DNA of 32,000 nt from Halomicronema hongdechloris C2206. GTDB taxonomy: Bacteria; Cyanobacteriota; Cyanobacteriia; Phormidesmidales; Phormidesmidaceae. The translations under genes were made by a program, and so were the position numbers. How positions within the stretch are numbered: position 1 is the first letter of the stretch; the number at the start of each line of letters is the position of its first letter. The DNA lies in NCBI RefSeq assembly GCF_002075285.3, contig NZ_CP021983.2, forward strand, positions 2,850,001 to 2,882,000. The letters run 5' to 3'. A model generated the notes under the pieces. It ran no database searches. It worked only from the letters and a program-made list of their open reading frames with translations, and was not told where the DNA came from. Positions 1 to 32,000 of this stretch are shown piece after piece.

Positions 1-1410
1 GGTATAGGCAGCCCGAGGCGGCACCAGGACATTCGCCGGATCGTCAACCGGCTGACCGTTCCAGAAGATTGAGCCCGACTGTTTTGGCAATAACCCCAGC
101 AACACTCGCAGCAGGGTCGTCTTGCCCGATCCAATCCGACCCGTAATCACCACCAAGCTGCCTCGCTGCAGCGTAAAGCTAATGTCGGTAATACCGTTAG
201 CGCTCCCGGGATAGTAGTAGGTCAGTCCCTCGACCCGCAGTGCTTGTAGTGACTCTGAGGCTGTTGCCGGTAAGGGGGACGGCAACGGGGGCTGGAAACC
301 CAGGATAGGTTTGAGGTAAAGGGGGTGGGGCTGGGTGAGAGGGAAGGTGGGTCGCTGGGTCGGTGGGTCGCTGGGAGGTTGAGATTCGACTATTTCGTTG
401 GGATTAGACTCGCCCCCTCGCCCCCTTGCCTCCTCGCCTGCGCCTATCAGCCCTGCCATCCGCTCAAAGGACACCTCACTTTGCTTGGTGGTGGCTAGGA
501 AACCGCCGAAGAATGCCAAAAAGTAGGTAACGAAGGAGAGGTAGTAGACGAACAGGGCAAAGTCGCCGACGGTTAGAGTCCCTTGGGTGCCAAGGCTTTG
601 GGAGGCCAGCAATAAAATTAGGCCCGTGCCGAGGCTGACGATGCTTTCAAAGCCGGAGTCAAGGATGGCACTGAAGACTTGGTCGCGCACCATCAGACGG
701 CGTCTGCGATCGCATCTGTCCTGCAACTCCTCTAGCATGCGGGGCTCAGCACCCGCTACTTTCACCGCCTGCACCGCGGTGAACATTTCACCGATCAGCC
801 CGGTGACCTGCTGGGTGGCCTGGCGGCTGGCGCGGCGATAGCGTTTGAGTCGGTGTTCGGCTCGCTGCGCCAGGGTTGCGATCGCACATAGAGGCAAAAA
901 CACCAGCAGTGTCATGGTGGGATTCACGCTCAGCAGCAGCGCCACCGACCCCACTGCAAACACCCCGGCCGCAAAAATCTCGTTGGTGCCGACGACGGTA
1001 TCTTCTATCTGAAAAGCATCATCGCGAAAATAGCTGAGAATTTCCCCAGGGGACGTATTTCGACCATTAGCCCCACCAGTGGCCAACTCGGCTCCAGGTC
1101 GTTTCAGCAGTTCAACCAAAAGATTGTGCCGCACCAGCCCACTGATCAAAAACCGGTGCTGGGTCTTAGTGATACGGCCAGTAAAAATCGCCACCACCCG
1201 CGCTAATCCAGTGGCCAGCAGCAGCCCGATCCACCCCCAGGGAGACCAGCCCAGATGAGCGTGATCGGTCAGACTATCGAAAAACCCACGAATCAAGATG
1301 CCCGGTACCGCTGGCAGGCCCAAGATAAATAACCACAACAGAGTATCGACCCAGTAGAGACGCTGGGCATAGCGGATGAGCTGCCAGAGGAGCTGGTGGA
1401 TAGGGGGCAT
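1..1410 (-). CDS. ABC transporter, fused permease/ATP-binding protein (exporter fold); 3' end runs off the left edge
   Basis: This gene is absent from the ORF track because it is open at the edge. Reverse translation from the ATG at 1408-1410 gives MPPIHQLLWQLIRYAQRLYWVDTLLWLFILGLP..., a typical ABC membrane domain. The Walker A motif GRIGSGKTTLLRVLLG is encoded around 100-141. A G/P-rich low-complexity linker (~250-450) separates the two domains. Confidence 0.85.
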   Translation of the reverse strand, partial: MPPIHQLLWQLIRYAQRLYWVDTLLWLFILGLPAVPGILIRGFFDSLTDHAHLGWSPWGWIGLLLATGLARVVAIFTGRITKTQHRFLISGLVRHNLLVELLKRPGAELATGGANGRNTSPGEILSYFRDDAFQIEDTVVGTNEIFAAGVFAVGSVALLLSVNPTMTLLVFLPLCAIATLAQRAEHRLKRYRRASRQATQQVTGLIGEMFTAVQAVKVAGAEPRMLEELQDRCDRRRRLMVRDQVFSAILDSGFESIVSLGTGLILLLASQSLGTQGTLTVGDFALFVYYLSFVTYFLAFFGGFLATTKQSEVSFERMAGLIGAGEEARGRGGESNPNEIVESQPPSDPPTQRPTFPLTQPHPLYLKPILGFQPPLPSPLPATASESLQALRVEGLTYYYPGSANGITDISFTLQRGSLVVITGRIGSGKTTLLRVLLGLLPKQSGSIFWNGQPVDDPANVLVPPRAAYT

Positions 1411-1442
1411 GGGGATGCAGGTAAGTGGGCAGTAAGGTTTAA

Positions 1443-1519
1443 GTGTTGAATTTTTAGTTTTGAGTTTTGAGCTGAAGCATGGCTGGTAGAACTCAACACT
1501 CAAAACTAAGAACTAAAAA
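1443..1519. repeat. Imperfect inverted repeat made of TTTTGAG/TTTTTAG-type units
   Basis: TTTTTAGTTTTGAGTTTTGAG (1451-1471) matches the reverse complement of CTCAAAACTAAGAACTAAAAA (1499-1519) at 19 of 21 positions. GTGTTGA (about 1443-1449) is also complementary to CTCAACAC (1491-1498). The repeat lies 33-110 bp upstream of the ABC transporter start. Confidence 0.6.
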
Positions 1520-1656
1520 CTTATCCACCCATCCACTTTCCCATCCTCCCACTTCCCAAAGGAGCCCTAGACGGATTTTTTCGACCGCTCAGCGGAGTTT
1601 TATGCATACCCTACGGATCGCTTTAGAATTGGAGGATAGTGCGGCGGGTGTGGGCC

Positions 1657-2238
1657 ATGATGTCTCTGACTCTGGACCTTCAATCGGCGGACATTGAATT
1701 GAGTGATGAGCAGTTTTATCGGCTCTGTCAGGCGAACCGCGATTTACGGCTAGAGCGCACTGCGGCAGGACAGTTGATCGTTATGCCGCCCACAGGATGG
1801 GAAACCGGGAATCGGACCTCAAGATTGGTTCAGCGGCTAGGTAACTGGGCTGATGTGGATGGAACAGGGATCGGGTTTGACTCTATCTACAGGCTTTCGA
1901 TTACCAAACAGGGCGTCCGATCGCCCGATGCCGCTTGGGTGAAACGAGACCGGCTGGAGGCCCTGAATCCTGACCCAGACAAGTTTTTGCCGCTCTACCC
2001 TGACTTTGTGATTGAGCTGCAGTCCGCCAGCGACCAGCTTACGGATGGGCAGGCCAAGATGCAGGAATATCTGGAGAATGGTCTCCAGCTAGGCTGGCTG
2101 ATTAATCCCCAGGACCAACAGGTAGAAATTTATCGGGGCAAGTGCGCAGTGGAGGTGTTGCGATCGCCGACCGAGGTTTCTGGCGAACAGGTCTTGTCTG
2201 GTTTTGTCCTATCGCTGAACGGCATTTTAAGTTCCTGA
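1657..2238 (+). CDS. Uma2 family (DUF820) PD-(D/E)XK-type endonuclease
   Basis: ORF 1639-2238. Motifs: LERTAAGQLIVMPPTGWETGNRTSRL, RSPDAAWV, PDFVIELQSASD, KMQEYLENGLQLGWLINPQDQQVEIYR. The ATG at 1657 is the likelier start. Confidence 0.85.
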   Translation: MMSLTLDLQSADIELSDEQFYRLCQANRDLRLERTAAGQLIVMPPTGWETGNRTSRLVQRLGNWADVDGTGIGFDSIYRLSITKQGVRSPDAAWVKRDRLEALNPDPDKFLPLYPDFVIELQSASDQLTDGQAKMQEYLENGLQLGWLINPQDQQVEIYRGKCAVEVLRSPTEVSGEQVLSGFVLSLNGILSS

Positions 2239-2261
2239 GATTCCCAACGGTAAGCTACGAT

Positions 2262-2354
2262 TTAAGCTTGTCCTGAACACAACAGGCTGGGACCTGGAAT
2301 CACCTCTATGCGCTCAACCAGGTCGGGAATCAGGCTGGCGAGCCGTTCGTCACT
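2262..2354 (-). pseudogene. Possible relic of a TonB-dependent receptor plug domain
   Basis: The minus-strand translation SDERLASLIPDLVERIEVIPGPSLLCSGQA* resembles the plug motif of the three receptors in this window (NIERIEVIKGPASVL, NVERVEVLKGPASIL, NIERIEILKGFSSLL). It is bounded by stops on both sides. Confidence 0.35.
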
Positions 2355-2556
2355 ACATTAACAGACACACTGTTGATGAAAACGCCGACAGGTTATCCGT
2401 GCAGGCTGGGAGAGCGAGGCGATCGCCCAAGCTGGTCAATCCCGGTACTTCGGACATGAGGAGGTCCTGGCGGTCTCAAACCGGGCGAGGTTACCGCTCC
2501 ATCGGGGTTTAACCAACAAAACTGCCATCCTGTTGCCATCTGATGCTCAAGCAATT

Positions 2557-3921
2557 CTACGACGCAGCTGTGTGATGATCGGGAATGATGCGTTCTACCT
2601 GACGTAAGGGGCGATAGGCATATCCTATTAGCCCGGCGAGCAGGCCCAAGCAGGAAAATAGAGTATATTGAACGGCCATTCCTGCCCCTTCGCCCGTGCC
2701 AAATATATTCCCTAAGACCCCTGCTAATATCCCAGTCGGCTGCATGGCTGGCTCAAACCCATAGTCGGCCAAAGGGCCTGCGATCGCCAGCCCGATTGGC
2801 GAGGTGATCTGGGCCAGCAGGTAGCGAGAGGTAAATACTCGCCCCTGCACCGCTGGGTCCACCTTCGATAACCAAATTGCCTGATTAGAACTGCCAATAA
2901 ACACCCCAAAAAATGTTTTTGCGAACCCTGCCATTGCCCATATCTATGGCAGATGTCCTAAGCCAATCACAATTCCGCCGAGTCTAGACAAGATAGACCC
3001 CAGCAACAAGCCGTGAATTCGACGCCGAAAACCACCCCAAACACTCAGAAATATTGCCCCACTGAGGCCGCCAATTCCACTCGCCGCTTCAACCGTTGCC
3101 AGCACCGCAGTATTATCACCACTGCGCGCTAGAATCATGGCCGGGAAGATCGCACCGCCGATATTGCCGACTAAATTGGCACTGAGTAGAAATACCAGGA
3201 TGGCCAATAAACTAGGATACTTGAGAATATAGCGAAACCCAAAAGTCAACTGGGGCCATATTCTCTGCTGGTTCGGAGTGTCTATTTTGTTGGCTGACTG
3301 GCTCCCTTGAGGTTGGGGAACGGTCACCAGTGACAGGGTACTCATTGCCAGCAGAAAAGTGATGAGATCGAGCACTAAAATCCCTGTCAGCCCAATCACG
3401 TAATAGAGGGCTCCTCCTAGGGCGGGGGCCAAAATATTGGAACCGTATCCCTTGGCTGATTCTAAGGCAGAGGCTCGCGTGTAGTGTTGTGGGGGAACAA
3501 TGGTCGCCATGGAAGCCGATAGGGTCATCCATTGCAGATACCCAAATAAACCACTAACAGCCCCAGCCAGATAAAGATGCCAGATGGCGGGGGTATCGAT
3601 CAGCAGCAACAACAGAATGACGACTGTAGAGGCTGCCGCCACGATGTCTCCCAACAGCATCAATTGTTTGCGAGGGAATCGGTCAATAATAATGCCGGAA
3701 AACAGACTGGCAATAATGGGCGGCGTCGCCGTAAAAAATATTAGTAAAGATAAGGGCGTGGCTTGTCCGGTGGCTTCCCATACCCAAATGGTGAGGGCAA
3801 AGGTGGCTATCCTCGACCCCAAAATAGAGGCAGTTTGCCCAATCCAAATGATTAGGAAAGTTCGCAGGCTGGTGGGCGGAGTTACGATGGGTCTTCCTCC
3901 TCTAGCAAATAGCGAAATAGA
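2557..3921 (-). pseudogene. MFS transporter (EntS/siderophore-exporter-like) interrupted by an in-frame TAG
   Basis: ORFs 2944-3822 (292 aa) and 2557-2934 (125 aa) are in the same frame and read ...GLGHLP*IWAMAGFAKTFF..., with the TAG at 2944-2946. The conserved N-terminus [26 protein letters not shown] extends upstream of the tracked TTG. No ATG or GTG lies before the stop at 3922-3924. Confidence 0.75.
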
Positions 3922-4862
3922 TCATCAACGACGAGATTGGCTGCTACTGGTCCTGACCCAATCCAGTGTTCACCACTGACCTGATAAACGTTTCCCTGTT
4001 TCACAGCCTCTAACTGTGACCATAGGGGATCGGCTTGAAGCTGTTTGATCGCAGTTTGGGCATCCTGTTTGGATTCGAAATTGTCACCGTCAGTCCACAG
4101 AAAGATGACATCCCCGTCAGCTAAGTGCAGTTGCTCTTTGCTGATTCGCTGAACAGGTTGCCCCCCGCGCTGGCTGGGAGGACGAGATAAGCCAGCATCT
4201 AGCAGAATCGTGCCGGCAAAGATATCTTCCTGATAAAGCTCAAAGTAGCCAGGATAAACCCGCACCATTGAAACTTCCAGTTGGTTCAGACGATCGCCCA
4301 TTCTTTCTTTAAAGGTCGCTAGGCGATCGCGATATTCGTCCATGACGGCTTCTACTCTTTCTGAGCGATTGATAGCTTGTCCCACTGAGGCAAATATCTC
4401 TTTCCAATCACCACTGGTGTCAAACTCAAACAAAACAGTGGGCGCGATTTGTGACGCTTGAGTATAAATCTCTTCCAGAGAAGTCGAGCCTAAAATCAGG
4501 TCTGGTTGCAGTGCCAATACTTTTTCTAAATCAGGACGCCGATAACCAATGCTCTCGGTACCTTGCAGTTGCTCTTTCAGGTAAGCCTCTGGGCGAGCCA
4601 CAGCGCCGATGGGAGGAGTATCGATTGCTAACAGCGCTTCGGTTGTGAAAGTTCCCAAGGTGATCATACGTTGAGGCGTCTCTGGGACTTGCGTTGTTCC
4701 CATAGCGTGCTCAACGGTGCGGGTTAGTTGGTCGGTCTGCACATTTGCCGAGGTGTATCGCACCGAGTTATTAGAGGAAGTACCATTGCAGGCAGCAACG
4801 AACCCTATGACCACTAAAGCGAAGCCAATGAATTGCCTTTGATACCGCTTTGCATTGAGCAT
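3882..4862 (-). CDS. Iron-siderophore ABC transporter substrate-binding lipoprotein (FecB/FhuD-like), copy 1
   Basis: ORF 3882-4943. The likelier start is the ATG at 4860-4862, giving [25 protein letters not shown] with a lipobox. The C-terminus [42 protein letters not shown] is shared with the two other copies. Confidence 0.85.
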
Positions 4863-5067
4863 CTGCCGACAGCGATGCCCAAAAATTCCTGCCGCTGTCA
4901 ATAGTTTTCTGAGTTGCTTAAACACTGGAAAAAGCGTTGGCATAGGGACGATGAACCTGTTTTGATAGCGACACTTACAGCTGTAGTCAAGCCGGAATAT
5001 GAGCTAGGTGCTCAAAGGTTTTATACCTAGACCAAGCTTTGACCACAGTTCTGGTTCAGAAGCCTCT

Positions 5068-7656
5068 TCAAAATTCCACTGAAAAAGTACCAATCACCGT
5101 AAAAGGAATTCCCGGATCAAGCGAAAAGCGCCCAAAACCAGGAGACTCCACATAGTCAATATCGAAGAGGTTTTTGAAGTTCAGGGCGGCTTCCCAGTTA
5201 TCCCTTTGATAAGAAATCCTGGCGTCAACGCGGGCATAGCTAGGCAGTTCAAAGTTATTATCCAGGTTTCCTTCCCGATCCCCGACAAAAAAGACACCTG
5301 CACCCAGTCCTAGCCCCTGCAAGTCACCCTGTTGAAATTCATAGGTCGTCCAAAGACTGGCCGCATTTCTGGGAACGCCCTGGAGTTCATTGCCTTCCTG
5401 GTCGCTGCCATTATCCTCGGTAATCTCAGTATGAGTATGAGCGTAAGAGGCGATGATTCGCCAGCCATCGCTGATTTCGCCAGCAATATCCAGCTCAATG
5501 CCTCGACTTCTTTGTTCCCCAATGGCCCGTTGCAGCCCCGCAGGAGGGCCCGGGACACCCACTGCAATATTGCTTTTAGTAATGTTGAACGCAGCCAGGT
5601 TAGCCGAAAGCCGCCCCTCCAACAGCTCACCCCTAAGCCCCACTTCATACTGGGTGCCGCGCTCGGGGGGCAGAATGCCGCCCTGACCATCGCCGCCATT
5701 AGGCACAAACGAGCGACTAAAGCTGGCGTACAGGGATAGGGGTTCAATCGGTTGGTACACCAGACCAATCCGGGGGCTAAAAGCCGTATCGTCTTGAGTT
5801 TCAGTGGTGTCACTCAAGCGATTTTCGTTATTTTGACTCACCAGGTCAAATCGACCCCCGATGAGAAGTTTGAGATTATCTGTAAAGGCAATCAGGTCTT
5901 GGAGATAAATGCCCAGGGAATCTGTCCGGTTATTGATATCAACAGCTGTAAAGTTAAGCTCGTCTCTGCTAGGTGTACCATCGTCATAAACCGGATCAAA
6001 GATATTGATTGTTGTCACGCCAAAACTATCATCAGTGCTTCGACCCTGTCGATCTTCAACCTCGCGATTGAGATCAAAACCAAAAAGTACCTCATGTCCA
6101 ACGGTCCCAGTTTGAAAATCACCAACAAGATTAGTCTGCAAACCGTAGCTTGTCTCGATTGCGTCGTTAGAAAACACAAATCGCTGTAACTCTCCAGCAT
6201 CGCTAATACTGAAAGGCTGGTTTTCAATATTTAATCGGTCTCCCCGCAAAAATTGGAAGCGATTACGCAGTTCTAAGTTGTCGTTAAATTCATGCTCTAG
6301 TTCATAGCTGGCAATGAGCTGCGTCGATTCATTAAAATCGTCTAGCTCGTTGACAATGCGATCGAAGGGAATGTCAGCAATGCCCTCACCAATAGAAACT
6401 AGTCCTTGATCAAAGGGGCGTTCATCATCGGTATAGGAGAATTCCAGGGTGAGATTGGTGCGATCGCCAATATCCCAGGTCACAACCGGTGAAACAAAGA
6501 ATCGTTCGATATCGCGATTAAAATCCCGAAACCCTTCTTGTCTTTCATAAAGGGCATTGAGCCGATAGCGTACTGTTCTATCAGCATTCAATGGGCCAGA
6601 AGCATCAATCGAGGGTTCGATGAAACCAAAACTGCCCACACGCGGTTCCAAGGCAAAAAATGGTTCTGCAGTCGGTCGTTCGGGGACTAAGTTGATGACA
6701 CCGCCCGGTTCTAGACGCCCAAACAAGATGGAAGCAGGGCCTTTGAGCACCTCTACCCTCTCCACGTTGGCGGTTTCTCTAAGTCTTGTTACTTCGCCAT
6801 CTCGAAATCCGTTACGTAGGAAGGTTCTTTGCTGAAACCCACGAATGTTAAAGCTGTCAAATGTGCCACTGAATGTATCTGACTCCACGACACCACTCAC
6901 GTTACGGACAATTTCTTGCAAATCGGTGGCTTGTTGATCTTCAATTACGGCACGGGGCACCACCTGAATCGACTGCGGAATGTCGCGCAGGGGGGTATCG
7001 GTGCGGGTGGCCGTCGTGGCCGTTGGAGCGTTGTACCGCTCATCCGGCTCCCCAGTTACCACGATTTGGATGGCGTCATCCGCATCGCCGACTCGGGCAA
7101 TTCCCGGCACCACACTTAACACCAGATTTCCTGCTTCTGTGCCTACCTGAGTCTCTGGCGGCGCATCGGTTCCCGTAATCGATACCCGCACCCGATTGTC
7201 CGGTAGCCCTGTTACGCTCACCAAAGCAATGCCCTCAACCGGGTTGGCGGCCTGAAACTCATCCCCCTCTGCCAGGGCCAGGGCTGCATTGGGAATCTCG
7301 GCAATCAGCGCATTCCCCACCACGGAGGTTTCAGGCTCCGCGATGGAACCGGTGGCTGCTAGCATCAGCTGCAGGCCGTTCTCTGTTTCGGTGATCTGAA
7401 CATCGGTAATCTGAGTCAGGGCTTGAGCTATGTCAGCCGAGGGTGCAGGCGATCGCTCCTGAGCCTCAATCTGGCTCATCCATGCCGCGACCGTGGTGGC
7501 TGGTTGGGGTTCCTCGCTACGATCAAGATCTTCTACCGGAACGACCTCAGTCTCAGCAACGGTGGATGGTTCCAAAGAGTCTGCCTGGGCGGCCGACGCC
7601 AGCACCACCGAAAACACACCCGTGAGCCAAAATAATCTCTGCAGTTGACGCATCAT
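5068..7656 (-). CDS. TonB-dependent siderophore receptor with N-terminal AMIN-type extension, copy 1
   Basis: 862-aa ORF. Signal peptide MMRQLQRLFWLTGVFSVVLASAAQA. AMIN-like block ITDVQITETENGLQLMLAATG...GNALIAEIPNAALALAEGDEF...VRVSITGTDAPPE. Plug motif VERVEVLKGPASILFG. Terminal beta-strand TVIGTFSVEF. Confidence 0.92.
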   Translation of the reverse strand: MMRQLQRLFWLTGVFSVVLASAAQADSLEPSTVAETEVVPVEDLDRSEEPQPATTVAAWMSQIEAQERSPAPSADIAQALTQITDVQITETENGLQLMLAATGSIAEPETSVVGNALIAEIPNAALALAEGDEFQAANPVEGIALVSVTGLPDNRVRVSITGTDAPPETQVGTEAGNLVLSVVPGIARVGDADDAIQIVVTGEPDERYNAPTATTATRTDTPLRDIPQSIQVVPRAVIEDQQATDLQEIVRNVSGVVESDTFSGTFDSFNIRGFQQRTFLRNGFRDGEVTRLRETANVERVEVLKGPASILFGRLEPGGVINLVPERPTAEPFFALEPRVGSFGFIEPSIDASGPLNADRTVRYRLNALYERQEGFRDFNRDIERFFVSPVVTWDIGDRTNLTLEFSYTDDERPFDQGLVSIGEGIADIPFDRIVNELDDFNESTQLIASYELEHEFNDNLELRNRFQFLRGDRLNIENQPFSISDAGELQRFVFSNDAIETSYGLQTNLVGDFQTGTVGHEVLFGFDLNREVEDRQGRSTDDSFGVTTINIFDPVYDDGTPSRDELNFTAVDINNRTDSLGIYLQDLIAFTDNLKLLIGGRFDLVSQNNENRLSDTTETQDDTAFSPRIGLVYQPIEPLSLYASFSRSFVPNGGDGQGGILPPERGTQYEVGLRGELLEGRLSANLAAFNITKSNIAVGVPGPPAGLQRAIGEQRSRGIELDIAGEISDGWRIIASYAHTHTEITEDNGSDQEGNELQGVPRNAASLWTTYEFQQGDLQGLGLGAGVFFVGDREGNLDNNFELPSYARVDARISYQRDNWEAALNFKNLFDIDYVESPGFGRFSLDPGIPFTVIGTFSVEF

Positions 7657-7740
7657 TCACTCCCACACCTAAATCGGAACACTTCCCAAGAAGCTTACGG
7701 GAAGGCGGTGAGGGATAGAAGGCCGGTGAGAACGGCAGCA

Positions 7741-7774
7741 GGAGCTTTTTTGAACGGTTTCCGGAGTTTTTGTG
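7741..7774 (-). promoter_or_regulatory. Phased direct repeat (candidate AraC-type operator) upstream of receptor 1
   Basis: GGAGCTTTTTTGA (7741-7753) and CGGAGTTTTTGTG (7762-7774) have GGAG cores 22 bp apart. They lie 85-118 bp upstream of the start at 7656. The same arrangement occurs at three other loci. Confidence 0.45.
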
Positions 7775-7853
7775 GTTTAGCCGTCCGTATGATGCATCGA
7801 GTCTGTGTTTTGACGCTAAGGTAAATAAAAGATTGACCGTTTTCTCTCTTCTA

Positions 7854-8084
7854 ATGGATTGGCAAGAGCGCATTGTCGTCAACCCTGACATCCTAGTCGG
7901 TAAGCCCGTTATTCGCGGTACTCGACTAGCTGTCGAATTCATCATCGACTTACTAGCGGAGGGTTGGTCAGAGCCAGAAGTACTCCGAAACTACCCCGGC
8001 ATAACTCGAGAAGATATTCAAGCCTGCCTTCGCTATGCCAGCGAACTTCTCAAAGCTGAGCGGGTTTATCCTTTGTCTGTATAA
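7854..8084 (+). CDS. DUF433 domain protein (antitoxin-like partner of DUF5615)
   Basis: MDWQERIVVNPDILVGKPVIRGTRLAVEFIIDLLAEGWSEPEVLRNYPGITREDIQACLRYA. The ATG is at 7854. The stop lies 2 nt before the next gene. Confidence 0.8.
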   Translation: MDWQERIVVNPDILVGKPVIRGTRLAVEFIIDLLAEGWSEPEVLRNYPGITREDIQACLRYASELLKAERVYPLSV

Positions 8085-8086
8085 CG

Positions 8087-8455
8087 GTGAGGTTCCTGGC
8101 TAACGAAAATTTTCCAGGCGATGCCGTTGAAGCGCTTCGCAAGCAAGGGCACGATGTCCGATGGATTCGTACCGACGCTCCAGGCAGCTCCGATTCTGAA
8201 GTTTTATCAATGGCTCAAGCCGAAGATCGCATTCTTTTGACTTTTGATCGAGACTTTGGTGAGCTAGCGTTTCGTCTCGGACTTCCGGCAACGACTGGCA
8301 TCGTACTCTTTCGCTTTAGGATGACCTCTGCTCAACAGGTTGCAAGCGTGGTGACACAGGCCATATCTCTACGCACCGACTGGATTGGCCATTTCAGCGT
8401 TGTTGAGATAGACCGGGTCCGCATGCGTGCCCTACCAACAGACAAACAGTCTTAG
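8087..8455 (+). CDS. DUF5615 family PIN-like protein (toxin-like)
   Basis: The start is a GTG at 8087. Sequence: MRFLANENFPGDAVEALRKQGHDVRWIRTDAPGSSDSEVLSMAQAEDRILLTFDRDFGELAFR. Confidence 0.8.
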   Translation: MRFLANENFPGDAVEALRKQGHDVRWIRTDAPGSSDSEVLSMAQAEDRILLTFDRDFGELAFRLGLPATTGIVLFRFRMTSAQQVASVVTQAISLRTDWIGHFSVVEIDRVRMRALPTDKQS

Positions 8456-8507
8456 TTTGTTATGGTTAAAACCACCCGAGAGTTGTGATACAGAACCCTG
8501 TGGGAAA

Positions 8508-9536
8508 CTAACTTATCTGCCAAAAATGCCGCTGACGTTTGCGGTAGACGCTGGGATTGATGCCGAATTTCTTGCGAAAGGCCAGGGCAAAGTGGCTGCG
8601 GTTGACGTATCCTACAGCCTGGGCCGCCTCAGTAATCGTCATCTCACCAGCTGTCAATAGCTGACGAGCCCTCTCCATACGGCAATCCTGTAGATAACCA
8701 AAGACGGTGGTGCCAAACACCTGGCGAAATCCAACCTTGAGTTTGCAGTCATTAATGCCTATCAGACGAGCCAGGTCAATTAGCGACGGCGGATCATCGA
8801 GTCGGGCCACCAGTAGCTCTTTGGCGTAGTGAATGCGCTCAATATCGTCGGGTTTCAACCCCTTAGCAGACGGGGTGGAGCCATCCATCTCGGGTAGTTG
8901 AGCCAGCTGTAGTGCCATCAGTTCCCACACCTTACCCTCTAGGTATATGCGCTGGGTCAATCCTTGAAATGGGCACTGCAGTATGTGTTGAACGATCTGC
9001 TGCATGGCTGAGCTGGTGTTGTATATCTGCAAATGATAGAGCCGATCGGGGGGTTTTATTAGGTAGTTTAGAGACTGGGAAAGTTCCTTAGAACAGTCCG
9101 TCGCCCATTGCCCCAACAGTGCTGGCTCGATATGGATGTTGACCGTAAACTTATGGAGATCCGCCACCTCATAGCCTGCTTCCTCAGGAGCCATACCGCT
9201 GCCACAAAAGCAATGCTGCCCAACCTTCACTGGGTATGACTCGGAAGGCGCAGCGCCCATCAACACGTAGTTCAGTTCCAGGGGATGTTCTCGCTCATCG
9301 CTGGTGATAATAAGATCATCATGAAGACGATAGTCTGCGATCGCCAGCACGATTCCGTCTCGAATTCGAATCTTTCGGTAATACCCTGCCCCCAGCTGCT
9401 TGGGATATTTCCAGGTGATGTCATACTCGTCGGTGTTGCGGTTAATATCCTGATGGGGCTGGCTCGCAGCCGCATTCGTTTCCTGGATGTGTCGCACTAA
9501 CTGCCAATAGTCTTGCTGTGAGAGGGTAATCGTCAT
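8508..9536 (-). CDS. AraC family transcriptional regulator (PchR-like), copy 1
   Basis: 342 aa. N-terminal sensing domain (WKYPKQLGAGYYRKIRIRDGIVLAIADYRLHDDL). C-terminal double HTH (LIDLARLIGINDCKLKVGFRQVFGTTVFGYLQDCRMERARQLL...AAQAVGYVNRSHFALAFRKKFGINP). Confidence 0.92.
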   Translation of the reverse strand: MTITLSQQDYWQLVRHIQETNAAASQPHQDINRNTDEYDITWKYPKQLGAGYYRKIRIRDGIVLAIADYRLHDDLIITSDEREHPLELNYVLMGAAPSESYPVKVGQHCFCGSGMAPEEAGYEVADLHKFTVNIHIEPALLGQWATDCSKELSQSLNYLIKPPDRLYHLQIYNTSSAMQQIVQHILQCPFQGLTQRIYLEGKVWELMALQLAQLPEMDGSTPSAKGLKPDDIERIHYAKELLVARLDDPPSLIDLARLIGINDCKLKVGFRQVFGTTVFGYLQDCRMERARQLLTAGEMTITEAAQAVGYVNRSHFALAFRKKFGINPSVYRKRQRHFWQIS

Positions 9537-9576
9537 GGGCTTAACGTTGCCAAGTCATGGTTAAGACCATATCTCA

Positions 9577-9595
9577 AATGAGAGCAATTCTCAAT
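9577..9595. promoter_or_regulatory. 7-5-7 palindrome (Fur-box geometry) upstream of AraC copy 1
   Basis: AATGAGA-gcaat-TCTCAAT is a 19-bp inverted repeat with one arm mismatch. It lies 41-59 bp upstream of the ATG at 9536. Confidence 0.4.
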
Positions 9596-10016
9596 TGATG
9601 GCCAGACGCACCGCGTTGCCGTCTGTACTCACCGCGACTGCCGCGATCCCCTCAGCGGGCTGACTGTGGAAGCGCTCTTCCCCCGCCGGTAGTGATAATA
9701 CGGTGTTGGGAATGGTGACAATTTGGGCGTTACCTAGGGTTTCCAGAGTGGGAGCTGGCAATACGCCATTGGCTTCGATGGTCAGGGTCAGTCCTGCGTC
9801 TGTCGGAGTCAGGCGCAGGTGGGTAATGGTGGCCGGCTCGCTCTCTAGTTGGGCTAGCCAGTCGGCAGCAGTCGGAGCCTTGTCAGGGTCGGTTGTGTCG
9901 GCAGCCACAGGTGCCACGAGGCCACCAGTCATACAGAGGAGGCCAGCAATGCCCAGGACACGGCCCAGGGTCAGGGAATATTTCAGGGAACTCACACCCA
10001 CACGCTGAGTCATCAT
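9591..10016 (-). CDS. Stand-alone AMIN-domain protein with signal peptide, probably the 5' remnant of a TonB-dependent receptor
   Basis: MMTQRVGVSSLKYSLTLGRVLGIAGLLCMTGGLVAPVAA is followed by ITHLRLTPTDAGLTLTIEANG...GNAQIVTIPNTVLSLPAGEERF...AVRLAIN*. This aligns with the first ~190 aa of the three receptors. It stops where the plug domain should begin. Confidence 0.7.
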   Translation of the reverse strand: MMTQRVGVSSLKYSLTLGRVLGIAGLLCMTGGLVAPVAADTTDPDKAPTAADWLAQLESEPATITHLRLTPTDAGLTLTIEANGVLPAPTLETLGNAQIVTIPNTVLSLPAGEERFHSQPAEGIAAVAVSTDGNAVRLAIN

Positions 10017-10113
10017 AAGCTGTTGCAAGTTGTTCTCAGAAGCTAGGGCATAGCATAGGGGATAGGGTGCGATGGTCGCAGACCGGCCTTCGGCCATCGC
10101 AACTTCCCCATCC

Positions 10114-10147
10114 CGGAATTTTTTTATCCCCAGCCGGAATCACTGCC
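10114..10147 (-). promoter_or_regulatory. Phased direct repeat (candidate operator) upstream of the AMIN remnant; distal copy degenerate
   Basis: CGGAATTTTTTTAT (10114-10127) and CGGAATCACTGCC (10135-10147) have GGAA cores 21 bp apart. The second copy keeps only CCGGAAT and overlaps the stop codon (10140-10142) of the AraC relic. Confidence 0.35.
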
Positions 10148-10607
10148 GTAATTGCCGCGGGCTCACCCCAAAGGCTCGCTTAAACGCTGCGGCAAAATGC
10201 CCCACATGGGTATAGCCCACCGCCGTTGCTGCCTCAGTCACACTCATCTCCTGCTCCAACAGCAATTCCCTCGCCTGTTCCAGACGCCGCTGCCGCAGAT
10301 AGCCAAAGACCGTGGTGCCAAAGACCTGCTTAAAGCCCCGCTTCAGAGTGCAGTCATTCAGCCCTACCCAGCGGGCCAGTTGCAGCAGCGACGGAGAATC
10401 GTCCAAATATCGCTCGAGCAGATCGGCAGCAGCGTGAATCTGCTCAATTTGAGCCGGTTTCAGGGATACACCACTGGGCACTATCGGCGCTGCCTGACAA
10501 TACTGATGGGTTTGCAAGGCAATGAGCTCAAGCACCTTACCTTCTAGATAGAGCTGTCGTGTCCAGCCTTCGTAAGGACAATTTAAAATTTGCTGCAACG
10601 CCCACTG
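10140..10607 (-). pseudogene. AraC family regulator, C-terminal half only (HTH domain)
   Basis: The part of ORF 10140-10862 from ...QWALQQILNCPYEGWTRQLYLEGKVLELIALQ... to ...FGTTVFGYLRQRRLEQARELL...HFAAAFKRAFGVSPRQLRQ* aligns with residues ~185-342 of AraC copy 1. No sensing domain is present. Confidence 0.75.
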
Positions 10608-10700
10608 TACTCTGCCATGGTTGAGCACAATGATGCGATCGCACCTCTCCAGCACGGCGCGGCGATGGGAGACAATAAGGAGAGTGACAGAATGAGGTAA
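10608..10700 (-). pseudogene. Relic of an ABC-transporter ATPase C-terminus (H-loop region) fused in frame to the AraC relic
   Basis: In the same ORF, DLPHSVTLLIVSHRRAVLERCDRIIVLNHGRV matches the canonical ...TVLIVSHRL..ADRIIVL..GRV end of ABC nucleotide-binding domains. Further upstream the ORF overlaps the DUF29 gene on the other strand. Confidence 0.55.
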
Positions 10701-10718
10701 ATCAGTACGGTGATTCCC

Positions 10719-11159
10719 ATGCAAACCACCACGCTCTACGCCCAAGATTTTCACGCTTGGACTCAGCACCAGGCAGAGTTGCTGCGCTCTGGCCGTCTTA
10801 GGGAACTGGATATTGAAAATCTGATCGAGGAGATTGAATCGTTGGGCAAGCAACAACGGCAAGAGCTATGCAATCGCCTCGGTGTTTTGCTGGGGCATCT
10901 CCTCAAGTGGCGCTACCAACCAGAAGCCCGATCTAAAAGTTGGGCTGCAACCATCCGCGAGCAACGTCGAGAAATTCATGAAATCTTGGAGGATAATCCC
11001 AGCTTGAAGCCCTACCTGGCAGAAGCAGTCATCAGAGGTTACCGGAAAGGACTGGATTTAGTCAACCGGGAAACGCCTTTAGATCCAGATCAACTCCCTC
11101 AATCTTGCCCCTTCACTGAGGCAGAAATCTTTGAAGCGCCAGTGGACTGGCAGCGGTAA
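10719..11159 (+). CDS. DUF29 domain protein
   Basis: MQTTTLYAQDFHAWTQHQAELLRSGRLRELDIENLIEEIESLGKQQRQELCNRLGVLLGHLLKWRYQPEARSKSWAATIREQRREI. The ATG is at 10719. Confidence 0.85.
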   Translation: MQTTTLYAQDFHAWTQHQAELLRSGRLRELDIENLIEEIESLGKQQRQELCNRLGVLLGHLLKWRYQPEARSKSWAATIREQRREIHEILEDNPSLKPYLAEAVIRGYRKGLDLVNRETPLDPDQLPQSCPFTEAEIFEAPVDWQR

Positions 11160-11329
11160 CTCCCTTAGGCGAGCGTCCCATACCCCAATGTAGCCAACGT
11201 GGTGGCTCACAGTGACGATCTGTCAAGCCGCGAAACCTTTAAAGGTTAAGTAACGCATATCCGTCCTCGAAACAACAAGTCTTCTTGGGGATAGAAATTG
11301 TCAATCAGTAGATTCAGCTCAGAGCAACT

Positions 11330-11866
11330 TTACTCAAACACAGGCGGCCACAGCTCAGAGATGGGCAATTCCCAACCCGGTAGCAAGTCTGGAACAGTTA
11401 ATACATCCCCATCGCCCAATGTGATTGACGCTTGCTCTGGGCGTCGAATTTCCACTGTGTGGTCTTCTGGATTCACCAAAAGCCCAACCACTGTGCCTTG
11501 AGTGAGGAACTCATCAATCTTGTCTCGCAGCTCCTCCACCCGATCGGTGGGTGATTTAACTTCTACCATCAAATCAGGAGGAATAGTGGCATAGCCACGA
11601 GGAGAACGGGGAAGCCGCTCAGCCCGGATAAACGAAACATCGGGAGCGCGGGTATTGGCAAGGCTGAACCCGGCACTCGATCCAGTAATCCGTCCGAGCT
11701 GCCGAGGTTTGACCCAGTTCCACAGGTTCGCCCCGACCTGAAAAGCAACCTCATCCGACTCATACCCAGAAGGACTCATGACGATAATCTTGCCATCAAC
11801 CAACTCCAGTCGATAGTCGGGATAGTGGGCTTGCAAGTCCTCTAAGTCTTTGACAGTCAGTGACAT
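11330..11866 (-). CDS. Uma2 family endonuclease
   Basis: MSLTVKDLEDLQAHYPDYRLELVDGKIIVMSPSGYESDEV...APDVSFI...PPDLMVEVKSPTD...EFLTQGTVVGLLVNPEDHTVEIRR. The ATG is at 11864-11866. Confidence 0.85.
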   Translation of the reverse strand: MSLTVKDLEDLQAHYPDYRLELVDGKIIVMSPSGYESDEVAFQVGANLWNWVKPRQLGRITGSSAGFSLANTRAPDVSFIRAERLPRSPRGYATIPPDLMVEVKSPTDRVEELRDKIDEFLTQGTVVGLLVNPEDHTVEIRRPEQASITLGDGDVLTVPDLLPGWELPISELWPPVFE

Positions 11867-11933
11867 AGGGCTTCCAGACAATCCGTGTCTGCCGAATTCA
11901 ATTTCCTGCCATTATTGTGGCACTAGTTCAATA

Positions 11934-12330
11934 TATGACTTACCCAGCGACGACCCGGAGGAACCTGGCTTGCCTGATGTTGGCGCTAGCCCGTCGCGAG
12001 ACGTATTTCATGACTTTCAACCGGAGTTATTACGATTCACGTTTCGGCCTCCCACCCATTGGCCCGAACAGGTGTTTAGCGGCAGCGACATGAACCTCTA
12101 CTACGATGGTCGCTACCCAAATTGGTATAAGCGTCCAGATTGGTTTGGGGTTGTGGGAGTTCCCCGACTCTATGACGGACACGATTTGCGTCTTAGCTAC
12201 GTAATCTGACAAGAGGGAGTCAGTCCCTTTGTGGTGGTTGAGCTTCTGTCACCCGGTACTGAGGCTTGAAGACCTGGGACAAACCGAACCAGAAGACCAT
12301 GAACCGCCAACAAAGTGGCAAGTCTATGAG
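11934..12330 (+). pseudogene. Uma2 family endonuclease, decayed (nonsense, frameshift and 3' truncation)
   Basis: YDLPSDDPEEPGLPD...FHDFQPELLRFTFRPP...DMNLYYDGRYPNWYKRPDWFGVVGVPRLYDGHDLRLSYVI*QEGVSPFVVVELLSPGTEA. The TGA at 12207-12209 sits where the family has Trp. An extra T near 12267 shifts the frame. The shifted frame continues EDLGQTEPEDHEPPTKWQVYE, and homology ends near 12330. Confidence 0.75.
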
Positions 12331-12377
12331 GGGAAATTTTGCGCTAGGTTCCGTAGCCTGCTCTAGCCACAATGCGA

Positions 12378-12687
12378 TCAGTTCGACGCTCTTGCTCTCC
12401 TAGATACAACTGCTTCACGACACCCTGATAGGGACGACAGGTTAAACACCCACTCTAGGCAATCCGTGACGTCCTCCTGCCCCTCAGATGAGATTAAGTC
12501 GTCGTGAAATCGATAGCGATGCAGCGTCAGGTCAATGCCGCTGGGCAACGCGATATCGCGCCTATAACCCTGGCCAATATGTTCAGGACAGAGGGCAATG
12601 CGATCGCCACTATCCTGTGGATCAGCTTGCTGAGCCTGCTGCCGACTCTCCATCCACAGGTCACACCAACTTTTGTCCGAAATCGAG
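12378..12687 (-). pseudogene. AraC family regulator, N-terminal fragment only
   Basis: LSISDKSWCDLWMESRQQ...CPEHIGQGYRRDIALPSGIDLTLHRYRFHDDLISSEGQEDVTDCLEWVFNLS aligns with the first ~95 aa of AraC copies 1 and 3. No ATG sits at the expected start, and the reading frame ends in unrelated sequence. Confidence 0.65.
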
Positions 12688-12690
12688 AGA

Positions 12691-13686
12691 TCAGTCCTCT
12701 ACTAGGTACTTAAACAGGTCATCCAACACCGCGTTGGCTGCCAAGGGGCCATCCCCGATCCAGTAGCTGGGCACTTCATAGACGCGCCCTTGCTGCACCG
12801 CCTGCAGTTGCGACCACAGGGGATCGGTCTGCAGCCTCGCCTTTTGCGAGTGGGCCTGCCGGATCAGCTGATCGTTGCCGCCGTAAGTCCACAGGAAAAT
12901 CACGTCGCCATCGGCATCGAGGAGACGCTCGCGACTGATGGAATACTGGATGGGGTTGCCGGTTAGGGCATTGGCTTCGGCAGCGGTGAGATCTTGGCTG
13001 GGGGGGCGCGACAACCCGGCATCGGCAACGATGGTGCCGCAGAAGGAGTCTTTCAGGTACAGGTTCACCCGATCCGGGTAGACGCGGACAATGGAGACGT
13101 CGAGTTGACTGAGGCGCTCTGCCCCGCCCATGGCCCGCTGGAACTCCTCGATGCGGGCATCATACTCTGCCATTACCTGCTCGGCCTGGTCGCGACGGTC
13201 AAGTGCGATCGCCACCTCCCGAAAAAAGCGCTTCCATTCACCGCTGTAATCAAACGGCACTAGCACCGTTGGGGCAATCTGCGACATCGCCCGATAGTTG
13301 AGGTCAAGGTACTCTCCCCCTAGAATCAGATCCGGCTTCAGGGACAGGATTTTCTCTAGGCTGGGGGCGTTGCCGCCCCCCACATTCGTAATGCCCTCGA
13401 CCTCATCTTTCAAGTAAGCCTTCGGACTGGTGACATCGTCGCTGCCAATGGGCTGCACCCCTAACGCCAAGACGTATTCTAAATTGCCCAGCGCCACCAC
13501 CCGTTGCGGGTCAGAGGGGACACAGGTTTCCCCCTTGGCATGGCTGACAACGTGACACGACGAGGTGGTCTCGTCTGGTCTATCAGGGGGCGTAGCCGAG
13601 TCTGGCGATCGCCCCCCACAGGCGACCACCAGCGCCAACATCCCCGCCAATGCGATCGCCAGCCACCGGCGTCCCTGTCGTCTCAT
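12691..13686 (-). CDS. Iron-siderophore ABC transporter substrate-binding lipoprotein, copy 2
   Basis: The ATG at 13684-13686 gives MRRQGRRWLAIALAGMLALVVACGG (lipobox). The C-terminus is DPLWSQLQAVQQGRVYEVPSYWIGDGPLAANAVLDDLFKYLVED. Confidence 0.9.
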   Translation of the reverse strand: MRRQGRRWLAIALAGMLALVVACGGRSPDSATPPDRPDETTSSCHVVSHAKGETCVPSDPQRVVALGNLEYVLALGVQPIGSDDVTSPKAYLKDEVEGITNVGGGNAPSLEKILSLKPDLILGGEYLDLNYRAMSQIAPTVLVPFDYSGEWKRFFREVAIALDRRDQAEQVMAEYDARIEEFQRAMGGAERLSQLDVSIVRVYPDRVNLYLKDSFCGTIVADAGLSRPPSQDLTAAEANALTGNPIQYSISRERLLDADGDVIFLWTYGGNDQLIRQAHSQKARLQTDPLWSQLQAVQQGRVYEVPSYWIGDGPLAANAVLDDLFKYLVED

Positions 13687-13786
13687 CGGCTCCAATCTCT
13701 CAAGCTGCTAATCCCCGTTCCCCGTTCTCTGTTTTTCCCCGTGGGTCCGTCCCTGGCCCCTCATGACGTCCTCTAAGTCAATTTTC

Positions 13787-13828
13787 TGCATTGGGCGCGG
13801 TAACCACTGCATTGGGCGCGGTAACCAC
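13787..13828. repeat. Perfect 21-bp tandem duplication TGCATTGGGCGCGGTAACCAC x2
   Basis: Read directly at 13787-13807 and 13808-13828, in the gap between receptor 2 and its binding protein. Confidence 0.9.
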
Positions 13829-13856
13829 GCCCCTACCCTGTCTCCCATTCCCTTTT

Positions 13857-13891
13857 CCGTCCTCCGTCCTCCGTCCTCCGTCCTTCGCCCT
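13857..13891. repeat. Heptamer tandem repeat (CCGTCCT)x4 plus one degenerate unit
   Basis: ccgtcct ccgtcct ccgtcct ccgtcct tcgccct, immediately downstream of the receptor 2 stop codon (13894-13896). Confidence 0.9.
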
Positions 13892-13893
13892 GC

Positions 13894-16392
13894 CTAAAAC
13901 TCCACCGAGAGGGTGCCAATGATCGTCAACGGTGCGCCCGGTTCGATGGCCACCCGGCCAAAGTTATTGGCCGTGAAATAGCGCACATCAAACAAGTTTT
14001 GCACATTGATGGCCGCCCGCCAGTTATCTCGGTTGTAAAACACGGCGGCATCGGTGCGCCAGTAACCGGGCAAGTCGAAGGTGTCACCGAAGTCTCCGGC
14101 CCGTTCACCCACATGGAACACGCCAGCGCCAAACCCAAGTCCCTGCAGGTCGCCCGACTGAATCTCATAGGTGGTCCAGAGGCTGGCCGTGTGTTCAGGG
14201 ACATTGTCTACTCGACTCCCCGGTTCCAACCCAAAGAACTCCTCCGTGAATTCGGCATCGATATAGCCTACCGAGGCAATCACGTTCCAGCCCGGCAAAA
14301 TTTCACCGCTGATATCCAGTTCAACACCGCGACTGCGCTGCTCGGCAGTCGGGACAAAGGCTCCGGTAGCCGCATCAAAGGTAGCTAACCCAGAGCGATT
14401 AATGTGGAAGACAGCCAAATTGGCAATCAGATTTCCCTGCAGCAGTTCAGCCCGCAGGCCCACTTCGTATTGGGTGCCCCGTTCTGGGTCTAAGAAGTTG
14501 CCATCGATATCGGTGCCAAAGTTAGGCTGAAACGAGCGGGAGAAGCTGGCGTAGAGGGCCAAGGGCTCAACCGGGCGATACAGCAAGCCAATGGAAGGGC
14601 TAAAGGCGGTAGGCGACTGGCTGTCGCTGGTGCCAGTCAGGTTGTTCTCGCTGCGTTGCTCGACAAAATCAACCCGACCCGCCAGCAATAGCTGTAAATT
14701 ATCGGTCAGCTCGATCTGGTCTTGGGCAAAAATGCCGATACTGTCAGTGCGGATGAAGTTATCTCGCACCACATTGGTCAGCTCCGCAAAGCTCGGCGGC
14801 GTGACCTGATTGTAGACCGGATTGAAGATATTGATACTCGGGGTGAGGCCTGCTGGCAGTCGGCTCTGGGTACCGCCGTCAGTCACTCGCGAGAGGTCAA
14901 ATCCCAGCAGCACATTGTGTTCTAACGACCCGGTGTTGAAACGGCCATTGACCTCCGTTTGCAACAAATAAGTTTGAGAAAGGTCATCGTTGGAGCGGAA
15001 GTTACGAGTCAGCTCTCCTGTAGCCTCATTCAAGTTAAGCGGTTCAGCCCGAAAGTCCACCGTATCAGAGGAGAGGAATCGAAACGCGTTTCGAATACCC
15101 CACTGATCATTGAATTGGTGTTCGAGACGGTACCCGGCTGAGATTTCTTCCAGCTCGTAGAAATCATCTGGTTCCCCCAAGAATCGGCGTACCGGAATAT
15201 CGGCCACATCACGACCCGAGGCTACCAGGCCCCGATCAAAGGGACGCTCACTATCGAGGTAGCTGAACTCCAGGGTCAGGGTGGTGTCATCGGTAATATC
15301 CCAGGCCAGCACTGGCGAGACAAAAACACGCTCCACATCTTGGTCTAAATCGCGAAAGCCATCGGAGCCTTCATAGGCCAGATTGACGCGATAGCGAAGA
15401 TCTCCGGCGTCTGTCAGGGGACCCGAGAGATCCGCCGTGGGACGGATAAAGCCGAAGCTGCCTGCCCGCAGCTGGGCTTCGTAGCGGGGATTAGCCAGGG
15501 GCTGTTCCGTCACCACATTGATGGCGCCACCCGGTTCTAGATTGCCTTGCAGGACCGAAGCTGGCCCTTTGATCACCTCAATACGCTCGATATTGGACGT
15601 CTCCAGAATGGAAAAGGTGGGATCGCGGAAGCCATCCCGGAAGATATTGCGCAGGAAAAATCCCCGCATAATAAATTGGTCGGCAGTGCCGCCGAAACCG
15701 CCATCTCTGACTACATTGCTGACGTTGCGCAGGGCATCGCCTACCCGATTGGCCGCCTGATCCTCGATCACTTGGCGCGGCACCACCTGAATGGAGCGGG
15801 GGGTGTCGCGCAGGGGCACATCCAGGCGGGTAACGCTGGCTTCGGTGGGCACATAGTCACTGCGCTCGCCCGTCACCAGAATCTGCAGGGCCTCCTCGTC
15901 AGCGGCGGCCGCCGCCGCTACCCCTGGCACCACGCTCAGCACTAAGCCCGTGGCCTCTACGCTGACGTCGGTGGTCGGTGGCGCCTCAATACCGGTGATC
16001 GAGACCTGCACCCGATCGCCGGCCAGATTGGTCAGGGCAACTCGGGCAATGCCATCAATGGGATCGGCCACCTCAAAGCTGTCACCGTCGGGCAGCGCCA
16101 ACACGGCATTGGGAATCTCGGCAGTCAGGGCATTCCCCGCCGTTGTCGTCTCCGGTGCAGTTAGCGTACCAGAGGTCTCCAGCACCAGACGCAATCCCGT
16201 TGCACTGGTGTCTACCTGCACATCCGTAATCTGCACTAGCCCCTGAGCCAAGTCCAGCTGACTCGCCTCGGCGCTGAGCGATCGCGGGCGCTCGCTACGC
16301 CTGTCTTCGGTTTCCGCCGCCCCAGGAGACAGCGGCACAAGTGCTAGCACTCCGGCTAACAGCAGTAATCGTTGCAACTTATCAACCATCAC
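13894..16392 (-). CDS. TonB-dependent siderophore receptor with AMIN-type extension, copy 2
   Basis: 832-aa ORF (GTG at 16392, ATG at 16389). ITDVQVDTSATGLRLVLETSG...GNALTAEIPNAVLALPDGDSF...VQVSITGIEAPP. Plug motif IERIEVIKGPASVLQG. Terminal strand TIIGTLSVEF. Confidence 0.92.
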   Translation of the reverse strand: MMVDKLQRLLLLAGVLALVPLSPGAAETEDRRSERPRSLSAEASQLDLAQGLVQITDVQVDTSATGLRLVLETSGTLTAPETTTAGNALTAEIPNAVLALPDGDSFEVADPIDGIARVALTNLAGDRVQVSITGIEAPPTTDVSVEATGLVLSVVPGVAAAAAADEEALQILVTGERSDYVPTEASVTRLDVPLRDTPRSIQVVPRQVIEDQAANRVGDALRNVSNVVRDGGFGGTADQFIMRGFFLRNIFRDGFRDPTFSILETSNIERIEVIKGPASVLQGNLEPGGAINVVTEQPLANPRYEAQLRAGSFGFIRPTADLSGPLTDAGDLRYRVNLAYEGSDGFRDLDQDVERVFVSPVLAWDITDDTTLTLEFSYLDSERPFDRGLVASGRDVADIPVRRFLGEPDDFYELEEISAGYRLEHQFNDQWGIRNAFRFLSSDTVDFRAEPLNLNEATGELTRNFRSNDDLSQTYLLQTEVNGRFNTGSLEHNVLLGFDLSRVTDGGTQSRLPAGLTPSINIFNPVYNQVTPPSFAELTNVVRDNFIRTDSIGIFAQDQIELTDNLQLLLAGRVDFVEQRSENNLTGTSDSQSPTAFSPSIGLLYRPVEPLALYASFSRSFQPNFGTDIDGNFLDPERGTQYEVGLRAELLQGNLIANLAVFHINRSGLATFDAATGAFVPTAEQRSRGVELDISGEILPGWNVIASVGYIDAEFTEEFFGLEPGSRVDNVPEHTASLWTTYEIQSGDLQGLGFGAGVFHVGERAGDFGDTFDLPGYWRTDAAVFYNRDNWRAAINVQNLFDVRYFTANNFGRVAIEPGAPLTIIGTLSVEF

Positions 16393-16451
16393 ACCACAGG
16401 AATAAATGCCAATGGCTCTGGCGCTGAAATCGCAGCGTTGCCAGGGCCATA

Positions 16452-16470
16452 ATTAAGAACTTGTCTCAAG
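16452..16470. promoter_or_regulatory. Degenerate 7-5-7 palindrome upstream of receptor 2
   Basis: ATTAAGA-acttg-TCTCAAG has the same geometry and half-site as the AraC-upstream palindromes (ATTGAGA-N5-TCTCAAT). It lies 60-78 bp upstream of the start. Confidence 0.3.
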
Positions 16471-16518
16471 AAGATACAGGATGACGGGGACAGGGCAATA
16501 CCGCTGGCGATCCGGTGG

Positions 16519-16552
16519 CGGAGTTTTTGCGATCGCATCCCGGAGTTTTTGC
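16519..16552 (-). promoter_or_regulatory. Phased direct repeat (candidate AraC-type operator) upstream of receptor 2
   Basis: CGGAGTTTTTGC occurs at 16519-16530 and again, identically, at 16541-16552, exactly 22 bp apart. Confidence 0.5.
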
Positions 16553-16655
16553 CAGGACACCCAGCTTAGTTTCGACAACGCCCACGCCACCCGACTTGGG
16601 CTCCTTGGTTGCGATCGCATAGGATCAAAAAACAACTCGATCTGCCGTCATCGCT

Positions 16656-17244
16656 ATGGTTGCCTCGCCCCAGTCCGTCACCCCTGAAGACTACCTACAG
16701 CTAGAGGCTGAAAGCCCCGTCAAGCATGAGTACCTTGATGGCGACATTTACGCCATGGCTGGGGCCAACGATGCCCACGTCACCATTGCCCTCAATCTAG
16801 CTACCCTACTCCGCAGCCACTTGCGAGGCAGCGGCTGCCGCGTACATATCGGATATGAAGGCCCGCATCGAAGCCCGCAACCGCTTTTTCTATCCCGATG
16901 TGATGGTGACCTGCGACGGGCGCGATCGGGAAACGTCGGACTACAAACGCTTTCCCAAGTTGATTGTAGAAGTGCTATCGGAGTCTACCGAGGCGTTTGA
17001 CCGGGGTGATAAGTTTTTGGATTACCAAGCCTTAGACAGCTTGGAAGAGTACGTGCTGATCAATACGCGCCATCAACGGGTGGAGTGCTTTCGTTGTAAT
17101 GAGGCCGGGTTGTGGGTATTGCAGTATTACACCCCTGAGACAACCACGTTTTCCCTGAAGAGCCTCGATTTTAGCGATACCCTGGCAGCCCTCTATGAGG
17201 ATGTGGTGCTGGCAAGGGCAGATGCAGTAGATGCGATCGCATGA
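16656..17244 (+). pseudogene. Uma2 family endonuclease with a frameshift
   Basis: ORF 16656-17000 (VKHEYLDGDIYAMAGANDAHVTIALNLATLLRSHLRGSGCRVHI) and ORF 16855-17244 (MKARIEARNRFFYPDVMVTCD...PKLIVEVLSESTEAFDRGDKF) are consecutive parts of one Uma2 protein in different frames. They join near 16851 (atc-g-gat-atg). Confidence 0.8.
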
Positions 17245-17337
17245 CCCTGTCCTGACCCGATAGTCGCAGTGACAGCTAGGTGATTTGTGAGAAGGCTGGC
17301 AGCGCGGCCTAGAATTATGCGGTGCGTTGGACTGTTG

Positions 17338-17721
17338 CTACTCAGTTTGTTCCAAAATTTCAGACATGCGGTTGGCTAATTGCTGATCAAGGGTAAGCAG
17401 TTCCAGGCAAGTGACCTTTGCTGTAGCAGCAATAATAGCATCGGGTATTTTTAGGCTATATTGCCGTCGAAATTGAATCGTCATATCTTCTATGGCCTGA
17501 GTCATCGGGAGATATCGCATGATCTGGAGAATGCGAGTAATGCCCTGTACTTCAGCCTCTGTAATTCCCGGATAACTCAATAGTTCAATACGGGTTATGA
17601 AACTATGAGCGCAAATATCTAGCTCAACTGCGTGATCTTGTAAGATGCCAAGAACTATTTGATGACCTTTGAGGAGACCAATAACGATGTTGGTATCTAG
17701 CAGAAACTTACTCCCACTCAC
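17338..17721 (-). CDS. PIN-domain toxin (VapC-like)
   Basis: KFLLDTNIVIGLLKG...FITRIELLSYPG...IPDAIIAATAKVTCLELLTLD. A GTG at 17719-17721 overlaps the upstream antitoxin stop by 14 nt. The ORF-track start at 17787 is probably too far upstream. Confidence 0.8.
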   Translation of the reverse strand: MSGSKFLLDTNIVIGLLKGHQIVLGILQDHAVELDICAHSFITRIELLSYPGITEAEVQGITRILQIMRYLPMTQAIEDMTIQFRRQYSLKIPDAIIAATAKVTCLELLTLDQQLANRMSEILEQTE

Positions 17722-17929
17722 GTCGCATTGCCCTCTGAATCGCAACGGAATCTTCATTAAAGTTGGGAGAGTCTTTGAGAATACCAAAGTAGGTGGTAAT
17801 GGATGAATTATTTAGATTGTCACTTGCCTGAGTTCGCTGATGTACAAACTCTGCAAAGACTAAAACTAAGTTAGCTTGGTCTTCAGGTAGGGTTTTAACC
17901 AGCTCATAAATAGTCTCTGCCGTACTCAT
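17708..17929 (-). CDS. Putative antitoxin partnered with the PIN toxin
   Basis: Small ORF MSTAETIYELVKTLPEDQANLVLVFAEFVHQRTQ...GILKDSPNFNEDSVAIQRAMRREWE (ATG at 17927-17929). It overlaps the PIN gene start, the typical VapBC arrangement. The family assignment is tentative. Confidence 0.6.
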   Translation of the reverse strand: MSTAETIYELVKTLPEDQANLVLVFAEFVHQRTQASDNLNNSSITTYFGILKDSPNFNEDSVAIQRAMRREWE

Positions 17930-17992
17930 GATGACTGTTATCCTTAATTTTTTTCTTGCCTGAACATTAACCTCCAGCATTCTTATTCTAGG

Positions 17993-18364
17993 TTAAACCG
18001 ATGGAATCTTGGCAATGCTGGCGGATTGCAACGCCTCTGGGAAGTGCTTCCAGGGAATGGTGCCGTCGTTGCTGGCAAGATAGTGCTCACCAAACTTAAG
18101 CAAGGCTTTAGCGCTTTCGGTGGCAGGAACCTGGGTGAAGAGGTAGGTAGCTTTGTCTGGGGCAGAGAAGGCCACAGCGCAGGGGCTAGAGCAGGTCCAG
18201 AGGCAGCCGACTTCGCGAATTTCTAAATCGGCTTGATGGGGCCAAGTTTGATGAAGGATTTGAAGTTGGTTGAGCAACTTCGTTCCGTCAGATGGATCTG
18301 AGGTGTGCTCTTGCTCGGATTTTGCGTTGCAGGATTTGCAGATAAATAAGATATGTTTGGACAT
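17993..18364 (-). CDS. DUF1636 family predicted metal-binding (Cys-rich) protein, intact copy
   Basis: MSKHILFICKSCNAKSE...REVGCLWTCSSPCAVAFSAPDKATYLFTQVP...IPWKHFPEALQSASIAKIPSV. It carries CxxC plus C-x3-C-x3-C. It starts 5 bp after the stop of the binding-protein remnant. Confidence 0.75.
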   Translation of the reverse strand: MSKHILFICKSCNAKSEQEHTSDPSDGTKLLNQLQILHQTWPHQADLEIREVGCLWTCSSPCAVAFSAPDKATYLFTQVPATESAKALLKFGEHYLASNDGTIPWKHFPEALQSASIAKIPSV

Positions 18365-18369
18365 AGATA

Positions 18370-18654
18370 TTACTGATCGTCTACTAGATACTTGAACAAA
18401 TCATCGATGACAGCATAAGCATCTAAGATGCTATCTCCCATCCAATAGGCCGGTACTTCATAAACATTACCCTCCTTCACTGCTTGAAGTTGTAGCCAGA
18501 GCGGATCTGTCTTAAGACTCTCCAAAAGTTTCTCTGTATCTTTGGCAAATTCCGAAGTATATCCCCAAGTCCAGACAAAGATAATGTCGGCATCAAAGTT
18601 TTGAAAAAGTGTGCCTCCGCAGGCTGAAACCAGTGCGATCGCAGACTTTGTAGG
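18370..18654 (-). pseudogene. Siderophore-binding lipoprotein remnant (internal deletion, 5' end lost)
   Basis: SAIALVSACGGT (lipobox) is joined directly to LFQNFDADIIFVWTWGYTSEF...DPLWLQLQAVKEGNVYEVPAYWMGDSILDAYAVIDDLFKYLVDDQ, so about 230 central residues are missing. The first 7 codons of the tracked ORF (18655-18675) are IS terminal sequence. Confidence 0.7.
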
Positions 18655-19886
18655 GCAGGGCCATTTCATTCTCAAGGGGACCTAAAGATGCTAGAGTTTC
18701 AGGCTAATCCCAATGGTCCTAGCGTCTATGCGTCTGCCCCCTACCCCTACTACCCTCGACTCGAGGCATGAGCCTGCTGTAGAGCGCATCGAGATCCTCG
18801 AAGCCTTCGTTGCCCTGCCAGATGTCCGTCAGGCCTCTGGCAAACGACATCAGATGGCCTTATGCCTGGCGCTCTTCACCCTGGCGGTGACGGCCGGTAA
18901 TCGTGGATTTCTGGCCATTGGCGACTGGCTCAAAAGCTACCGCAGCGAGTTGATTGACCTCTTCAACCCGCCCAAGGGCCGTCTTCCCTCCTACAGCACG
19001 ATTCGCCGGGTGCTGCTAAAGCTAGACTATGGACAGTATTCGGCGGCCTTGGCTCGGTTCTTTGGCATTGAACCGTTAGCCGGTGAAACCTTAGCGGTGG
19101 ATGGCAAAGTCTTACGCGGGTCGTATCAACTGGAGACTGACAATCCTGACTCTCCCCCTCATCCCGCCATTCTATTGGTCAGTGCTTATCTGGTGGAGCG
19201 GGGGTTGATTCTGGAGCCCTATCAGGTAGAGCACAAGACCAACGAAATCAAAGCCCTGCCCGAGTTCATTAAGCAACTGGCGCTGAAGGGGGTGGTGATA
19301 GCCTTTGATGCGATTAGCACCCAAAAAAAACTGTCAGCTCATCCTTGACACCGACAATCATTACTTGGGTGCCCTCAAAGGCAATCAGGGTAACTTGCAC
19401 AAAAGCGTTCAGGCCAACTTTATCGCTGAGGACAGCTACACCGAGGTCAGTAAAGGGCATGGGCGACTGGAGAAGCGGGTCGTTAGCCTATGCACCACCC
19501 TCGATAACATCAAGCCCTGGCCAGGGCTGAAGACGCTCATTCGAGTGGAGAGTGAGCGACACTTCAAGAAGGGCGGGCAGCCTCACTTAGAAACTGAGAC
19601 CCGCTACTATGTCGCCTCGTTTTTAGAATCAGCGGAATCCTTGGCTCGGCGCATTCGGGGCTATTGGGGCGTTGAAAATAAGGTACATCATATCCGGGAT
19701 GTGACCCAGGGAGAAGATGCTTCGCGCATTCGTATGCACCAGTTGCCGCAAATCTTCGCCGTCGCTCGAAACTTCGCGCTCAACCTCTATCGCTCCAACG
19801 AGTTCGCCAATATGGCTCAGGCTGAACGACTCTGCAAGTTTGGTCTAGATACCCTCAAGGCCATTTTTAGAATGAAATAGCCCTGC
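18655..19886 (+). mobile_element. ISAs1-family insertion sequence (1232 bp) with terminal inverted repeats and an 8-bp target duplication
   Basis: The left end GCAGGGCCATTTCATTCTCAA (18655-) matches the reverse complement of the right end, GCAGGGCTATTTCATTCTAAA (-19886), at 19 of 21 positions. TTTGTAGG occurs at 18647-18654 and at 19887-19894, directly abutting both ends. Confidence 0.8.
18713..19880 (+). pseudogene. ISAs1-family transposase, reading frame broken in an A8 run
   Basis: ORF 18713-19348 (H-repeat-type N-terminus ...LPDVRQASGKRHQMALCLALFTLAVTAGNRGFLAIGDW...AFDAISTQKK) continues in the +1 frame as NCQLILDTDNHYLGALKGNQGNL... (ORF 19305-19880). The junction is the A8 run at 19323-19330. 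Confidence 0.8.
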
Positions 19887-19889
19887 TTT

Positions 19890-19920
19890 GTAGGGTGCGT
19901 TGCTGAACAGCAAACGCACC
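19890..19920 (+). repeat. REP-like hairpin with 5' GTAG, left of the RAYT gene
   Basis: GTAG-GGTGCGTTGC-tgaaca-GCAAACGCACC forms a 10-bp stem with a 1-nt bulge. Confidence 0.65.
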
Positions 19921-19965
19921 ATTTTGTGGGGCATCCTAACATTAATCCTTGACCTGCCTTCTCTC

Positions 19966-20514
19966 ATGCCCGACTATCGAAGACCTGAAATTGCAGGTGG
20001 CACCTACTTCATCACCCAAGTCACCTATCAACGCCAGCCCTGGCTGTGTCGTGAAATTGGTCGTCATGCGCTACGGACAGCTATCAATCAGGTTAGAGGC
20101 ACTCGTCCTTTTGCGATTGATGCCTTTGTGCTGTTACCCGATCATTTCCACTGTCTTTGGACTTTACCTCAAAACGACAGCGATTTATCCACTCGTCTGC
20201 GTCTGATCAAAACTTATGTCACGAGGCATTATGGAACTCAGTTAGGACTTGATATAGACGTTTCAGATTCTCGCAGGAAGCGGAAGGAGCGCAATCTGTG
20301 GCAGCGTCGATTTTGGGAACATTTGATTCGAGACGACACGGATTTTGCTCAATATTGTGATTATATTCATTACAATCCAGTGCATCATCAGTTGTGCCAA
20401 GTGCCAACAGAATGGCAATTTTCAAGTGTGCATCGATTGATTATTGAAGGGATTTATCCGCCCAATTGGGGTGACTACCCAGTTGAGTTTGGGCTGGAGG
20501 GGCGATGGCAGTGA
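19966..20514 (+). CDS. REP-associated tyrosine transposase (RAYT, IS200/IS605-like Y1 HUH enzyme)
   Basis: MPDYRRPEIAGGTYFITQVTYQRQPWL...FVLLPDHFHCLW has its HUH motif at 20143-20151. Also present are RRFWEHLIRDDTDF and YIHYNPVHHQL (catalytic Tyr region). The ATG is at 19966. Confidence 0.85.
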   Translation: MPDYRRPEIAGGTYFITQVTYQRQPWLCREIGRHALRTAINQVRGTRPFAIDAFVLLPDHFHCLWTLPQNDSDLSTRLRLIKTYVTRHYGTQLGLDIDVSDSRRKRKERNLWQRRFWEHLIRDDTDFAQYCDYIHYNPVHHQLCQVPTEWQFSSVHRLIIEGIYPPNWGDYPVEFGLEGRWQ

Positions 20515-20515
20515 T

Positions 20516-20545
20516 GGTGCGTTTGCTTGTCGCAACGCACCCTAC
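20516..20545 (-). repeat. REP-like hairpin with GTAG, inverted copy to the right of the RAYT gene
   Basis: The plus strand reads GGTGCGTTTGC-ttgtc-GCAACGCACC-CTAC. Its reverse complement, GTAGGGTGCGTTGC...GCAAACGCACC, has arms identical to the left copy. Confidence 0.65.
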
Positions 20546-20571
20546 AAGATCCGCGATCGCACTAAATTAAA

Positions 20572-21623
20572 CCTTATCGGAAATTGAGCCGATAGAATCA
20601 ATATCAGGAGCATCGACCAGGGATATGCCATGAAAGTGACCTATGCCGAGTTGCGGAGCAAACCTCGCACCCTCTGCAGTTTGACTGGACTGAGAGGGTC
20701 CGAGTTTGAGGCACTGTTGCCGAGCTTCGGCGATGCCTGGGATGACTTTGTGCGAGAGACCTTTGAGCGCGCAGGGCGTAAACGAGCCGTGGGAGCGGGT
20801 CGTAAAGCGCACCTGAAGACGCTGGAAGATAAATTGCTGTTCATCCTGATGTACTTTCGCCTCTATCCCACTCAGGCGGTGCAAGGCTTTCTCTTTGGCA
20901 TGAGCCAGGCGCAAGCGAATCAATGGATTCACCGCCTCACGGGGGTGTTAAACCAGGCCCTCGGCTACCAGCAGCAACTGCCGGAGCGAGAACCGGCGAA
21001 GCTGGAGAGCATCCTCCAACCCTGTCCGAGTTTAGAGTTCATGATCGATGGCAGCGAACGTCGCATCAATCGCCCCAAAGATCAGACCGACCGCAAGACA
21101 TATTACAGCGGTAAGCGGCAGGCTCATAGCGTCAAGAACGTGGTGGTTCACGATCGTAAGGGCAAGGTGCACTATCTGAGTGACACCTATGAAGGCAAGA
21201 AGCACGACAAGGCGATCGCGGACGAGAAGGACTTACGATTCCCGGAGGGCAGTACGTTATGGCAGGATAGGGGGTTTCAAGGCTTTGCCCCAGCGGGGGT
21301 GACGATTCAGCCACCGAAGAAGAAACCCCGCAAGCGCTCTCTCAGTACGATTGAGAAGATGAATAACCAAAAACATTGCCAGCATTCGTGTGGAAGTCAA
21401 ACACCACATTGGAGGTATCAAACGGTGTCAAATTTTGGTGCAGCCGTTTCGCAATTGGGTCGACCATTACATCGATGACGTGATGGAAACGGCCTGCGGG
21501 TTACACAATTTCCGCTTGACTTATCGGAAAATGCAAAGTGACGCTTTAAGCCAAGCTGCTTAGTTTCCAAAGAATTGGGAGAGATGCTGACTCACAACAA
21601 TCTCTCCCCTATTTCCGATAAAG
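20572..21623 (+). mobile_element. IS5-family (DDE_Tnp_4 / HARBI1-like transposase) insertion sequence; ends approximate
   Basis: The short terminal inverted repeat TTATCGGAAAT (20574-20584) pairs with ATTTCCGATAA (21611-21621). A subterminal hairpin GGGAGAGAT...ATCTCTCCC lies at 21577-21608. I could not identify a target duplication confidently. Confidence 0.6.
20630..21563 (+). pseudogene. IS5-family transposase with a +1 frameshift
   Basis: ORF 20630-21478 reads normally to ...KKKPRKRSLSTIEKMNNQK and then becomes nonsense. The +1 frame from about 21375 reads IASIRVEVKHHIGGIKRCQILVQPFRNWVDHYIDDVMETACGLHNFRLTYR...*, the expected C-terminus (stop at 21561-21563). The break lies at the A5 run near 21369-21375. 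Confidence 0.8.
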
Positions 21624-21650
21624 TCTATTATTTCTTGAAGCAAAACGAAG

Positions 21651-21956
21651 ATGGCAAACCTTGTGCCTGCAGATATTGGGAATCAACAACTTCTTTGTTT
21701 TGTAAAAGTTTTTAAGAGTAATGTTAGAGCCATGTCTGAATATATACCTCAGGTTTATCCAAGTCAAATTTTCCTTTTCAGAGCCAGCGACGGCATCTCT
21801 AGAGAGTTTGATAGTCAAACCTTGGGTTGGGGAGAACTTTGTTGTGGACCATTAGAGATTTTAGATATTCCAGGTGATCATTACACAATGCTTCATCTAC
21901 CTCATGTTCAAGTACTAGCAGAAAGATTAATATATTGCCTTGGTCAAGTTAAATAA
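21651..21956 (+). pseudogene. C-terminal remnant of an NRPS/PKS-type thioesterase domain
   Basis: VKVFKSNVRAMSEYIPQVYPSQIFLFRASDG...TLGWGELCCGPLEILDIPGDHYTMLHLPHVQVLAERL matches the C-terminal third of type I thioesterase domains, including the GDH catalytic-His motif. It begins about 25 bp after the IS5 end, and no upstream synthetase is present. Confidence 0.7.
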
Positions 21957-22082
21957 AGGGCTCAAATGCGGAGGGAATCTGAAACTCGTTCACACTATAA
22001 TTATGGTCATATATCTGGAATGGAATTTATATTACGAGAATACGCAAGCCTCCTTGAACAGCTTTTTTGACCATGAGTACTT

Positions 22083-23090
22083 TTACACAACTTTATTCAA
22101 ACGACTGACTCGATACTGCTTCACCTCCCACAGTGGTTTATCCTTGCCTGAACTCCACATCGTTTTGACGGTGCCGCTAACCTCCACACGGGCTTCGTAA
22201 GTGCCCGATACCCTGCCTTCATGAGAATTGAAGTCAATACGAACCTCGGCCCAGTCGGGGTAATACTCGTCTGACTCATCCATAGCCAACACCTGACTCA
22301 CTTTGGCATAATGGAACCAGTTCCATCCCTCCTGCATCCACATTTCTCGCTCAGCAATTTGCTCGACCTGACTCAATCCAGCCCAACCCTGATAATAGTC
22401 ATAGAGGTCGGCAACTGGTCCACGGCGATACACCAACAGGTCTAATACCTCTAGCTCTAAGTGGCCCCAGTAACGTCCTTCTGGGAAGTCGACCAGAGTG
22501 GGAGCGAAGTTGTGGGGACCGAGATGAGTGCACCGCCAGACTCGCAATTTGCCTCCAGAATTCGCCGCGTGTTCAGAGCGGAGCTGGCGATATAGAGGAT
22601 AACCAAATCGTCCACAGGCAACATCGTAGCTCCCATGGGTACACAACATCATCTCCCGAATGTCTTCTGTTTCTTGGCGACTGCTCTCAAACTGAGGCAA
22701 TAAATCGGGTTGCTGGAGTAACGCCAGGACAACCGTAACTACTTGCTCGTCTGGAACGACAAACTCTTGTTTCTCAAACTGAACAAAGCCTTCTTCGGAA
22801 GGTCGCCGATAGTATAGTATGCGGGTATAGTTAGGCTGAGAGTATTGACAATCAGGTGCAATCGCCATTGCCCTCAAGCTGAGACCTTGCTCCTTCTTGA
22901 GCTGAGTGGCCAGATCGGCAATCGGTTGAAATTGGGGCTGAGCCTGCCAGAACTCTATGGGCCAGGGTTCTGGGACTTCAATAAATAGGAAGGCGTCGTA
23001 GTTTCCAGCAGATCCAATTGGATCTTCGCCGTTCGCTTTAGAAACTTCACAGCAGTAACAGAAATTAGTTAGAATCTCAGCTTTGGTCAT
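22083..23090 (-). CDS. Sucrase/ferredoxin-like (thioredoxin-like [2Fe-2S], Apd1/Aim32-type) protein
   Basis: 335 aa. CTHGSYDVAC is a C-X8-C motif (Cys codons at 22641-22643 and 22614-22616). CTHLGPHNFAPT is an H-X3-H motif (His codons at 22524-22526 and 22512-22514). An AGGAG Shine-Dalgarno lies upstream. The gene is co-directional with, and 93 bp downstream of, binding protein 3. Confidence 0.8.
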   Translation of the reverse strand: MTKAEILTNFCYCCEVSKANGEDPIGSAGNYDAFLFIEVPEPWPIEFWQAQPQFQPIADLATQLKKEQGLSLRAMAIAPDCQYSQPNYTRILYYRRPSEEGFVQFEKQEFVVPDEQVVTVVLALLQQPDLLPQFESSRQETEDIREMMLCTHGSYDVACGRFGYPLYRQLRSEHAANSGGKLRVWRCTHLGPHNFAPTLVDFPEGRYWGHLELEVLDLLVYRRGPVADLYDYYQGWAGLSQVEQIAEREMWMQEGWNWFHYAKVSQVLAMDESDEYYPDWAEVRIDFNSHEGRVSGTYEARVEVSGTVKTMWSSGKDKPLWEVKQYRVSRLNKVV

Positions 23091-23183
23091 AACTCCTTTT
23101 GAGTGATTAGTGATTGTTCATTAGATTGACTGTTAGTCAAGTGACTATGGGTAAAAAACAACAAACAACATTACATCCTTGAT

Positions 23184-24206
23184 CTATTCCTTTTCCCCAA
23201 CCAGGTACTTAAACAAGTCGTCGACAACAGCATTGGCAGCCAGTGGACCATCCCCAATCCAATAGCCTGGAACCTCGTAAACCTTACCTTGTTTCACCAC
23301 CGCTAGTTGCGACCAGAGCGGATCTGCTTTCAGCCTCTTCAAAGCACTGTTTGCTTGCTGAGCTTGCTCAGCATTATAGCCATAGGTCCACACAAACATG
23401 GCATCCCCATCTAGATCGTGGATTCGTTCCTTGCTGATGTCCTGTTGACCTCCCATCTGATTCTGGTATGCCGGACGAGATACCCCAGCATCTGCCAAGA
23501 TAGTTCCACAAAATGAGTCTTTGAGATAGACTACGATCTGATTTGGATAAATACGGACTATTGAAACCTCAAGCTGATTCAGGCGCTCGCCCATCTGATC
23601 TTTAAACGCTTCGAGTCGAGCATAGTAGTCAGTTATCATCTGCTTTGCCACGTCTATCCTATCCAGTGTCTCCGCATACTGCATAAGCCTTTCTTTCCAT
23701 TTATCACTATGTTCAAATGGGAAAATAACTGTTGGGGCAATTTTCGATAAAGTGTCATAATTTTCCTTAAGCCCATCTCGGTAGCTCAAGATAAAATCGG
23801 GCTTGAGTTGCAGAATCTTTTCTAGATTCGGGATATTCACACTACCAACATTTTCAATCCCCTTAGTTTTGTCCTTTAAATGGGGAAAATCAGCCTCTAA
23901 CTCGTCGCTACCGACTGGTTTTATACCCAAAGACAAGACGTAATCTAATCCTCCTAGAACAACGACTCGTTGTAGATTATTGGGAACGCACGTTTCCCCC
24001 ATCGCATGTTTAACAATATGGCAGTCCGATACTGGTAATGAGGGTTGATGGGAAGAAGAGTTTTGGGAAAACGTTCCACTGCAAGCTGAGATGAGAAGAA
24101 ACATAGCTATTGCTGACAAAACATGTCGCAGCCTTCCAGGAACATTACAACCATTTCCTGAAAGTATTTTTCTCAAATTGCCAATACTTGGTGTCTGATC
24201 AATCAT
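23184..24206 (-). CDS. Iron-siderophore ABC transporter substrate-binding lipoprotein, copy 3
   Basis: AIAMFLLISACSG (lipobox). The C-terminus is DPLWSQLAVVKQGKVYEVPGYWIGDGPLAANAVVDDLFKYLVGEKE. Confidence 0.9.
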   Translation of the reverse strand: MIDQTPSIGNLRKILSGNGCNVPGRLRHVLSAIAMFLLISACSGTFSQNSSSHQPSLPVSDCHIVKHAMGETCVPNNLQRVVVLGGLDYVLSLGIKPVGSDELEADFPHLKDKTKGIENVGSVNIPNLEKILQLKPDFILSYRDGLKENYDTLSKIAPTVIFPFEHSDKWKERLMQYAETLDRIDVAKQMITDYYARLEAFKDQMGERLNQLEVSIVRIYPNQIVVYLKDSFCGTILADAGVSRPAYQNQMGGQQDISKERIHDLDGDAMFVWTYGYNAEQAQQANSALKRLKADPLWSQLAVVKQGKVYEVPGYWIGDGPLAANAVVDDLFKYLVGEKE

Positions 24207-24262
24207 TCGTTAGTCCATCAACTTTTCATTTGCTCTTCACTTTACTTGGAACTAACGTCGGA

Positions 24263-26890
24263 TTAAAACCTGACTGAAACAGAACCAGTAACCGACAAAG
24301 GCTCTCCTTGAGGCAGGCGCGCTCTATCTGAAGCAGATACAATAAATCTCTCGTCAAAGAGATTATCAATCGTTAATCTAAATGTCCAATTTTCTACTTG
24401 GTAAGCTGCCCCCAAATCAACTCGTACAAAACTAGGTACTGTGAAACTATTGGCAGTATCTCCAGCTCGTTCGCCAACATACACTAAACCTGCCCCTAAA
24501 CTTAAGCCATTTAAGGCACCTTGAGTAAACTCATACTCGCCGTAAAGTCCGAGACTGTTTCGAGGGCTATTGAGGAAACGGTTACCTTCTAGATCTGGTT
24601 CACCGTCGATAATTTCTGCTTCAAATAGGTTAGTGTAGGCTAGGATTACCCTAAAGTTATCGGTGATTTGACCAGCAATGTCTAATTCTACCCCTCGGCT
24701 ACGCACATCTCCAACTGGAATGACGAAGTTGGGATCAATTGGATCAGTCTCTGCAATATTGGTTTGAGTCAAGTCAAACAGGGCTGTGGTGAGACTTAGT
24801 CGATTATCGAATAGATTAACCTTGCCACCAATCTCGAATTGCGTAGCTCGCCTAGGCTCAATAAATTCACCGTCTATAGTTTCACCAAACTGAGGTTCGG
24901 TTGATTGGCTGAAACTGCCATAAATAGAAGCCGAATCACTCAACATGTAGAGTAAACCAACACTAGGTGCGACAAAATCGTCGTCTTGAAAGACCTCGTC
25001 ACTAATGCCATCTTTATTTTCAAACTGGCCATAACGCAGCCCAGCCAATAAACGGAAACGCCCCAATGTTATGAAGTCCTGAATATAGATGCCCCAATCG
25101 TTACTAATGTTATTAATTGGTATAGGGTCACCTAAAGGCGGTAGCGGGAAGTCAAAGGTGGGATTAGCAACGTCAATGATTGGGAAGTCAGACCCAAGCC
25201 TAAGTGGGAAGTCAGTCTCTGATCTGTTATACTCAGCGCCTGCTAGTAACTGGTGTTCAGAAGCTCCAATTTCAAAATCCCCTCTAATTTCACCACGTAA
25301 ATTAGCCTGATTAAAATCATCTAAAATCTGACCCACAAACAGCGGCAGTTCATTGTTGGCGTTAACATTGATAGTTATTGCAGAAGGATCTAATTCTCGG
25401 CGAGTGTCGAAATATTGCCCACTTAGGGCAATTGACCATTGTTCACTAATAGGTTGATCAAAGTAGGCAGCAACTCGAAAGTGGCGATTAATATCGCTAT
25501 TACGAGGGTCAGTGAAACTGCGATCAAAGAAGAATTCTCCATCAAAGAATTTAGCACCAGTTGTACCATCTTTTTCTAGCCGAAAATATTCAGCTTCGAG
25601 GGTGAGAGATCCTCCTCCTCCGGTTAACCAGGTCAATGCAGGAGCAACAAAAATTCGATCATCTTCAATATTGGGGACGAAAGAGTTAGACTCTTGGAAT
25701 GCGAGATTGAGCCGATACAGTAGATTCTGATTTTGAGTTAGTGGTCCTGTCAAGTCCACTTCTCCACGATAGAAATCAAAGCTCCCAGCTTCAAAACTAA
25801 TATCGTAACTAGGGGTATCTTCAGGCCTCTCAGTGATGTAATTGACGACACCACCAGGTGTTCCTGGACCGAAGAGTAGAGAAGAAAATCCCTTCAGAAT
25901 TTCAATGCGTTCAATATTAGCTAGATCTCTGACCAAGAAGCGAGGGTTATCCCGTAAACCATTCACGAAGGTTTGTCGTTGGACATCAAATCCACGAATT
26001 GTAAATTGAGGAGTGTTTCCCGAAGCACCTTCCTGCCCTCCTTGAATCACACCGCTAATATAGGGGGCTAATTCTTCCCCTCGTCTGGCGGCTCGATCTT
26101 GAATTAGCTCTTCAGTAATGACCCCAATGGAGGCTGGCGTTTCTAGTAGGGGAATGTTTAGTCTAGTGCCTGTAGTAGCATTGGACGTACGGTAGCCCTC
26201 TTGCTCCCCCGTCACCACAATCTCGATCGCATCATCAGCATCATCGACCTGGGCGATGCCTGGCACGACAGTCCAGACCAAATTACCGGCTTCGGCACTC
26301 ACGGTCGCTTCCGGTGGCGCATCGGTGCCCATAATCGCTACTTGAATGCGATCCTGGCCCACAGCCGTCACTGACACCCGGGCAATGCCTGCAGCTGGGT
26401 CGGTTGCCTGAAACTCGTCTCCCTCTGGCAGGGCCAGCACCGCATTGGGAATCTCTGCCACGAGGGCATTGCCTACGGTTTCTGTGGTCGGAACAGACAA
26501 ATCTCCGTCAGCGGTCTCCAATATTACTTGCAAACCAGTCTCGCTGCTTTCAACCCGCACGCCGGTAATTTCGATGATCGCCGCTTCAATTTGAGCGACC
26601 CACTCGGTAACAGTGGTGGCGGGGGGTGGGGTAGAGGGGTGTTGGCGGAGCCTGCCCGAAGGGCTTAGGGGTGATGGGGTGGTGGGGTGATGGGGTGATG
26701 GGGTGGTGGGTATTTGAGAGGTGCCCCTCTCGTTGGTATTTGACTCGCCCACTTGCCCACTTGCCCGCTCGCCTAGGTCATTTCCTGTGGCGGGTTGTGC
26801 CCAACCGAGGGCCACTAGCGTCGTCAGGCTCAGGGTGCTGGCTAGGGCATAGGAACACTGGACTAGGCCTGTTATGGAATGCGATCGCAT
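24263..26890 (-). CDS. TonB-dependent siderophore receptor with AMIN-type extension, copy 3 (divergent barrel, Pro-rich insert)
   Basis: 875 aa. ITGVRVESSETGLQVILETADG...GNALVAEIPNAVLALPEGDEF...IQVAIMGTDAPPE. Plug motif IERIEILKGFSSLLFG. Terminal strand SVTGSVSVRF. The low-complexity block PTTPSPHHPTTPSPLSPSGRLRQHPSTPPP is encoded by the G-rich repeat at 26637-26710. Confidence 0.92.
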   Translation of the reverse strand: MRSHSITGLVQCSYALASTLSLTTLVALGWAQPATGNDLGERASGQVGESNTNERGTSQIPTTPSPHHPTTPSPLSPSGRLRQHPSTPPPATTVTEWVAQIEAAIIEITGVRVESSETGLQVILETADGDLSVPTTETVGNALVAEIPNAVLALPEGDEFQATDPAAGIARVSVTAVGQDRIQVAIMGTDAPPEATVSAEAGNLVWTVVPGIAQVDDADDAIEIVVTGEQEGYRTSNATTGTRLNIPLLETPASIGVITEELIQDRAARRGEELAPYISGVIQGGQEGASGNTPQFTIRGFDVQRQTFVNGLRDNPRFLVRDLANIERIEILKGFSSLLFGPGTPGGVVNYITERPEDTPSYDISFEAGSFDFYRGEVDLTGPLTQNQNLLYRLNLAFQESNSFVPNIEDDRIFVAPALTWLTGGGGSLTLEAEYFRLEKDGTTGAKFFDGEFFFDRSFTDPRNSDINRHFRVAAYFDQPISEQWSIALSGQYFDTRRELDPSAITINVNANNELPLFVGQILDDFNQANLRGEIRGDFEIGASEHQLLAGAEYNRSETDFPLRLGSDFPIIDVANPTFDFPLPPLGDPIPINNISNDWGIYIQDFITLGRFRLLAGLRYGQFENKDGISDEVFQDDDFVAPSVGLLYMLSDSASIYGSFSQSTEPQFGETIDGEFIEPRRATQFEIGGKVNLFDNRLSLTTALFDLTQTNIAETDPIDPNFVIPVGDVRSRGVELDIAGQITDNFRVILAYTNLFEAEIIDGEPDLEGNRFLNSPRNSLGLYGEYEFTQGALNGLSLGAGLVYVGERAGDTANSFTVPSFVRVDLGAAYQVENWTFRLTIDNLFDERFIVSASDRARLPQGEPLSVTGSVSVRF

Positions 26891-26921
26891 AATTCAACCT
26901 CCTCACACCGTTGGCAAATCA

Positions 26922-26940
26922 AATGCAAATAACTTGCATT
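26922..26940. promoter_or_regulatory. Perfect 7-5-7 palindrome between the putative -10 and the start of receptor 3
   Basis: AATGCAA-ataac-TTGCATT lies 32-50 bp upstream of the ATG (26890). On the coding strand it sits just downstream of a TATTAT -10 candidate (plus-strand 26953-26958). The GAGGAGG Shine-Dalgarno is at 26898-26904. Confidence 0.45.
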
Positions 26941-26989
26941 AATGTGGGGACAATAATATCGACATTCAGCCGTTGCTGCGAATCCCAGA

Positions 26990-27025
26990 CGGAATTTTTG
27001 TGAATCCAGGCGGGAGTTTTTGGTG
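26990..27025 (-). promoter_or_regulatory. Phased direct repeat (candidate AraC-type operator) upstream of receptor 3
   Basis: CGGAATTTTTGTG (26990-27002) and GGGAGTTTTTGGTG (27012-27025) have GGA cores 22 bp apart. They lie 100-135 bp upstream of the start. Confidence 0.5.
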
Positions 27026-27032
27026 CTGGGGA

Positions 27033-27068
27033 GGACGGAGAGCGGCGGACGGAGAGCGGCGGACGGAA
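27033..27068. repeat. 14-bp tandem repeat GGACGGAGAGCGGC x2.5
   Basis: Read directly: 27033-27046, 27047-27060, and a partial unit at 27061-27068. It is followed by GGGGTGGGGTGATGAG. Confidence 0.9.
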
Positions 27069-27393
27069 AAGGGGGGTGGGGTGATGAGCAACGGGGATTT
27101 ACTCCCATCTGTGGGGTTGGTTGATTAATCGGTGCGATCGCACCGTTGACTGGTTCGGCCCGAGAGGATATTTGGAAAGTACTCTGCAACCTTGCTCCAG
27201 CCTGGATTCTGGCCGACGGAACCATATACTCTAAAACGCCTACCTTACAGGCCGTTCAGCCGCGTTTTCAAATGTCCTCTGAAGGTGCTGCCGAGATCCT
27301 GGAGAGTCCTCAGGTTCTGTCTGGGGAAGCGGTTTGGCCCGGGTTCGAGTGACCCCTAGCGTCGATTTGGTAACATACTGCTGTCTTAAACCA

Positions 27394-27975
27394 TTACTGC
27401 GCCCCGGCTGCAAATAGGGCGCTGGGCGTTAGGTCCAGAGTGCTCAATTGCCGAGAGGGCACTGGCTCTTCCCCCGTGGCGGTGCCCAGTTCAGTATAGG
27501 TGTCACCTTCCAGAGTTAGCACTAATACCGTCTGCGCTTGGGGGTCAACAATCCAGTACTCCGGGATGCCCACATCTTGATATTGCAGGCGTTTGGCCAC
27601 ATAATCCCGCTGCCATTGCAATTCCCCTGGGCTGACGACCTCCACCACCAGCAACGGCGGCGACATGGTCAGCCGAATGGTGTTGCGCTGGGCCAACAGG
27701 GACACATGCTCGTCTCGAATAAGCGTCAAATCTGGGTAGCGATTTTTCGGTTCGCCCCGCACCTCCAACTCTAAGCCATGCCCCCGCACCCGATCGGTTC
27801 CTAGTCGCAGGGCAAAGGTTAAAAATAGTCGATTGGCGATTTGCACATTGCATCCAGACTCTGGTGGCACGGCAATCAATTCTCCATTAAAGAGTTCATA
27901 GAGCCGGTCAGTGCCATCGTCGTAGGCGAGATACTCCTCAAAGGTTTGAAATCGGGCGCTGAGCTGTTGAACCAT
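27394..27975 (-). CDS. Uma2 family endonuclease
   Basis: FEEYLAYDDGTDRLYELFNGELIAVPPESGCNVQIANRL...YPDLTLI...PPLLVVEVVSPGELQWQRDYVAKRLQYQDVGIPEYWIVDPQAQTV. Confidence 0.85.
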   Translation of the reverse strand: MVQQLSARFQTFEEYLAYDDGTDRLYELFNGELIAVPPESGCNVQIANRLFLTFALRLGTDRVRGHGLELEVRGEPKNRYPDLTLIRDEHVSLLAQRNTIRLTMSPPLLVVEVVSPGELQWQRDYVAKRLQYQDVGIPEYWIVDPQAQTVLVLTLEGDTYTELGTATGEEPVPSRQLSTLDLTPSALFAAGAQ

Positions 27976-28020
27976 GATCTGTATTGGGCAGGGGATTGCT
28001 TTAAACCTACTTTAGATGAG

Positions 28021-28230
28021 TGATGGGGTGTTGGGGTGATGGGGTGTTGGCGGAGCCTGCGCGGAGCGCATAGGGGTGATGGGGTGATGGGGTGATGGGG
28101 TGATGGGCAAGCTCTTCACCCTTCGACTGCGCTCAGGGCAAGCTCTTCACCCTTCACTCTTCACCCTTCACTTTCCACTCCCCCACTCCCCCACTCCCCC
28201 ACTCCCCCACTCCCTCACTCCCTCACTCCC
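28021..28230. repeat. Composite short-tandem-repeat block
   Basis: The block contains GGGGTGAT octamers with a hairpin core, a GGGCAAGCTCTTCACCCTTC duplication, and CACTCCCC octamers. GGGGTGAT x4 is at 28073-28104. The core GGGGTGTTGGCGGAGCCTGCGCGGAGCGCATAGGGGTGATGGGGTG starts at 28041. GGGCAAGCTCTTCACCCTTC occurs at about 28105-28124 and 28136-28155. (CACTCCCC)n/(CACTCCCT)n runs over 28176-28230. The block ends at the AraC copy 3 stop codon. Confidence 0.9.
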
Positions 28231-28235
28231 CACCC

Positions 28236-29195
28236 TCATCCCTGCCGCAAGTACTGCCCCGGATTGATGCCAAACTTCTTGCGAAAGGCGCGGGCGAAGG
28301 AGCTACGGCTGGCGAAGCCGACGGTGTGGGCCACGCCGGTGACGGTTTTGGTCCCCTGCTGCAGCAGTTGGCGGGCATAGTCTAGCCGGTAGTGGTGCAG
28401 GTAGCCGAAGACGGTAGTGCCGAAGACCTGACGAAAGCCCCGTTTCAGGGCACATTCATTCAGGTGAATCTGCCGGGCCAGTTCCGCCAGGGTCGGGGGG
28501 TTATTGAAGTGCCGCAGCAGAATATCGCGGGCCTGGTGAATGCGCTCGATGTCGGCGGGTTTGAGGTTAATTGAGGGGCCAGGGGGCTGCTGCTGGCTCA
28601 GTGCATCATGCAGGCACAGGGTCAGCAGTTCCCAGGCTTTACTTTCCAGATAGAGCTGCTTAATCACCCCAGTGTAAGGGCAATGCAATATCTGGTGCAG
28701 CACCATCTGCATGGGGGCAGTCATGGTGCCAAACTGACTGTAGTAAAGTTGCTGGGGCGAGCGCAGCAGCTCCGGTAGGGGCAGCGCCCGAGAGCCGAGC
28801 CACTGGCTCAAGCGCTCTGGGTCGATGTGCAGGCTGAGCCAGGCGTGGGGATGCTCGGCCGGCTTAATCGAGGTACCCCCCGGGGCGAGACCACTGCCGT
28901 AGAGGCCATAGCACTTGGGGCCCAGGGGTGGATCGGTGTAGGCTCCTTCTAAGTAAAAGGTGCACTCCACCGGATGGGGACGCTCTTCAGCAGTGGTCAT
29001 CACCTGATGCCGTAGTTGGTAGCGGGCGATGTCCATCTGGACCCCGTCTCGCAGCTCAATCGAGTGTTGATACCCCTGGCCGAGACTCTCCGGATAGTGC
29101 CATTTCTCTTCAAAGTCTCCTGTCGCCCCTGTTGCGGCGGTGGCGCTGGCTTGAATCAGCTCGTGGTAGTCGCGCTGGGAAAGGGTCAGGGCCAT
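28236..29195 (-). CDS. AraC family transcriptional regulator (PchR-like), copy 3
   Basis: 319 aa. WHYPESLGQGYQHSIELRDGVQMDIARYQL...MQMVLHQILHCPYTGVIKQLYLESKAWELL...LAELARQIHLNECALKRGFRQVFGTTVFGYLHHYRLDYARQLL...SSFARAFRKKFGINP. Confidence 0.92.
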   Translation of the reverse strand: MALTLSQRDYHELIQASATAATGATGDFEEKWHYPESLGQGYQHSIELRDGVQMDIARYQLRHQVMTTAEERPHPVECTFYLEGAYTDPPLGPKCYGLYGSGLAPGGTSIKPAEHPHAWLSLHIDPERLSQWLGSRALPLPELLRSPQQLYYSQFGTMTAPMQMVLHQILHCPYTGVIKQLYLESKAWELLTLCLHDALSQQQPPGPSINLKPADIERIHQARDILLRHFNNPPTLAELARQIHLNECALKRGFRQVFGTTVFGYLHHYRLDYARQLLQQGTKTVTGVAHTVGFASRSSFARAFRKKFGINPGQYLRQG

Positions 29196-29250
29196 GGAAG
29201 AGAGGCTGCGATCGCACCAGTTCGATAACCTATCCTTAAAACAATACCTT

Positions 29251-29270
29251 AATTGAGATCAACTCTCAAT
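29251..29270. promoter_or_regulatory. 7-5-7 palindrome (Fur-box geometry) upstream of AraC copy 3
   Basis: A-ATTGAGA-tcaac-TCTCAAT has perfect 7-bp arms. It lies 56-75 bp upstream of the ATG at 29195. Confidence 0.45.
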
Positions 29271-29451
29271 ACTTCGTCACGTTACCTTGGCCAGCCATGC
29301 CTCACGGCCAGATAACCGGGATGCGATCGCGCTGCGAGTAACTATCATCGCGCCGTGAGTTAGTAAATCTTTGGGTCGGAGGTCCTCAACCCGGAACCGT
29401 CTGACCCAGAATATCTGGCAGATTAACAGTTGGTTGACTGGGTGTTGAGAT

Positions 29452-30186
29452 CTAAGTGTCTGACAGTTCTTCCGGATCGATGCCGCGAGCTTTGAGCATA
29501 GCCGCTAACCGTTCTGCCCGTTGGCGTTCCTGCTCGGCTCGCTGGCGCTCTTGCTCGGCTCGCTGGCGTTCTTGCTCGGCTTTTTCATCTCCCGTCAGCA
29601 ACATATTTCCTTGAGCATCGCACCAGCGCAGCCAGGTATCGTGCCGCCCTTCAAATTCTCCCTGCCAGAGGGTGAGGCCAATCCCCATCGGTTCTAGCCA
29701 GTGTTCCGACAGTTCGGCATAATGCAGCCCCCGCAGTTCATAGAGGTATAGCGGGTTTTCCCCCAACTGCCTGGCTGGGTCATAGACGACGTAGTAGCCC
29801 ACTCGCATTTGAGCATAGGTTTGGAGCTTACTGGTCAGCTCATTGCCAACCCGGTTGGAGACAACTTCCAGCACCACTTCCGGCGGTTTACCAAAATTCC
29901 ACACCAGATAGCAACGGTTGGGCTTCTCCCACCACGCTTCGGGTACCTGTACGTCTAAACTGATGAAGACATCGGGCACCACTGCGGGCTGGTTCACCGC
30001 GTGATAGATGCCAACGTTTGCTTCAGCGAGAAAAGTAGAGCCCCTCAGAGAGCTGTAGAGACTACTGACCAGCAACCGCTGCTGCTTGGCTGAGGCGAAA
30101 TTGTCCACCGGCGTATCATCCTCAGTGATGAGTAGATTAGCATCCGGAAATGTGACCTCATCGGTCGTGGCGAGTGGATTGCTCAT
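29452..30186 (-). CDS. Uma2 family endonuclease with C-terminal EQERQRA-repeat (coiled-coil-like) tail
   Basis: MSNPLATTDEVTFPDANLLITEDDTPVDNFASAKQQRLL...VVPDVFISLDV...PPEVVLEVVSN...YAQMRVGYYVVYDP..., followed by EQERQRAEQERQRAEQERQRAERLAAMLKARGIDPEEL. The ATG is at 30184-30186. Confidence 0.85.
   Translation of the reverse strand: MSNPLATTDEVTFPDANLLITEDDTPVDNFASAKQQRLLVSSLYSSLRGSTFLAEANVGIYHAVNQPAVVPDVFISLDVQVPEAWWEKPNRCYLVWNFGKPPEVVLEVVSNRVGNELTSKLQTYAQMRVGYYVVYDPARQLGENPLYLYELRGLHYAELSEHWLEPMGIGLTLWQGEFEGRHDTWLRWCDAQGNMLLTGDEKAEQERQRAEQERQRAEQERQRAERLAAMLKARGIDPEELSDT
29529..29591. repeat. 21-bp tandem repeat x3 inside the Uma2 coding sequence
   Basis: cgttggcgttcctgctcggct / cgctggcgctcttgctcggct / cgctggcgttcttgctcggct. 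This encodes the EQERQRA heptads on the minus strand. Confidence 0.9.
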
Positions 30187-30374
30187 GAGATTTCTGCCGT
30201 TGCCAGAACCAACCTCATTGTATTCGCTTTGCTGGAGCGACTCGGCAAAAGAGGGGCTGTGCGATCGCAACACGAGTTACTCACAGTTAACTCGTCCCTT
30301 GTCGACAAGGCAGACAGAGGTGCGATCGCAAGGGCTAGTCCTGAGTGCCCTTTCTAGTATGGCACCCACGCTGC

Positions 30375-30488
30375 TTAGACCGATGGAATTTTGGCGACTT
30401 GTGCGGATTGCAGTGCTTCGGGAAACTGCTTCCAGGGGATGTCGCCGTTCTGGCTGTTGCGGTAGACTTCGCCGAAGTAGGATGAGAT
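30375..30488 (-). pseudogene. DUF1636 C-terminal relic (37 codons)
   Basis: The minus-strand translation ISSYFGEVYRNSQNGDIPWKQFPEALQSAQVAKIPSV* matches the C-terminus of the intact copy at 17993-18364. It is bounded upstream by a stop at 30489-30491, just below the HEPN gene. Confidence 0.6.
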
Positions 30489-30498
30489 TAGATATGAC

Positions 30499-30834
30499 CT
30501 ATTGCTCCGGTAACCGTTGAGTCACAAATTTCAATACCAATACGGCTTCTGTTGCGTAGGGAGTCAAGATATCTGCTGCTTCTTGCAGGCTTTGAAAATC
30601 AGGTTTAGAAGACGAACAGAGCCCTAGTAAAACATCCAAATCGTGAGTTTTTACAAACGCTATGTTTTGAGATGCCAAATAGGCCTTCAGCGCCTTTTCT
30701 GCGGACTGCTGGCAATGATAAACCACCGCATCGAGCAACGACTCCTCATTATCAAGCAGTACTTGGGCTACTTTCAAGTCTCGCTGAGACTTGATCAACC
30801 ACTGCTGAGTTTCTTCGTATTGGGCATCATTCAT
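30499..30834 (-). CDS. HEPN domain protein (partner of the MNT nucleotidyltransferase)
   Basis: WLIKSQRDLKVAQVLLDNEESLLDAVVYHCQQSAEKALKAYLASQNIAFVKTHDLDVLL...LTPYATEA. The start overlaps the MNT stop by 8 nt. The C-terminus looks shortened. Confidence 0.75.
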   Translation of the reverse strand: MNDAQYEETQQWLIKSQRDLKVAQVLLDNEESLLDAVVYHCQQSAEKALKAYLASQNIAFVKTHDLDVLLGLCSSSKPDFQSLQEAADILTPYATEAVLVLKFVTQRLPEQ

Positions 30835-31147
30835 ATAAAACTTTACCCTGACGGAGAGCTTGACCGACTAACGAGCTTGACACGCTGGCTTGACGATCTA
30901 CTTCTGCACGAGTCATGACCAGGATGTCTTTCGGAATGCCCATCCCGCGTAGTGCCCTATGGGCCTTGCGCGCCCGCCGATAGCGAGGCTCGTCAGACTC
31001 AGAGAGTATTACCAATAAGTCAATATCGCTATCTTTGGTTGGCTCTCCGTAGGCATAAGAGCCAAATAAAATAATTTGCTCTGGTTTGAGTGCAGCGACT
31101 AACCGCTGAGTCATCTGCTCTAGTAAGTCCAGGGTCAGTTGGGGCAC
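30827..31147 (-). CDS. Minimal nucleotidyltransferase (MNT) domain protein
   Basis: LKPEQIILFGSYAYGEPTKDSDIDLLVIL contains the GS-x-GxxxxDxD-type motif. The start is a GTG at 31145-31147. Confidence 0.85.
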   Translation of the reverse strand: MPQLTLDLLEQMTQRLVAALKPEQIILFGSYAYGEPTKDSDIDLLVILSESDEPRYRRARKAHRALRGMGIPKDILVMTRAEVDRQASVSSSLVGQALRQGKVLYE

Positions 31148-31179
31148 AGGGTGAACTCATTCAGAGACTCTCAACTATT

Positions 31180-31486
31180 CTACACCGCTGGGATTTTGGC
31201 GACTTGTGCGGACTGCAGCGCTTCAGGAAATTGGCGACCGGGAATGGATTCGCCATCGTGTTGACGATAGAGTTCGACAAATTGAAGTAACGCCTCGGCA
31301 CTTTCAACAGTTGGCAAATCAGGCAAATTGGTGAATAAATAGGTCGGTCGATTGACGGCCTTGCTCAAAAGAACTGCTCCAGTTACGCATCCTTTCAAAG
31401 GCATCGGGCTGCTCGATCGTTTGGTTTTTGGCCGGGTCAGCGTCCCATAGTTCATCCCAGTCCTGCGCAGAAAGAATTAGCGGCAT
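31180..31486 (-). pseudogene. DUF1636-like gene, degenerate (Cys ligands lost, probable frameshift)
   Basis: The C-terminal part ...RPTYLFTNLPDLPTVESAEALLQFVELYRQHDGESIPGRQFPEALQSAQVAKIPAV* is clearly DUF1636-like. The N-terminal part lies in another frame (MPLILSAQDWDELW...), and both the CxxC and CxxxCxxxC motifs are missing. Confidence 0.55.
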
Positions 31487-31502
31487 AGCCTTGACCTCCC
31501 AT

Positions 31503-32000
31503 TTATCCTCGCCGTCGTCGTAAATACACCCCCGGGTTCACCCCAAACTTGCGCCGGAATGCGGCGGCAAAATGGCCGCGATTGGCAAAGCCGACGGCGT
31601 GAGCCGCCTGGGTCACGTTCATGTCTCCTGATTCCAGCAGTTGCCGTGATCGCTCCAGCCGCTGCTGGTGCAGGTAGCCGAAGACCGTGGTACCAAACAC
31701 CTGACGAAAGCCGACTTTGAGTTTGTGATCATTGATGCCAATGGCGCGGGCCAGTTCGATCAGAGAGGGCGGGTTTAACAATCGTCGATGCAGCAGGTTA
31801 CTGGCATAGTGAATGCGCTCCACATCGTCGGGGGTCAGGCGGTAGGCACTCTGGGGAGCATCGTTGCCGGACTGTAGCGTCTCAATCAGCAGCACCATCA
31901 ACTCCCAGACCTTACTTTCTAGATAAAGGCGCTGGGTCAGCCCTTGAAAGGGACAGTTCAAGATTTGCTGCACCGTCATTTGCATGGCTGCGGTGGGAGC
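31503..32000 (-). CDS. AraC family transcriptional regulator (PchR-like), copy 4; 5' end runs off the right edge
   Basis: ...APTAAMQMTVQQILNCPFQGLTQRLYLESKVWELMVLL...LIELARAIGINDHKLKVGFRQVFGTTVFGYLHQQRLERSRQLL...GHFAAAFRRKFGVNPGVYLRRRRG*. The frame stays open to position 32000. Confidence 0.9.
   Translation of the reverse strand, partial: APTAAMQMTVQQILNCPFQGLTQRLYLESKVWELMVLLIETLQSGNDAPQSAYRLTPDDVERIHYASNLLHRRLLNPPSLIELARAIGINDHKLKVGFRQVFGTTVFGYLHQQRLERSRQLLESGDMNVTQAAHAVGFANRGHFAAAFRRKFGVNPGVYLRRRRG

Follow-up and report, generated by a model that had tools for sequence, protein, structure and literature searches.

Six Uma2-family loci lodged among the cassettes of a cyanobacterial siderophore-uptake island

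Results

The Uma2 genes of the 32-kb window (the whole stretch of DNA analysed) are set in an array of paralogous siderophore-uptake cassettes, built from an AraC regulator, a direct-repeat box, a TonB-dependent receptor (TBDR) and a FecB-like binding protein. Interspersed in this array are toxin-antitoxin (TA) pairs, IS debris, a DUF29 gene and gene relics. Cassette A (3882-9536, minus strand) comprises a FecB-like gene (3882-4943), a TBDR (5068-7656) and an AraC gene (8508-9536), and its spacer is filled by a DUF433/DUF5615 TA pair (7770-8455, plus strand); this module excepted, the cassette is syntenic with L001 of Vasconcelosia. Cassette B (12691-16392, minus strand; FecB-like 12691-13695, TBDR 13894-16392) has a Vasconcelosia orthologue at 68% amino acid identity. 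Cassette C (22083-29195, minus strand) carries a Suc_Fer-like gene (22083-23090), a FecB-like gene (23184-24206), a TBDR (24263-26890), the Uma2 gene U5 and an AraC gene (28236-29195). These three were recognised by Pfam. Relics of a fourth cassette (9597-10862, minus strand), namely a TBDR N-terminal fragment (9597-9968) and the C-terminal half of an AraC gene fused to an ABC ATPase tail (10143-10862), were recognised by tblastn, frame translations and comparison with the layout of L051, a Nodosilinea MAG.

An ABC exporter (transmembrane domain and ATPase; 1-1410, minus strand), identified by translation and its ABC_membrane and ABC_tran Pfam domains, extends beyond the left edge of the window. 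Upstream of it, a regex scan found a direct-repeat box of the form GGAnTTTT N12-14 GGAGTTTT (1573-1604, plus strand); the box belongs to repeat family D8. It recurs on the plus strand upstream of TBDR A (7741-7774), of TBDR B (16520-16551; conserved in Vasconcelosia, L001 9853-9885) and of TBDR C (26991-27022; conserved in L024, L041 and L042). The box is probably the binding site of the AraC regulators.

Among the other lodgers, the DUF29 gene (10710-11159, plus strand; Pfam E 3e-51) lies between the fourth-cassette relics and U2, and is 81% identical in amino acids to a DUF29 gene at the equivalent place in L051; DUF29 is another small family expanded in cyanobacteria. A PIN/DUF2281 TA pair (17338-17980, minus strand; Pfam) adjoins U4. 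The IS debris (18713-21478, plus strand; a split DDE_Tnp_1, an IS200-like Y1 and a DDE_Tnp_4, by Pfam and tblastn) abuts a FecB fragment (18373-18606). A HEPN/nucleotidyltransferase pair (30499-31147, minus strand; Pfam and tblastn) lies between two DUF1636 relics (30378-30476 and 31183-31398), and a truncated AraC gene is found at 31503-31994.

We observed six Uma2 (PF05685/COG4636) loci in the window, four intact (U1, U2, U5 and U6) and two broken (U3 and U4). All six copies listed in the initial annotation are thus present, in the mixture of intact and decayed genes that it described, and a six-frame HMM/phmmer scan of the window revealed no seventh. In the Pfam profile search the four intact copies scored far over the gathering cutoff of 27 bits. 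U1 (1657-2238, plus strand; ORF from 1639 or 1657) encodes 193 aa with a PD-EXX-K motif (Pfam E 8e-41; match to PDB 1wdj, E 5e-26). It lies between the promoter of the ABC exporter, from which it diverges, and an MFS gene with a nonsense codon, and its start is 52 nt from the box at 1573-1604. U2 (11330-11866, minus strand; ORF 11330-11881; 178 aa; Pfam E 9e-36) has the variant PD-EXK-K and, in a set of 15 billion proteins clustered at 90% identity, stands alone. It stands back to back with U3 (11934-12330, plus strand), the two being surrounded by AraC, ABC and TBDR relics. U3 is a long-type relic with three in-frame stops, and its C-terminal half is gone; its Pfam score of 22.3 bits is below the cutoff, and it was recognised by its BLASTP matches to clear-cut long-type Uma2 proteins in relatives (V2, M2 and M3; 53-66% over 111-129 aa, E 1e-39 to 3e-51). 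It is convergent with an AraC N-terminal fragment (12378-12653), which is the layout of L044 (AraC> <M3) with an internal deletion.

U4 (16656-17244, plus strand) lies immediately upstream of TBDR B and diverges from it; its start and the box at 16520-16551 are 104 nt apart. It is read in two frames, and Pfam matches its N-terminal part to Uma2 profile positions 1-59 and its C-terminal part to positions 63-164. As residues 1-181 of the rejoined protein can be aligned, with 50% identity, to an intact Uma2 encoded by a Leptolyngbya plasmid, a single frameshift near 16840-16860 accounts for its state. U5 (27394-27975, minus strand; 193 aa; Pfam E 4e-30) is intact and stands between AraC C and TBDR C. 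U6 (29452-30186, minus strand; ORF 29452-30273; Pfam E 9e-13) is an intact long-type gene of 244 aa, whose C-terminal extension bears three QERQRAE heptads; it adjoins a DUF1636 relic.

Only the U1-U2 pair could be detected by BLASTP among the six (30%), which agrees with the earlier view that they are of different subtypes and not recent duplicates; they are old paralogues, drawn from at least five old subfamilies. In an alignment of short-type copies, the PD-E-K active-site columns (PD-EXX-K, following the definition of the motif in PMC551604) were invariant in U1, U2, U5, rejoined U4 and five copies of relatives; U6, which was left out of this alignment, shows the same PD...E...K pattern.

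Comparison with relatives revealed both stable and relocated copies. U5 has a syntenic orthologue in L024-L026 (96% aa identity, dN/dS 0.085), and its dS of 0.207 is at the level of its neighbour genes (0.16-0.20). The block from 23198 to 29330 is a mosaic of 85-98% identity to L024, and identity to this genome is mosaic overall (60-98%), showing that the island recombines. Synteny with L024, the closest relative, ends at window position 29330, exactly where U6 lies, and a different Uma2 gene is found there in each genome. The U1 orthologue in L041 (76% aa identity, dN/dS 0.155) occurs in another context, the spacer between AraC C and TBDR C, which is the site of U5 in the window. The dS of the U1 pair is 1.11, the same as that of the AraC gene beside the L041 copy (1.05), indicating that the movement is rare and old. 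The U6 orthologue, M1, lies in a different cassette context (81% aa identity by BLASTP, 85% nt; dN/dS 0.094), and the homology is confined to 29452-30268, stopping at the gene ends. For both U1 and U6, only the ORF and about 35-80 nt upstream are shared with the orthologue. The V2/V3 pair gave a dN/dS of 0.19, and the values for all intact copies tested fall between 0.085 and 0.19; purifying selection on them is strong. A U5-type gene (65% aa identity) is carried on a conjugative Nostoc plasmid. The relocated orthologues of U1 and U6, the different Uma2 genes at the end of synteny and the decay of two of the six copies support the view that the Uma2 copies behave as autonomous genes that relocate now and then.

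One type of spacer was repeatedly filled by different genes. U5 occupies the AraC-receptor spacer of two genomes; a third genome has the U1 orthologue there, and a fourth an IS fragment. Seven Uma2 lineages were found in such surroundings: U5, the U1 type, U4, V4, M3 and N1 in AraC-TBDR spacers, and U1 itself at the box of the ABC exporter. AraC-TBDR spacers also hold two unrelated DUF433/DUF5615 modules, in opposite orientation. In the outgroup, formed by the more distant cyanobacteria L042/L043 and Leptolyngbya sp. Heron Island J, these spacers are empty and about 110-150 nt long; in L042 the box begins at the AraC stop codon, and the part of an empty spacer that could take an insertion measures only a few nucleotides. 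Six Uma2 lineages (U1, its L041 orthologue, U4, V4, M3 and N1) share a geometry: each is transcribed away from the regulated gene, and its start codon and the box are 50-105 nt apart.

Discussion

On balance, we lean towards the explanation that one-gene Uma2 units have settled at insertion-tolerant sites of a recombining siderophore island and are kept there by selection on the protein. Each unit would consist of the ORF and its own upstream stretch of no more than about 80 nt and would settle, as type II TA pairs, DUF29 genes and IS elements may also do, at the few sites where insertion is harmless. The host region would be the paralogue-rich, recombination-prone island of AraC/box/TBDR/FecB units, and the preferred site the junction of the AraC stop codon and the receptor-upstream box; a spacer once opened might then serve as a landing pad with an exchangeable occupant. 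Individual copies would subsequently be kept for long, as would befit a solo toxin, an addiction module or a phage-defence-type nuclease, and at times be relocated, lost by frameshift or deletion, or exchanged between genomes, the last being proposed because close homologues occur on plasmids. In the literature, Uma2 figures as a probable solo toxin whose paralogues form cassettes (PMC2701414), and Uma2 genes have been found within hox and cmr gene clusters (PMC4963859; PMC11855584). The four relatives in the PDB (1wdj TT1808, 3ot2, 6okh and 9y1l) are all uncharacterised. The proteins may well be toxic or defensive nucleases.

The initial annotation had placed every copy between a cassette boundary and a relic. 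This holds broadly for U1, U2/U3, U4 and U6, but not for U5, which lies inside the conserved cassette C on the same strand. Nor is the seam position peculiar to Uma2: TA modules and an IS fragment use the same spacer type, so that any tolerated insertion may come to lie there. Insertion tolerance, and not targeting, is what we infer from this. Nevertheless, repeated independent hits on a target of a few nucleotides could reflect targeting instead of passive tolerance, and a purely passive model does not predict the common, box-proximal divergent geometry.

The idea that Uma2 is selfish, homing or recombinogenic dates to Feder & Bujnicki 2005 (PMC551604). Each Uma2 would cleave copies of the region that lack it, at some rare site or structure close to its locus; repair would then insert the gene, and the breaks would drive rearrangement of the island. 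The intact PD-(D/E)XK catalytic residues, the transfer of orthologues as bare gene units and the decayed state of U3 and U4, of the kind that a homing cycle produces, would all fit this, as would the synteny break with a different Uma2 in each genome and the occurrence of different Uma2 genes at one narrow junction in orthologous and paralogous cassettes, which recalls the free-standing homing genes of phages. We nonetheless consider it rather unlikely. U5 has been stable across a dS of 0.2, the tested intact copies are under selection unlike that of quickly degenerating homing genes, and the movement of U1 is old. A conserved flanking signature was sought around the Uma2 copies, and no target-site or shared flanking motif, target duplication or co-conversion tract was found. 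The positions of Uma2 are paralleled by those of TA modules and of an IS element. Uma2 genes stand at three of six recognisable synteny breakpoints, which by a rough hand-count binomial estimate (p about 0.26) is not above their local density, contrary to the proposed enrichment.

Breakage by Uma2 as the driver of rearrangement fared no better, as the relics are explained by internal cassette deletions and the IS cluster, and U3 was itself truncated by one such deletion. The rearrangements thus probably arose by recombination between paralogous cassettes, deletions and IS activity and not by Uma2 cleavage; no result demonstrates that Uma2 cuts the surrounding DNA. What stands of the selfish behaviour once suggested is the autonomy and occasional relocation seen in the orthologues of U1 and U6; U5, kept in place among relatives at a dN/dS of 0.085, speaks against it.

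TonB-dependent receptors are established phage receptors in enterobacteria. It would be conceivable that a divergent Uma2 gene 50-105 nt from an AraC-type box is co-expressed with the receptor, possibly as a defence nuclease switched on when a phage-usable receptor is induced. Six independent lineages share the box-proximal geometry and Uma2 is under purifying selection, but the geometry is absent from U5, U2, U6, V1-V3, M1, M2 and L024a, short spacers put any occupant near the box, and two cyanobacterial lineages run the same cassettes without any Uma2. We thus regard such coupling as improbable.

A cluster of six copies within 32 kb, in a replicon of 5.58 Mb, would be expected 0.03 times if the genome held 100 copies or fewer, and about once if it held 200. 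Chance clustering in a genome very rich in Uma2 gains some credit from this and from Gloeobacter, where 95 copies in 4.7 Mb have a distribution called erratic (PMC551604), but is hardly probable, since the density of the relatives' loci would, genome-wide, imply about 1000 copies. The window is matched in density by the equivalent siderophore loci of four relatives, where about 66 kb contain 12 further copies or relics, and the corresponding loci of other cyanobacteria, 110 kb in all, contained no Uma2. It is likely that Uma2 is enriched in the island over the rest of the genome.

Free-standing homing endonuclease genes resemble the Uma2 genes in nuclease fold, bare-gene mobility and the presence of different genes at one intergenic site in related genomes, and I-Ssp6803I of Synechocystis, a PD-(D/E)XK homing enzyme, is a precedent at the level of the fold. 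Unlike them, the window Uma2 genes lack an intron or intein host, a demonstrated target site and co-conversion; they have long been under purifying selection and include at least one copy in stable synteny. All five Pfam-positive copies match the models of PADLOC PDC-S03, a candidate single-gene defence system, U5 nearly over its full length (E 2e-66); we found no experimental validation of PDC-S03, which is a candidate defence family only, and no phage-related context is visible in the 32-kb window. Solo toxins and type II TA modules of cyanobacterial clusters (Makarova 2009; Kopfmann 2016) are likewise small, autonomous, patchily distributed and lodged between or inside accessory gene clusters, and Uma2 here shares its spacers with DUF433/DUF5615, PIN/DUF2281 and HEPN/MNT pairs; in contrast to type II modules, no partner antitoxin gene is evident, and toxicity is a candidate property. 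From the Uma2/DUF820/COG4636 family at large the window copies show no essential difference, agreeing in HMM membership, PD-EXX-K pattern, a length of about 180-200 aa, strong cyanobacterial expansion and occurrence as solitary genes or small paralogue groups. Feder & Bujnicki saw no preferred neighbourhood (PMC551604), and neither the density of six in 32 kb nor the recurrent lodging in AraC-TonB-receptor spacers is described in the papers that we found; the phenomenon itself is known, and the island is a genuine, dense case of it.

Organisation of the siderophore-uptake island

The window was observed to be a siderophore-uptake island of a filamentous, Leptolyngbya-like cyanobacterium, with three paralogous cassettes (A, B and C). 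All three are on the minus strand and contain a TonB-dependent receptor (TBDR), whose domains are AMIN, Plug and barrel, and behind it a FecB-like binding protein; AraC-family regulators go with cassettes A and C. The island also holds an ABC exporter, an MFS gene and DUF1636 and Suc_Fer-like genes. The MFS gene (2557-3822, minus strand), at the end of cassette A, is interrupted by one in-frame stop (2944-2946) with no change of frame in the downstream ORF, so that either the gene has recently become a pseudogene or the sequence contains an error. No RNA families were found in the window using Rfam. The nearest species representative found was Vasconcelosia minhoensis LEGE 07310, with a receptor orthologue 68% identical. 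A metagenome scan with TBDR B returned no close orthologue (best 57%), hence cassettes A and B are without a near relative.

Each TBDR, and the ABC exporter too, is preceded by a 32-nt direct-repeat box (GGAnTTTT N12-14 GGAGTTTT), found at 1573-1604, 7741-7774, 16520-16551 and 26991-27022. The box was also located in the Vasconcelosia region (L001, 9853-9885 and 16007-16039), in the closest relative (L024, 11901-11932) and in a genome with a Uma2 gene in the spacer between AraC and receptor (L041, 1999-2032). In L042, a distant array that has not been invaded, the box starts at the stop codon of AraC. PchR-like AraC regulators probably bind this box.

Gaps of the kind in which the Uma2 genes sit also contain three toxin-antitoxin-type pairs, DUF433/DUF5615 (7770-8455), DUF2281/PIN (17338-17980) and nucleotidyltransferase/HEPN (30499-31147), together with a DUF29 gene (10710-11159, plus strand) and a 2.8-kb graveyard of IS fragments. 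Relics comprise the N-terminus of a receptor (9597-9968), the C-terminal half of an AraC joined to the tail of an ABC ATPase (10143-10862), the N-terminus of another AraC piece (12378-12653), the tail of a FecB gene abutting the IS cluster (18373-18606) and, at the right end of the window, two DUF1636 tails plus a truncated AraC. On the opposite strand, the ORF of the fused ABC/AraC relic overlaps the DUF29 gene.

Six diverged Uma2 genes

The initial annotation had placed six Uma2 (COG4636/PF05685) loci in the window: U1 (1657-2238, +), U2 (11330-11866, -), U3 (11934-12330, +), U4 (16656-17244, +), U5 (27394-27975, -) and U6 (29452-30186, -). All are real. Against the PF05685 gathering score of 27 bits, five of the six scored 42-140 bits; U3 reached 22.3 bits, below that threshold, and was identified through proteins of relatives, being 53-66% identical to intact long-type proteins and 63-66% to two of them, M2 and M3, which are both Pfam-positive. 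A six-frame scan of the window gave no seventh copy. The mixture of intact and decayed copies was also borne out, since U1, U2, U5 and U6 are intact and well above the gathering score, U4 is a gene broken by a single frameshift, and U3 is a relic of the long subtype with three in-frame stops and its C-terminal part lost. As had been proposed, they are not recent duplicates: the copies are deeply diverged, and U1/U2 (30%) was the sole pair detected by BLASTP.

In an alignment of nine sequences, including U1, U2, U5 and a rejoined U4, residues P81, D82, E112 and K128 (U5 numbering) were invariant. The active site of U2 is a PD-EXK-K variant, and U6, which was left out of the alignment, carries PD...E...K. 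Residues 6-187 of U1 matched the crystal structure 1wdj in a sequence search (E 5e-26). A PD-(D/E)XK restriction-endonuclease-like fold is predicted on this sequence evidence. COG4636 is listed among PD-(D/E)XK families (Steczkiewicz et al., 2012), and in its unusual PD-EXX-K active site Asp and Glu do not vary and the Lys has shifted to the next helix (PMC551604). No published nuclease activity for any Uma2 member was found in the literature searched.

The long-type proteins (U6; M1-M3 of locus L044; V2 and V3 of Vasconcelosia; N1 of a Nodosilinea MAG) share a conserved C-terminal extension beyond the Pfam model, in the order 'GLGLWQG...WLRW.D..G', coiled coil, 'LGIDP'. The number of QERQRAE heptads in it varies, from three in U6 (29452-30186) to six in its orthologue M1 (L044, 834-1631).

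If a 5.58-Mb genome has 100 Uma2 copies, 0.03 clusters of six genes in 32 kb are expected; if it has 200, 1.3 are. Equivalent regions of four relatives hold 12 further copies or relics in ~66 kb. Such a density cannot hold genome-wide, so a regional enrichment of Uma2 in the island is likely.

A stably inherited copy

The closest relative, a JGI metagenome organism with an AraC C 88% identical, is collinear with the window over 23198-29330 at 85-98% nucleotide identity, including U5 between AraC and receptor. U5 and its orthologue share 96% protein identity, with a dS of 0.207 against 0.16-0.20 for neighbouring genes and a dN/dS of 0.085. Since its dS matches that of its neighbours and its dN/dS is so low, U5 has been passed down at this site, under strong selection. 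Synteny stops at 29330, beyond which U6 follows in the window and, in the relative, an unrelated Uma2 of 215 aa on the opposite strand.

At 22083-24300, identity to this relative forms a sharp mosaic (Suc_Fer-like ~60%, FecB 70-86%, receptor 95-98%, AraC 86-94%), a pattern which points to probable allele replacement by recombination within the cassette. Direct repeats of 82 nt (26621-26702, in a wider delimitation 26621-26710, and 28026-28107; 88% identical), in which GGGGTGAT octamers surround a short, GC-rich palindrome, bracket U5. We considered them as ends of a Uma2 element and rejected this, as comparison with L024 shows the left copy to be a small insertion of its own in the TBDR C 5' region. 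Tandem arrays of other 7-8-nt units (STRR-like) are plentiful throughout the intergenic regions.

Relocated copies and changing occupants of the AraC-receptor spacer

In GCA_964644215.1 (AraC C 72% at the amino acid level), the AraC-receptor spacer carries an orthologue of U1 (76% aa, 82% nt) on the opposite strand, with homology covering the ORF and ~35 nt upstream. Since dS is the same for the U1 pair (1.11) as for the AraC pair (1.05), the relocation is an old one rather than a recent transfer. For U6, the orthologue (81% aa by BLASTP, 85% nt) was found in the siderophore locus of another organism, where homology to the window is restricted to 29452-30268. Two more long-type Uma2 genes and part of a fourth lie beside it, and one of these occupies the AraC-receptor spacer.

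Other relatives showed other occupants. A relative at 83% has an integrase fragment in this spacer, and the Nodosilinea MAG (L051) a different long-type Uma2; the window DUF29 gene (10710-11159, +) is 81% identical to one at the equivalent inter-cassette position of this MAG (L051, 8276-8716). The orthologous region of Vasconcelosia contains four Uma2 genes in 22.5 kb, with an unrelated Uma2 at the exact position of U4 and one recent duplicate pair (dS 0.17). At L001 3584-7867 a long-type Uma2 unit (~280 nt upstream plus ORF) occurs twice, at 89% protein identity, with a third, partial copy of its upstream part at 5294-5686 and a PemK-like gene between the copies; this is a recent local amplification of the unit.

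The same multi-cassette array is present in two more distant cyanobacteria (L042/L043 and Leptolyngbya sp. Heron Island J) in a tight form, with AraC-receptor spacers of 110-150 nt and no Uma2, toxin-antitoxin or IS genes. Uma2 was likewise absent from five more cyanobacterial receptor loci (68 kb). One and the same spacer contains different genes across relatives; among the loci compared, it was seen empty in the distant lineages, and L051 has one empty spacer.

Position at seams, relics and breakpoints

The initial annotation had noted each Uma2 at a cassette seam or beside gene fragments. A position at seams is not special to Uma2, as DUF433/DUF5615 pairs use the AraC A-receptor A spacer in both the window (7770-8455) and Vasconcelosia (L001, 15103-15779). 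These two pairs are mutually inverted and share 33-38% identity, where the AraC beside them reaches 63%, and for these reasons appear to be independent occupants of one site.

No enrichment of Uma2 at synteny breakpoints beyond its local density was evident: three of six recognisable breakpoints against relatives touch a Uma2, compared with ~30% of local intergenic gaps (p ~0.26, a rough binomial; both the count and the p value are hand estimates).

Most plausibly, the relics beside U2 and U3 are a fourth cassette in decay. The Nodosilinea MAG has a matching layout, with DUF29 next to ABC exporter-AraC-receptor, and U3 with the AraC N-terminal fragment matches a convergent AraC/Uma2 pair of L044 minus an internal deletion. 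A clean Uma2 insertion into the split AraC was rejected, since its C-terminal half is fused to the ABC ATPase tail and the N-terminal fragment belongs to the internally deleted convergent pair.

Two DUF1636-related segments are 89-90% identical to Vasconcelosia (30338-30476 with L001 21304-21442, and 18325-18386 with L001 21027-21088), above the ~70% of orthologous genes, and in Vasconcelosia they abut an IS element inverted repeat. This suggests a recent exchange or a conserved element end.

Proposed mode of spread and alternatives

On balance, we lean towards Uma2 genes being autonomous solo-toxin or defence-candidate units in insertion-tolerant spacers, with the rearrangements arising from other processes. 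Each would be a one-gene unit which, like toxin-antitoxin modules and IS elements, would build up where insertions survive in a compact modular island. A spacer once opened would serve as a landing pad whose occupant is replaced now and then, while selection would keep the Uma2 protein. The rearrangements would result from recombination among paralogous cassettes, seen as mosaic identity, together with deletions and IS elements. A candidate single-gene defence model of PADLOC, PDC-S03, matched U1 (2e-9), U2 (1e-10), U4 (1e-27), U5 (2e-66) and U6 (2e-5); the literature searched made no mention of it. Viral contigs of IMG/VR, scanned with U5 alone, gave two weak matches and a phage collection one partial match to a Uma2 query, so these collections provide no evidence that the genes are phage-carried.

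That Uma2 is a homing or break-inducing nuclease appears unlikely. The permissive target within an empty spacer is very narrow, and six Uma2 lineages share a divergent, box-proximal geometry with start codons 50-105 nt from the box, both of which speak for homing. Neither flank co-conversion nor a target site was found, the homology of relocated orthologues ending within 35-80 nt of the ORF, and inspection of 16 flank pairs revealed no common motif. The same geometry of the six lineages would permit a coupling of Uma2 to the iron regulon, a more speculative idea to which we give little credence. It is similarly improbable that Uma2 is not passive but directed to, or selected at, the junction of AraC stop and box at iron-regulated receptor and exporter genes and read divergently from a shared control region, either co-induced with a phage-exploitable TBDR in defence or addiction, or with the box region as its homing target.

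Relation to known Uma2 behaviour

COG4636 has been described as a proliferating, horizontally transferred and probably selfish nuclease family, for which homing-like, recombinogenic behaviour was proposed (Feder and Bujnicki, 2005; PMC551604), and Uma2 genes have been found lodged within hox (PMC4963859) and cmr (PMC11855584) gene clusters. Makarova et al. (2009; PMC2701414) considered COG4636 a likely solo toxin, mostly occurring in paralogue cassettes. Since earlier papers had already described Uma2 as selfish, solo-toxin-like and lodged in clusters, the window is a fresh, unusually dense case of known behaviour, and it leaves existing beliefs about the family unchanged. What is new is the AraC-receptor spacer that is repeatedly occupied with turnover, and the measured selection.

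Uma2/COG4636 is among the largest cyanobacterial gene families of unknown function, making up to 2% of Gloeobacter genes, and the hypothesis that it is selfish is now 20 years old. The window and its relatives form a compact natural experiment, in which spacers are empty, keep the same Uma2 or have other Uma2, toxin-antitoxin or IS occupants. From it come empty sites of defined sequence that nuclease assays can use, and pairs of orthologues for which selection has been measured.

No small Pfam-positive partner ORF that could be a cognate antitoxin adjoins any of the six copies, and in this they differ from a type II toxin-antitoxin module, which is a two-gene operon with an adjacent antitoxin. 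The back-to-back Uma2-Uma2 pair U2/U3 resembles the paralogue pairing described by Makarova et al. (2009; PMC2701414).

Follow-up and report, generated by a model that had tools for sequence, protein, structure and literature searches.

A putative tandem operator for AraC-type activators upstream of siderophore receptor and ABC transporter genes in Halomicronema hongdechloris C2206

The window analyzed here, a stretch of 32,000 nucleotides of Halomicronema hongdechloris C2206 DNA, contains a tandem direct repeat that is very probably the operator of PchR/IutR-type AraC activators encoded in the same island, with Fur repression predicted over the -10 element. AraC binding at the repeat is deduced from sequence, and four lines of evidence support it: the conserved placement of the pair, its adjacency to araC genes, the fit between the repeat unit and a double helix-turn-helix (HTH) domain, and the covariation of operator and AraC variants. 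All four agree with the AraC/PchR-type tandem operator suggested by an initial annotation of this DNA. The predicted targets are three genes for TonB-dependent siderophore receptors, a truncated receptor remnant with a weak site, and an ABC transporter gene (Table 1). The island itself consists of cassettes that have been duplicated and rearranged, and it also contains IS elements and gene remnants.

The initial annotation had listed two motif copies at each of four loci, and all eight were found in the window sequence where it had placed them, with the GGA(G/A) cores 22 bp apart at 7741/7763, 16519/16541 and 26990/27012 and 21 bp apart at 10114/10135. Corrected distances place the proximal core 85, 127 and 100 bp from the start codons of receptors 1, 2 and 3, respectively. 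Allowing up to one mismatch, CGGARTTTTTG has 9 matches in the window against 1.14 expected, a number reached in none of 100 shuffles. A weight matrix of a 21-nt unit, built from sites of other organisms only, was used to scan the window for tandem pairs. Exactly five were found and none besides, all on the minus strand; the initial annotation had missed the fifth pair, before the ABC transporter gene. In 100 first-order Markov simulations, pairs of 14 bits or more arose at a rate of 0.02 per 32 kb and scored 22.1 bits at most. Four of the sites (32.8 to 47.1 bits) therefore exceed chance by a wide margin. The score of the remnant site falls below the simulated maximum and is not significant in itself; at this site the distal unit and the stop codon of the AraC remnant gene overlap.

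Table 1. Predicted sites and genes of the island (positions in the 32-kb window)
Feature	Position	Strand	Remarks
Tandem operator, receptor 3 upstream	26980..27022	-	CAAAAACTCCCGCCTGGATTCA + CAAAAATTCCGTCTGGGATTC, 22-bp period; 47.1 bits
Tandem operator, receptor 2 upstream	16509..16551	-	CAAAAACTCCGGGATGCGATCG + CAAAAACTCCGCCACCGGATC, 22-bp period; 40.1 bits
Tandem operator, receptor 1 upstream	7730..7772	-	CAAAAACTCCGGAAACCGTTC + AAAAAAGCTCCTGCTGCCGTTC, 22-bp period; 32.8 bits
Tandem operator, ABC transporter gene upstream	1562..1603	-	ATAAAACTCCGCTGAGCGGTC + GAAAAAATCCGTCTAGGGCTC, 21-bp period; 44.9 bits
Degenerate tandem site, truncated receptor remnant upstream	10104..10145	-	21.2 bits
Candidate -10 TAAGCT, receptor 1	7692..7697	-	44 nt past proximal core
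Weak Fur-like block, receptor 1	7672-7691	-	after candidate -10
Candidate -10 TATCTT, receptor 2	16471..16476	-	44 nt past proximal core
Fur-box-like palindrome CTTGAGACAAGTTCTTAAT, receptor 2	16452..16470	-	directly 3' of candidate -10
Candidate -10 TATTAT, receptor 3	26953..26958	-	+33 geometry
Candidate -35 TTCGCA, receptor 3	26977-26982	-	overlaps proximal unit
Palindrome AATGCAAGTTATTTGCATT, receptor 3	26922..26940	-	downstream of candidate -10
AraC1	8508..9536	-	Pfam; HTH1 INDCKLKV, HTH2 NRSHF; predicted cognate of receptor 1 operator (CTCC..CGTTC)
AraC remnant	10140..10862	-	HTH1 LNDCTLKR; TTCC 21-bp site downstream
AraC3	28236..29195	-	HTH1 LNECALKR, HTH2 SRSSF; predicted cognate of receptor 3 operator
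AraC4, cut by window end	31503..32000	-	HTH1 INDHKLKV, HTH2 NRGHF
Receptor 1, TonB-dependent siderophore receptor, N-terminal AMIN domain	5068..7656	-	Pfam; TIGR01783 443.7 bits, cutoff 223.5
FhuD-like binding protein gene, after receptor 1	3882-4943		
Receptor 2, TonB-dependent siderophore receptor	13894..16392	-	
Binding protein gene, after receptor 2	12691-13695		
Receptor 3, TonB-dependent siderophore receptor	24263..26890	-	
Binding protein gene, after receptor 3	23184-24206		
Suc_Fer-like gene, after receptor 3	22083-23090		
Fused permease-ATPase ABC transporter gene, 5' part, runs off window start	1..1410	-	fifth target

In gene orientation, on the minus strand, the core reads CAAAAAYTCCG. 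This 11-mer, proposed by the initial annotation as the motif, is real, but the unit extends over the full period of 21-22 bp and includes another conserved element: it is bipartite, composed of (C)AAAAAYTCCG, about six bases and sGWTC, and two units stand head to tail. The two elements read out in each unit, A5-6 YTCC(G) and sGWTC, are about 11 bp apart, and together with the 21-22 bp period this fits one double-HTH AraC domain per unit.

The pair was also found from two directions in other genomes. In a motif-first test, an exact-pattern scan over 185,579 species genomes gave at least 10 cyanobacterial matches with the 22-bp period. In nine of the ten cyanobacterial matches listed, the pair precedes a like-oriented receptor homologue by 96-190 bp, and an AraC homologue adjoins in six; the tenth (L030) ends soon after the pair and belongs to the same contig as L177, where a receptor lies 121 bp downstream. 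The protein-first sample consisted of 79 metagenome loci (926 kb), picked solely for AraC homology. Here 24 of the 32 close same-strand core pairs are spaced by 21-22 bp, in a sharp peak, and a pair was found in the 300 bp before 47/79 receptor genes, 3/14 ABC genes and 1/73 binding-protein genes, but before none of the 98 AraC genes or 25 other genes. At the threshold used, 32 of the 79 receptor promoters in these loci have no pair; many receptor promoters that fail the strict core still show a TCCG-containing tandem of 21 bp. In many cyanobacterial genera the pair is conserved before receptor genes, with a constant place and direction. The operator of receptor 2 has near-identical orthologous sites in L030/L177, L032, L058, L062, L079, L097, L099 and L105, the CTCC..CGTTC variant of receptor 1 recurs in L138 and L122, and in L153, L166 and L151 the ABC operator has orthologous counterparts, likewise before orthologues of the ABC gene. 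The predicted regulon extends beyond the receptor genes: ABC transporter promoters bear the pair both in the window and at three further loci.

We infer the -10, -35 and Fur elements of these promoters from their positions. A TANNNT -10 candidate occurs at +43/+44 after the proximal core in 30 of 45 promoters, with a minor peak at +33 (7/45), and TTGANA peaks at +50 to +53 in the same set. The 43-44 nt distance would place the operator edge near -44, and in most promoters the two units span approximately -87 to -44 relative to the TAnnnT candidate. A minority of promoters, among them that of receptor 3, have the units one helical turn nearer and overlapping the -35. The class II geometry put forward earlier could hold at best for receptor 3, with its overlapping -35 candidate. 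At the -10 candidate of receptor 2, the block cCTGTATCTTGTTGAGAAG is kept in orthologues, and the palindrome that follows matches 15/19 positions of the family block ATTGAGAATAATTCTTAAT by hand count. This block resembles the PCC 7002 Fur sites ATTGAGAATAATTAGTAAT and ATTGAAATAAATTCTTATT (PMC5062996), and the downstream block contains ATTGAGAAT, the reverse complement of ATTCTCAAT, the core of the Anabaena FurA consensus (PMC4005646); its match to the FurA 19-mer consensus is just slightly above that of shuffled sequence. The receptor 3 palindrome represents a second flavour of Fur-like box (TTGCAAnTnATTTGCAA), also present in L153, L148 and L169. At the remnant site the -10/Fur-like block TAGCTTCTGAGAACAACTTG begins at about +70 instead of +44 (match start at +71; -10 offset by hand count).

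A C-terminal double HTH was identified by Pfam in the AraC protein, and in the AraC remnant gene an AraC C-terminal half is joined to an ABC ATPase gene's 3' end. The AlphaFold2 model of AraC1 (pLDDT 87) matches ToxT/Rns over its full length, and its predicted DNA-binding domain has target-normalised TM values of 0.69-0.87 with AraC-family domains (AdpA-DNA 0.87, SoxS 0.80, MarA-DNA 0.74). In 15 loci the araC stop comes 16 bp after the start of the distal core, and in 31/39 the two are no more than 140 bp apart. Operator variants and the predicted base-reading residues of the neighbouring AraC protein also vary together. The base before TCC tracks the residues at positions equivalent to MarA W42/R46: it is T in 16/17 for the C..R type, while for nine H-type proteins it is C in all seven correctly detected operators, the two apparent exceptions being mis-detected sites in L161 and L163. 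Likewise, the variable base of sGWTC tracks the residue equivalent to MarA Q92, with GATC in 12/14 of the RG type, and GTTC in 10/18 and GATC in none of the RS type. All four module combinations are present and each follows the rule, although phylogeny partly confounds this covariation, the variants being clades. The AraC paralogues each seem to be paired with an operator variant of their own. For the receptor 2 operator (CTCC..GATC) the predicted cognate is AraC4, at a distance of 15 kb; an AraC4-type HTH lies directly upstream of a receptor 2-type operator in L032, L097, L157, L160, L166 and L105. If this is true, paralogue-specific operators would provide parallel, partly insulated switches for different receptors.

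In the mechanism we propose, one AraC DNA-binding domain would bind one unit, its N-terminal HTH reading the A-tract/YTCC and its C-terminal HTH reading sGWTC, and therefore a dimer would occupy both units on one face of the DNA and recruit or activate RNA polymerase. The Fur-box-like palindrome directly past the -10 would confer iron repression, so that transcription would need both low iron and the activator. A cognate (xeno)siderophore on the cupin-like N-terminal domain is probably also needed, by analogy with PchR, FoxR and Btr.

Three other explanations of the repeat deserve consideration. It is improbable that the repeat is the site of another DNA-binding protein, such as a response regulator of the OmpR/PhoB type or a different iron regulator, with the AraC proteins acting elsewhere. 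The Pho box has a TTAA core and an 11-bp period, and both are absent here. Nevertheless, winged-helix response regulators also use direct repeats, and PhoB directly controls iron-related genes of Synechocystis via three tandem repeats (PMC11126600). Against such a protein, elements about 11 bp apart in a 21-22 bp unit suit a double-HTH domain, the operator adjoins the araC stop codon in most loci, and its variants follow the HTH residues of the AraC proteins in each of the four module combinations.

A purely structural role, in which phased A-tracts cause curvature or an UP-element-like contact with the RNA polymerase alpha subunit and no sequence-specific activator is involved, is very improbable. 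A5-6 tracts repeated each 21-22 bp (two helical turns) would bend DNA in phase, and they do lie upstream of the core promoter. However, the information profile is highest at TCC(G) and the TC of sGWTC and not just in the A-tract; cassette 3 of PCC 7002 keeps GTCCG..AGAGGT and the geometry without an A-tract; and covariation with a protein is unexpected for such an element. Under the AraC operator reading, too, the A-tract may contribute to bending. We give hardly any credence to the similarity being a relic of araC-receptor cassette duplication, owed to shared ancestry and devoid of present function. Duplicated cassettes, IS elements and gene remnants do make up the island and the remnant site is decaying, but flanks and spacers have fully diverged, while cores, spacing and -10 distance are kept between receptors approximately 35-60% identical and across several genera. 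Moreover, in four loci the pair precedes a non-homologous target, the ABC transporter gene.

The proposed operator can be compared with several known systems. AraC binds the two half-sites of araI1-I2, which form a direct repeat of 21-bp period, and in AraC, as in MarA/SoxS/Rob at the marbox, one double-HTH domain covers about 20 bp and reads two elements in neighbouring major grooves; MarA and SoxS are monomers when they act, each on one box. The AraC model matches structures 1bl0 and 7w5w, whereas the recognition sequences of these regulators are unlike those found here. The PchR box contains direct repeats, and its likeness, drawn in the initial annotation, is one of architecture. PchR of Pseudomonas aeruginosa, likewise of AraC type, activates a siderophore receptor gene with a siderophore as effector and with Fur repression in addition (Michel et al. 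2005, cited by PMC8634477 and PMC3333878); it also controls biosynthesis genes, whereas no siderophore biosynthesis genes were seen in the window. Btr of Bacillus subtilis, which belongs to the AraC family and senses siderophores, binds as a dimer to two direct repeats adjoining the -35 of feuA, with the promoter-proximal one critical for activation, but has a substrate-binding-protein-like sensor domain, 9 bp repeats and a Gram-positive host (PMC3333878). FoxR of Salmonella enterica is an AraC-like regulator encoded beside a xenosiderophore receptor gene, foxA; its binding needs two direct repeats before the receptor promoter, where a Fur box overlaps the -10, and its absence of autoregulation (PMC9804782) matches the araC genes without a pair in the metagenome loci. 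This likeness, with another phylum, is one of architecture, and foxR has its own Fur-controlled promoter (PMC9804782), whereas here the operator often overlaps the last araC codons. Within the cyanobacteria, IutR1-3 of Synechocystis sp. PCC 6803 (Sll1205, Sll1408, Slr1489; formerly 'PchR') are AraC-family regulators of TonB-dependent transporter promoters, encoded directly before receptor and binding-protein genes, and they activate under iron deficiency (PMC11221513). That study follows binding with whole promoter fragments and not at nucleotide level, the three HOMER ChIP-seq motifs of IutR1 being given in figure form only (Fig. 5D); a global regulon is claimed, whereas the tandem site described here lies solely in promoters of receptor and ABC transporter genes. 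The putative link between the AraC proteins of the window and IutR1-3, the only experimentally tested cyanobacterial regulators, is one of family resemblance. The motif is a widely conserved cyanobacterial case of an already well-known type of switch and not a new kind.

The window contains an iron-uptake island in which all relevant genes lie on the minus strand. It comprises three TonB-dependent siderophore receptor genes (receptors 1, 2 and 3), each followed by a gene for a FhuD-like binding protein, together with four AraC-family genes, the 5' remnant of a further receptor gene and an ABC transporter gene. The window is cyanobacterial, and the nearest protein relatives belong to Leptolyngbya- and Nodosilinea-like organisms. 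The association of araC with a TonB-dependent siderophore receptor and a periplasmic binding protein, seen here, recurs in most of the metagenome loci selected for AraC, and the cassette is present three times on plasmid pAQ7 of Picosynechococcus PCC 7002.

Two head-to-tail copies of a motif, with the core CAAAAAYTCCG on the gene strand, precede the receptor genes. Every copy quoted in the initial annotation, at the three receptors and the remnant, was recovered at its position, with distances of 22, 22, 22 and 21 bp. A weight matrix of the 21-nucleotide unit, trained only on sites outside the window, was used to scan the window for tandem pairs and identified five sites and no others, including one upstream of the ABC gene that the initial annotation had not reported. 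The five pairs have periods of 22, 22, 22, 21 and 21 bp, about two helical turns, in direct orientation. As simulated sequence yields 0.02 pairs per 32 kb with a top score of 22.1 bits, four of the sites are far beyond chance and the one at the remnant is marginal. Immediately upstream of the receptor 3 operator, GGACGGAGAGCGGC forms a short tandem repeat of about 2.5 copies. The leader of the ABC gene, between operator and start codon, forms a long hairpin of GTTTTGAG repeats, and GTTTTGAG runs occupy the equivalent place in two loci from other genomes (L153 and L166).

Features of the iron-uptake island; bits are weight-matrix pair scores
Feature	Position	Strand	Remarks
ABC transporter gene	1-1410	-	fused permease-ATPase; continues past window start
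ABC gene leader	1405-1545	-	hairpin, -42.9 kcal/mol, z -4.3
Tandem site, ABC gene	1562-1603	-	44.9 bits
Uma2-like ORF	1639-2238	+	
Receptor 1	5068-7656	-	N-terminal AMIN domain; above TIGR01783 cutoff
Candidate -10, receptor 1	7692-7697	-	TAAGCT; weak Fur-like box
Tandem site, receptor 1		-	32.8 bits
Two small ORFs	7770-8455	+	104 and 122 aa
AraC1	8508-9536	-	AraC family, by domain annotation
Receptor 5' remnant	9591-10097	-	signal peptide and AMIN domain; ends just before AraC1
Tandem site, remnant	10104-10145	-	21.2 bits
AraC remnant	10140-10862	-	AraC family, by domain annotation
Uma2-like ORF	11330-11881	-	
Receptor 2	13894-16392	-	N-terminal AMIN domain; above TIGR01783 cutoff
Candidate -10, receptor 2	16471-16476	-	TATCTT, then CTTGAGACAAGTTCTTAAT
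Tandem site, receptor 2		-	40.1 bits
HIP1 octamer in distal unit, receptor 2	16526-16533		
Transposase-like ORF block	18713-21478	+	
REP-associated tyrosine-transposase-like ORF	19900-20514		within the block
Receptor 3	24263-26890	-	N-terminal AMIN domain; above TIGR01783 cutoff
Candidate -10, receptor 3	26953-26958	-	TATTAT; +33 class
Tandem site, receptor 3		-	47.1 bits
Short tandem repeat	~27033-27068		
Uma2-like ORF	27394-27975	-	
AraC3	28236-29195	-	AraC family, by domain annotation
Uma2-like ORF	29452-30273	-	
AraC4	31503 to past window end	-	AraC family, by domain annotation

The placement of the pair was analyzed in two ways, starting from the motif and from the protein. One genome per species was scanned for the exact pattern, which gave at least 120 matches. 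Among the matches listed, at least 10 with a 22-bp period are cyanobacterial (Nodosilinea, Leptolyngbya, Shackletoniella, Kaiparowitsia, Dolichospermum and metagenome-assembled genomes). In nine of the 10 listed, a receptor homologue with the orientation of the pair follows 96-190 bp downstream; the tenth (L030) ends soon after the pair, and further sequence of the same contig (L177) shows a receptor 121 bp downstream. An AraC homologue adjoins the pair in six of these 10. Four other cyanobacterial matches among those listed (L011, L023, L051 and L063) have neither a receptor nor AraC nearby. About 106 of the 120 listed matches are non-cyanobacterial and have no receptor homologue, with a weak AraC match in one locus only (L012); their gap is mostly 11 or 13 bases, as in the conserved string CAAAAACTCCTGCAATnGCnCCAAAAACTCC of Flavobacterium and other tandem arrays, and they were set aside as unrelated.

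The protein-first analysis covered 79 metagenome loci (926 kb) picked solely because they encode an AraC homologue. With at most one mismatch to the core, 24 of 32 close same-strand pairs are spaced at 21-22 bp; with at most two, there are 27, 53 and 33 pairs at 20, 21 and 22 bp, against about five at other distances. In these loci, 47 of 79 receptor genes have a pair in the 300 bp upstream of them, as do 3 of 14 ABC genes and one of 73 binding-protein genes; none of the 98 AraC genes or the 25 other genes does. Autoregulation of araC was rejected on the absence of a pair upstream of any of these 98 araC genes. The orientation of the pair is always that of the downstream gene. Receptor promoters devoid of the strict core mostly still have a 21-bp tandem with TCCG, and the best self-repeat falls at 21-22 bp in 15 of 32. 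On pAQ7 (L200), cassette 1 carries a canonical pair and cassette 3 a variant tandem, GTCCG..TCAAAGAGGT, that keeps the geometry. Cassette 2 (L200 28180-28415) has no clear tandem at the usual distance, though it has a good -10/Fur block (TATCTTTATTGAGAATATTTTG); it is either a highly divergent variant or under different control. As far as these data allow, the pair is not a generic dispersed repeat, the finding by which the initial annotation would have been refuted.

Alignment of about 50 non-redundant sites reveals conservation over the whole period, with a unit made up of (C)AAAAAYTCCG, a short yyTAG-like spacer and sGWTC. A perfect example is L178, with AAAAAATTCCGTCTAGCGTTC twice. In the information profile, about 11 bp separate the centres of A5YTCC(G) and sGWTC, in sites of the 21-bp class as in those of the 22-bp class, so that the two elements fall in successive major grooves on one face of the DNA. 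Two sub-elements about one helical turn apart are the half-site layout needed for a domain with two helix-turn-helix (HTH) motifs. The receptor 2-type operator consists of CAAAAACTCCGGnnnGCGATCG followed by CAAAAACTCCGyCyAGGGATCA. In its proximal unit the second element is GGATC, whereas in the distal unit this place is taken by the HIP1 octamer GCGATCGC. This octamer, of which the window has 27 copies, is also found in the distal unit at the orthologous sites of L030, L050, L058, L062, L079 and L105. GATC and CGATCG are methylated in many cyanobacteria, and methylation of the receptor 2-type operator could affect binding.

Downstream of the pair, 30 of 45 promoters have a TAnnnT hexamer 43 or 44 nucleotides after the proximal core; 7 of the 45 form a minor class with the hexamer at +33. 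TTGANA follows at +50 to +53, and a conserved palindrome, ATTGAGAAnnATTCyTAAT, comes directly after this -10 candidate. The complete block, TAtcTT-ATTGAGAAtaATTCyTAATT, is of the palindromic type ATTGAGAAT/ATTCTCAAT and resembles the published Fur sites ATTGAGAATAATTAGTAAT and ATTGAAATAAATTCTTATT of PCC 7002 (PMC5062996 Table 2). The ATTGAGAAT within it is the reverse complement of ATTCTCAAT, which forms the core of AAATAAATTCTCAATAAAT, the FurA consensus of Anabaena (PMC4005646). When mismatches to this 19-mer are simply counted, the block scores only marginally better than shuffled sequence, and the putative assignment to Fur is therefore based on position, palindromy and the resemblance to the PCC 7002 sites. 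The palindrome of receptor 3 has a second flavour, AATGCAAGTTATTTGCATT, also found in L153, L148 and L169. If TAnnnT is the -10 element, the operator would span about -87 to -44 in the main class and lie one helical turn closer in the minor class. For this reason the class II activation proposed in the initial annotation is plausible only for receptor 3, where a -35-like TTCGCA overlaps the proximal unit.

The adjacent AraC proteins are the probable binders. All four paralogues of the window have the double HTH (HTH_18 and HTH_AraC of Pfam); none reached an NCBIfam equivalog cutoff, and the N-terminal domain is not covered by any Pfam or NCBIfam family. The AlphaFold (AF2) model of AraC1 (pLDDT 87) has a beta-rich N-terminal region, residues 39-136, and its full-length Foldseek matches are ToxT, Rns and CsvR, at E values of 6e-10 and weaker. 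Its DNA-binding domain matches those of the AraC family with target-normalised TM scores of 0.69-0.87 (AdpA-DNA 0.87, SoxS 0.80, MarA-DNA 0.74). At the N-terminus the model has a cupin-like beta-sandwich of the AraC/ToxT ligand-binding type. Among 39 loci with an upstream araC gene, the distal core begins within 140 bp of the araC stop codon in 31. In 15 of those 31 it begins 16 bp before the stop, so that the core, AAAAATTCCGCCTAG, encodes the last residues, K-N-S-A-stop. In about 15 loci (L126, L127, L128, L129, L131, L132, L144, L146, L154, L158, L164 and others) AAAAATTCCGCCTAG, which codes for this conserved C-terminus, thereby serves as codons and predicted operator at once.

The HTH regions were aligned to MarA and their residues compared with the adjacent operator variants; in MarA, W42, Q45, R46, Q92 and R96 contact the bases. 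The cyanobacterial proteins differ from one another at the equivalents of W42, H43 and R46 (HTH1) and of Q92 and T93 (HTH2), and the operator tracks these residues. Proteins with HTH1 of type 'C..R' go with TTCC (16 of 17), and the nine 'H' proteins go with CTCC in all seven correctly detected operators, as do types 'C..V' and 'N..V'. Types 'F/Y..Q/I/L' have mostly ATCC, and 'R..Q' has GTCC. Regarding HTH2, 'RG' is found with GATC in 12 of 14 cases; the other two are those of L161 and L163, left out of the H-type count as well, where the site was mis-detected and the real operator has GATC. 'RS' is found with GTTC in 10 of 18 cases and with GATC in none of the 18. All four combinations of the modules are present and obey both rules: V+G with CTCC..GATC, R+S with TTCC..GTTC, Q+G with TTCC..GATC, and V+S with CTCC..GTTC, the last represented in the window by AraC1 with receptor 1. 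The statistics ignore the phylogeny of the AraC proteins, and covariation of this kind is hard to explain by shared ancestry alone. For the window, these rules assign, as predicted partners, AraC1 to receptor 1, the AraC remnant to the remnant site, AraC3 to receptor 3, and AraC4 (INDHKLKV, NRGHF) to the operator of receptor 2, 15 kb away across an IS block. An AraC4-type regulator lies directly upstream of a receptor 2-type operator in L032, L097, L157, L160, L166 and L105.

The transposase-like block between the receptor 2 and receptor 3 cassettes fits a rearrangement of the island and the separation of AraC4 from the receptor 2 operator. Two small ORFs, the first by eye resembling the antitoxin-like DUF433 family, are inserted between the receptor 1 operator and AraC1, and may account for the unusually long araC-operator distance at receptor 1 (735 bp). 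Two genes are fused in the AraC remnant. The N-terminal stretch of approximately 95 residues includes the C-terminus of an ABC transporter ATPase (TLLIVSHRRAVLERCDRIIVLNHGRV), similar to the C-termini of the L153 and L166 ABC proteins, and leads without a break into an AraC protein's second half, which extends from ALQQILNCPYEG. The predicted product would be a regulator that has the DNA-binding domain and lacks a sensor domain. The receptor (AMIN) remnant likely starts at ATGATGACTCAG, near 10017-10022, rather than at the ATG at 10097; its -10/Fur-like block is shifted by about 26 nucleotides relative to the family norm, and its promoter, if still active, would now drive AraC1. Four paralogous ORFs, by eye Uma2-type restriction-endonuclease-like, are dispersed among the cassettes.

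Three other explanations of the pair were weighed against recognition by the AraC proteins, and even taken together we consider them improbable. The site could belong to another regulator such as PhoB; the Pho box was ruled out because its core is TTAA, and the covariation would be left unexplained. A purely structural, phased A-tract element is at odds with the best conserved positions, which lie outside the A-tract, and with A-tract-free variants that keep the geometry. Nor does a relic of duplication agree with flanks that have diverged and with a pair that precedes a non-homologous target as well. FecI-type ECF control was rejected on general grounds: the receptors carry an AMIN domain and lack a signalling N-terminal domain, and the gene-strand motif is unlike an ECF -35 element.

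Recognition by AraC can be extended to a mechanism, by analogy with IutR1-3, FoxR, Btr and PchR, from what is observed directly in the DNA: tandem bipartite sites with their conservation, orientation and spacing, the -10-like hexamer and palindrome, the adjacency of araC, and the covariation. An AraC dimer would fill both units, with one double-HTH domain per unit, and would activate RNA polymerase; a siderophore on the N-terminal domain would be required for activation, and Fur would block the -10 element and the start under replete iron. We propose only tentatively, as a possibility rather than an expectation, that a simple, modular code of recognition links each AraC paralogue to its operator. 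The HTH1 residue equivalent to MarA R46 (V, R or Q) would set the base before TCC (C, T or A/G), and the HTH2 residue equivalent to Q92 (G or S) would set GATC or GTTC. Such a code is not known to have been described for this family. If true, one cyanobacterium could operate several siderophore-specific switches, insulated from one another, on promoters that are nearly identical, regulator-target pairs would be predictable in any cyanobacterial genome, and orthogonal inducible promoters could be designed.

Systems of this kind are well known, and the mechanism is the one expected for the AraC protein family. PchR is the Pseudomonas paradigm, as cited in PMC8634477, a 2021 paper that termed the role of the cyanobacterial PchR-like regulators poorly understood. 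At foxA two direct repeats are bound by FoxR, which is not autoregulated, and the -10 element there is overlapped by a Fur box (PMC9804782); Btr binds two direct repeats beside the -35 element (PMC3333878). In 2024, cyanobacterial PchR-like regulators, IutR1-3 of Synechocystis, were shown to bind receptor promoters; the site is not mapped there at nucleotide level, the IutR1 ChIP-seq motifs appear in Fig. 5D only, and the supplement gives primers for whole-promoter probes (PMC11221513). Synechocystis is absent from the best 120 homologues of AraC. A full-text literature search for CAAAAACTCC and GGAGTTTTTG returned, among the matches listed, only unrelated papers in which the strings are oligonucleotides such as primers. 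Leaving the IutR1 motif logos aside, no nucleotide-level account of the operator, the promoter grammar or the residue-base correspondence was found in the searchable literature. The present analysis provides a predicted operator model at nucleotide level: a bipartite unit of 21-22 bp in tandem, at a fixed distance from the candidate -10 element, with a putative Fur box over it. The model applies to Nodosilinea- and Leptolyngbya-like genomes and as far as Dolichospermum and Picosynechococcus PCC 7002, and is of practical use for annotating regulons of siderophore uptake in genomes and metagenomes of cyanobacteria. It renders testable the assignment of paralogues to receptors, the integration of iron and siderophore signals at one promoter, and cross-talk between regulators.

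Follow-up and report, generated by a model that had tools for sequence, protein, structure and literature searches.

The locus studied here raises the question of why DUF1636 (PF07845) sequences lie among the siderophore-uptake genes of the cyanobacterium Halomicronema hongdechloris C2206, and what their product might do there. The DUF1636 pieces fall within positions 17,993-31,486 of the window, i.e. the whole analysed stretch of 32,000 nt (GCF_002075285.3, NZ_CP021983.2, 2,850,001-2,882,000, forward strand), to which the coordinates below refer unless marked C1. A profile search of the whole genome returned five PF07845 matches: two further intact genes outside the window (C1:3771613-3771948 and C1:4927013-4927387) and three pieces within it, copy A, which is intact, and the decayed copies B and C. 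All three pieces are genuine, as the first-pass annotation had stated, but the 5' part of its copy B is AraC sequence, and the decay took place by deletion or recombination.

Copy A (17993..18364, minus strand) encodes 123 aa and covers positions 1-117 of the 117 profile positions (E 8.7e-41; 139.4 bits, cut-off 31.6), and PF07845 is the sole family above cut-off. The product lacks a signal peptide, has its first Cys ligand at residue 9, and possesses all five family cysteines (Cys9, Cys12, Cys54, Cys58 and Cys62), which are retained in each clade consensus; C9, C12 and C54 are invariant in 40 relatives, and C58 and C62 nearly so. Relative to its nearest relative, which shares 86% identity and bears a Pleurocapsales label, copy A shows a dN/dS of 0.07. 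Its ATG lies 5 bp past the stop of a FhuD/FecB-like periplasmic binding-protein 3' remnant on the same strand (18370..18675; Peripla_BP_2, E 6.4e-6), in which 18373-18606 corresponds in tblastn to binding-protein residues 262-339 at 55-56% identity; Pfam and tblastn thus bear out the earlier view of an intact gene behind a siderophore-binding-protein remnant. Judged purely by this spacing, copy A may be co-transcribed with uptake genes. The expected place of the missing portion of the binding-protein gene is occupied by an ISAs1-family transposase in two frames (18713..19880, plus strand; DDE_Tnp_1_assoc and DDE_Tnp_1), and this cassette has lost the receptor and AraC genes that would lie upstream. 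On the other side, a pair identified by Pfam spans 17338..17980 on the minus strand, with a DUF2281 antitoxin (17708-17980) beginning 12 bp past the copy A stop and a PIN toxin (17338-17787); in Timaviella (L006) a similar arrangement is found, in which DUF1636 is followed by a 92-aa gene and then by PIN.

Cassettes of related taxa show what has been lost around copy A. In Timaviella, Chroococcidiopsis and Leptolyngbya NK1-12 the Pfam labels follow the order AraC, TBDR, Peripla_BP_2, DUF1636. Among the closest relatives (77 loci from 47+ cyanobacterial genomes) 63 of the 85 full-length DUF1636 genes are preceded on their own strand, at no more than 400 bp, by a binding-protein gene, with a median gap of 16 bp, and the neighbourhood is therefore not random with respect to iron uptake. 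The gene order is common to Leptolyngbya-like, Nostocales, Microcoleus, Pleurocapsales and Chroococcidiopsis genomes and persists despite saturated synonymous divergence (dS 1.2-1.4), together with strong purifying selection. An AraC regulator opens every canonical cassette, and the regular cassette neighbours of DUF1636 are limited to the receptor, the binding protein, AraC and ABC half-transporters; orphan DUF1636 copies with no adjacent AraC gene also exist. In cyanobacterial cassettes for iron-siderophore uptake, DUF1636 regularly takes the fourth place, and the link is not due to chance; the conserved order in relatives upholds the accessory role proposed for it earlier. No paper reporting a link between DUF1636 and siderophore uptake was found in the searchable literature. 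DUF1636 fragments and toxin-antitoxin inserts are abundant among the loci.

Our phylogeny, based on 401 evenly drawn cyanobacterial genomes, places copy A and a second paralog from its genome together with all 23 binding-protein-linked genes in one clade (SH-aLRT 99) of 30 rows, whose inner order is not resolved in a tree obtained from 124 columns by a quick search. Context labels change 21 times on this tree, against 71.6 times after shuffling. The siderophore-cassette clade is monophyletic and old, and is separate from the CbiJ-, CobW- and BtuB-like-receptor-linked clades, which follow cobalamin riboswitches. The recurrent placement in siderophore modules is thus real, but instead of being scattered over the family it is confined to this clade and marks out a single monophyletic cyanobacterial subfamily. 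The usual proximity of the family to cobalamin or metal-chaperone genes is likewise upheld, by the order DUF1636-cobW-cobN in alphaproteobacteria and by loci of the other cyanobacterial clades, in which a cobalamin riboswitch and DUF1636 are followed by CbiJ, CobW or a BtuB-like receptor. Such a riboswitch was present in 6/7 non-cassette loci, and Rfam gave no match for one in the window, nor in the six cassette loci scanned (142 kb). Copy A was rejected as a cobalamin-linked DUF1636, since the window holds no riboswitch and the gene falls outside those clades; the CbiJ and CobW homologues of this genome are located away from it. The distances of 62 binding-protein/DUF1636 pairs from 47 genomes revealed no cassette-specific co-divergence, in answer to the proposed check of whether the DUF1636 phylogeny tracks the adjacent binding protein.

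Copies B and C are, on the evidence of their sequence, scars of deletion or recombination and not genes with mutated cysteines. The DUF1636 part of copy B is a 3' remnant (31183..31398, minus strand; tblastn; E 4.5e-11) with residues ~55-123, which matches only profile positions 50-117 of PF07845 and shows BLASTP identities of 46% to copy A and 61% to L049. The adjoining stretch 31358..31486 (minus strand) is, in a different frame, the 5' end of a gene for an AraC/PchR-type regulator, 43 codons long; it matches the N-terminus of an AraC gene in the DUF1636 cassette locus L060 (58% identity, E 4e-12), and also L020 and L031. Because these 43 codons are AraC-derived and in another frame, copy B is a deletion junction between an AraC 5' end and a DUF1636 3' end, and a deletion of this kind would have taken out most of one cassette. 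The start noted at 31486, 16 bp past an AraC stop, is a true ATG, but 31358-31486 encodes AraC and not DUF1636. C9, C12 and C54 were lost with the half of the gene that encoded them, and not through point mutation; a decay of function by loss of every Cys ligand, as had been claimed, does not describe a copy of which half is deleted and in which one Cys still aligns with C58. The AraC stop belongs to 'copy 4', whose C-terminal part lies at 31503..32000 (minus strand; HTH_18, E 1.2e-22) and which extends beyond the window. Relic C (30375..30488, minus strand) consists of the last ~33 codons and the stop, and translates as YFGEVYRNSQNGDIPWKQFPEALQSAQVAKIPSV before it; with 88% identity to the C-terminus of intact relatives and 24 bits to PF07845, the identification of this 37-codon relic as DUF1636 was correct. 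Between the DUF1636 3' ends of B and C sits a toxin-antitoxin pair (30499..31147, minus strand), formed by the ORFs of an MNT nucleotidyltransferase (30827-31147) and its partner HEPN (30499-30834). Vasconcelosia has the MNT-HEPN module with both DUF1636 ends at 82-83% nucleotide identity, and copy C may represent a displaced 3' end left next to this insert.

The predicted structure of copy A (AF2; pLDDT 86, pTM 0.81) has PDB 9JN8 as its top Foldseek match (TM 0.81-0.84), followed by Aquifex Fd4, Azotobacter FeSI and NuoE, with a probability of 0.99-1.0 for 9JN8, 1M2A, 1F37 and 5ABR; the family profile also matches 9jn8_A among PDB sequences (E 1.5e-18). 9JN8, the only solved member, is a Rhodobacter capsulatus DUF1636 protein deposited as 'thioredoxin-like ferredoxin'. 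It shares the Pfam family, the fold and the CxxC...CxxxCxxxC cysteines with copy A, but the identity is 27%, it stands outside the siderophore-cassette clade, and its gene opens the aerobic cobalamin operon DUF1636-cobW-cobN, whereas copy A has a siderophore context. Aquifex aeolicus Fd4 (1M2A/1F37), Azotobacter vinelandii FeSI (5ABR) and NuoE/NDUFV2 possess the same fold (prob 0.97-1.0, TM 0.45-0.65), with 15-19% identity and an unlike genomic role; in contrast to them, copy A has its second ligand displaced (Cys12 in CxxC, not Cys22-24), a further conserved cysteine, Cys62, and the C-terminal motif IPWKQFPExLQS. In thioredoxin-like [2Fe-2S] ferredoxins the four-Cys cluster site is near the surface (PMC4520260). 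The model is best explained if the copy A product is a small, cytoplasmic, thioredoxin-like ferredoxin, and the title of the 9JN8 entry together with the conserved cysteines suggests that it binds a [2Fe-2S] cluster.

A second candidate of this kind occupies the same slot in sister cassettes. The intact sister cassette of the window (22083..29195, minus strand; Pfam, NCBIfam) comprises an AraC gene (28236-29195), a TonB-dependent siderophore receptor (24263-26890; TIGR01783), a FhuD/FecB-like binding protein (23184-24206) and, in the position held elsewhere by DUF1636, a Suc_Fer-like gene (22083-23090). Suc_Fer-like genes come after the binding protein in sister cassettes of the window, L006, L060 and L047, which supports the earlier view of the sucrase-ferredoxin-like gene as a cassette accessory. 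Their invariant C150, C159, H189 and H193 form the pattern CX8C...HX3H, which in the characterised members Apd1 and Aim32 is the [2Fe-2S] site of a thioredoxin-like ferredoxin domain (PMC8482512). PF06999, the family of these yeast proteins, resembles DUF1636 in domain type and in its position behind the binding-protein gene, but differs in length (~335 aa) and in its Cys2His2 ligands. Profile comparison detected no similarity between DUF1636 and the Suc_Fer-like family (hhalign probability 0.3%), and the Suc_Fer-like model, which is poor (pLDDT 64), gave no significant fold match.

The known siderophore reductases FhuF, SIP and PepSY_TM (FoxB-type) have no match anywhere in the H. hongdechloris genome, which is 100% complete. 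Among the 401 cyanobacterial genomes SIP occurs in one and the FhuF domain in 13, mostly within ~600-aa open frames that we take to be siderophore synthetases. Assignment of copy A to the FhuF family was rejected, as only PF07845 exceeds its cut-off and PF06276 is unmatched genome-wide. FhuF of E. coli, a cytoplasmic [2Fe-2S] ferric hydroxamate siderophore reductase encoded with uptake genes, does the job proposed here for DUF1636, but the two are unrelated in sequence and fold family (PF06276/PF11575), and the FhuF Cys motif, C-C-x10-C-x2-C, is unlike that of DUF1636. The SIP/ViuB/YqjH flavin reductases and the FoxB-type membrane reductases likewise release siderophore iron reductively, with FAD or haem as cofactors and folds unlike DUF1636, and they are encoded in clusters with TonB-dependent receptors (bioRxiv 10.1101/2021.01.28.428567).

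We consider the chances evenly balanced that copy A acts in the cytoplasm as a [2Fe-2S] protein donating electrons for the reductive release of siderophore iron, a reading that builds on direct observations of cysteine pattern, gene order, clade monophyly and missing known reductases, and on the fold. Receptor and binding protein would deliver a ferric siderophore of the hydroxamate type to a FecCD-type importer in the inner membrane, which would be shared and encoded outside the cassette; FecCD permease genes are indeed present elsewhere in the genome. The DUF1636 protein, holding its cluster on Cys9/Cys12/Cys54/Cys58, would then reduce the ferric siderophore by one electron, either directly or via a partner, whereupon Fe(II) is released, and would so fill the role of the absent FhuF, SIP/ViuB or FoxB. 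The lack of cassette-specific co-divergence with the binding protein suggests a generic function, not bound to a single siderophore, which would explain why intact orphan copies outlast decaying cassettes. Against the reductase reading, copy A presently lies downstream of an insertion sequence and a binding-protein gene that has been cut short, and many cassettes, three of them in the window, lack both a DUF1636 and a Suc_Fer-like gene. Furthermore, a dedicated reductase is not required if ferric siderophores are reduced in the cyanobacterial periplasm or by non-specific means.

The CobW-type GTPase metallochaperone, CbiJ and riboswitch neighbours of the sister clades fit a metal hand-off equally well: the Cys-rich site might take up a metal ion or labile cluster and relay siderophore-released iron like a chaperone, without passing electrons. 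Sister clades lie directly beside CobW/COG0523 metallochaperones and the cobalt chelatase CobN, a third paralog of this genome has Fur-family, FeoB-like and flavoprotein genes in its region, and the family is named 'predicted metal-binding protein' in sources. We nevertheless regard this as unlikely, given the ferredoxin title of the only solved member, a four-Cys geometry that fits [2Fe-2S] ferredoxins (PMC4520260), and siderophore cassettes with no COG0523 gene inside them, CobW-like genes being found only kilobases away at a few loci. If the predicted ferredoxin fold is accepted, the electrons could also serve another reaction, for instance one that recycles or modifies the apo-siderophore, or go to a partner enzyme whose gene lies elsewhere, much as the family most plausibly supplies biosynthetic enzymes in cobalamin operons; the cassettes offer no recurring candidate for the acceptor enzyme, and we hold this to be improbable.

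Iron-sulfur proteins often serve as iron sensors, and with an AraC regulator at the head of each canonical cassette the cluster state of DUF1636 might report iron or redox status and modulate the AraC/PchR-type regulator or the transporter. This is equally improbable for a protein with no DNA-binding or known interaction domain, which does not co-diverge with its own cassette and whose orphan copies survive away from any AraC gene. Alternatively, DUF1636 may be a passenger with no siderophore role, its adjacency a result of en-bloc duplication and horizontal spread. The cassettes are clearly mobile and recombining, the plentiful fragments and toxin-antitoxin inserts and the Pleurocapsales label of the nearest relative of copy A pointing the same way, but a passenger would hardly be expected in an order conserved over diverse cyanobacteria at such synonymous divergence, under strong purifying selection, with so short a median gap and in an old monophyletic clade, and we think this very improbable.

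Taking electron donation for reductive iron release as the preferred reading, siderophore-clade DUF1636 and the Cys2His2 Suc_Fer-like proteins of the same slot may together constitute an undescribed class of ferric-siderophore reductases, thioredoxin-like ferredoxins recruited from cobalt/zinc-trafficking operons that would replace FhuF, SIP and FoxB in cyanobacteria; we put this forward tentatively, at slightly less than an even chance. As a regular member of the cassettes, DUF1636 offers a candidate, open to testing, for the still missing enzyme of siderophore iron release.

On the minus strand of the window, which comes from a complete cyanobacterial genome of 5.58 Mb, iron-siderophore uptake cassettes form an array that is in decay; they are recognised by Pfam and NCBIfam models (TIGR01783 and FhuD/FecB-like). 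Each cassette takes the form of an AraC regulator followed by a TonB-dependent siderophore receptor that bears an AMIN domain and by a FhuD/FecB-like periplasmic binding protein. Three cassettes are intact, with Pfam- and NCBIfam-labelled receptors at 5068-7656, 13894-16392 and 24263-26890 and binding proteins at 3882-4943, 12691-13695 and 23184-24206, all on the minus strand; on the 3' side of these binding proteins lie, respectively, an MFS gene, only an AraC fragment, and a Suc_Fer-like gene. Between the cassettes lie insertion sequences, toxin-antitoxin pairs and Uma2 genes. The five genes of the Uma2 family (putative restriction endonuclease-like; 1639-2238, 11330-11881, 16855-17244, 27394-27975 and 29452-30273) are scattered among the cassettes, and Uma2 is found at the same AraC-to-receptor or inter-cassette spots in many other genomes (e.g. 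at loci L008, L012, L017, L025, L033, L060 and L070). The open-ended minus-strand ORF at 1-1503 is not a receptor gene: it encodes an ABC exporter-type half-transporter, 51% identical to that which follows DUF1636 in Chroococcidiopsis.

Three pieces of DUF1636 (PF07845) are present in this array, and two further intact genes lie elsewhere in the same genome. On the minus strand, copy A spans 17993-18364 and is a gene of full length (PF07845 E 8.7e-41). It starts, as the first-pass annotation had proposed, 5 bp past the stop codon of a truncated binding-protein gene of which the 3' part is left (18373-18606, matching residues 262-339); the remainder of that upstream gene has been replaced by an ISAs1-type element. 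Relic C (30375-30488) comprises the final ~33 codons of a DUF1636 gene, with 88% identity to intact relatives. Copy B had been described as a degenerate gene whose cysteine ligands were lost by decay, a view that we abandon. Its DUF1636 part is restricted to 31183-31398 (profile positions 50-117), and the ORF starting at 31486 encodes residues 1-43 of an AraC regulator, 58% identical to the AraC N-terminus from a related cassette locus (E 4e-12). Copy B is therefore a deletion junction: the first half of DUF1636, the binding protein, the receptor and most of an AraC gene have been removed, and at this AraC::DUF1636 junction the cysteines were deleted, not mutated. Other scars in the array are an AraC fragment (12444-12587) behind the binding protein 12691-13695, the ORF 10140-10862, in which a C-terminal piece of an ABC transporter (10569-10685) is joined to an AraC C-terminus, and an AMIN-domain receptor stub (9591-10097).

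Vasconcelosia minhoensis has a counterpart of the stretch 30375-31299, which spans the terminal ~120 nt of copy B, an MNT gene, a HEPN gene and relic C; the two are 82-83% identical at the nucleotide level and agree in order (DUF1636, MNT, HEPN, DUF1636 3' relic; locus L020, 8329-9493), so that the MNT-HEPN pair is flanked by two direct DUF1636 3' ends in both genomes. Fragments of DUF1636, either 5' or 3', lie beside intact genes in at least ten other genomes (e.g. loci L006, L010, L025, L028, L040, L048-L050, L053 and L076), with inserts of roughly 0.7-2 kb; the inserts looked at carry toxin-antitoxin genes, such as BrnT/BrnA in Leptolyngbya NK1-12. It follows that the relics are by-products of recombination at DUF1636 ends and not products of independent gene decay, and the arrangement suggests that toxin-antitoxin cassettes move by homologous (Campbell-type) recombination at these ends. 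In Vasconcelosia, a DUF1636 gene behind the binding protein (L020, 8091-8330) is interrupted after residue ~27 by a short, frameshifting insert rich in G.

The cassette with DUF1636 as its last gene (AraC, receptor, Peripla_BP_2 binding protein, DUF1636) is found on Pfam-labelled contigs of Timaviella, Chroococcidiopsis CCMEE 29 and Leptolyngbya NK1-12, and in a sister cassette of Timaviella a Suc_Fer-like gene occupies the DUF1636 slot. In cyanobacterial records with one genome per species, 77 loci were taken in order of similarity to copy A; of their 85 full-length DUF1636 genes, 63 have a binding-protein gene no more than 400 bp upstream on the same strand (median gap 16 bp), and ABC half-transporter genes follow 26 of the 85 within 1.5 kb. 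A near-universal linkage of cyanobacterial DUF1636 to the cassette can nevertheless be rejected, as this similarity-ranked sample differs from an even one. A search for PF07845 (E <= 1e-25) in an even draw of 401 cyanobacterial genomes gave matches in 88 of them, and all 124 places were fetched. With context labels taken from BLAST against proteins of the window, the rest of the genome and a few fetched loci, a binding protein stands directly upstream of 23 genes (~19%), while CbiJ (24 genes) or CobW (25 genes) stands directly downstream in ~40%; the remaining contexts, which include a clade before BtuB-like receptors, comprise 13 genes with a receptor or AraC gene within 2.5 kb, 35 without a labelled neighbour, three with a contig end upstream, and one place where no full-length DUF1636 was recovered in the fetched stretch.

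These contexts follow the phylogeny of DUF1636. In a tree of 124 columns obtained by a quick search, all 23 binding-protein-linked genes, together with copy A and the intact paralog 2, fall into one 30-row clade (SH-aLRT 99), and the CbiJ-linked, CobW-linked and receptor-preceding groups into other clades; context labels require 21 changes on the tree versus 71.6 when shuffled (0/200 shuffles as low). The proposed placement of DUF1636 inside siderophore modules is thus upheld for one clade.

The receptor-preceding clade was rejected as a siderophore context: at one locus the receptor scores equally against B12 (BtuB), heme and siderophore models. A cobalamin riboswitch precedes DUF1636 in all three receptor-preceding loci searched, and such riboswitches also precede CbiJ- and CobW-type genes (six of seven loci searched); the window and six cassette loci, together 142 kb, had none. 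At L148 (1392-5228), as also at L141 and L146, the order is riboswitch, DUF1636 and a BtuB- or heme-like TonB-dependent receptor, and at L148 a gene for an MbnP-family copper-binding protein lies directly upstream. Alphaproteobacteria, including Rhodobacter capsulatus, have the order DUF1636-cobW-cobN-(cobG)-cobH, in agreement with a 2025 preprint (10.64898/2025.12.19.695462). Paralog 3 (4926992-4927402), outside the window, belongs to a small sister clade; DsrE-like and ThrRS genes lie ahead of it and a Crp-family gene after it, with a FeoB-like GTPase permease, a flavoprotein, a Fur-family regulator and ALAD nearby (G000:C1:4920782-4936096), in what looks like a zinc- or metal-starvation region. 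Its neighbours recur around its clade mates L184, L187 and L191.

In an alignment of 40 relatives C9, C12 and C54 are invariant and C58 and C62 nearly so. The AlphaFold2 model of copy A is confident (pLDDT 86, pTM 0.81), and its best structural match (TM 0.81-0.84) is PDB 9JN8, the 'thioredoxin-like ferredoxin of Rhodobacter capsulatus', which also belongs to DUF1636 (profile E 1.5e-18); next come Aquifex Fd4, Azotobacter FeSI and complex I NuoE subunits. As early as 2015, DUF1636 had been predicted to adopt the fold of thioredoxin-like [2Fe-2S] ferredoxins (PMC4520260). With the first strand and the CxxC ligands at its very start, the copy A protein has no signal peptide and should be cytoplasmic. 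Yeast Apd1 and Aim32, which are related to the Suc_Fer-like proteins, have a thioredoxin-like ferredoxin domain with a bis-His [2Fe-2S] cluster (PMC8482512), and the CX8C...HX3H ligands are invariant in the Suc_Fer-like proteins found here. We did not see relatedness between DUF1636 and Suc_Fer-like proteins (hhalign probability 0.3%); the Suc_Fer-like model, built from four sequences, is poor (pLDDT 64), and Foldseek with it returned no significant match, only weak thioredoxin-fold and NuoE-like ones (E 0.02-0.5). The 'same fold' of Suc_Fer-like proteins is thus taken from the literature.

The products of the cassette are a receptor of the outer membrane, a binding protein of the periplasm and a ferredoxin-like protein of the cytoplasm; FecCD-type permeases are encoded outside the window by two adjacent genes (C1:3800146-3802199), and a second Suc_Fer-like gene lies ~1.5 kb from them (G000:C1:3798005-3802199). 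In the most economical reading, to which we give an even chance, the siderophore-cassette clade would donate the electron by which iron is reductively freed from imported ferric siderophores. Neither FhuF nor SIP nor PepSY_TM (FoxB-type) has a match in this genome (100% complete). Among the 401 cyanobacterial genomes SIP is present in one and the FhuF domain in 13, mostly within ~600-aa open frames taken to be IucA/IucC-type synthetases, which leaves ~6 stand-alone genes. A Suc_Fer-like protein in the same slot would, by analogy, fit electron supply for iron release. The main rival, which we consider rather improbable, is a role of the clade in handing off metal, as suggested by the CobW/COG0523 partners of the sister clades.

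It had also been asked whether DUF1636 phylogeny tracks the adjacent binding protein. Distances of the two proteins are correlated (r = 0.31; 0/2000 global permutations reach it), but re-pairing cassettes within genomes does not lower r (1270/3000 reach it), and cassette-specific co-divergence is rejected. Copy A and paralog 2 are intact orphans of decayed cassettes, with a dN/dS of 0.07 indicating long-term purifying selection. The lack of co-divergence of DUF1636 with its own binding protein and the survival of intact orphans after cassette decay suggest a generic role. Paralog 2 (3771586-3771990), a siderophore-clade orphan, adjoins a PIN gene and MFS and ABC fragments. DUF1636 paralogs are far more alike than their binding proteins in Myxacorys (L028/L038, protein distances 0.13 vs 1.18), Chlorogloeopsis (L057/L081, 0.30 vs 1.21) and Goleter (L074/L076, 0.19 vs 1.21), which suggests that the DUF1636 gene alone may have undergone gene conversion or recent replacement in these genomes. 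The ABC half-transporters behind DUF1636 gave only generic exporter-type matches in PDB and NCBIfam (MsbA, ABCB1, TM287/288); their role could be either siderophore export or import of the YbtPQ/IrtAB kind.

DUF1636 is mentioned in three papers of the searchable literature, none of which connects it with siderophores. The phylum has hardly any classical reductases, and a conserved, monophyletic ferredoxin-like gene directly behind the binding protein is a concrete candidate for the step that frees iron from imported siderophores in the cyanobacterial cytoplasm. The division into lineages linked to cobalamin, to zinc or other metals and to iron is a first functional split of the uncharacterised DUF1636 family, and would aid the annotation of the cyanobacterial genomes that carry it (88 of the 401 sampled) and of iron-uptake islands.

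Follow-up and report, generated by a model that had tools for sequence, protein, structure and literature searches.

A Suc_Fer-like, thioredoxin-like ferredoxin encoded beside siderophore and iron importers: a candidate for reductive iron release in cyanobacteria and other bacteria

Proteins of the CctD class recur in cyanobacterial siderophore transport loci, and iron reduction has been floated as their possible role in a preprint of July 2026 (bioRxiv 10.64898/2026.07.30.741596). The idea of a link between this class and siderophore loci is therefore not new. According to the same work, cyanochelin-dependent growth of Synechocystis, a heterologous host, does not require CctD (bioRxiv 10.64898/2026.07.30.741596), a dispensability for which complementation by the host or the photolability of cyanochelin may be alternative causes. 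In the cyanochelin B cassette of Leptolyngbya sp. NIES-3755, which was validated by experiment, an MFS gene lies between the gene of the substrate-binding protein (SBP) and cctD, and cctD overlaps a permease gene.

The yeast proteins Apd1 and Aim32 were reportedly described by Stegmaier and colleagues in 2019 as bis-histidinyl, non-Rieske [2Fe-2S] thioredoxin-like ferredoxins (TLF). For both, the ligand motif C-X8-C-X24-75-H-X-G-G-H has been defined and was tied by experiment to a bis-His [2Fe-2S] cluster (PMC8482512, PMC11138216). Apd1 has been described as an electron-transfer protein, and the eukaryotic members in general as 'electron transfer proteins of unknown function'. Three other kinds of proteins have to be considered with regard to iron release from siderophores. 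Those of the FhuF/FchR type are soluble cytoplasmic [2Fe-2S] proteins that reduce Fe(III)-siderophores and are linked to uptake genes; FhuF itself has a novel fold of its own and an all-Cys cluster of unusual geometry. The SIP/ViuB/YqjH type is characterized by FAD_binding_9 and SIP (NAD-binding) domains. Finally, the FoxB/PepSY_TM reductases are integral membrane proteins, and to our knowledge no protein has been established as their electron donor on the cytoplasmic side.

The gene investigated here is located in a stretch of 32,000 nucleotides from Halomicronema hongdechloris C2206, which as a whole is called the window. The relevant genes and sites of the window are:

17993-18364: DUF1636 gene, the second gene of TLF type in the window, with a 123-aa single-domain product
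21651-21956, plus strand: 3' remnant of an NRPS terminal (thioesterase) module, converging on the target gene
22083-23090, minus strand: target gene, coding for a 335-aa soluble Suc_Fer-like protein (PF06999) of the Apd1/Aim32 type of thioredoxin-like [2Fe-2S] proteins, a CctD homologue
23093-23097, minus strand: AGGAG, Shine-Dalgarno-like sequence 2 nt before the target ATG, from direct reading of the sequence
23184-24206, minus strand: gene of a periplasmic, siderophore-type SBP (Peripla_BP_2, Pfam E=1.1e-27), 93 bp upstream of the target gene
24263-26890, minus strand: gene of an AMIN-domain TonB-dependent siderophore receptor (Pfam AMIN, Plug and barrel)
27394-27975: Uma2 gene, between the AraC regulator and the receptor
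28236-29195, minus strand: gene of an AraC-family regulator (Pfam HTH_18/HTH_AraC)

The first-pass annotation had described the open reading frame and two co-directional genes for receptor and SBP, with gaps of 56 bp (receptor to SBP) and 93 bp (SBP to target), and all of this was recovered exactly. The reading frame starts with ATG and its product is 100% identical to XM38_027240. The AGGAG assigned to it is also present, but its spacing of 2 nt to the ATG is shorter than usual. No terminator-like site was seen in the gap that separates the target gene from the SBP gene; the scan for promoters and terminators returned weak consensus matches that were about as frequent as in shuffled sequence and do not decide the operon structure. 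The target gene probably shares its expression with those of the AMIN-TonB receptor and the SBP, and we infer that the three are co-transcribed. The receptor scored 308.7 bits against TIGR01783 'TonB-dependent siderophore receptor' (cut-off 223.5), and the SBP gave FecB/FhuD-like NCBIfam matches below threshold. The AraC gene is the likely regulator of this receptor-SBP-target module. Three intact modules of a TonB-dependent receptor (TBDT) and an SBP exist in the window and only one of them has a target-type gene, which is thus not an obligatory part of such modules. On the other side, the NRPS remnant matched in blastx aa ~1254-1356 of ~1365-aa C-A-T-TE NRPSs (35-41% identity, E~1e-22); transposase genes at 18713-21478 (Pfam matches) cut it short. 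Domains of the FhuF, SIP/ViuB, PepSY_TM or P450 type were found neither in the ORFs of at least 150 aa in the window nor in the tested shorter gap ORFs and the ORF at its left end, in agreement with the earlier statement that the window holds no FhuF-type or FAD-type (SIP/ViuB) reductase. The DUF1636 gene, which the first-pass annotation had not mentioned, directly follows an SBP gene, in the window as well as in the loci L028, L033 and L077. Its product resembles the target protein in the predicted TLF-type fold and in this genomic niche, whereas its motif is all-Cys (CxxC...Cx3Cx3C) and no sequence similarity between the two is detectable.

Within the target gene, the following elements were assigned:

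22086-22385, minus strand: conserved C-terminal domain, aa 236-335, beyond the Pfam match
22386-22673, minus strand: TLF domain, roughly aa 140-235, from Foldseek
22512-22526, minus strand: H189-L-G-P-H193, predicted histidine ligands
22614-22643, minus strand: C150-X8-C159 (CTHGSYDVAC), predicted cysteine ligands of a [2Fe-2S] cluster
23049-23060, minus strand: N-terminal cysteine cluster C11-Y-C13-C14, from the alignments; in the model at the start of helix 13-19

The only Pfam match of the protein is PF06999, Suc_Fer-like (E=1.3e-26, 94.3 bits versus a cut-off of 34.9, aa 25-222); no NCBIfam model matched, and a PDB sequence search with the whole protein gave no meaningful match. Both motifs on which the first-pass annotation had relied, CTHGSYDVAC (C-X8-C) and HLGPH (H-X3-H), are there. 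All 91 aligned homologues have C150, C159 and H189, 90 of the 91 have H193, and CX8C...HX3H occurs in all of the best 120 database matches; a motif conserved to this degree has not arisen by chance. With C150-X8-C159-X29-H189-L-G-P-H193 the protein conforms to the ligand motif of the family, its spacing lying inside the range of 24-75. HXGPH, with Pro for the second Gly, is a sub-clade variant of the family's HXGGH, and in the alignment the form HLGPH is common to the target and its closest homologues (P0003, P0005, P0008). The AF2 model (pLDDT 92, pTM 0.89) had as its top Foldseek matches the Aquifex aeolicus TLF structures 1F37/1M2A (target-normalised TM 0.66-0.69, probability 1.00), followed by TLF domains of the HydB/NuoE type and by A. 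vinelandii FeSI (5ABR). In this model the TLF fold of the cluster-binding domain is confirmed. Hence Pfam, ligand conservation and fold all agree with the assignment to the sucrase/ferredoxin-like family and with the Apd1/Aim32 ligand pattern that had been recognized before. Via two Cys and two His the protein would bind a [2Fe-2S] cluster. The maximal Kyte-Doolittle(19) score is 1.04, indicating that there is neither a transmembrane segment nor a signal peptide and that the protein is soluble, as is expected of a cytoplasmic iron-release component. At the N-terminal cysteine cluster the family consensus is C-x-x-C, with C13 present in 89 of 91 sequences.

The C-terminal domain consists of a single long helix on a 4-stranded antiparallel sheet (pLDDT of the domain model 91.6) and is kept in both alignments, A1 and A2. 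Foldseek with this domain alone yielded a best E of 0.16 and a generic helix-plus-sheet likeness (VirB8, cystatin, NTF2-like), and a PDB profile search with it found nothing; the domain thus has no significant relative in structure or sequence, and we assign it to no fold family. In all sampled bacterial members 114-167 aa follow the last ligand; therefore the domain was rejected as a marker of importer linkage. Outside Cyanobacteria and Deinococcus this tail is too divergent to be detected by a cyanobacterial profile. Yeast Apd1 and Aim32 are without the ~100-aa domain of the target, and in Aim32 the last ligand is followed by about 58 aa. This last ligand is H253 (PMC8482512).

Compared with the described systems, the target is closest to CctD (BAU16020), a full-length homologue with 46% identity over 361 aa (E=3e-113). 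The two are alike in family and ligands, and the gene of each comes after those of an AMIN-TBDT and an SBP. Unlike in the cyanochelin cassette, no permease genes follow the target gene in the window, where the NRPS remnant and the transposases are found instead. Moreover, the receptor and the SBP of the window share no more than 34-36% identity with CctA and CctB. Its siderophore therefore probably differs from that of the cyanochelin system, and cyanochelin as the cognate siderophore is unsupported. With yeast Apd1 and Aim32 the target shares the Pfam family, the CX8C-Xn-HX3H motif and the TLF fold; it differs from them by HLGPH in place of HXGGH and by its N-terminal Cys cluster. The target ends in NKVV and so lacks the Trp targeting tripeptide found at the C-terminus of the eukaryotic proteins, and its iron-import gene context has no eukaryotic counterpart. 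In its proposed role and in its linkage to uptake genes it resembles the FhuF/FchR type, but there is no relationship in sequence or fold, and neither the FhuF/FhuF_C domain (Pfam) nor the C-C-x10-C-x2-C motif (direct reading) is present in the target. Pfam also gave no FAD_binding_9 or SIP domain and no PepSY_TM domain in it. The soluble target and the membrane-bound FoxB/PepSY_TM reductases both occur in siderophore uptake cassettes, and the co-occurrence of a FoxB-type protein with a target-type gene suggests partnership rather than equivalence.

The neighbourhood of the gene was compared in 80 cyanobacterial genomes over 80 loci, of which 35 belong to one derived clade of Nostocales and 45 lie outside it. 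A TBDT gene is at most 10 kb away in 44 of the 80. From published counts of 4-33 TBDTs per genome, such a proximity would be expected in roughly 8% or less. Outside the Nostocales clade, TBDT, SBP, FecCD or PepSY_TM genes were found within 6 kb in 41 out of 45 loci, the other four being truncated by contig ends. An SBP gene directly precedes the target-type gene in 17 of the 80 loci (median gap 33 bp), and we also observed the orders MFS-gene, FecCD-FecCD-ATPase-gene, ExbB-ExbD-gene and gene-SBP, a variety that argues for selection on the linkage and not just for shared ancestry. The commonest cassette is AraC-TBDT-SBP-gene, the first three genes being located immediately upstream in 11 loci, and in Anabaena sp. 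PCC 7120 two such modules are arranged in tandem, with a possible third copy of the gene behind alr2593. A FoxB-type PepSY_TM membrane reductase is encoded beside the target-type gene in eight cassettes, as TBDT-PepSY_TM-MFS-gene, and likewise in the Chondrinema locus. Among the recurrent neighbour-gene clusters annotated in the 80 loci there was no reductase of the FhuF or SIP type. Many transposases occur in these loci, which are often plasmid-borne. The homologue of Synechococcus sp. PCC 7002, presumably G0135, follows exbB-exbD on pAQ7. It is missing from the supplementary table taken to hold the significantly regulated genes, in which G0137 and G0138 are listed, a weak piece of negative evidence. 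For the Anabaena genes alr2594 and neighbours and all2608-all2618, the tables found in the literature list the genes with no expression values.

A different picture is seen in the Nostocales clade, which is monophyletic. Here the gene belongs to NRPS clusters, where two P450 genes precede it in the order NRPS-P450-P450-(SDR or TauD), and is followed by a MATE exporter gene; uptake genes within 6 kb exist in only 4 of the 35 loci, and in one example none was found in 20 kb downstream. In the tree this clade is derived and nested among sequences with uptake context, which is the context of all deep branches.

The search for linkage to iron-uptake genes that had been suggested for cyanobacteria thus turned out strongly positive, and the linkage reaches beyond this phylum. 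In Deinococcus, the gene is inside an iron ABC importer operon in five of five loci, with overlapping stop and start codons in four of these. Importer linkage is seen too in two loci from Bacteroidota and in Ktedonospora, the one member from Chloroflexota, where the gene is likewise placed within iron ABC-importer operons. Synteny with siderophore or iron importers is therefore kept in Cyanobacteriota, Deinococcota, Bacteroidota and Chloroflexota. That the conserved partner is the inner-membrane importer, not the outer-membrane receptor, fits a cytoplasmic step. No iron context was seen in the examined loci of the family members from Tsukamurella, Ferruginibacter, Phototrophicaceae and one Pseudomonadales.

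Our main reading, to which we assign a probability of about 0.5, is that the protein is dedicated to electron transfer for the reductive release of iron in the cytoplasm, either as the reductase or as the electron donor of one. Its TLF domain would hold a [2Fe-2S] cluster by C150, C159, H189 and H193 and would be flanked by an N-terminal thioredoxin-like domain and the bacterial-specific C-terminal alpha/beta domain. Its step would follow the passage of the ferric siderophore through the inner membrane: the cluster, in its reduced state, would give one electron, probably proton-coupled via the histidine ligands, and turn Fe(III)-siderophore into Fe(II) that is only weakly bound, either by itself or by supplying a partner reductase, for example the FoxB-type PepSY_TM proteins of some cassettes. 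Upstream, the donor would probably be photosynthetic ferredoxin, FNR or NAD(P)H. A [2Fe-2S] cluster with His ligands usually has a higher potential than one with Cys ligands only, and the potentials of ferric hydroxamates and catecholates are very low. A direct reduction may therefore have to be coupled to protonation or to the capture of Fe(II).

The P450 context raises the question whether the protein could instead be a ferredoxin-type redox partner of oxygenases (P450 or TauD-type) which tailor, recycle or degrade the siderophore, without a part in iron release. P450s require an external Fe-S electron donor, the 35 of 80 loci described above have such enzymes between NRPS and MATE exporter genes, P450 genes lie within 7 kb also in Ktedonospora, Ktedonosporobacter and one Pseudomonadales locus, and even in the window an NRPS remnant converges on the gene. 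However, this context belongs to one derived clade, which branches from within the sequences with uptake context, a P450 or other oxygenase is absent from the window and from most uptake cassettes, the Deinococcus operons consist of importer genes only, and the P450 of Ktedonospora is a self-sufficient P450-reductase fusion. We therefore regard this explanation as unlikely. Somewhat less probable still is a sensor of iron, Fe-S or redox status, in which the state of a labile His-ligated cluster modulates the AraC regulator or the importer. The prevalence of the AraC-TBDT-SBP-gene cassette, its duplication as a unit in Anabaena and the AraC gene upstream in the window would suit this, and His-ligated [2Fe-2S] clusters, for instance those of NEET proteins, are labile and used for sensing. 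Yet no adjacent AraC gene was present in the examined stretches of the Deinococcus, Bacteroidota and Ktedonospora operons or in the cyanochelin cassette, and Pfam found no DNA-binding or known signalling domain in the target.

We would also give little credit to an iron acceptor or chaperone which takes the iron released from the siderophore, possibly builds its own cluster from it, and passes it on to the biogenesis of Fe-S and iron proteins. The location beside importer genes, the additional conserved N-terminal cysteines and a conserved C-terminal domain without known function can be read in this way, but ligand set and fold match an electron-transfer ferredoxin, Apd1 has been described as an electron-transfer protein, and no similarity to known scaffolds or chaperones came up in the Pfam and PDB searches. 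Very improbable, finally, is a general redox or stress protein, as proposed for yeast Aim32/Apd1, without a specific part in siderophore use, the linkage of which would reflect the iron-regulated co-expression of a protein that demands iron or hitch-hiking on mobile iron islands. Family members without iron context, the many transposases and plasmid locations and the dispensability of CctD speak for it, but the linkage recurs in four phyla, the gene order varies, and junctions overlap in a translationally coupled way; hitch-hiking would not keep a linkage of this kind.

Returning to a dedicated electron-transfer protein for iron release, two parts of the original proposal have to be narrowed. 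Family, ligands, fold, linkage and solubility are all in line with an iron-release component, whereas the gene does not simply take the place of a missing reductase, as eight cassettes carry PepSY_TM. Likewise, the role in iron uptake agrees with the linkage outside of one clade, but is weakened by the derived P450/NRPS clade, whose 35 loci are mostly without uptake genes. The eight PepSY_TM cassettes, the P450 clade and the dispensable CctD favour a dedicated electron donor over the reductase itself; reductase activity of the target is a candidate role that we purely infer. A bolder version, which we put forward only tentatively and consider rather doubtful, is that bacterial Suc_Fer-like proteins, spread over Cyanobacteriota, Deinococcota, Bacteroidota and Chloroflexota, are a third soluble class for siderophore-iron release, with a bis-His [2Fe-2S] cluster and a proton-coupled one-electron reduction of imported ferric siderophores, or the electron donor of FoxB-type reductases, with the C-terminal domain as a substrate or partner module.

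A role of this kind has already been speculated upon in the literature; what is added here is a quantified synteny across phyla together with limits on the mechanism. Siderophore iron release in cyanobacteria is poorly known, and a conserved, importer-linked Fe-S protein is an obvious candidate for it. If true, the short list of siderophore-iron-release proteins (FhuF-type, FAD/SIP-type) would gain a new class, the cytoplasmic electron donor of the FoxB-type reductases may have been found, and, should the reading as a third class be correct, the Apd1/Aim32 family would for the first time have a definite physiological function.

The open reading frame at 22083-23090 is real and encodes a protein of 335 amino acids, which is XM38_027240 of Halomicronema hongdechloris C2206 (100% identity). 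[quoted passage not shown] The receptor scores above the curated cut-off of the siderophore-receptor model TIGR01783. The three genes are:

24263-26890, - strand, TBDT gene with AMIN, Plug and barrel domains (Pfam and TIGR01783)
23184-24206, - strand, SBP gene, Peripla_BP_2 (Pfam), 56 bp downstream of the TBDT gene
22083-23090, - strand, Suc_Fer-like gene (ORF and PF06999 match), 93 bp downstream of the SBP gene

The proposed family assignment holds: residues 25-222 match Pfam PF06999 (Suc_Fer-like) with 94 bits against a cut-off of 35, and none of the NCBIfam models matches the protein. The peptide motifs CTHGSYDVAC and HLGPH were found as described, and the resulting pattern C-X8-C-X29-H-X3-H fits the published motif definition of Apd1 and Aim32, the yeast prototypes of the family. 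In these, two Cys bind the ferric iron and two His the reducible iron of the cluster, and this position of the His ligands enables proton-coupled electron transfer (PMC8482512, PMC11138216). The ligands C150, C159, H189 and H193 are invariant among 29 diverse cyanobacterial homologues. When Deinococcus, Bacteroidota, Actinomycetota and divergent cyanobacterial paralogues were added to the cyanobacterial set, all 91 sequences kept the first three and just one lacked H193. In place of the HXGGH usual in the family, HLGPH is found in the protein and its closest relatives. The fourth ligand differs in two Bacteroidota loci (H-x3-C; L088, L095) and in two of Ktedonobacteria (H-x3-D; L090, L094); such changes in some importer-linked non-cyanobacterial lineages hint at a tuned cluster chemistry.

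The AlphaFold2 model is confident (pLDDT 92, pTM 0.89). Its best PDB match is the thioredoxin-like [2Fe-2S] ferredoxin of Aquifex aeolicus (target-normalised TM 0.66-0.69, probability 1.00), followed by thioredoxin-like ferredoxin domains of the HydB/NuoE type. Neither a hydrophobic segment nor a signal peptide was found in the protein. Two conserved features are not shared with the yeast prototypes, namely a pair of cysteines near the N-terminus, of which C13 is kept in 89 of 91 sequences, and a C-terminal domain of about 100 residues. In the latter a single long helix lies on a sheet of four strands, and a model of the domain alone is likewise confident (pLDDT 91.6); sequence and structure searches with it gave no significant relative.

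Other elements in the window are:

1-1503, - strand, ABC exporter (ABC_membrane and ABC_tran; domain match), continuing past the window's left end
2944-3822, - strand, MFS ORF of 292 aa behind SBP 1, probably truncated (domain match)
9591-10097, - strand, isolated AMIN-domain ORF of 168 aa, likely a TBDT fragment (domain match)
17993-18364, - strand, DUF1636 gene (PF07845, E=9e-41), 123 aa with CxxC...Cx3Cx3C
18370-18675, - strand, C-terminal fragment of a fourth SBP gene (Peripla_BP_2), truncated by the transposase at 18713-19880
18713-19348 and 19305-19880, + strand, split DDE_Tnp_1 (Pfam)
19900-20514, + strand, IS200-like Y1 transposase (Pfam)
20630-21478, + strand, DDE_Tnp_4 (Pfam)
21651-21956, + strand, 3' remnant of an NRPS thioesterase module, 101 aa

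The first three are further pieces of iron-island genes. The insertion-sequence block (18713-21478) stands between the decayed fourth module and the operon. The NRPS remnant gave no Pfam match and is 35-41% identical to residues ~1254-1356 of NRPSs of ~1365 aa (E~1e-22). Its 5' side is cut off by the transposase genes and it converges on the Suc_Fer-like gene, so a peptide-siderophore-type biosynthetic gene once adjoined the uptake operon. The DUF1636 gene lies directly downstream of the SBP fragment, an order also found in L028, L033 and L077, each with a Suc_Fer-like gene as well. Remote homology has placed DUF1636 among the thioredoxin-like [2Fe-2S] ferredoxins; thus, two unrelated proteins of this type share the niche behind the SBP. 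Five genes or fragments of the Uma2 family (putative restriction endonuclease-like; 1639-2238, 11330-11881, 16855-17244, 27394-27975 and 29452-30273) are interspersed with the three AraC/TBDT/SBP modules, and one separates the receptor 3 gene from the AraC regulator.

Taking one genome per GTDB species, we obtained 316 relatives and, for the 80 best loci, examined 10 kb to either side. Neighbouring ORFs were labelled by similarity to the window's proteins, the remainder being clustered and named by Pfam. A TBDT lies within 10 kb in 44 of these 80 loci, where the published 4-33 TBDTs per cyanobacterial genome would predict about 8% at most. A neighbour-joining tree cleanly separates a Nostocales clade from the rest, and outside this clade the linkage to iron uptake is conserved: TBDT, SBP, FecCD or PepSY_TM genes occur within 6 kb in 41 of 45 loci, and in each of the other four the available sequence ends less than 3.8 kb upstream. 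In 17 loci the homologue comes immediately after an SBP gene, at a median distance of 33 bp. In 13 it stands behind an MFS transporter, and in two behind FecCD-FecCD-ATPase. Anabaena has two tandem AraC-TBDT-SBP-Suc_Fer-like modules, both complete. On plasmid pAQ7 of Synechococcus PCC 7002, where the synechobactin biosynthesis genes are located, the order is ExbB-ExbD-homologue, divergent from a TBDT-SBP pair. This homologue, WP_012305612, is SYNPCC7002_G0135 by gene order; exbB-exbD are G0137 and (by order) G0136, the TBDT is G0138.

Beyond cyanobacteria, the homologue lies within an iron ABC importer operon on five of five Deinococcus plasmids (SBP-homologue-permease-SBP-permease-ATPase), in four with its stop or start codon overlapping the adjacent gene. 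Two Bacteroidota loci combine TBDT-FecCD-ATPase with the homologue, the SBP being on the opposite strand. In Ktedonospora the order is homologue-SBP-FecCD-FecCD-FecCD-ATPase, and one Ktedonosporobacter copy sits after an ECF-type metal transporter. The constant genomic partner of the linked homologues is an inner-membrane importer. No iron context was found around the homologues of Tsukamurella, Ferruginibacter, a Phototrophicaceae MAG and a Pseudomonadales MAG; linkage is therefore a property of several lineages and not of PF06999 overall.

The idea of a role in iron release is no longer new. A bioRxiv preprint of 30 July 2026 characterised the cyanochelin B uptake cassette of Leptolyngbya NIES-3755, in which cctD (BAU16020) encodes a thioredoxin-like ferredoxin of IPR009737, and its authors spotted this class in further cyanobacterial siderophore transport clusters (10.64898/2026.07.30.741596). 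CctD is a full-length homologue of our protein (46% identity). CctA and CctB sufficed to restore the cyanochelin-dependent growth of Synechocystis, CctD being dispensable (10.64898/2026.07.30.741596). In Streptomyces coelicolor, SCO5830, also a thioredoxin-like ferredoxin, lies downstream of a predicted site of the iron regulator DmdR1. Our literature search found no paper demonstrating a reductase function for PF06999. The conserved linkage is real, strong and wider than stated in the preprint or the first-pass annotation.

The latter had proposed a candidate ferric-siderophore reductase, a reading that is partly supported. Family, ligands and uptake linkage speak for this idea, and three observations complicate the case for a terminal reductase. 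Within the window, only one of three intact receptor/SBP modules has the gene. Eight cassettes (L008, L009, L011, L012, L014, L023, L024, L054) have the order TBDT-PepSY_TM-MFS-Suc_Fer-like, with neither SBP nor ABC permease, and the Chondrinema locus (L088) also starts with a PepSY_TM gene. The FoxB-type membrane siderophore reductases belong to the PepSY_TM family, so that a reductase of known type and the Suc_Fer-like protein coexist there; this co-occurrence suggests that the soluble Fe-S protein is a possible cytoplasmic electron donor for the membrane enzyme. Finally, 35 of the 80 loci form the derived Nostocales clade, in which the homologue stands after NRPS-P450-P450-(SDR or TauD) and before a MATE exporter. 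Uptake genes occur within 6 kb in only four of these 35, and a 41-kb view of one example showed none within 20 kb downstream. The fuller cluster, seen in L017, L020, L025, L027, L030, about 30 other Nostocales loci and L100 (a plasmid of Nostoc sp. UHCC 0926), reads NRPS-PLP decarboxylase-NRPS-NRPS(TE)-P450-P450-(SDR or TauD)-Suc_Fer-like-MATE-(SDR)-OMT, with a PvdQ-like penicillin amidase close by; its Suc_Fer-like genes form a single clade.

These three observations agree with electron donation as the protein's basic activity, which favours the wording 'dedicated electron donor' over a specific terminal reductase. We give a probability of roughly 0.5 to the reading that the protein is dedicated to donating electrons in the cytoplasm for reductive iron release, acting directly or via a partner. 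The stronger claim, that its family is a new class of siderophore-iron-release proteins, is somewhat doubtful. The PCC 7002 locus is a genetically tractable site for testing the function of the homologue. An electron-donating protein may have been recruited mainly to the release of siderophore iron and, in one clade, to P450s.
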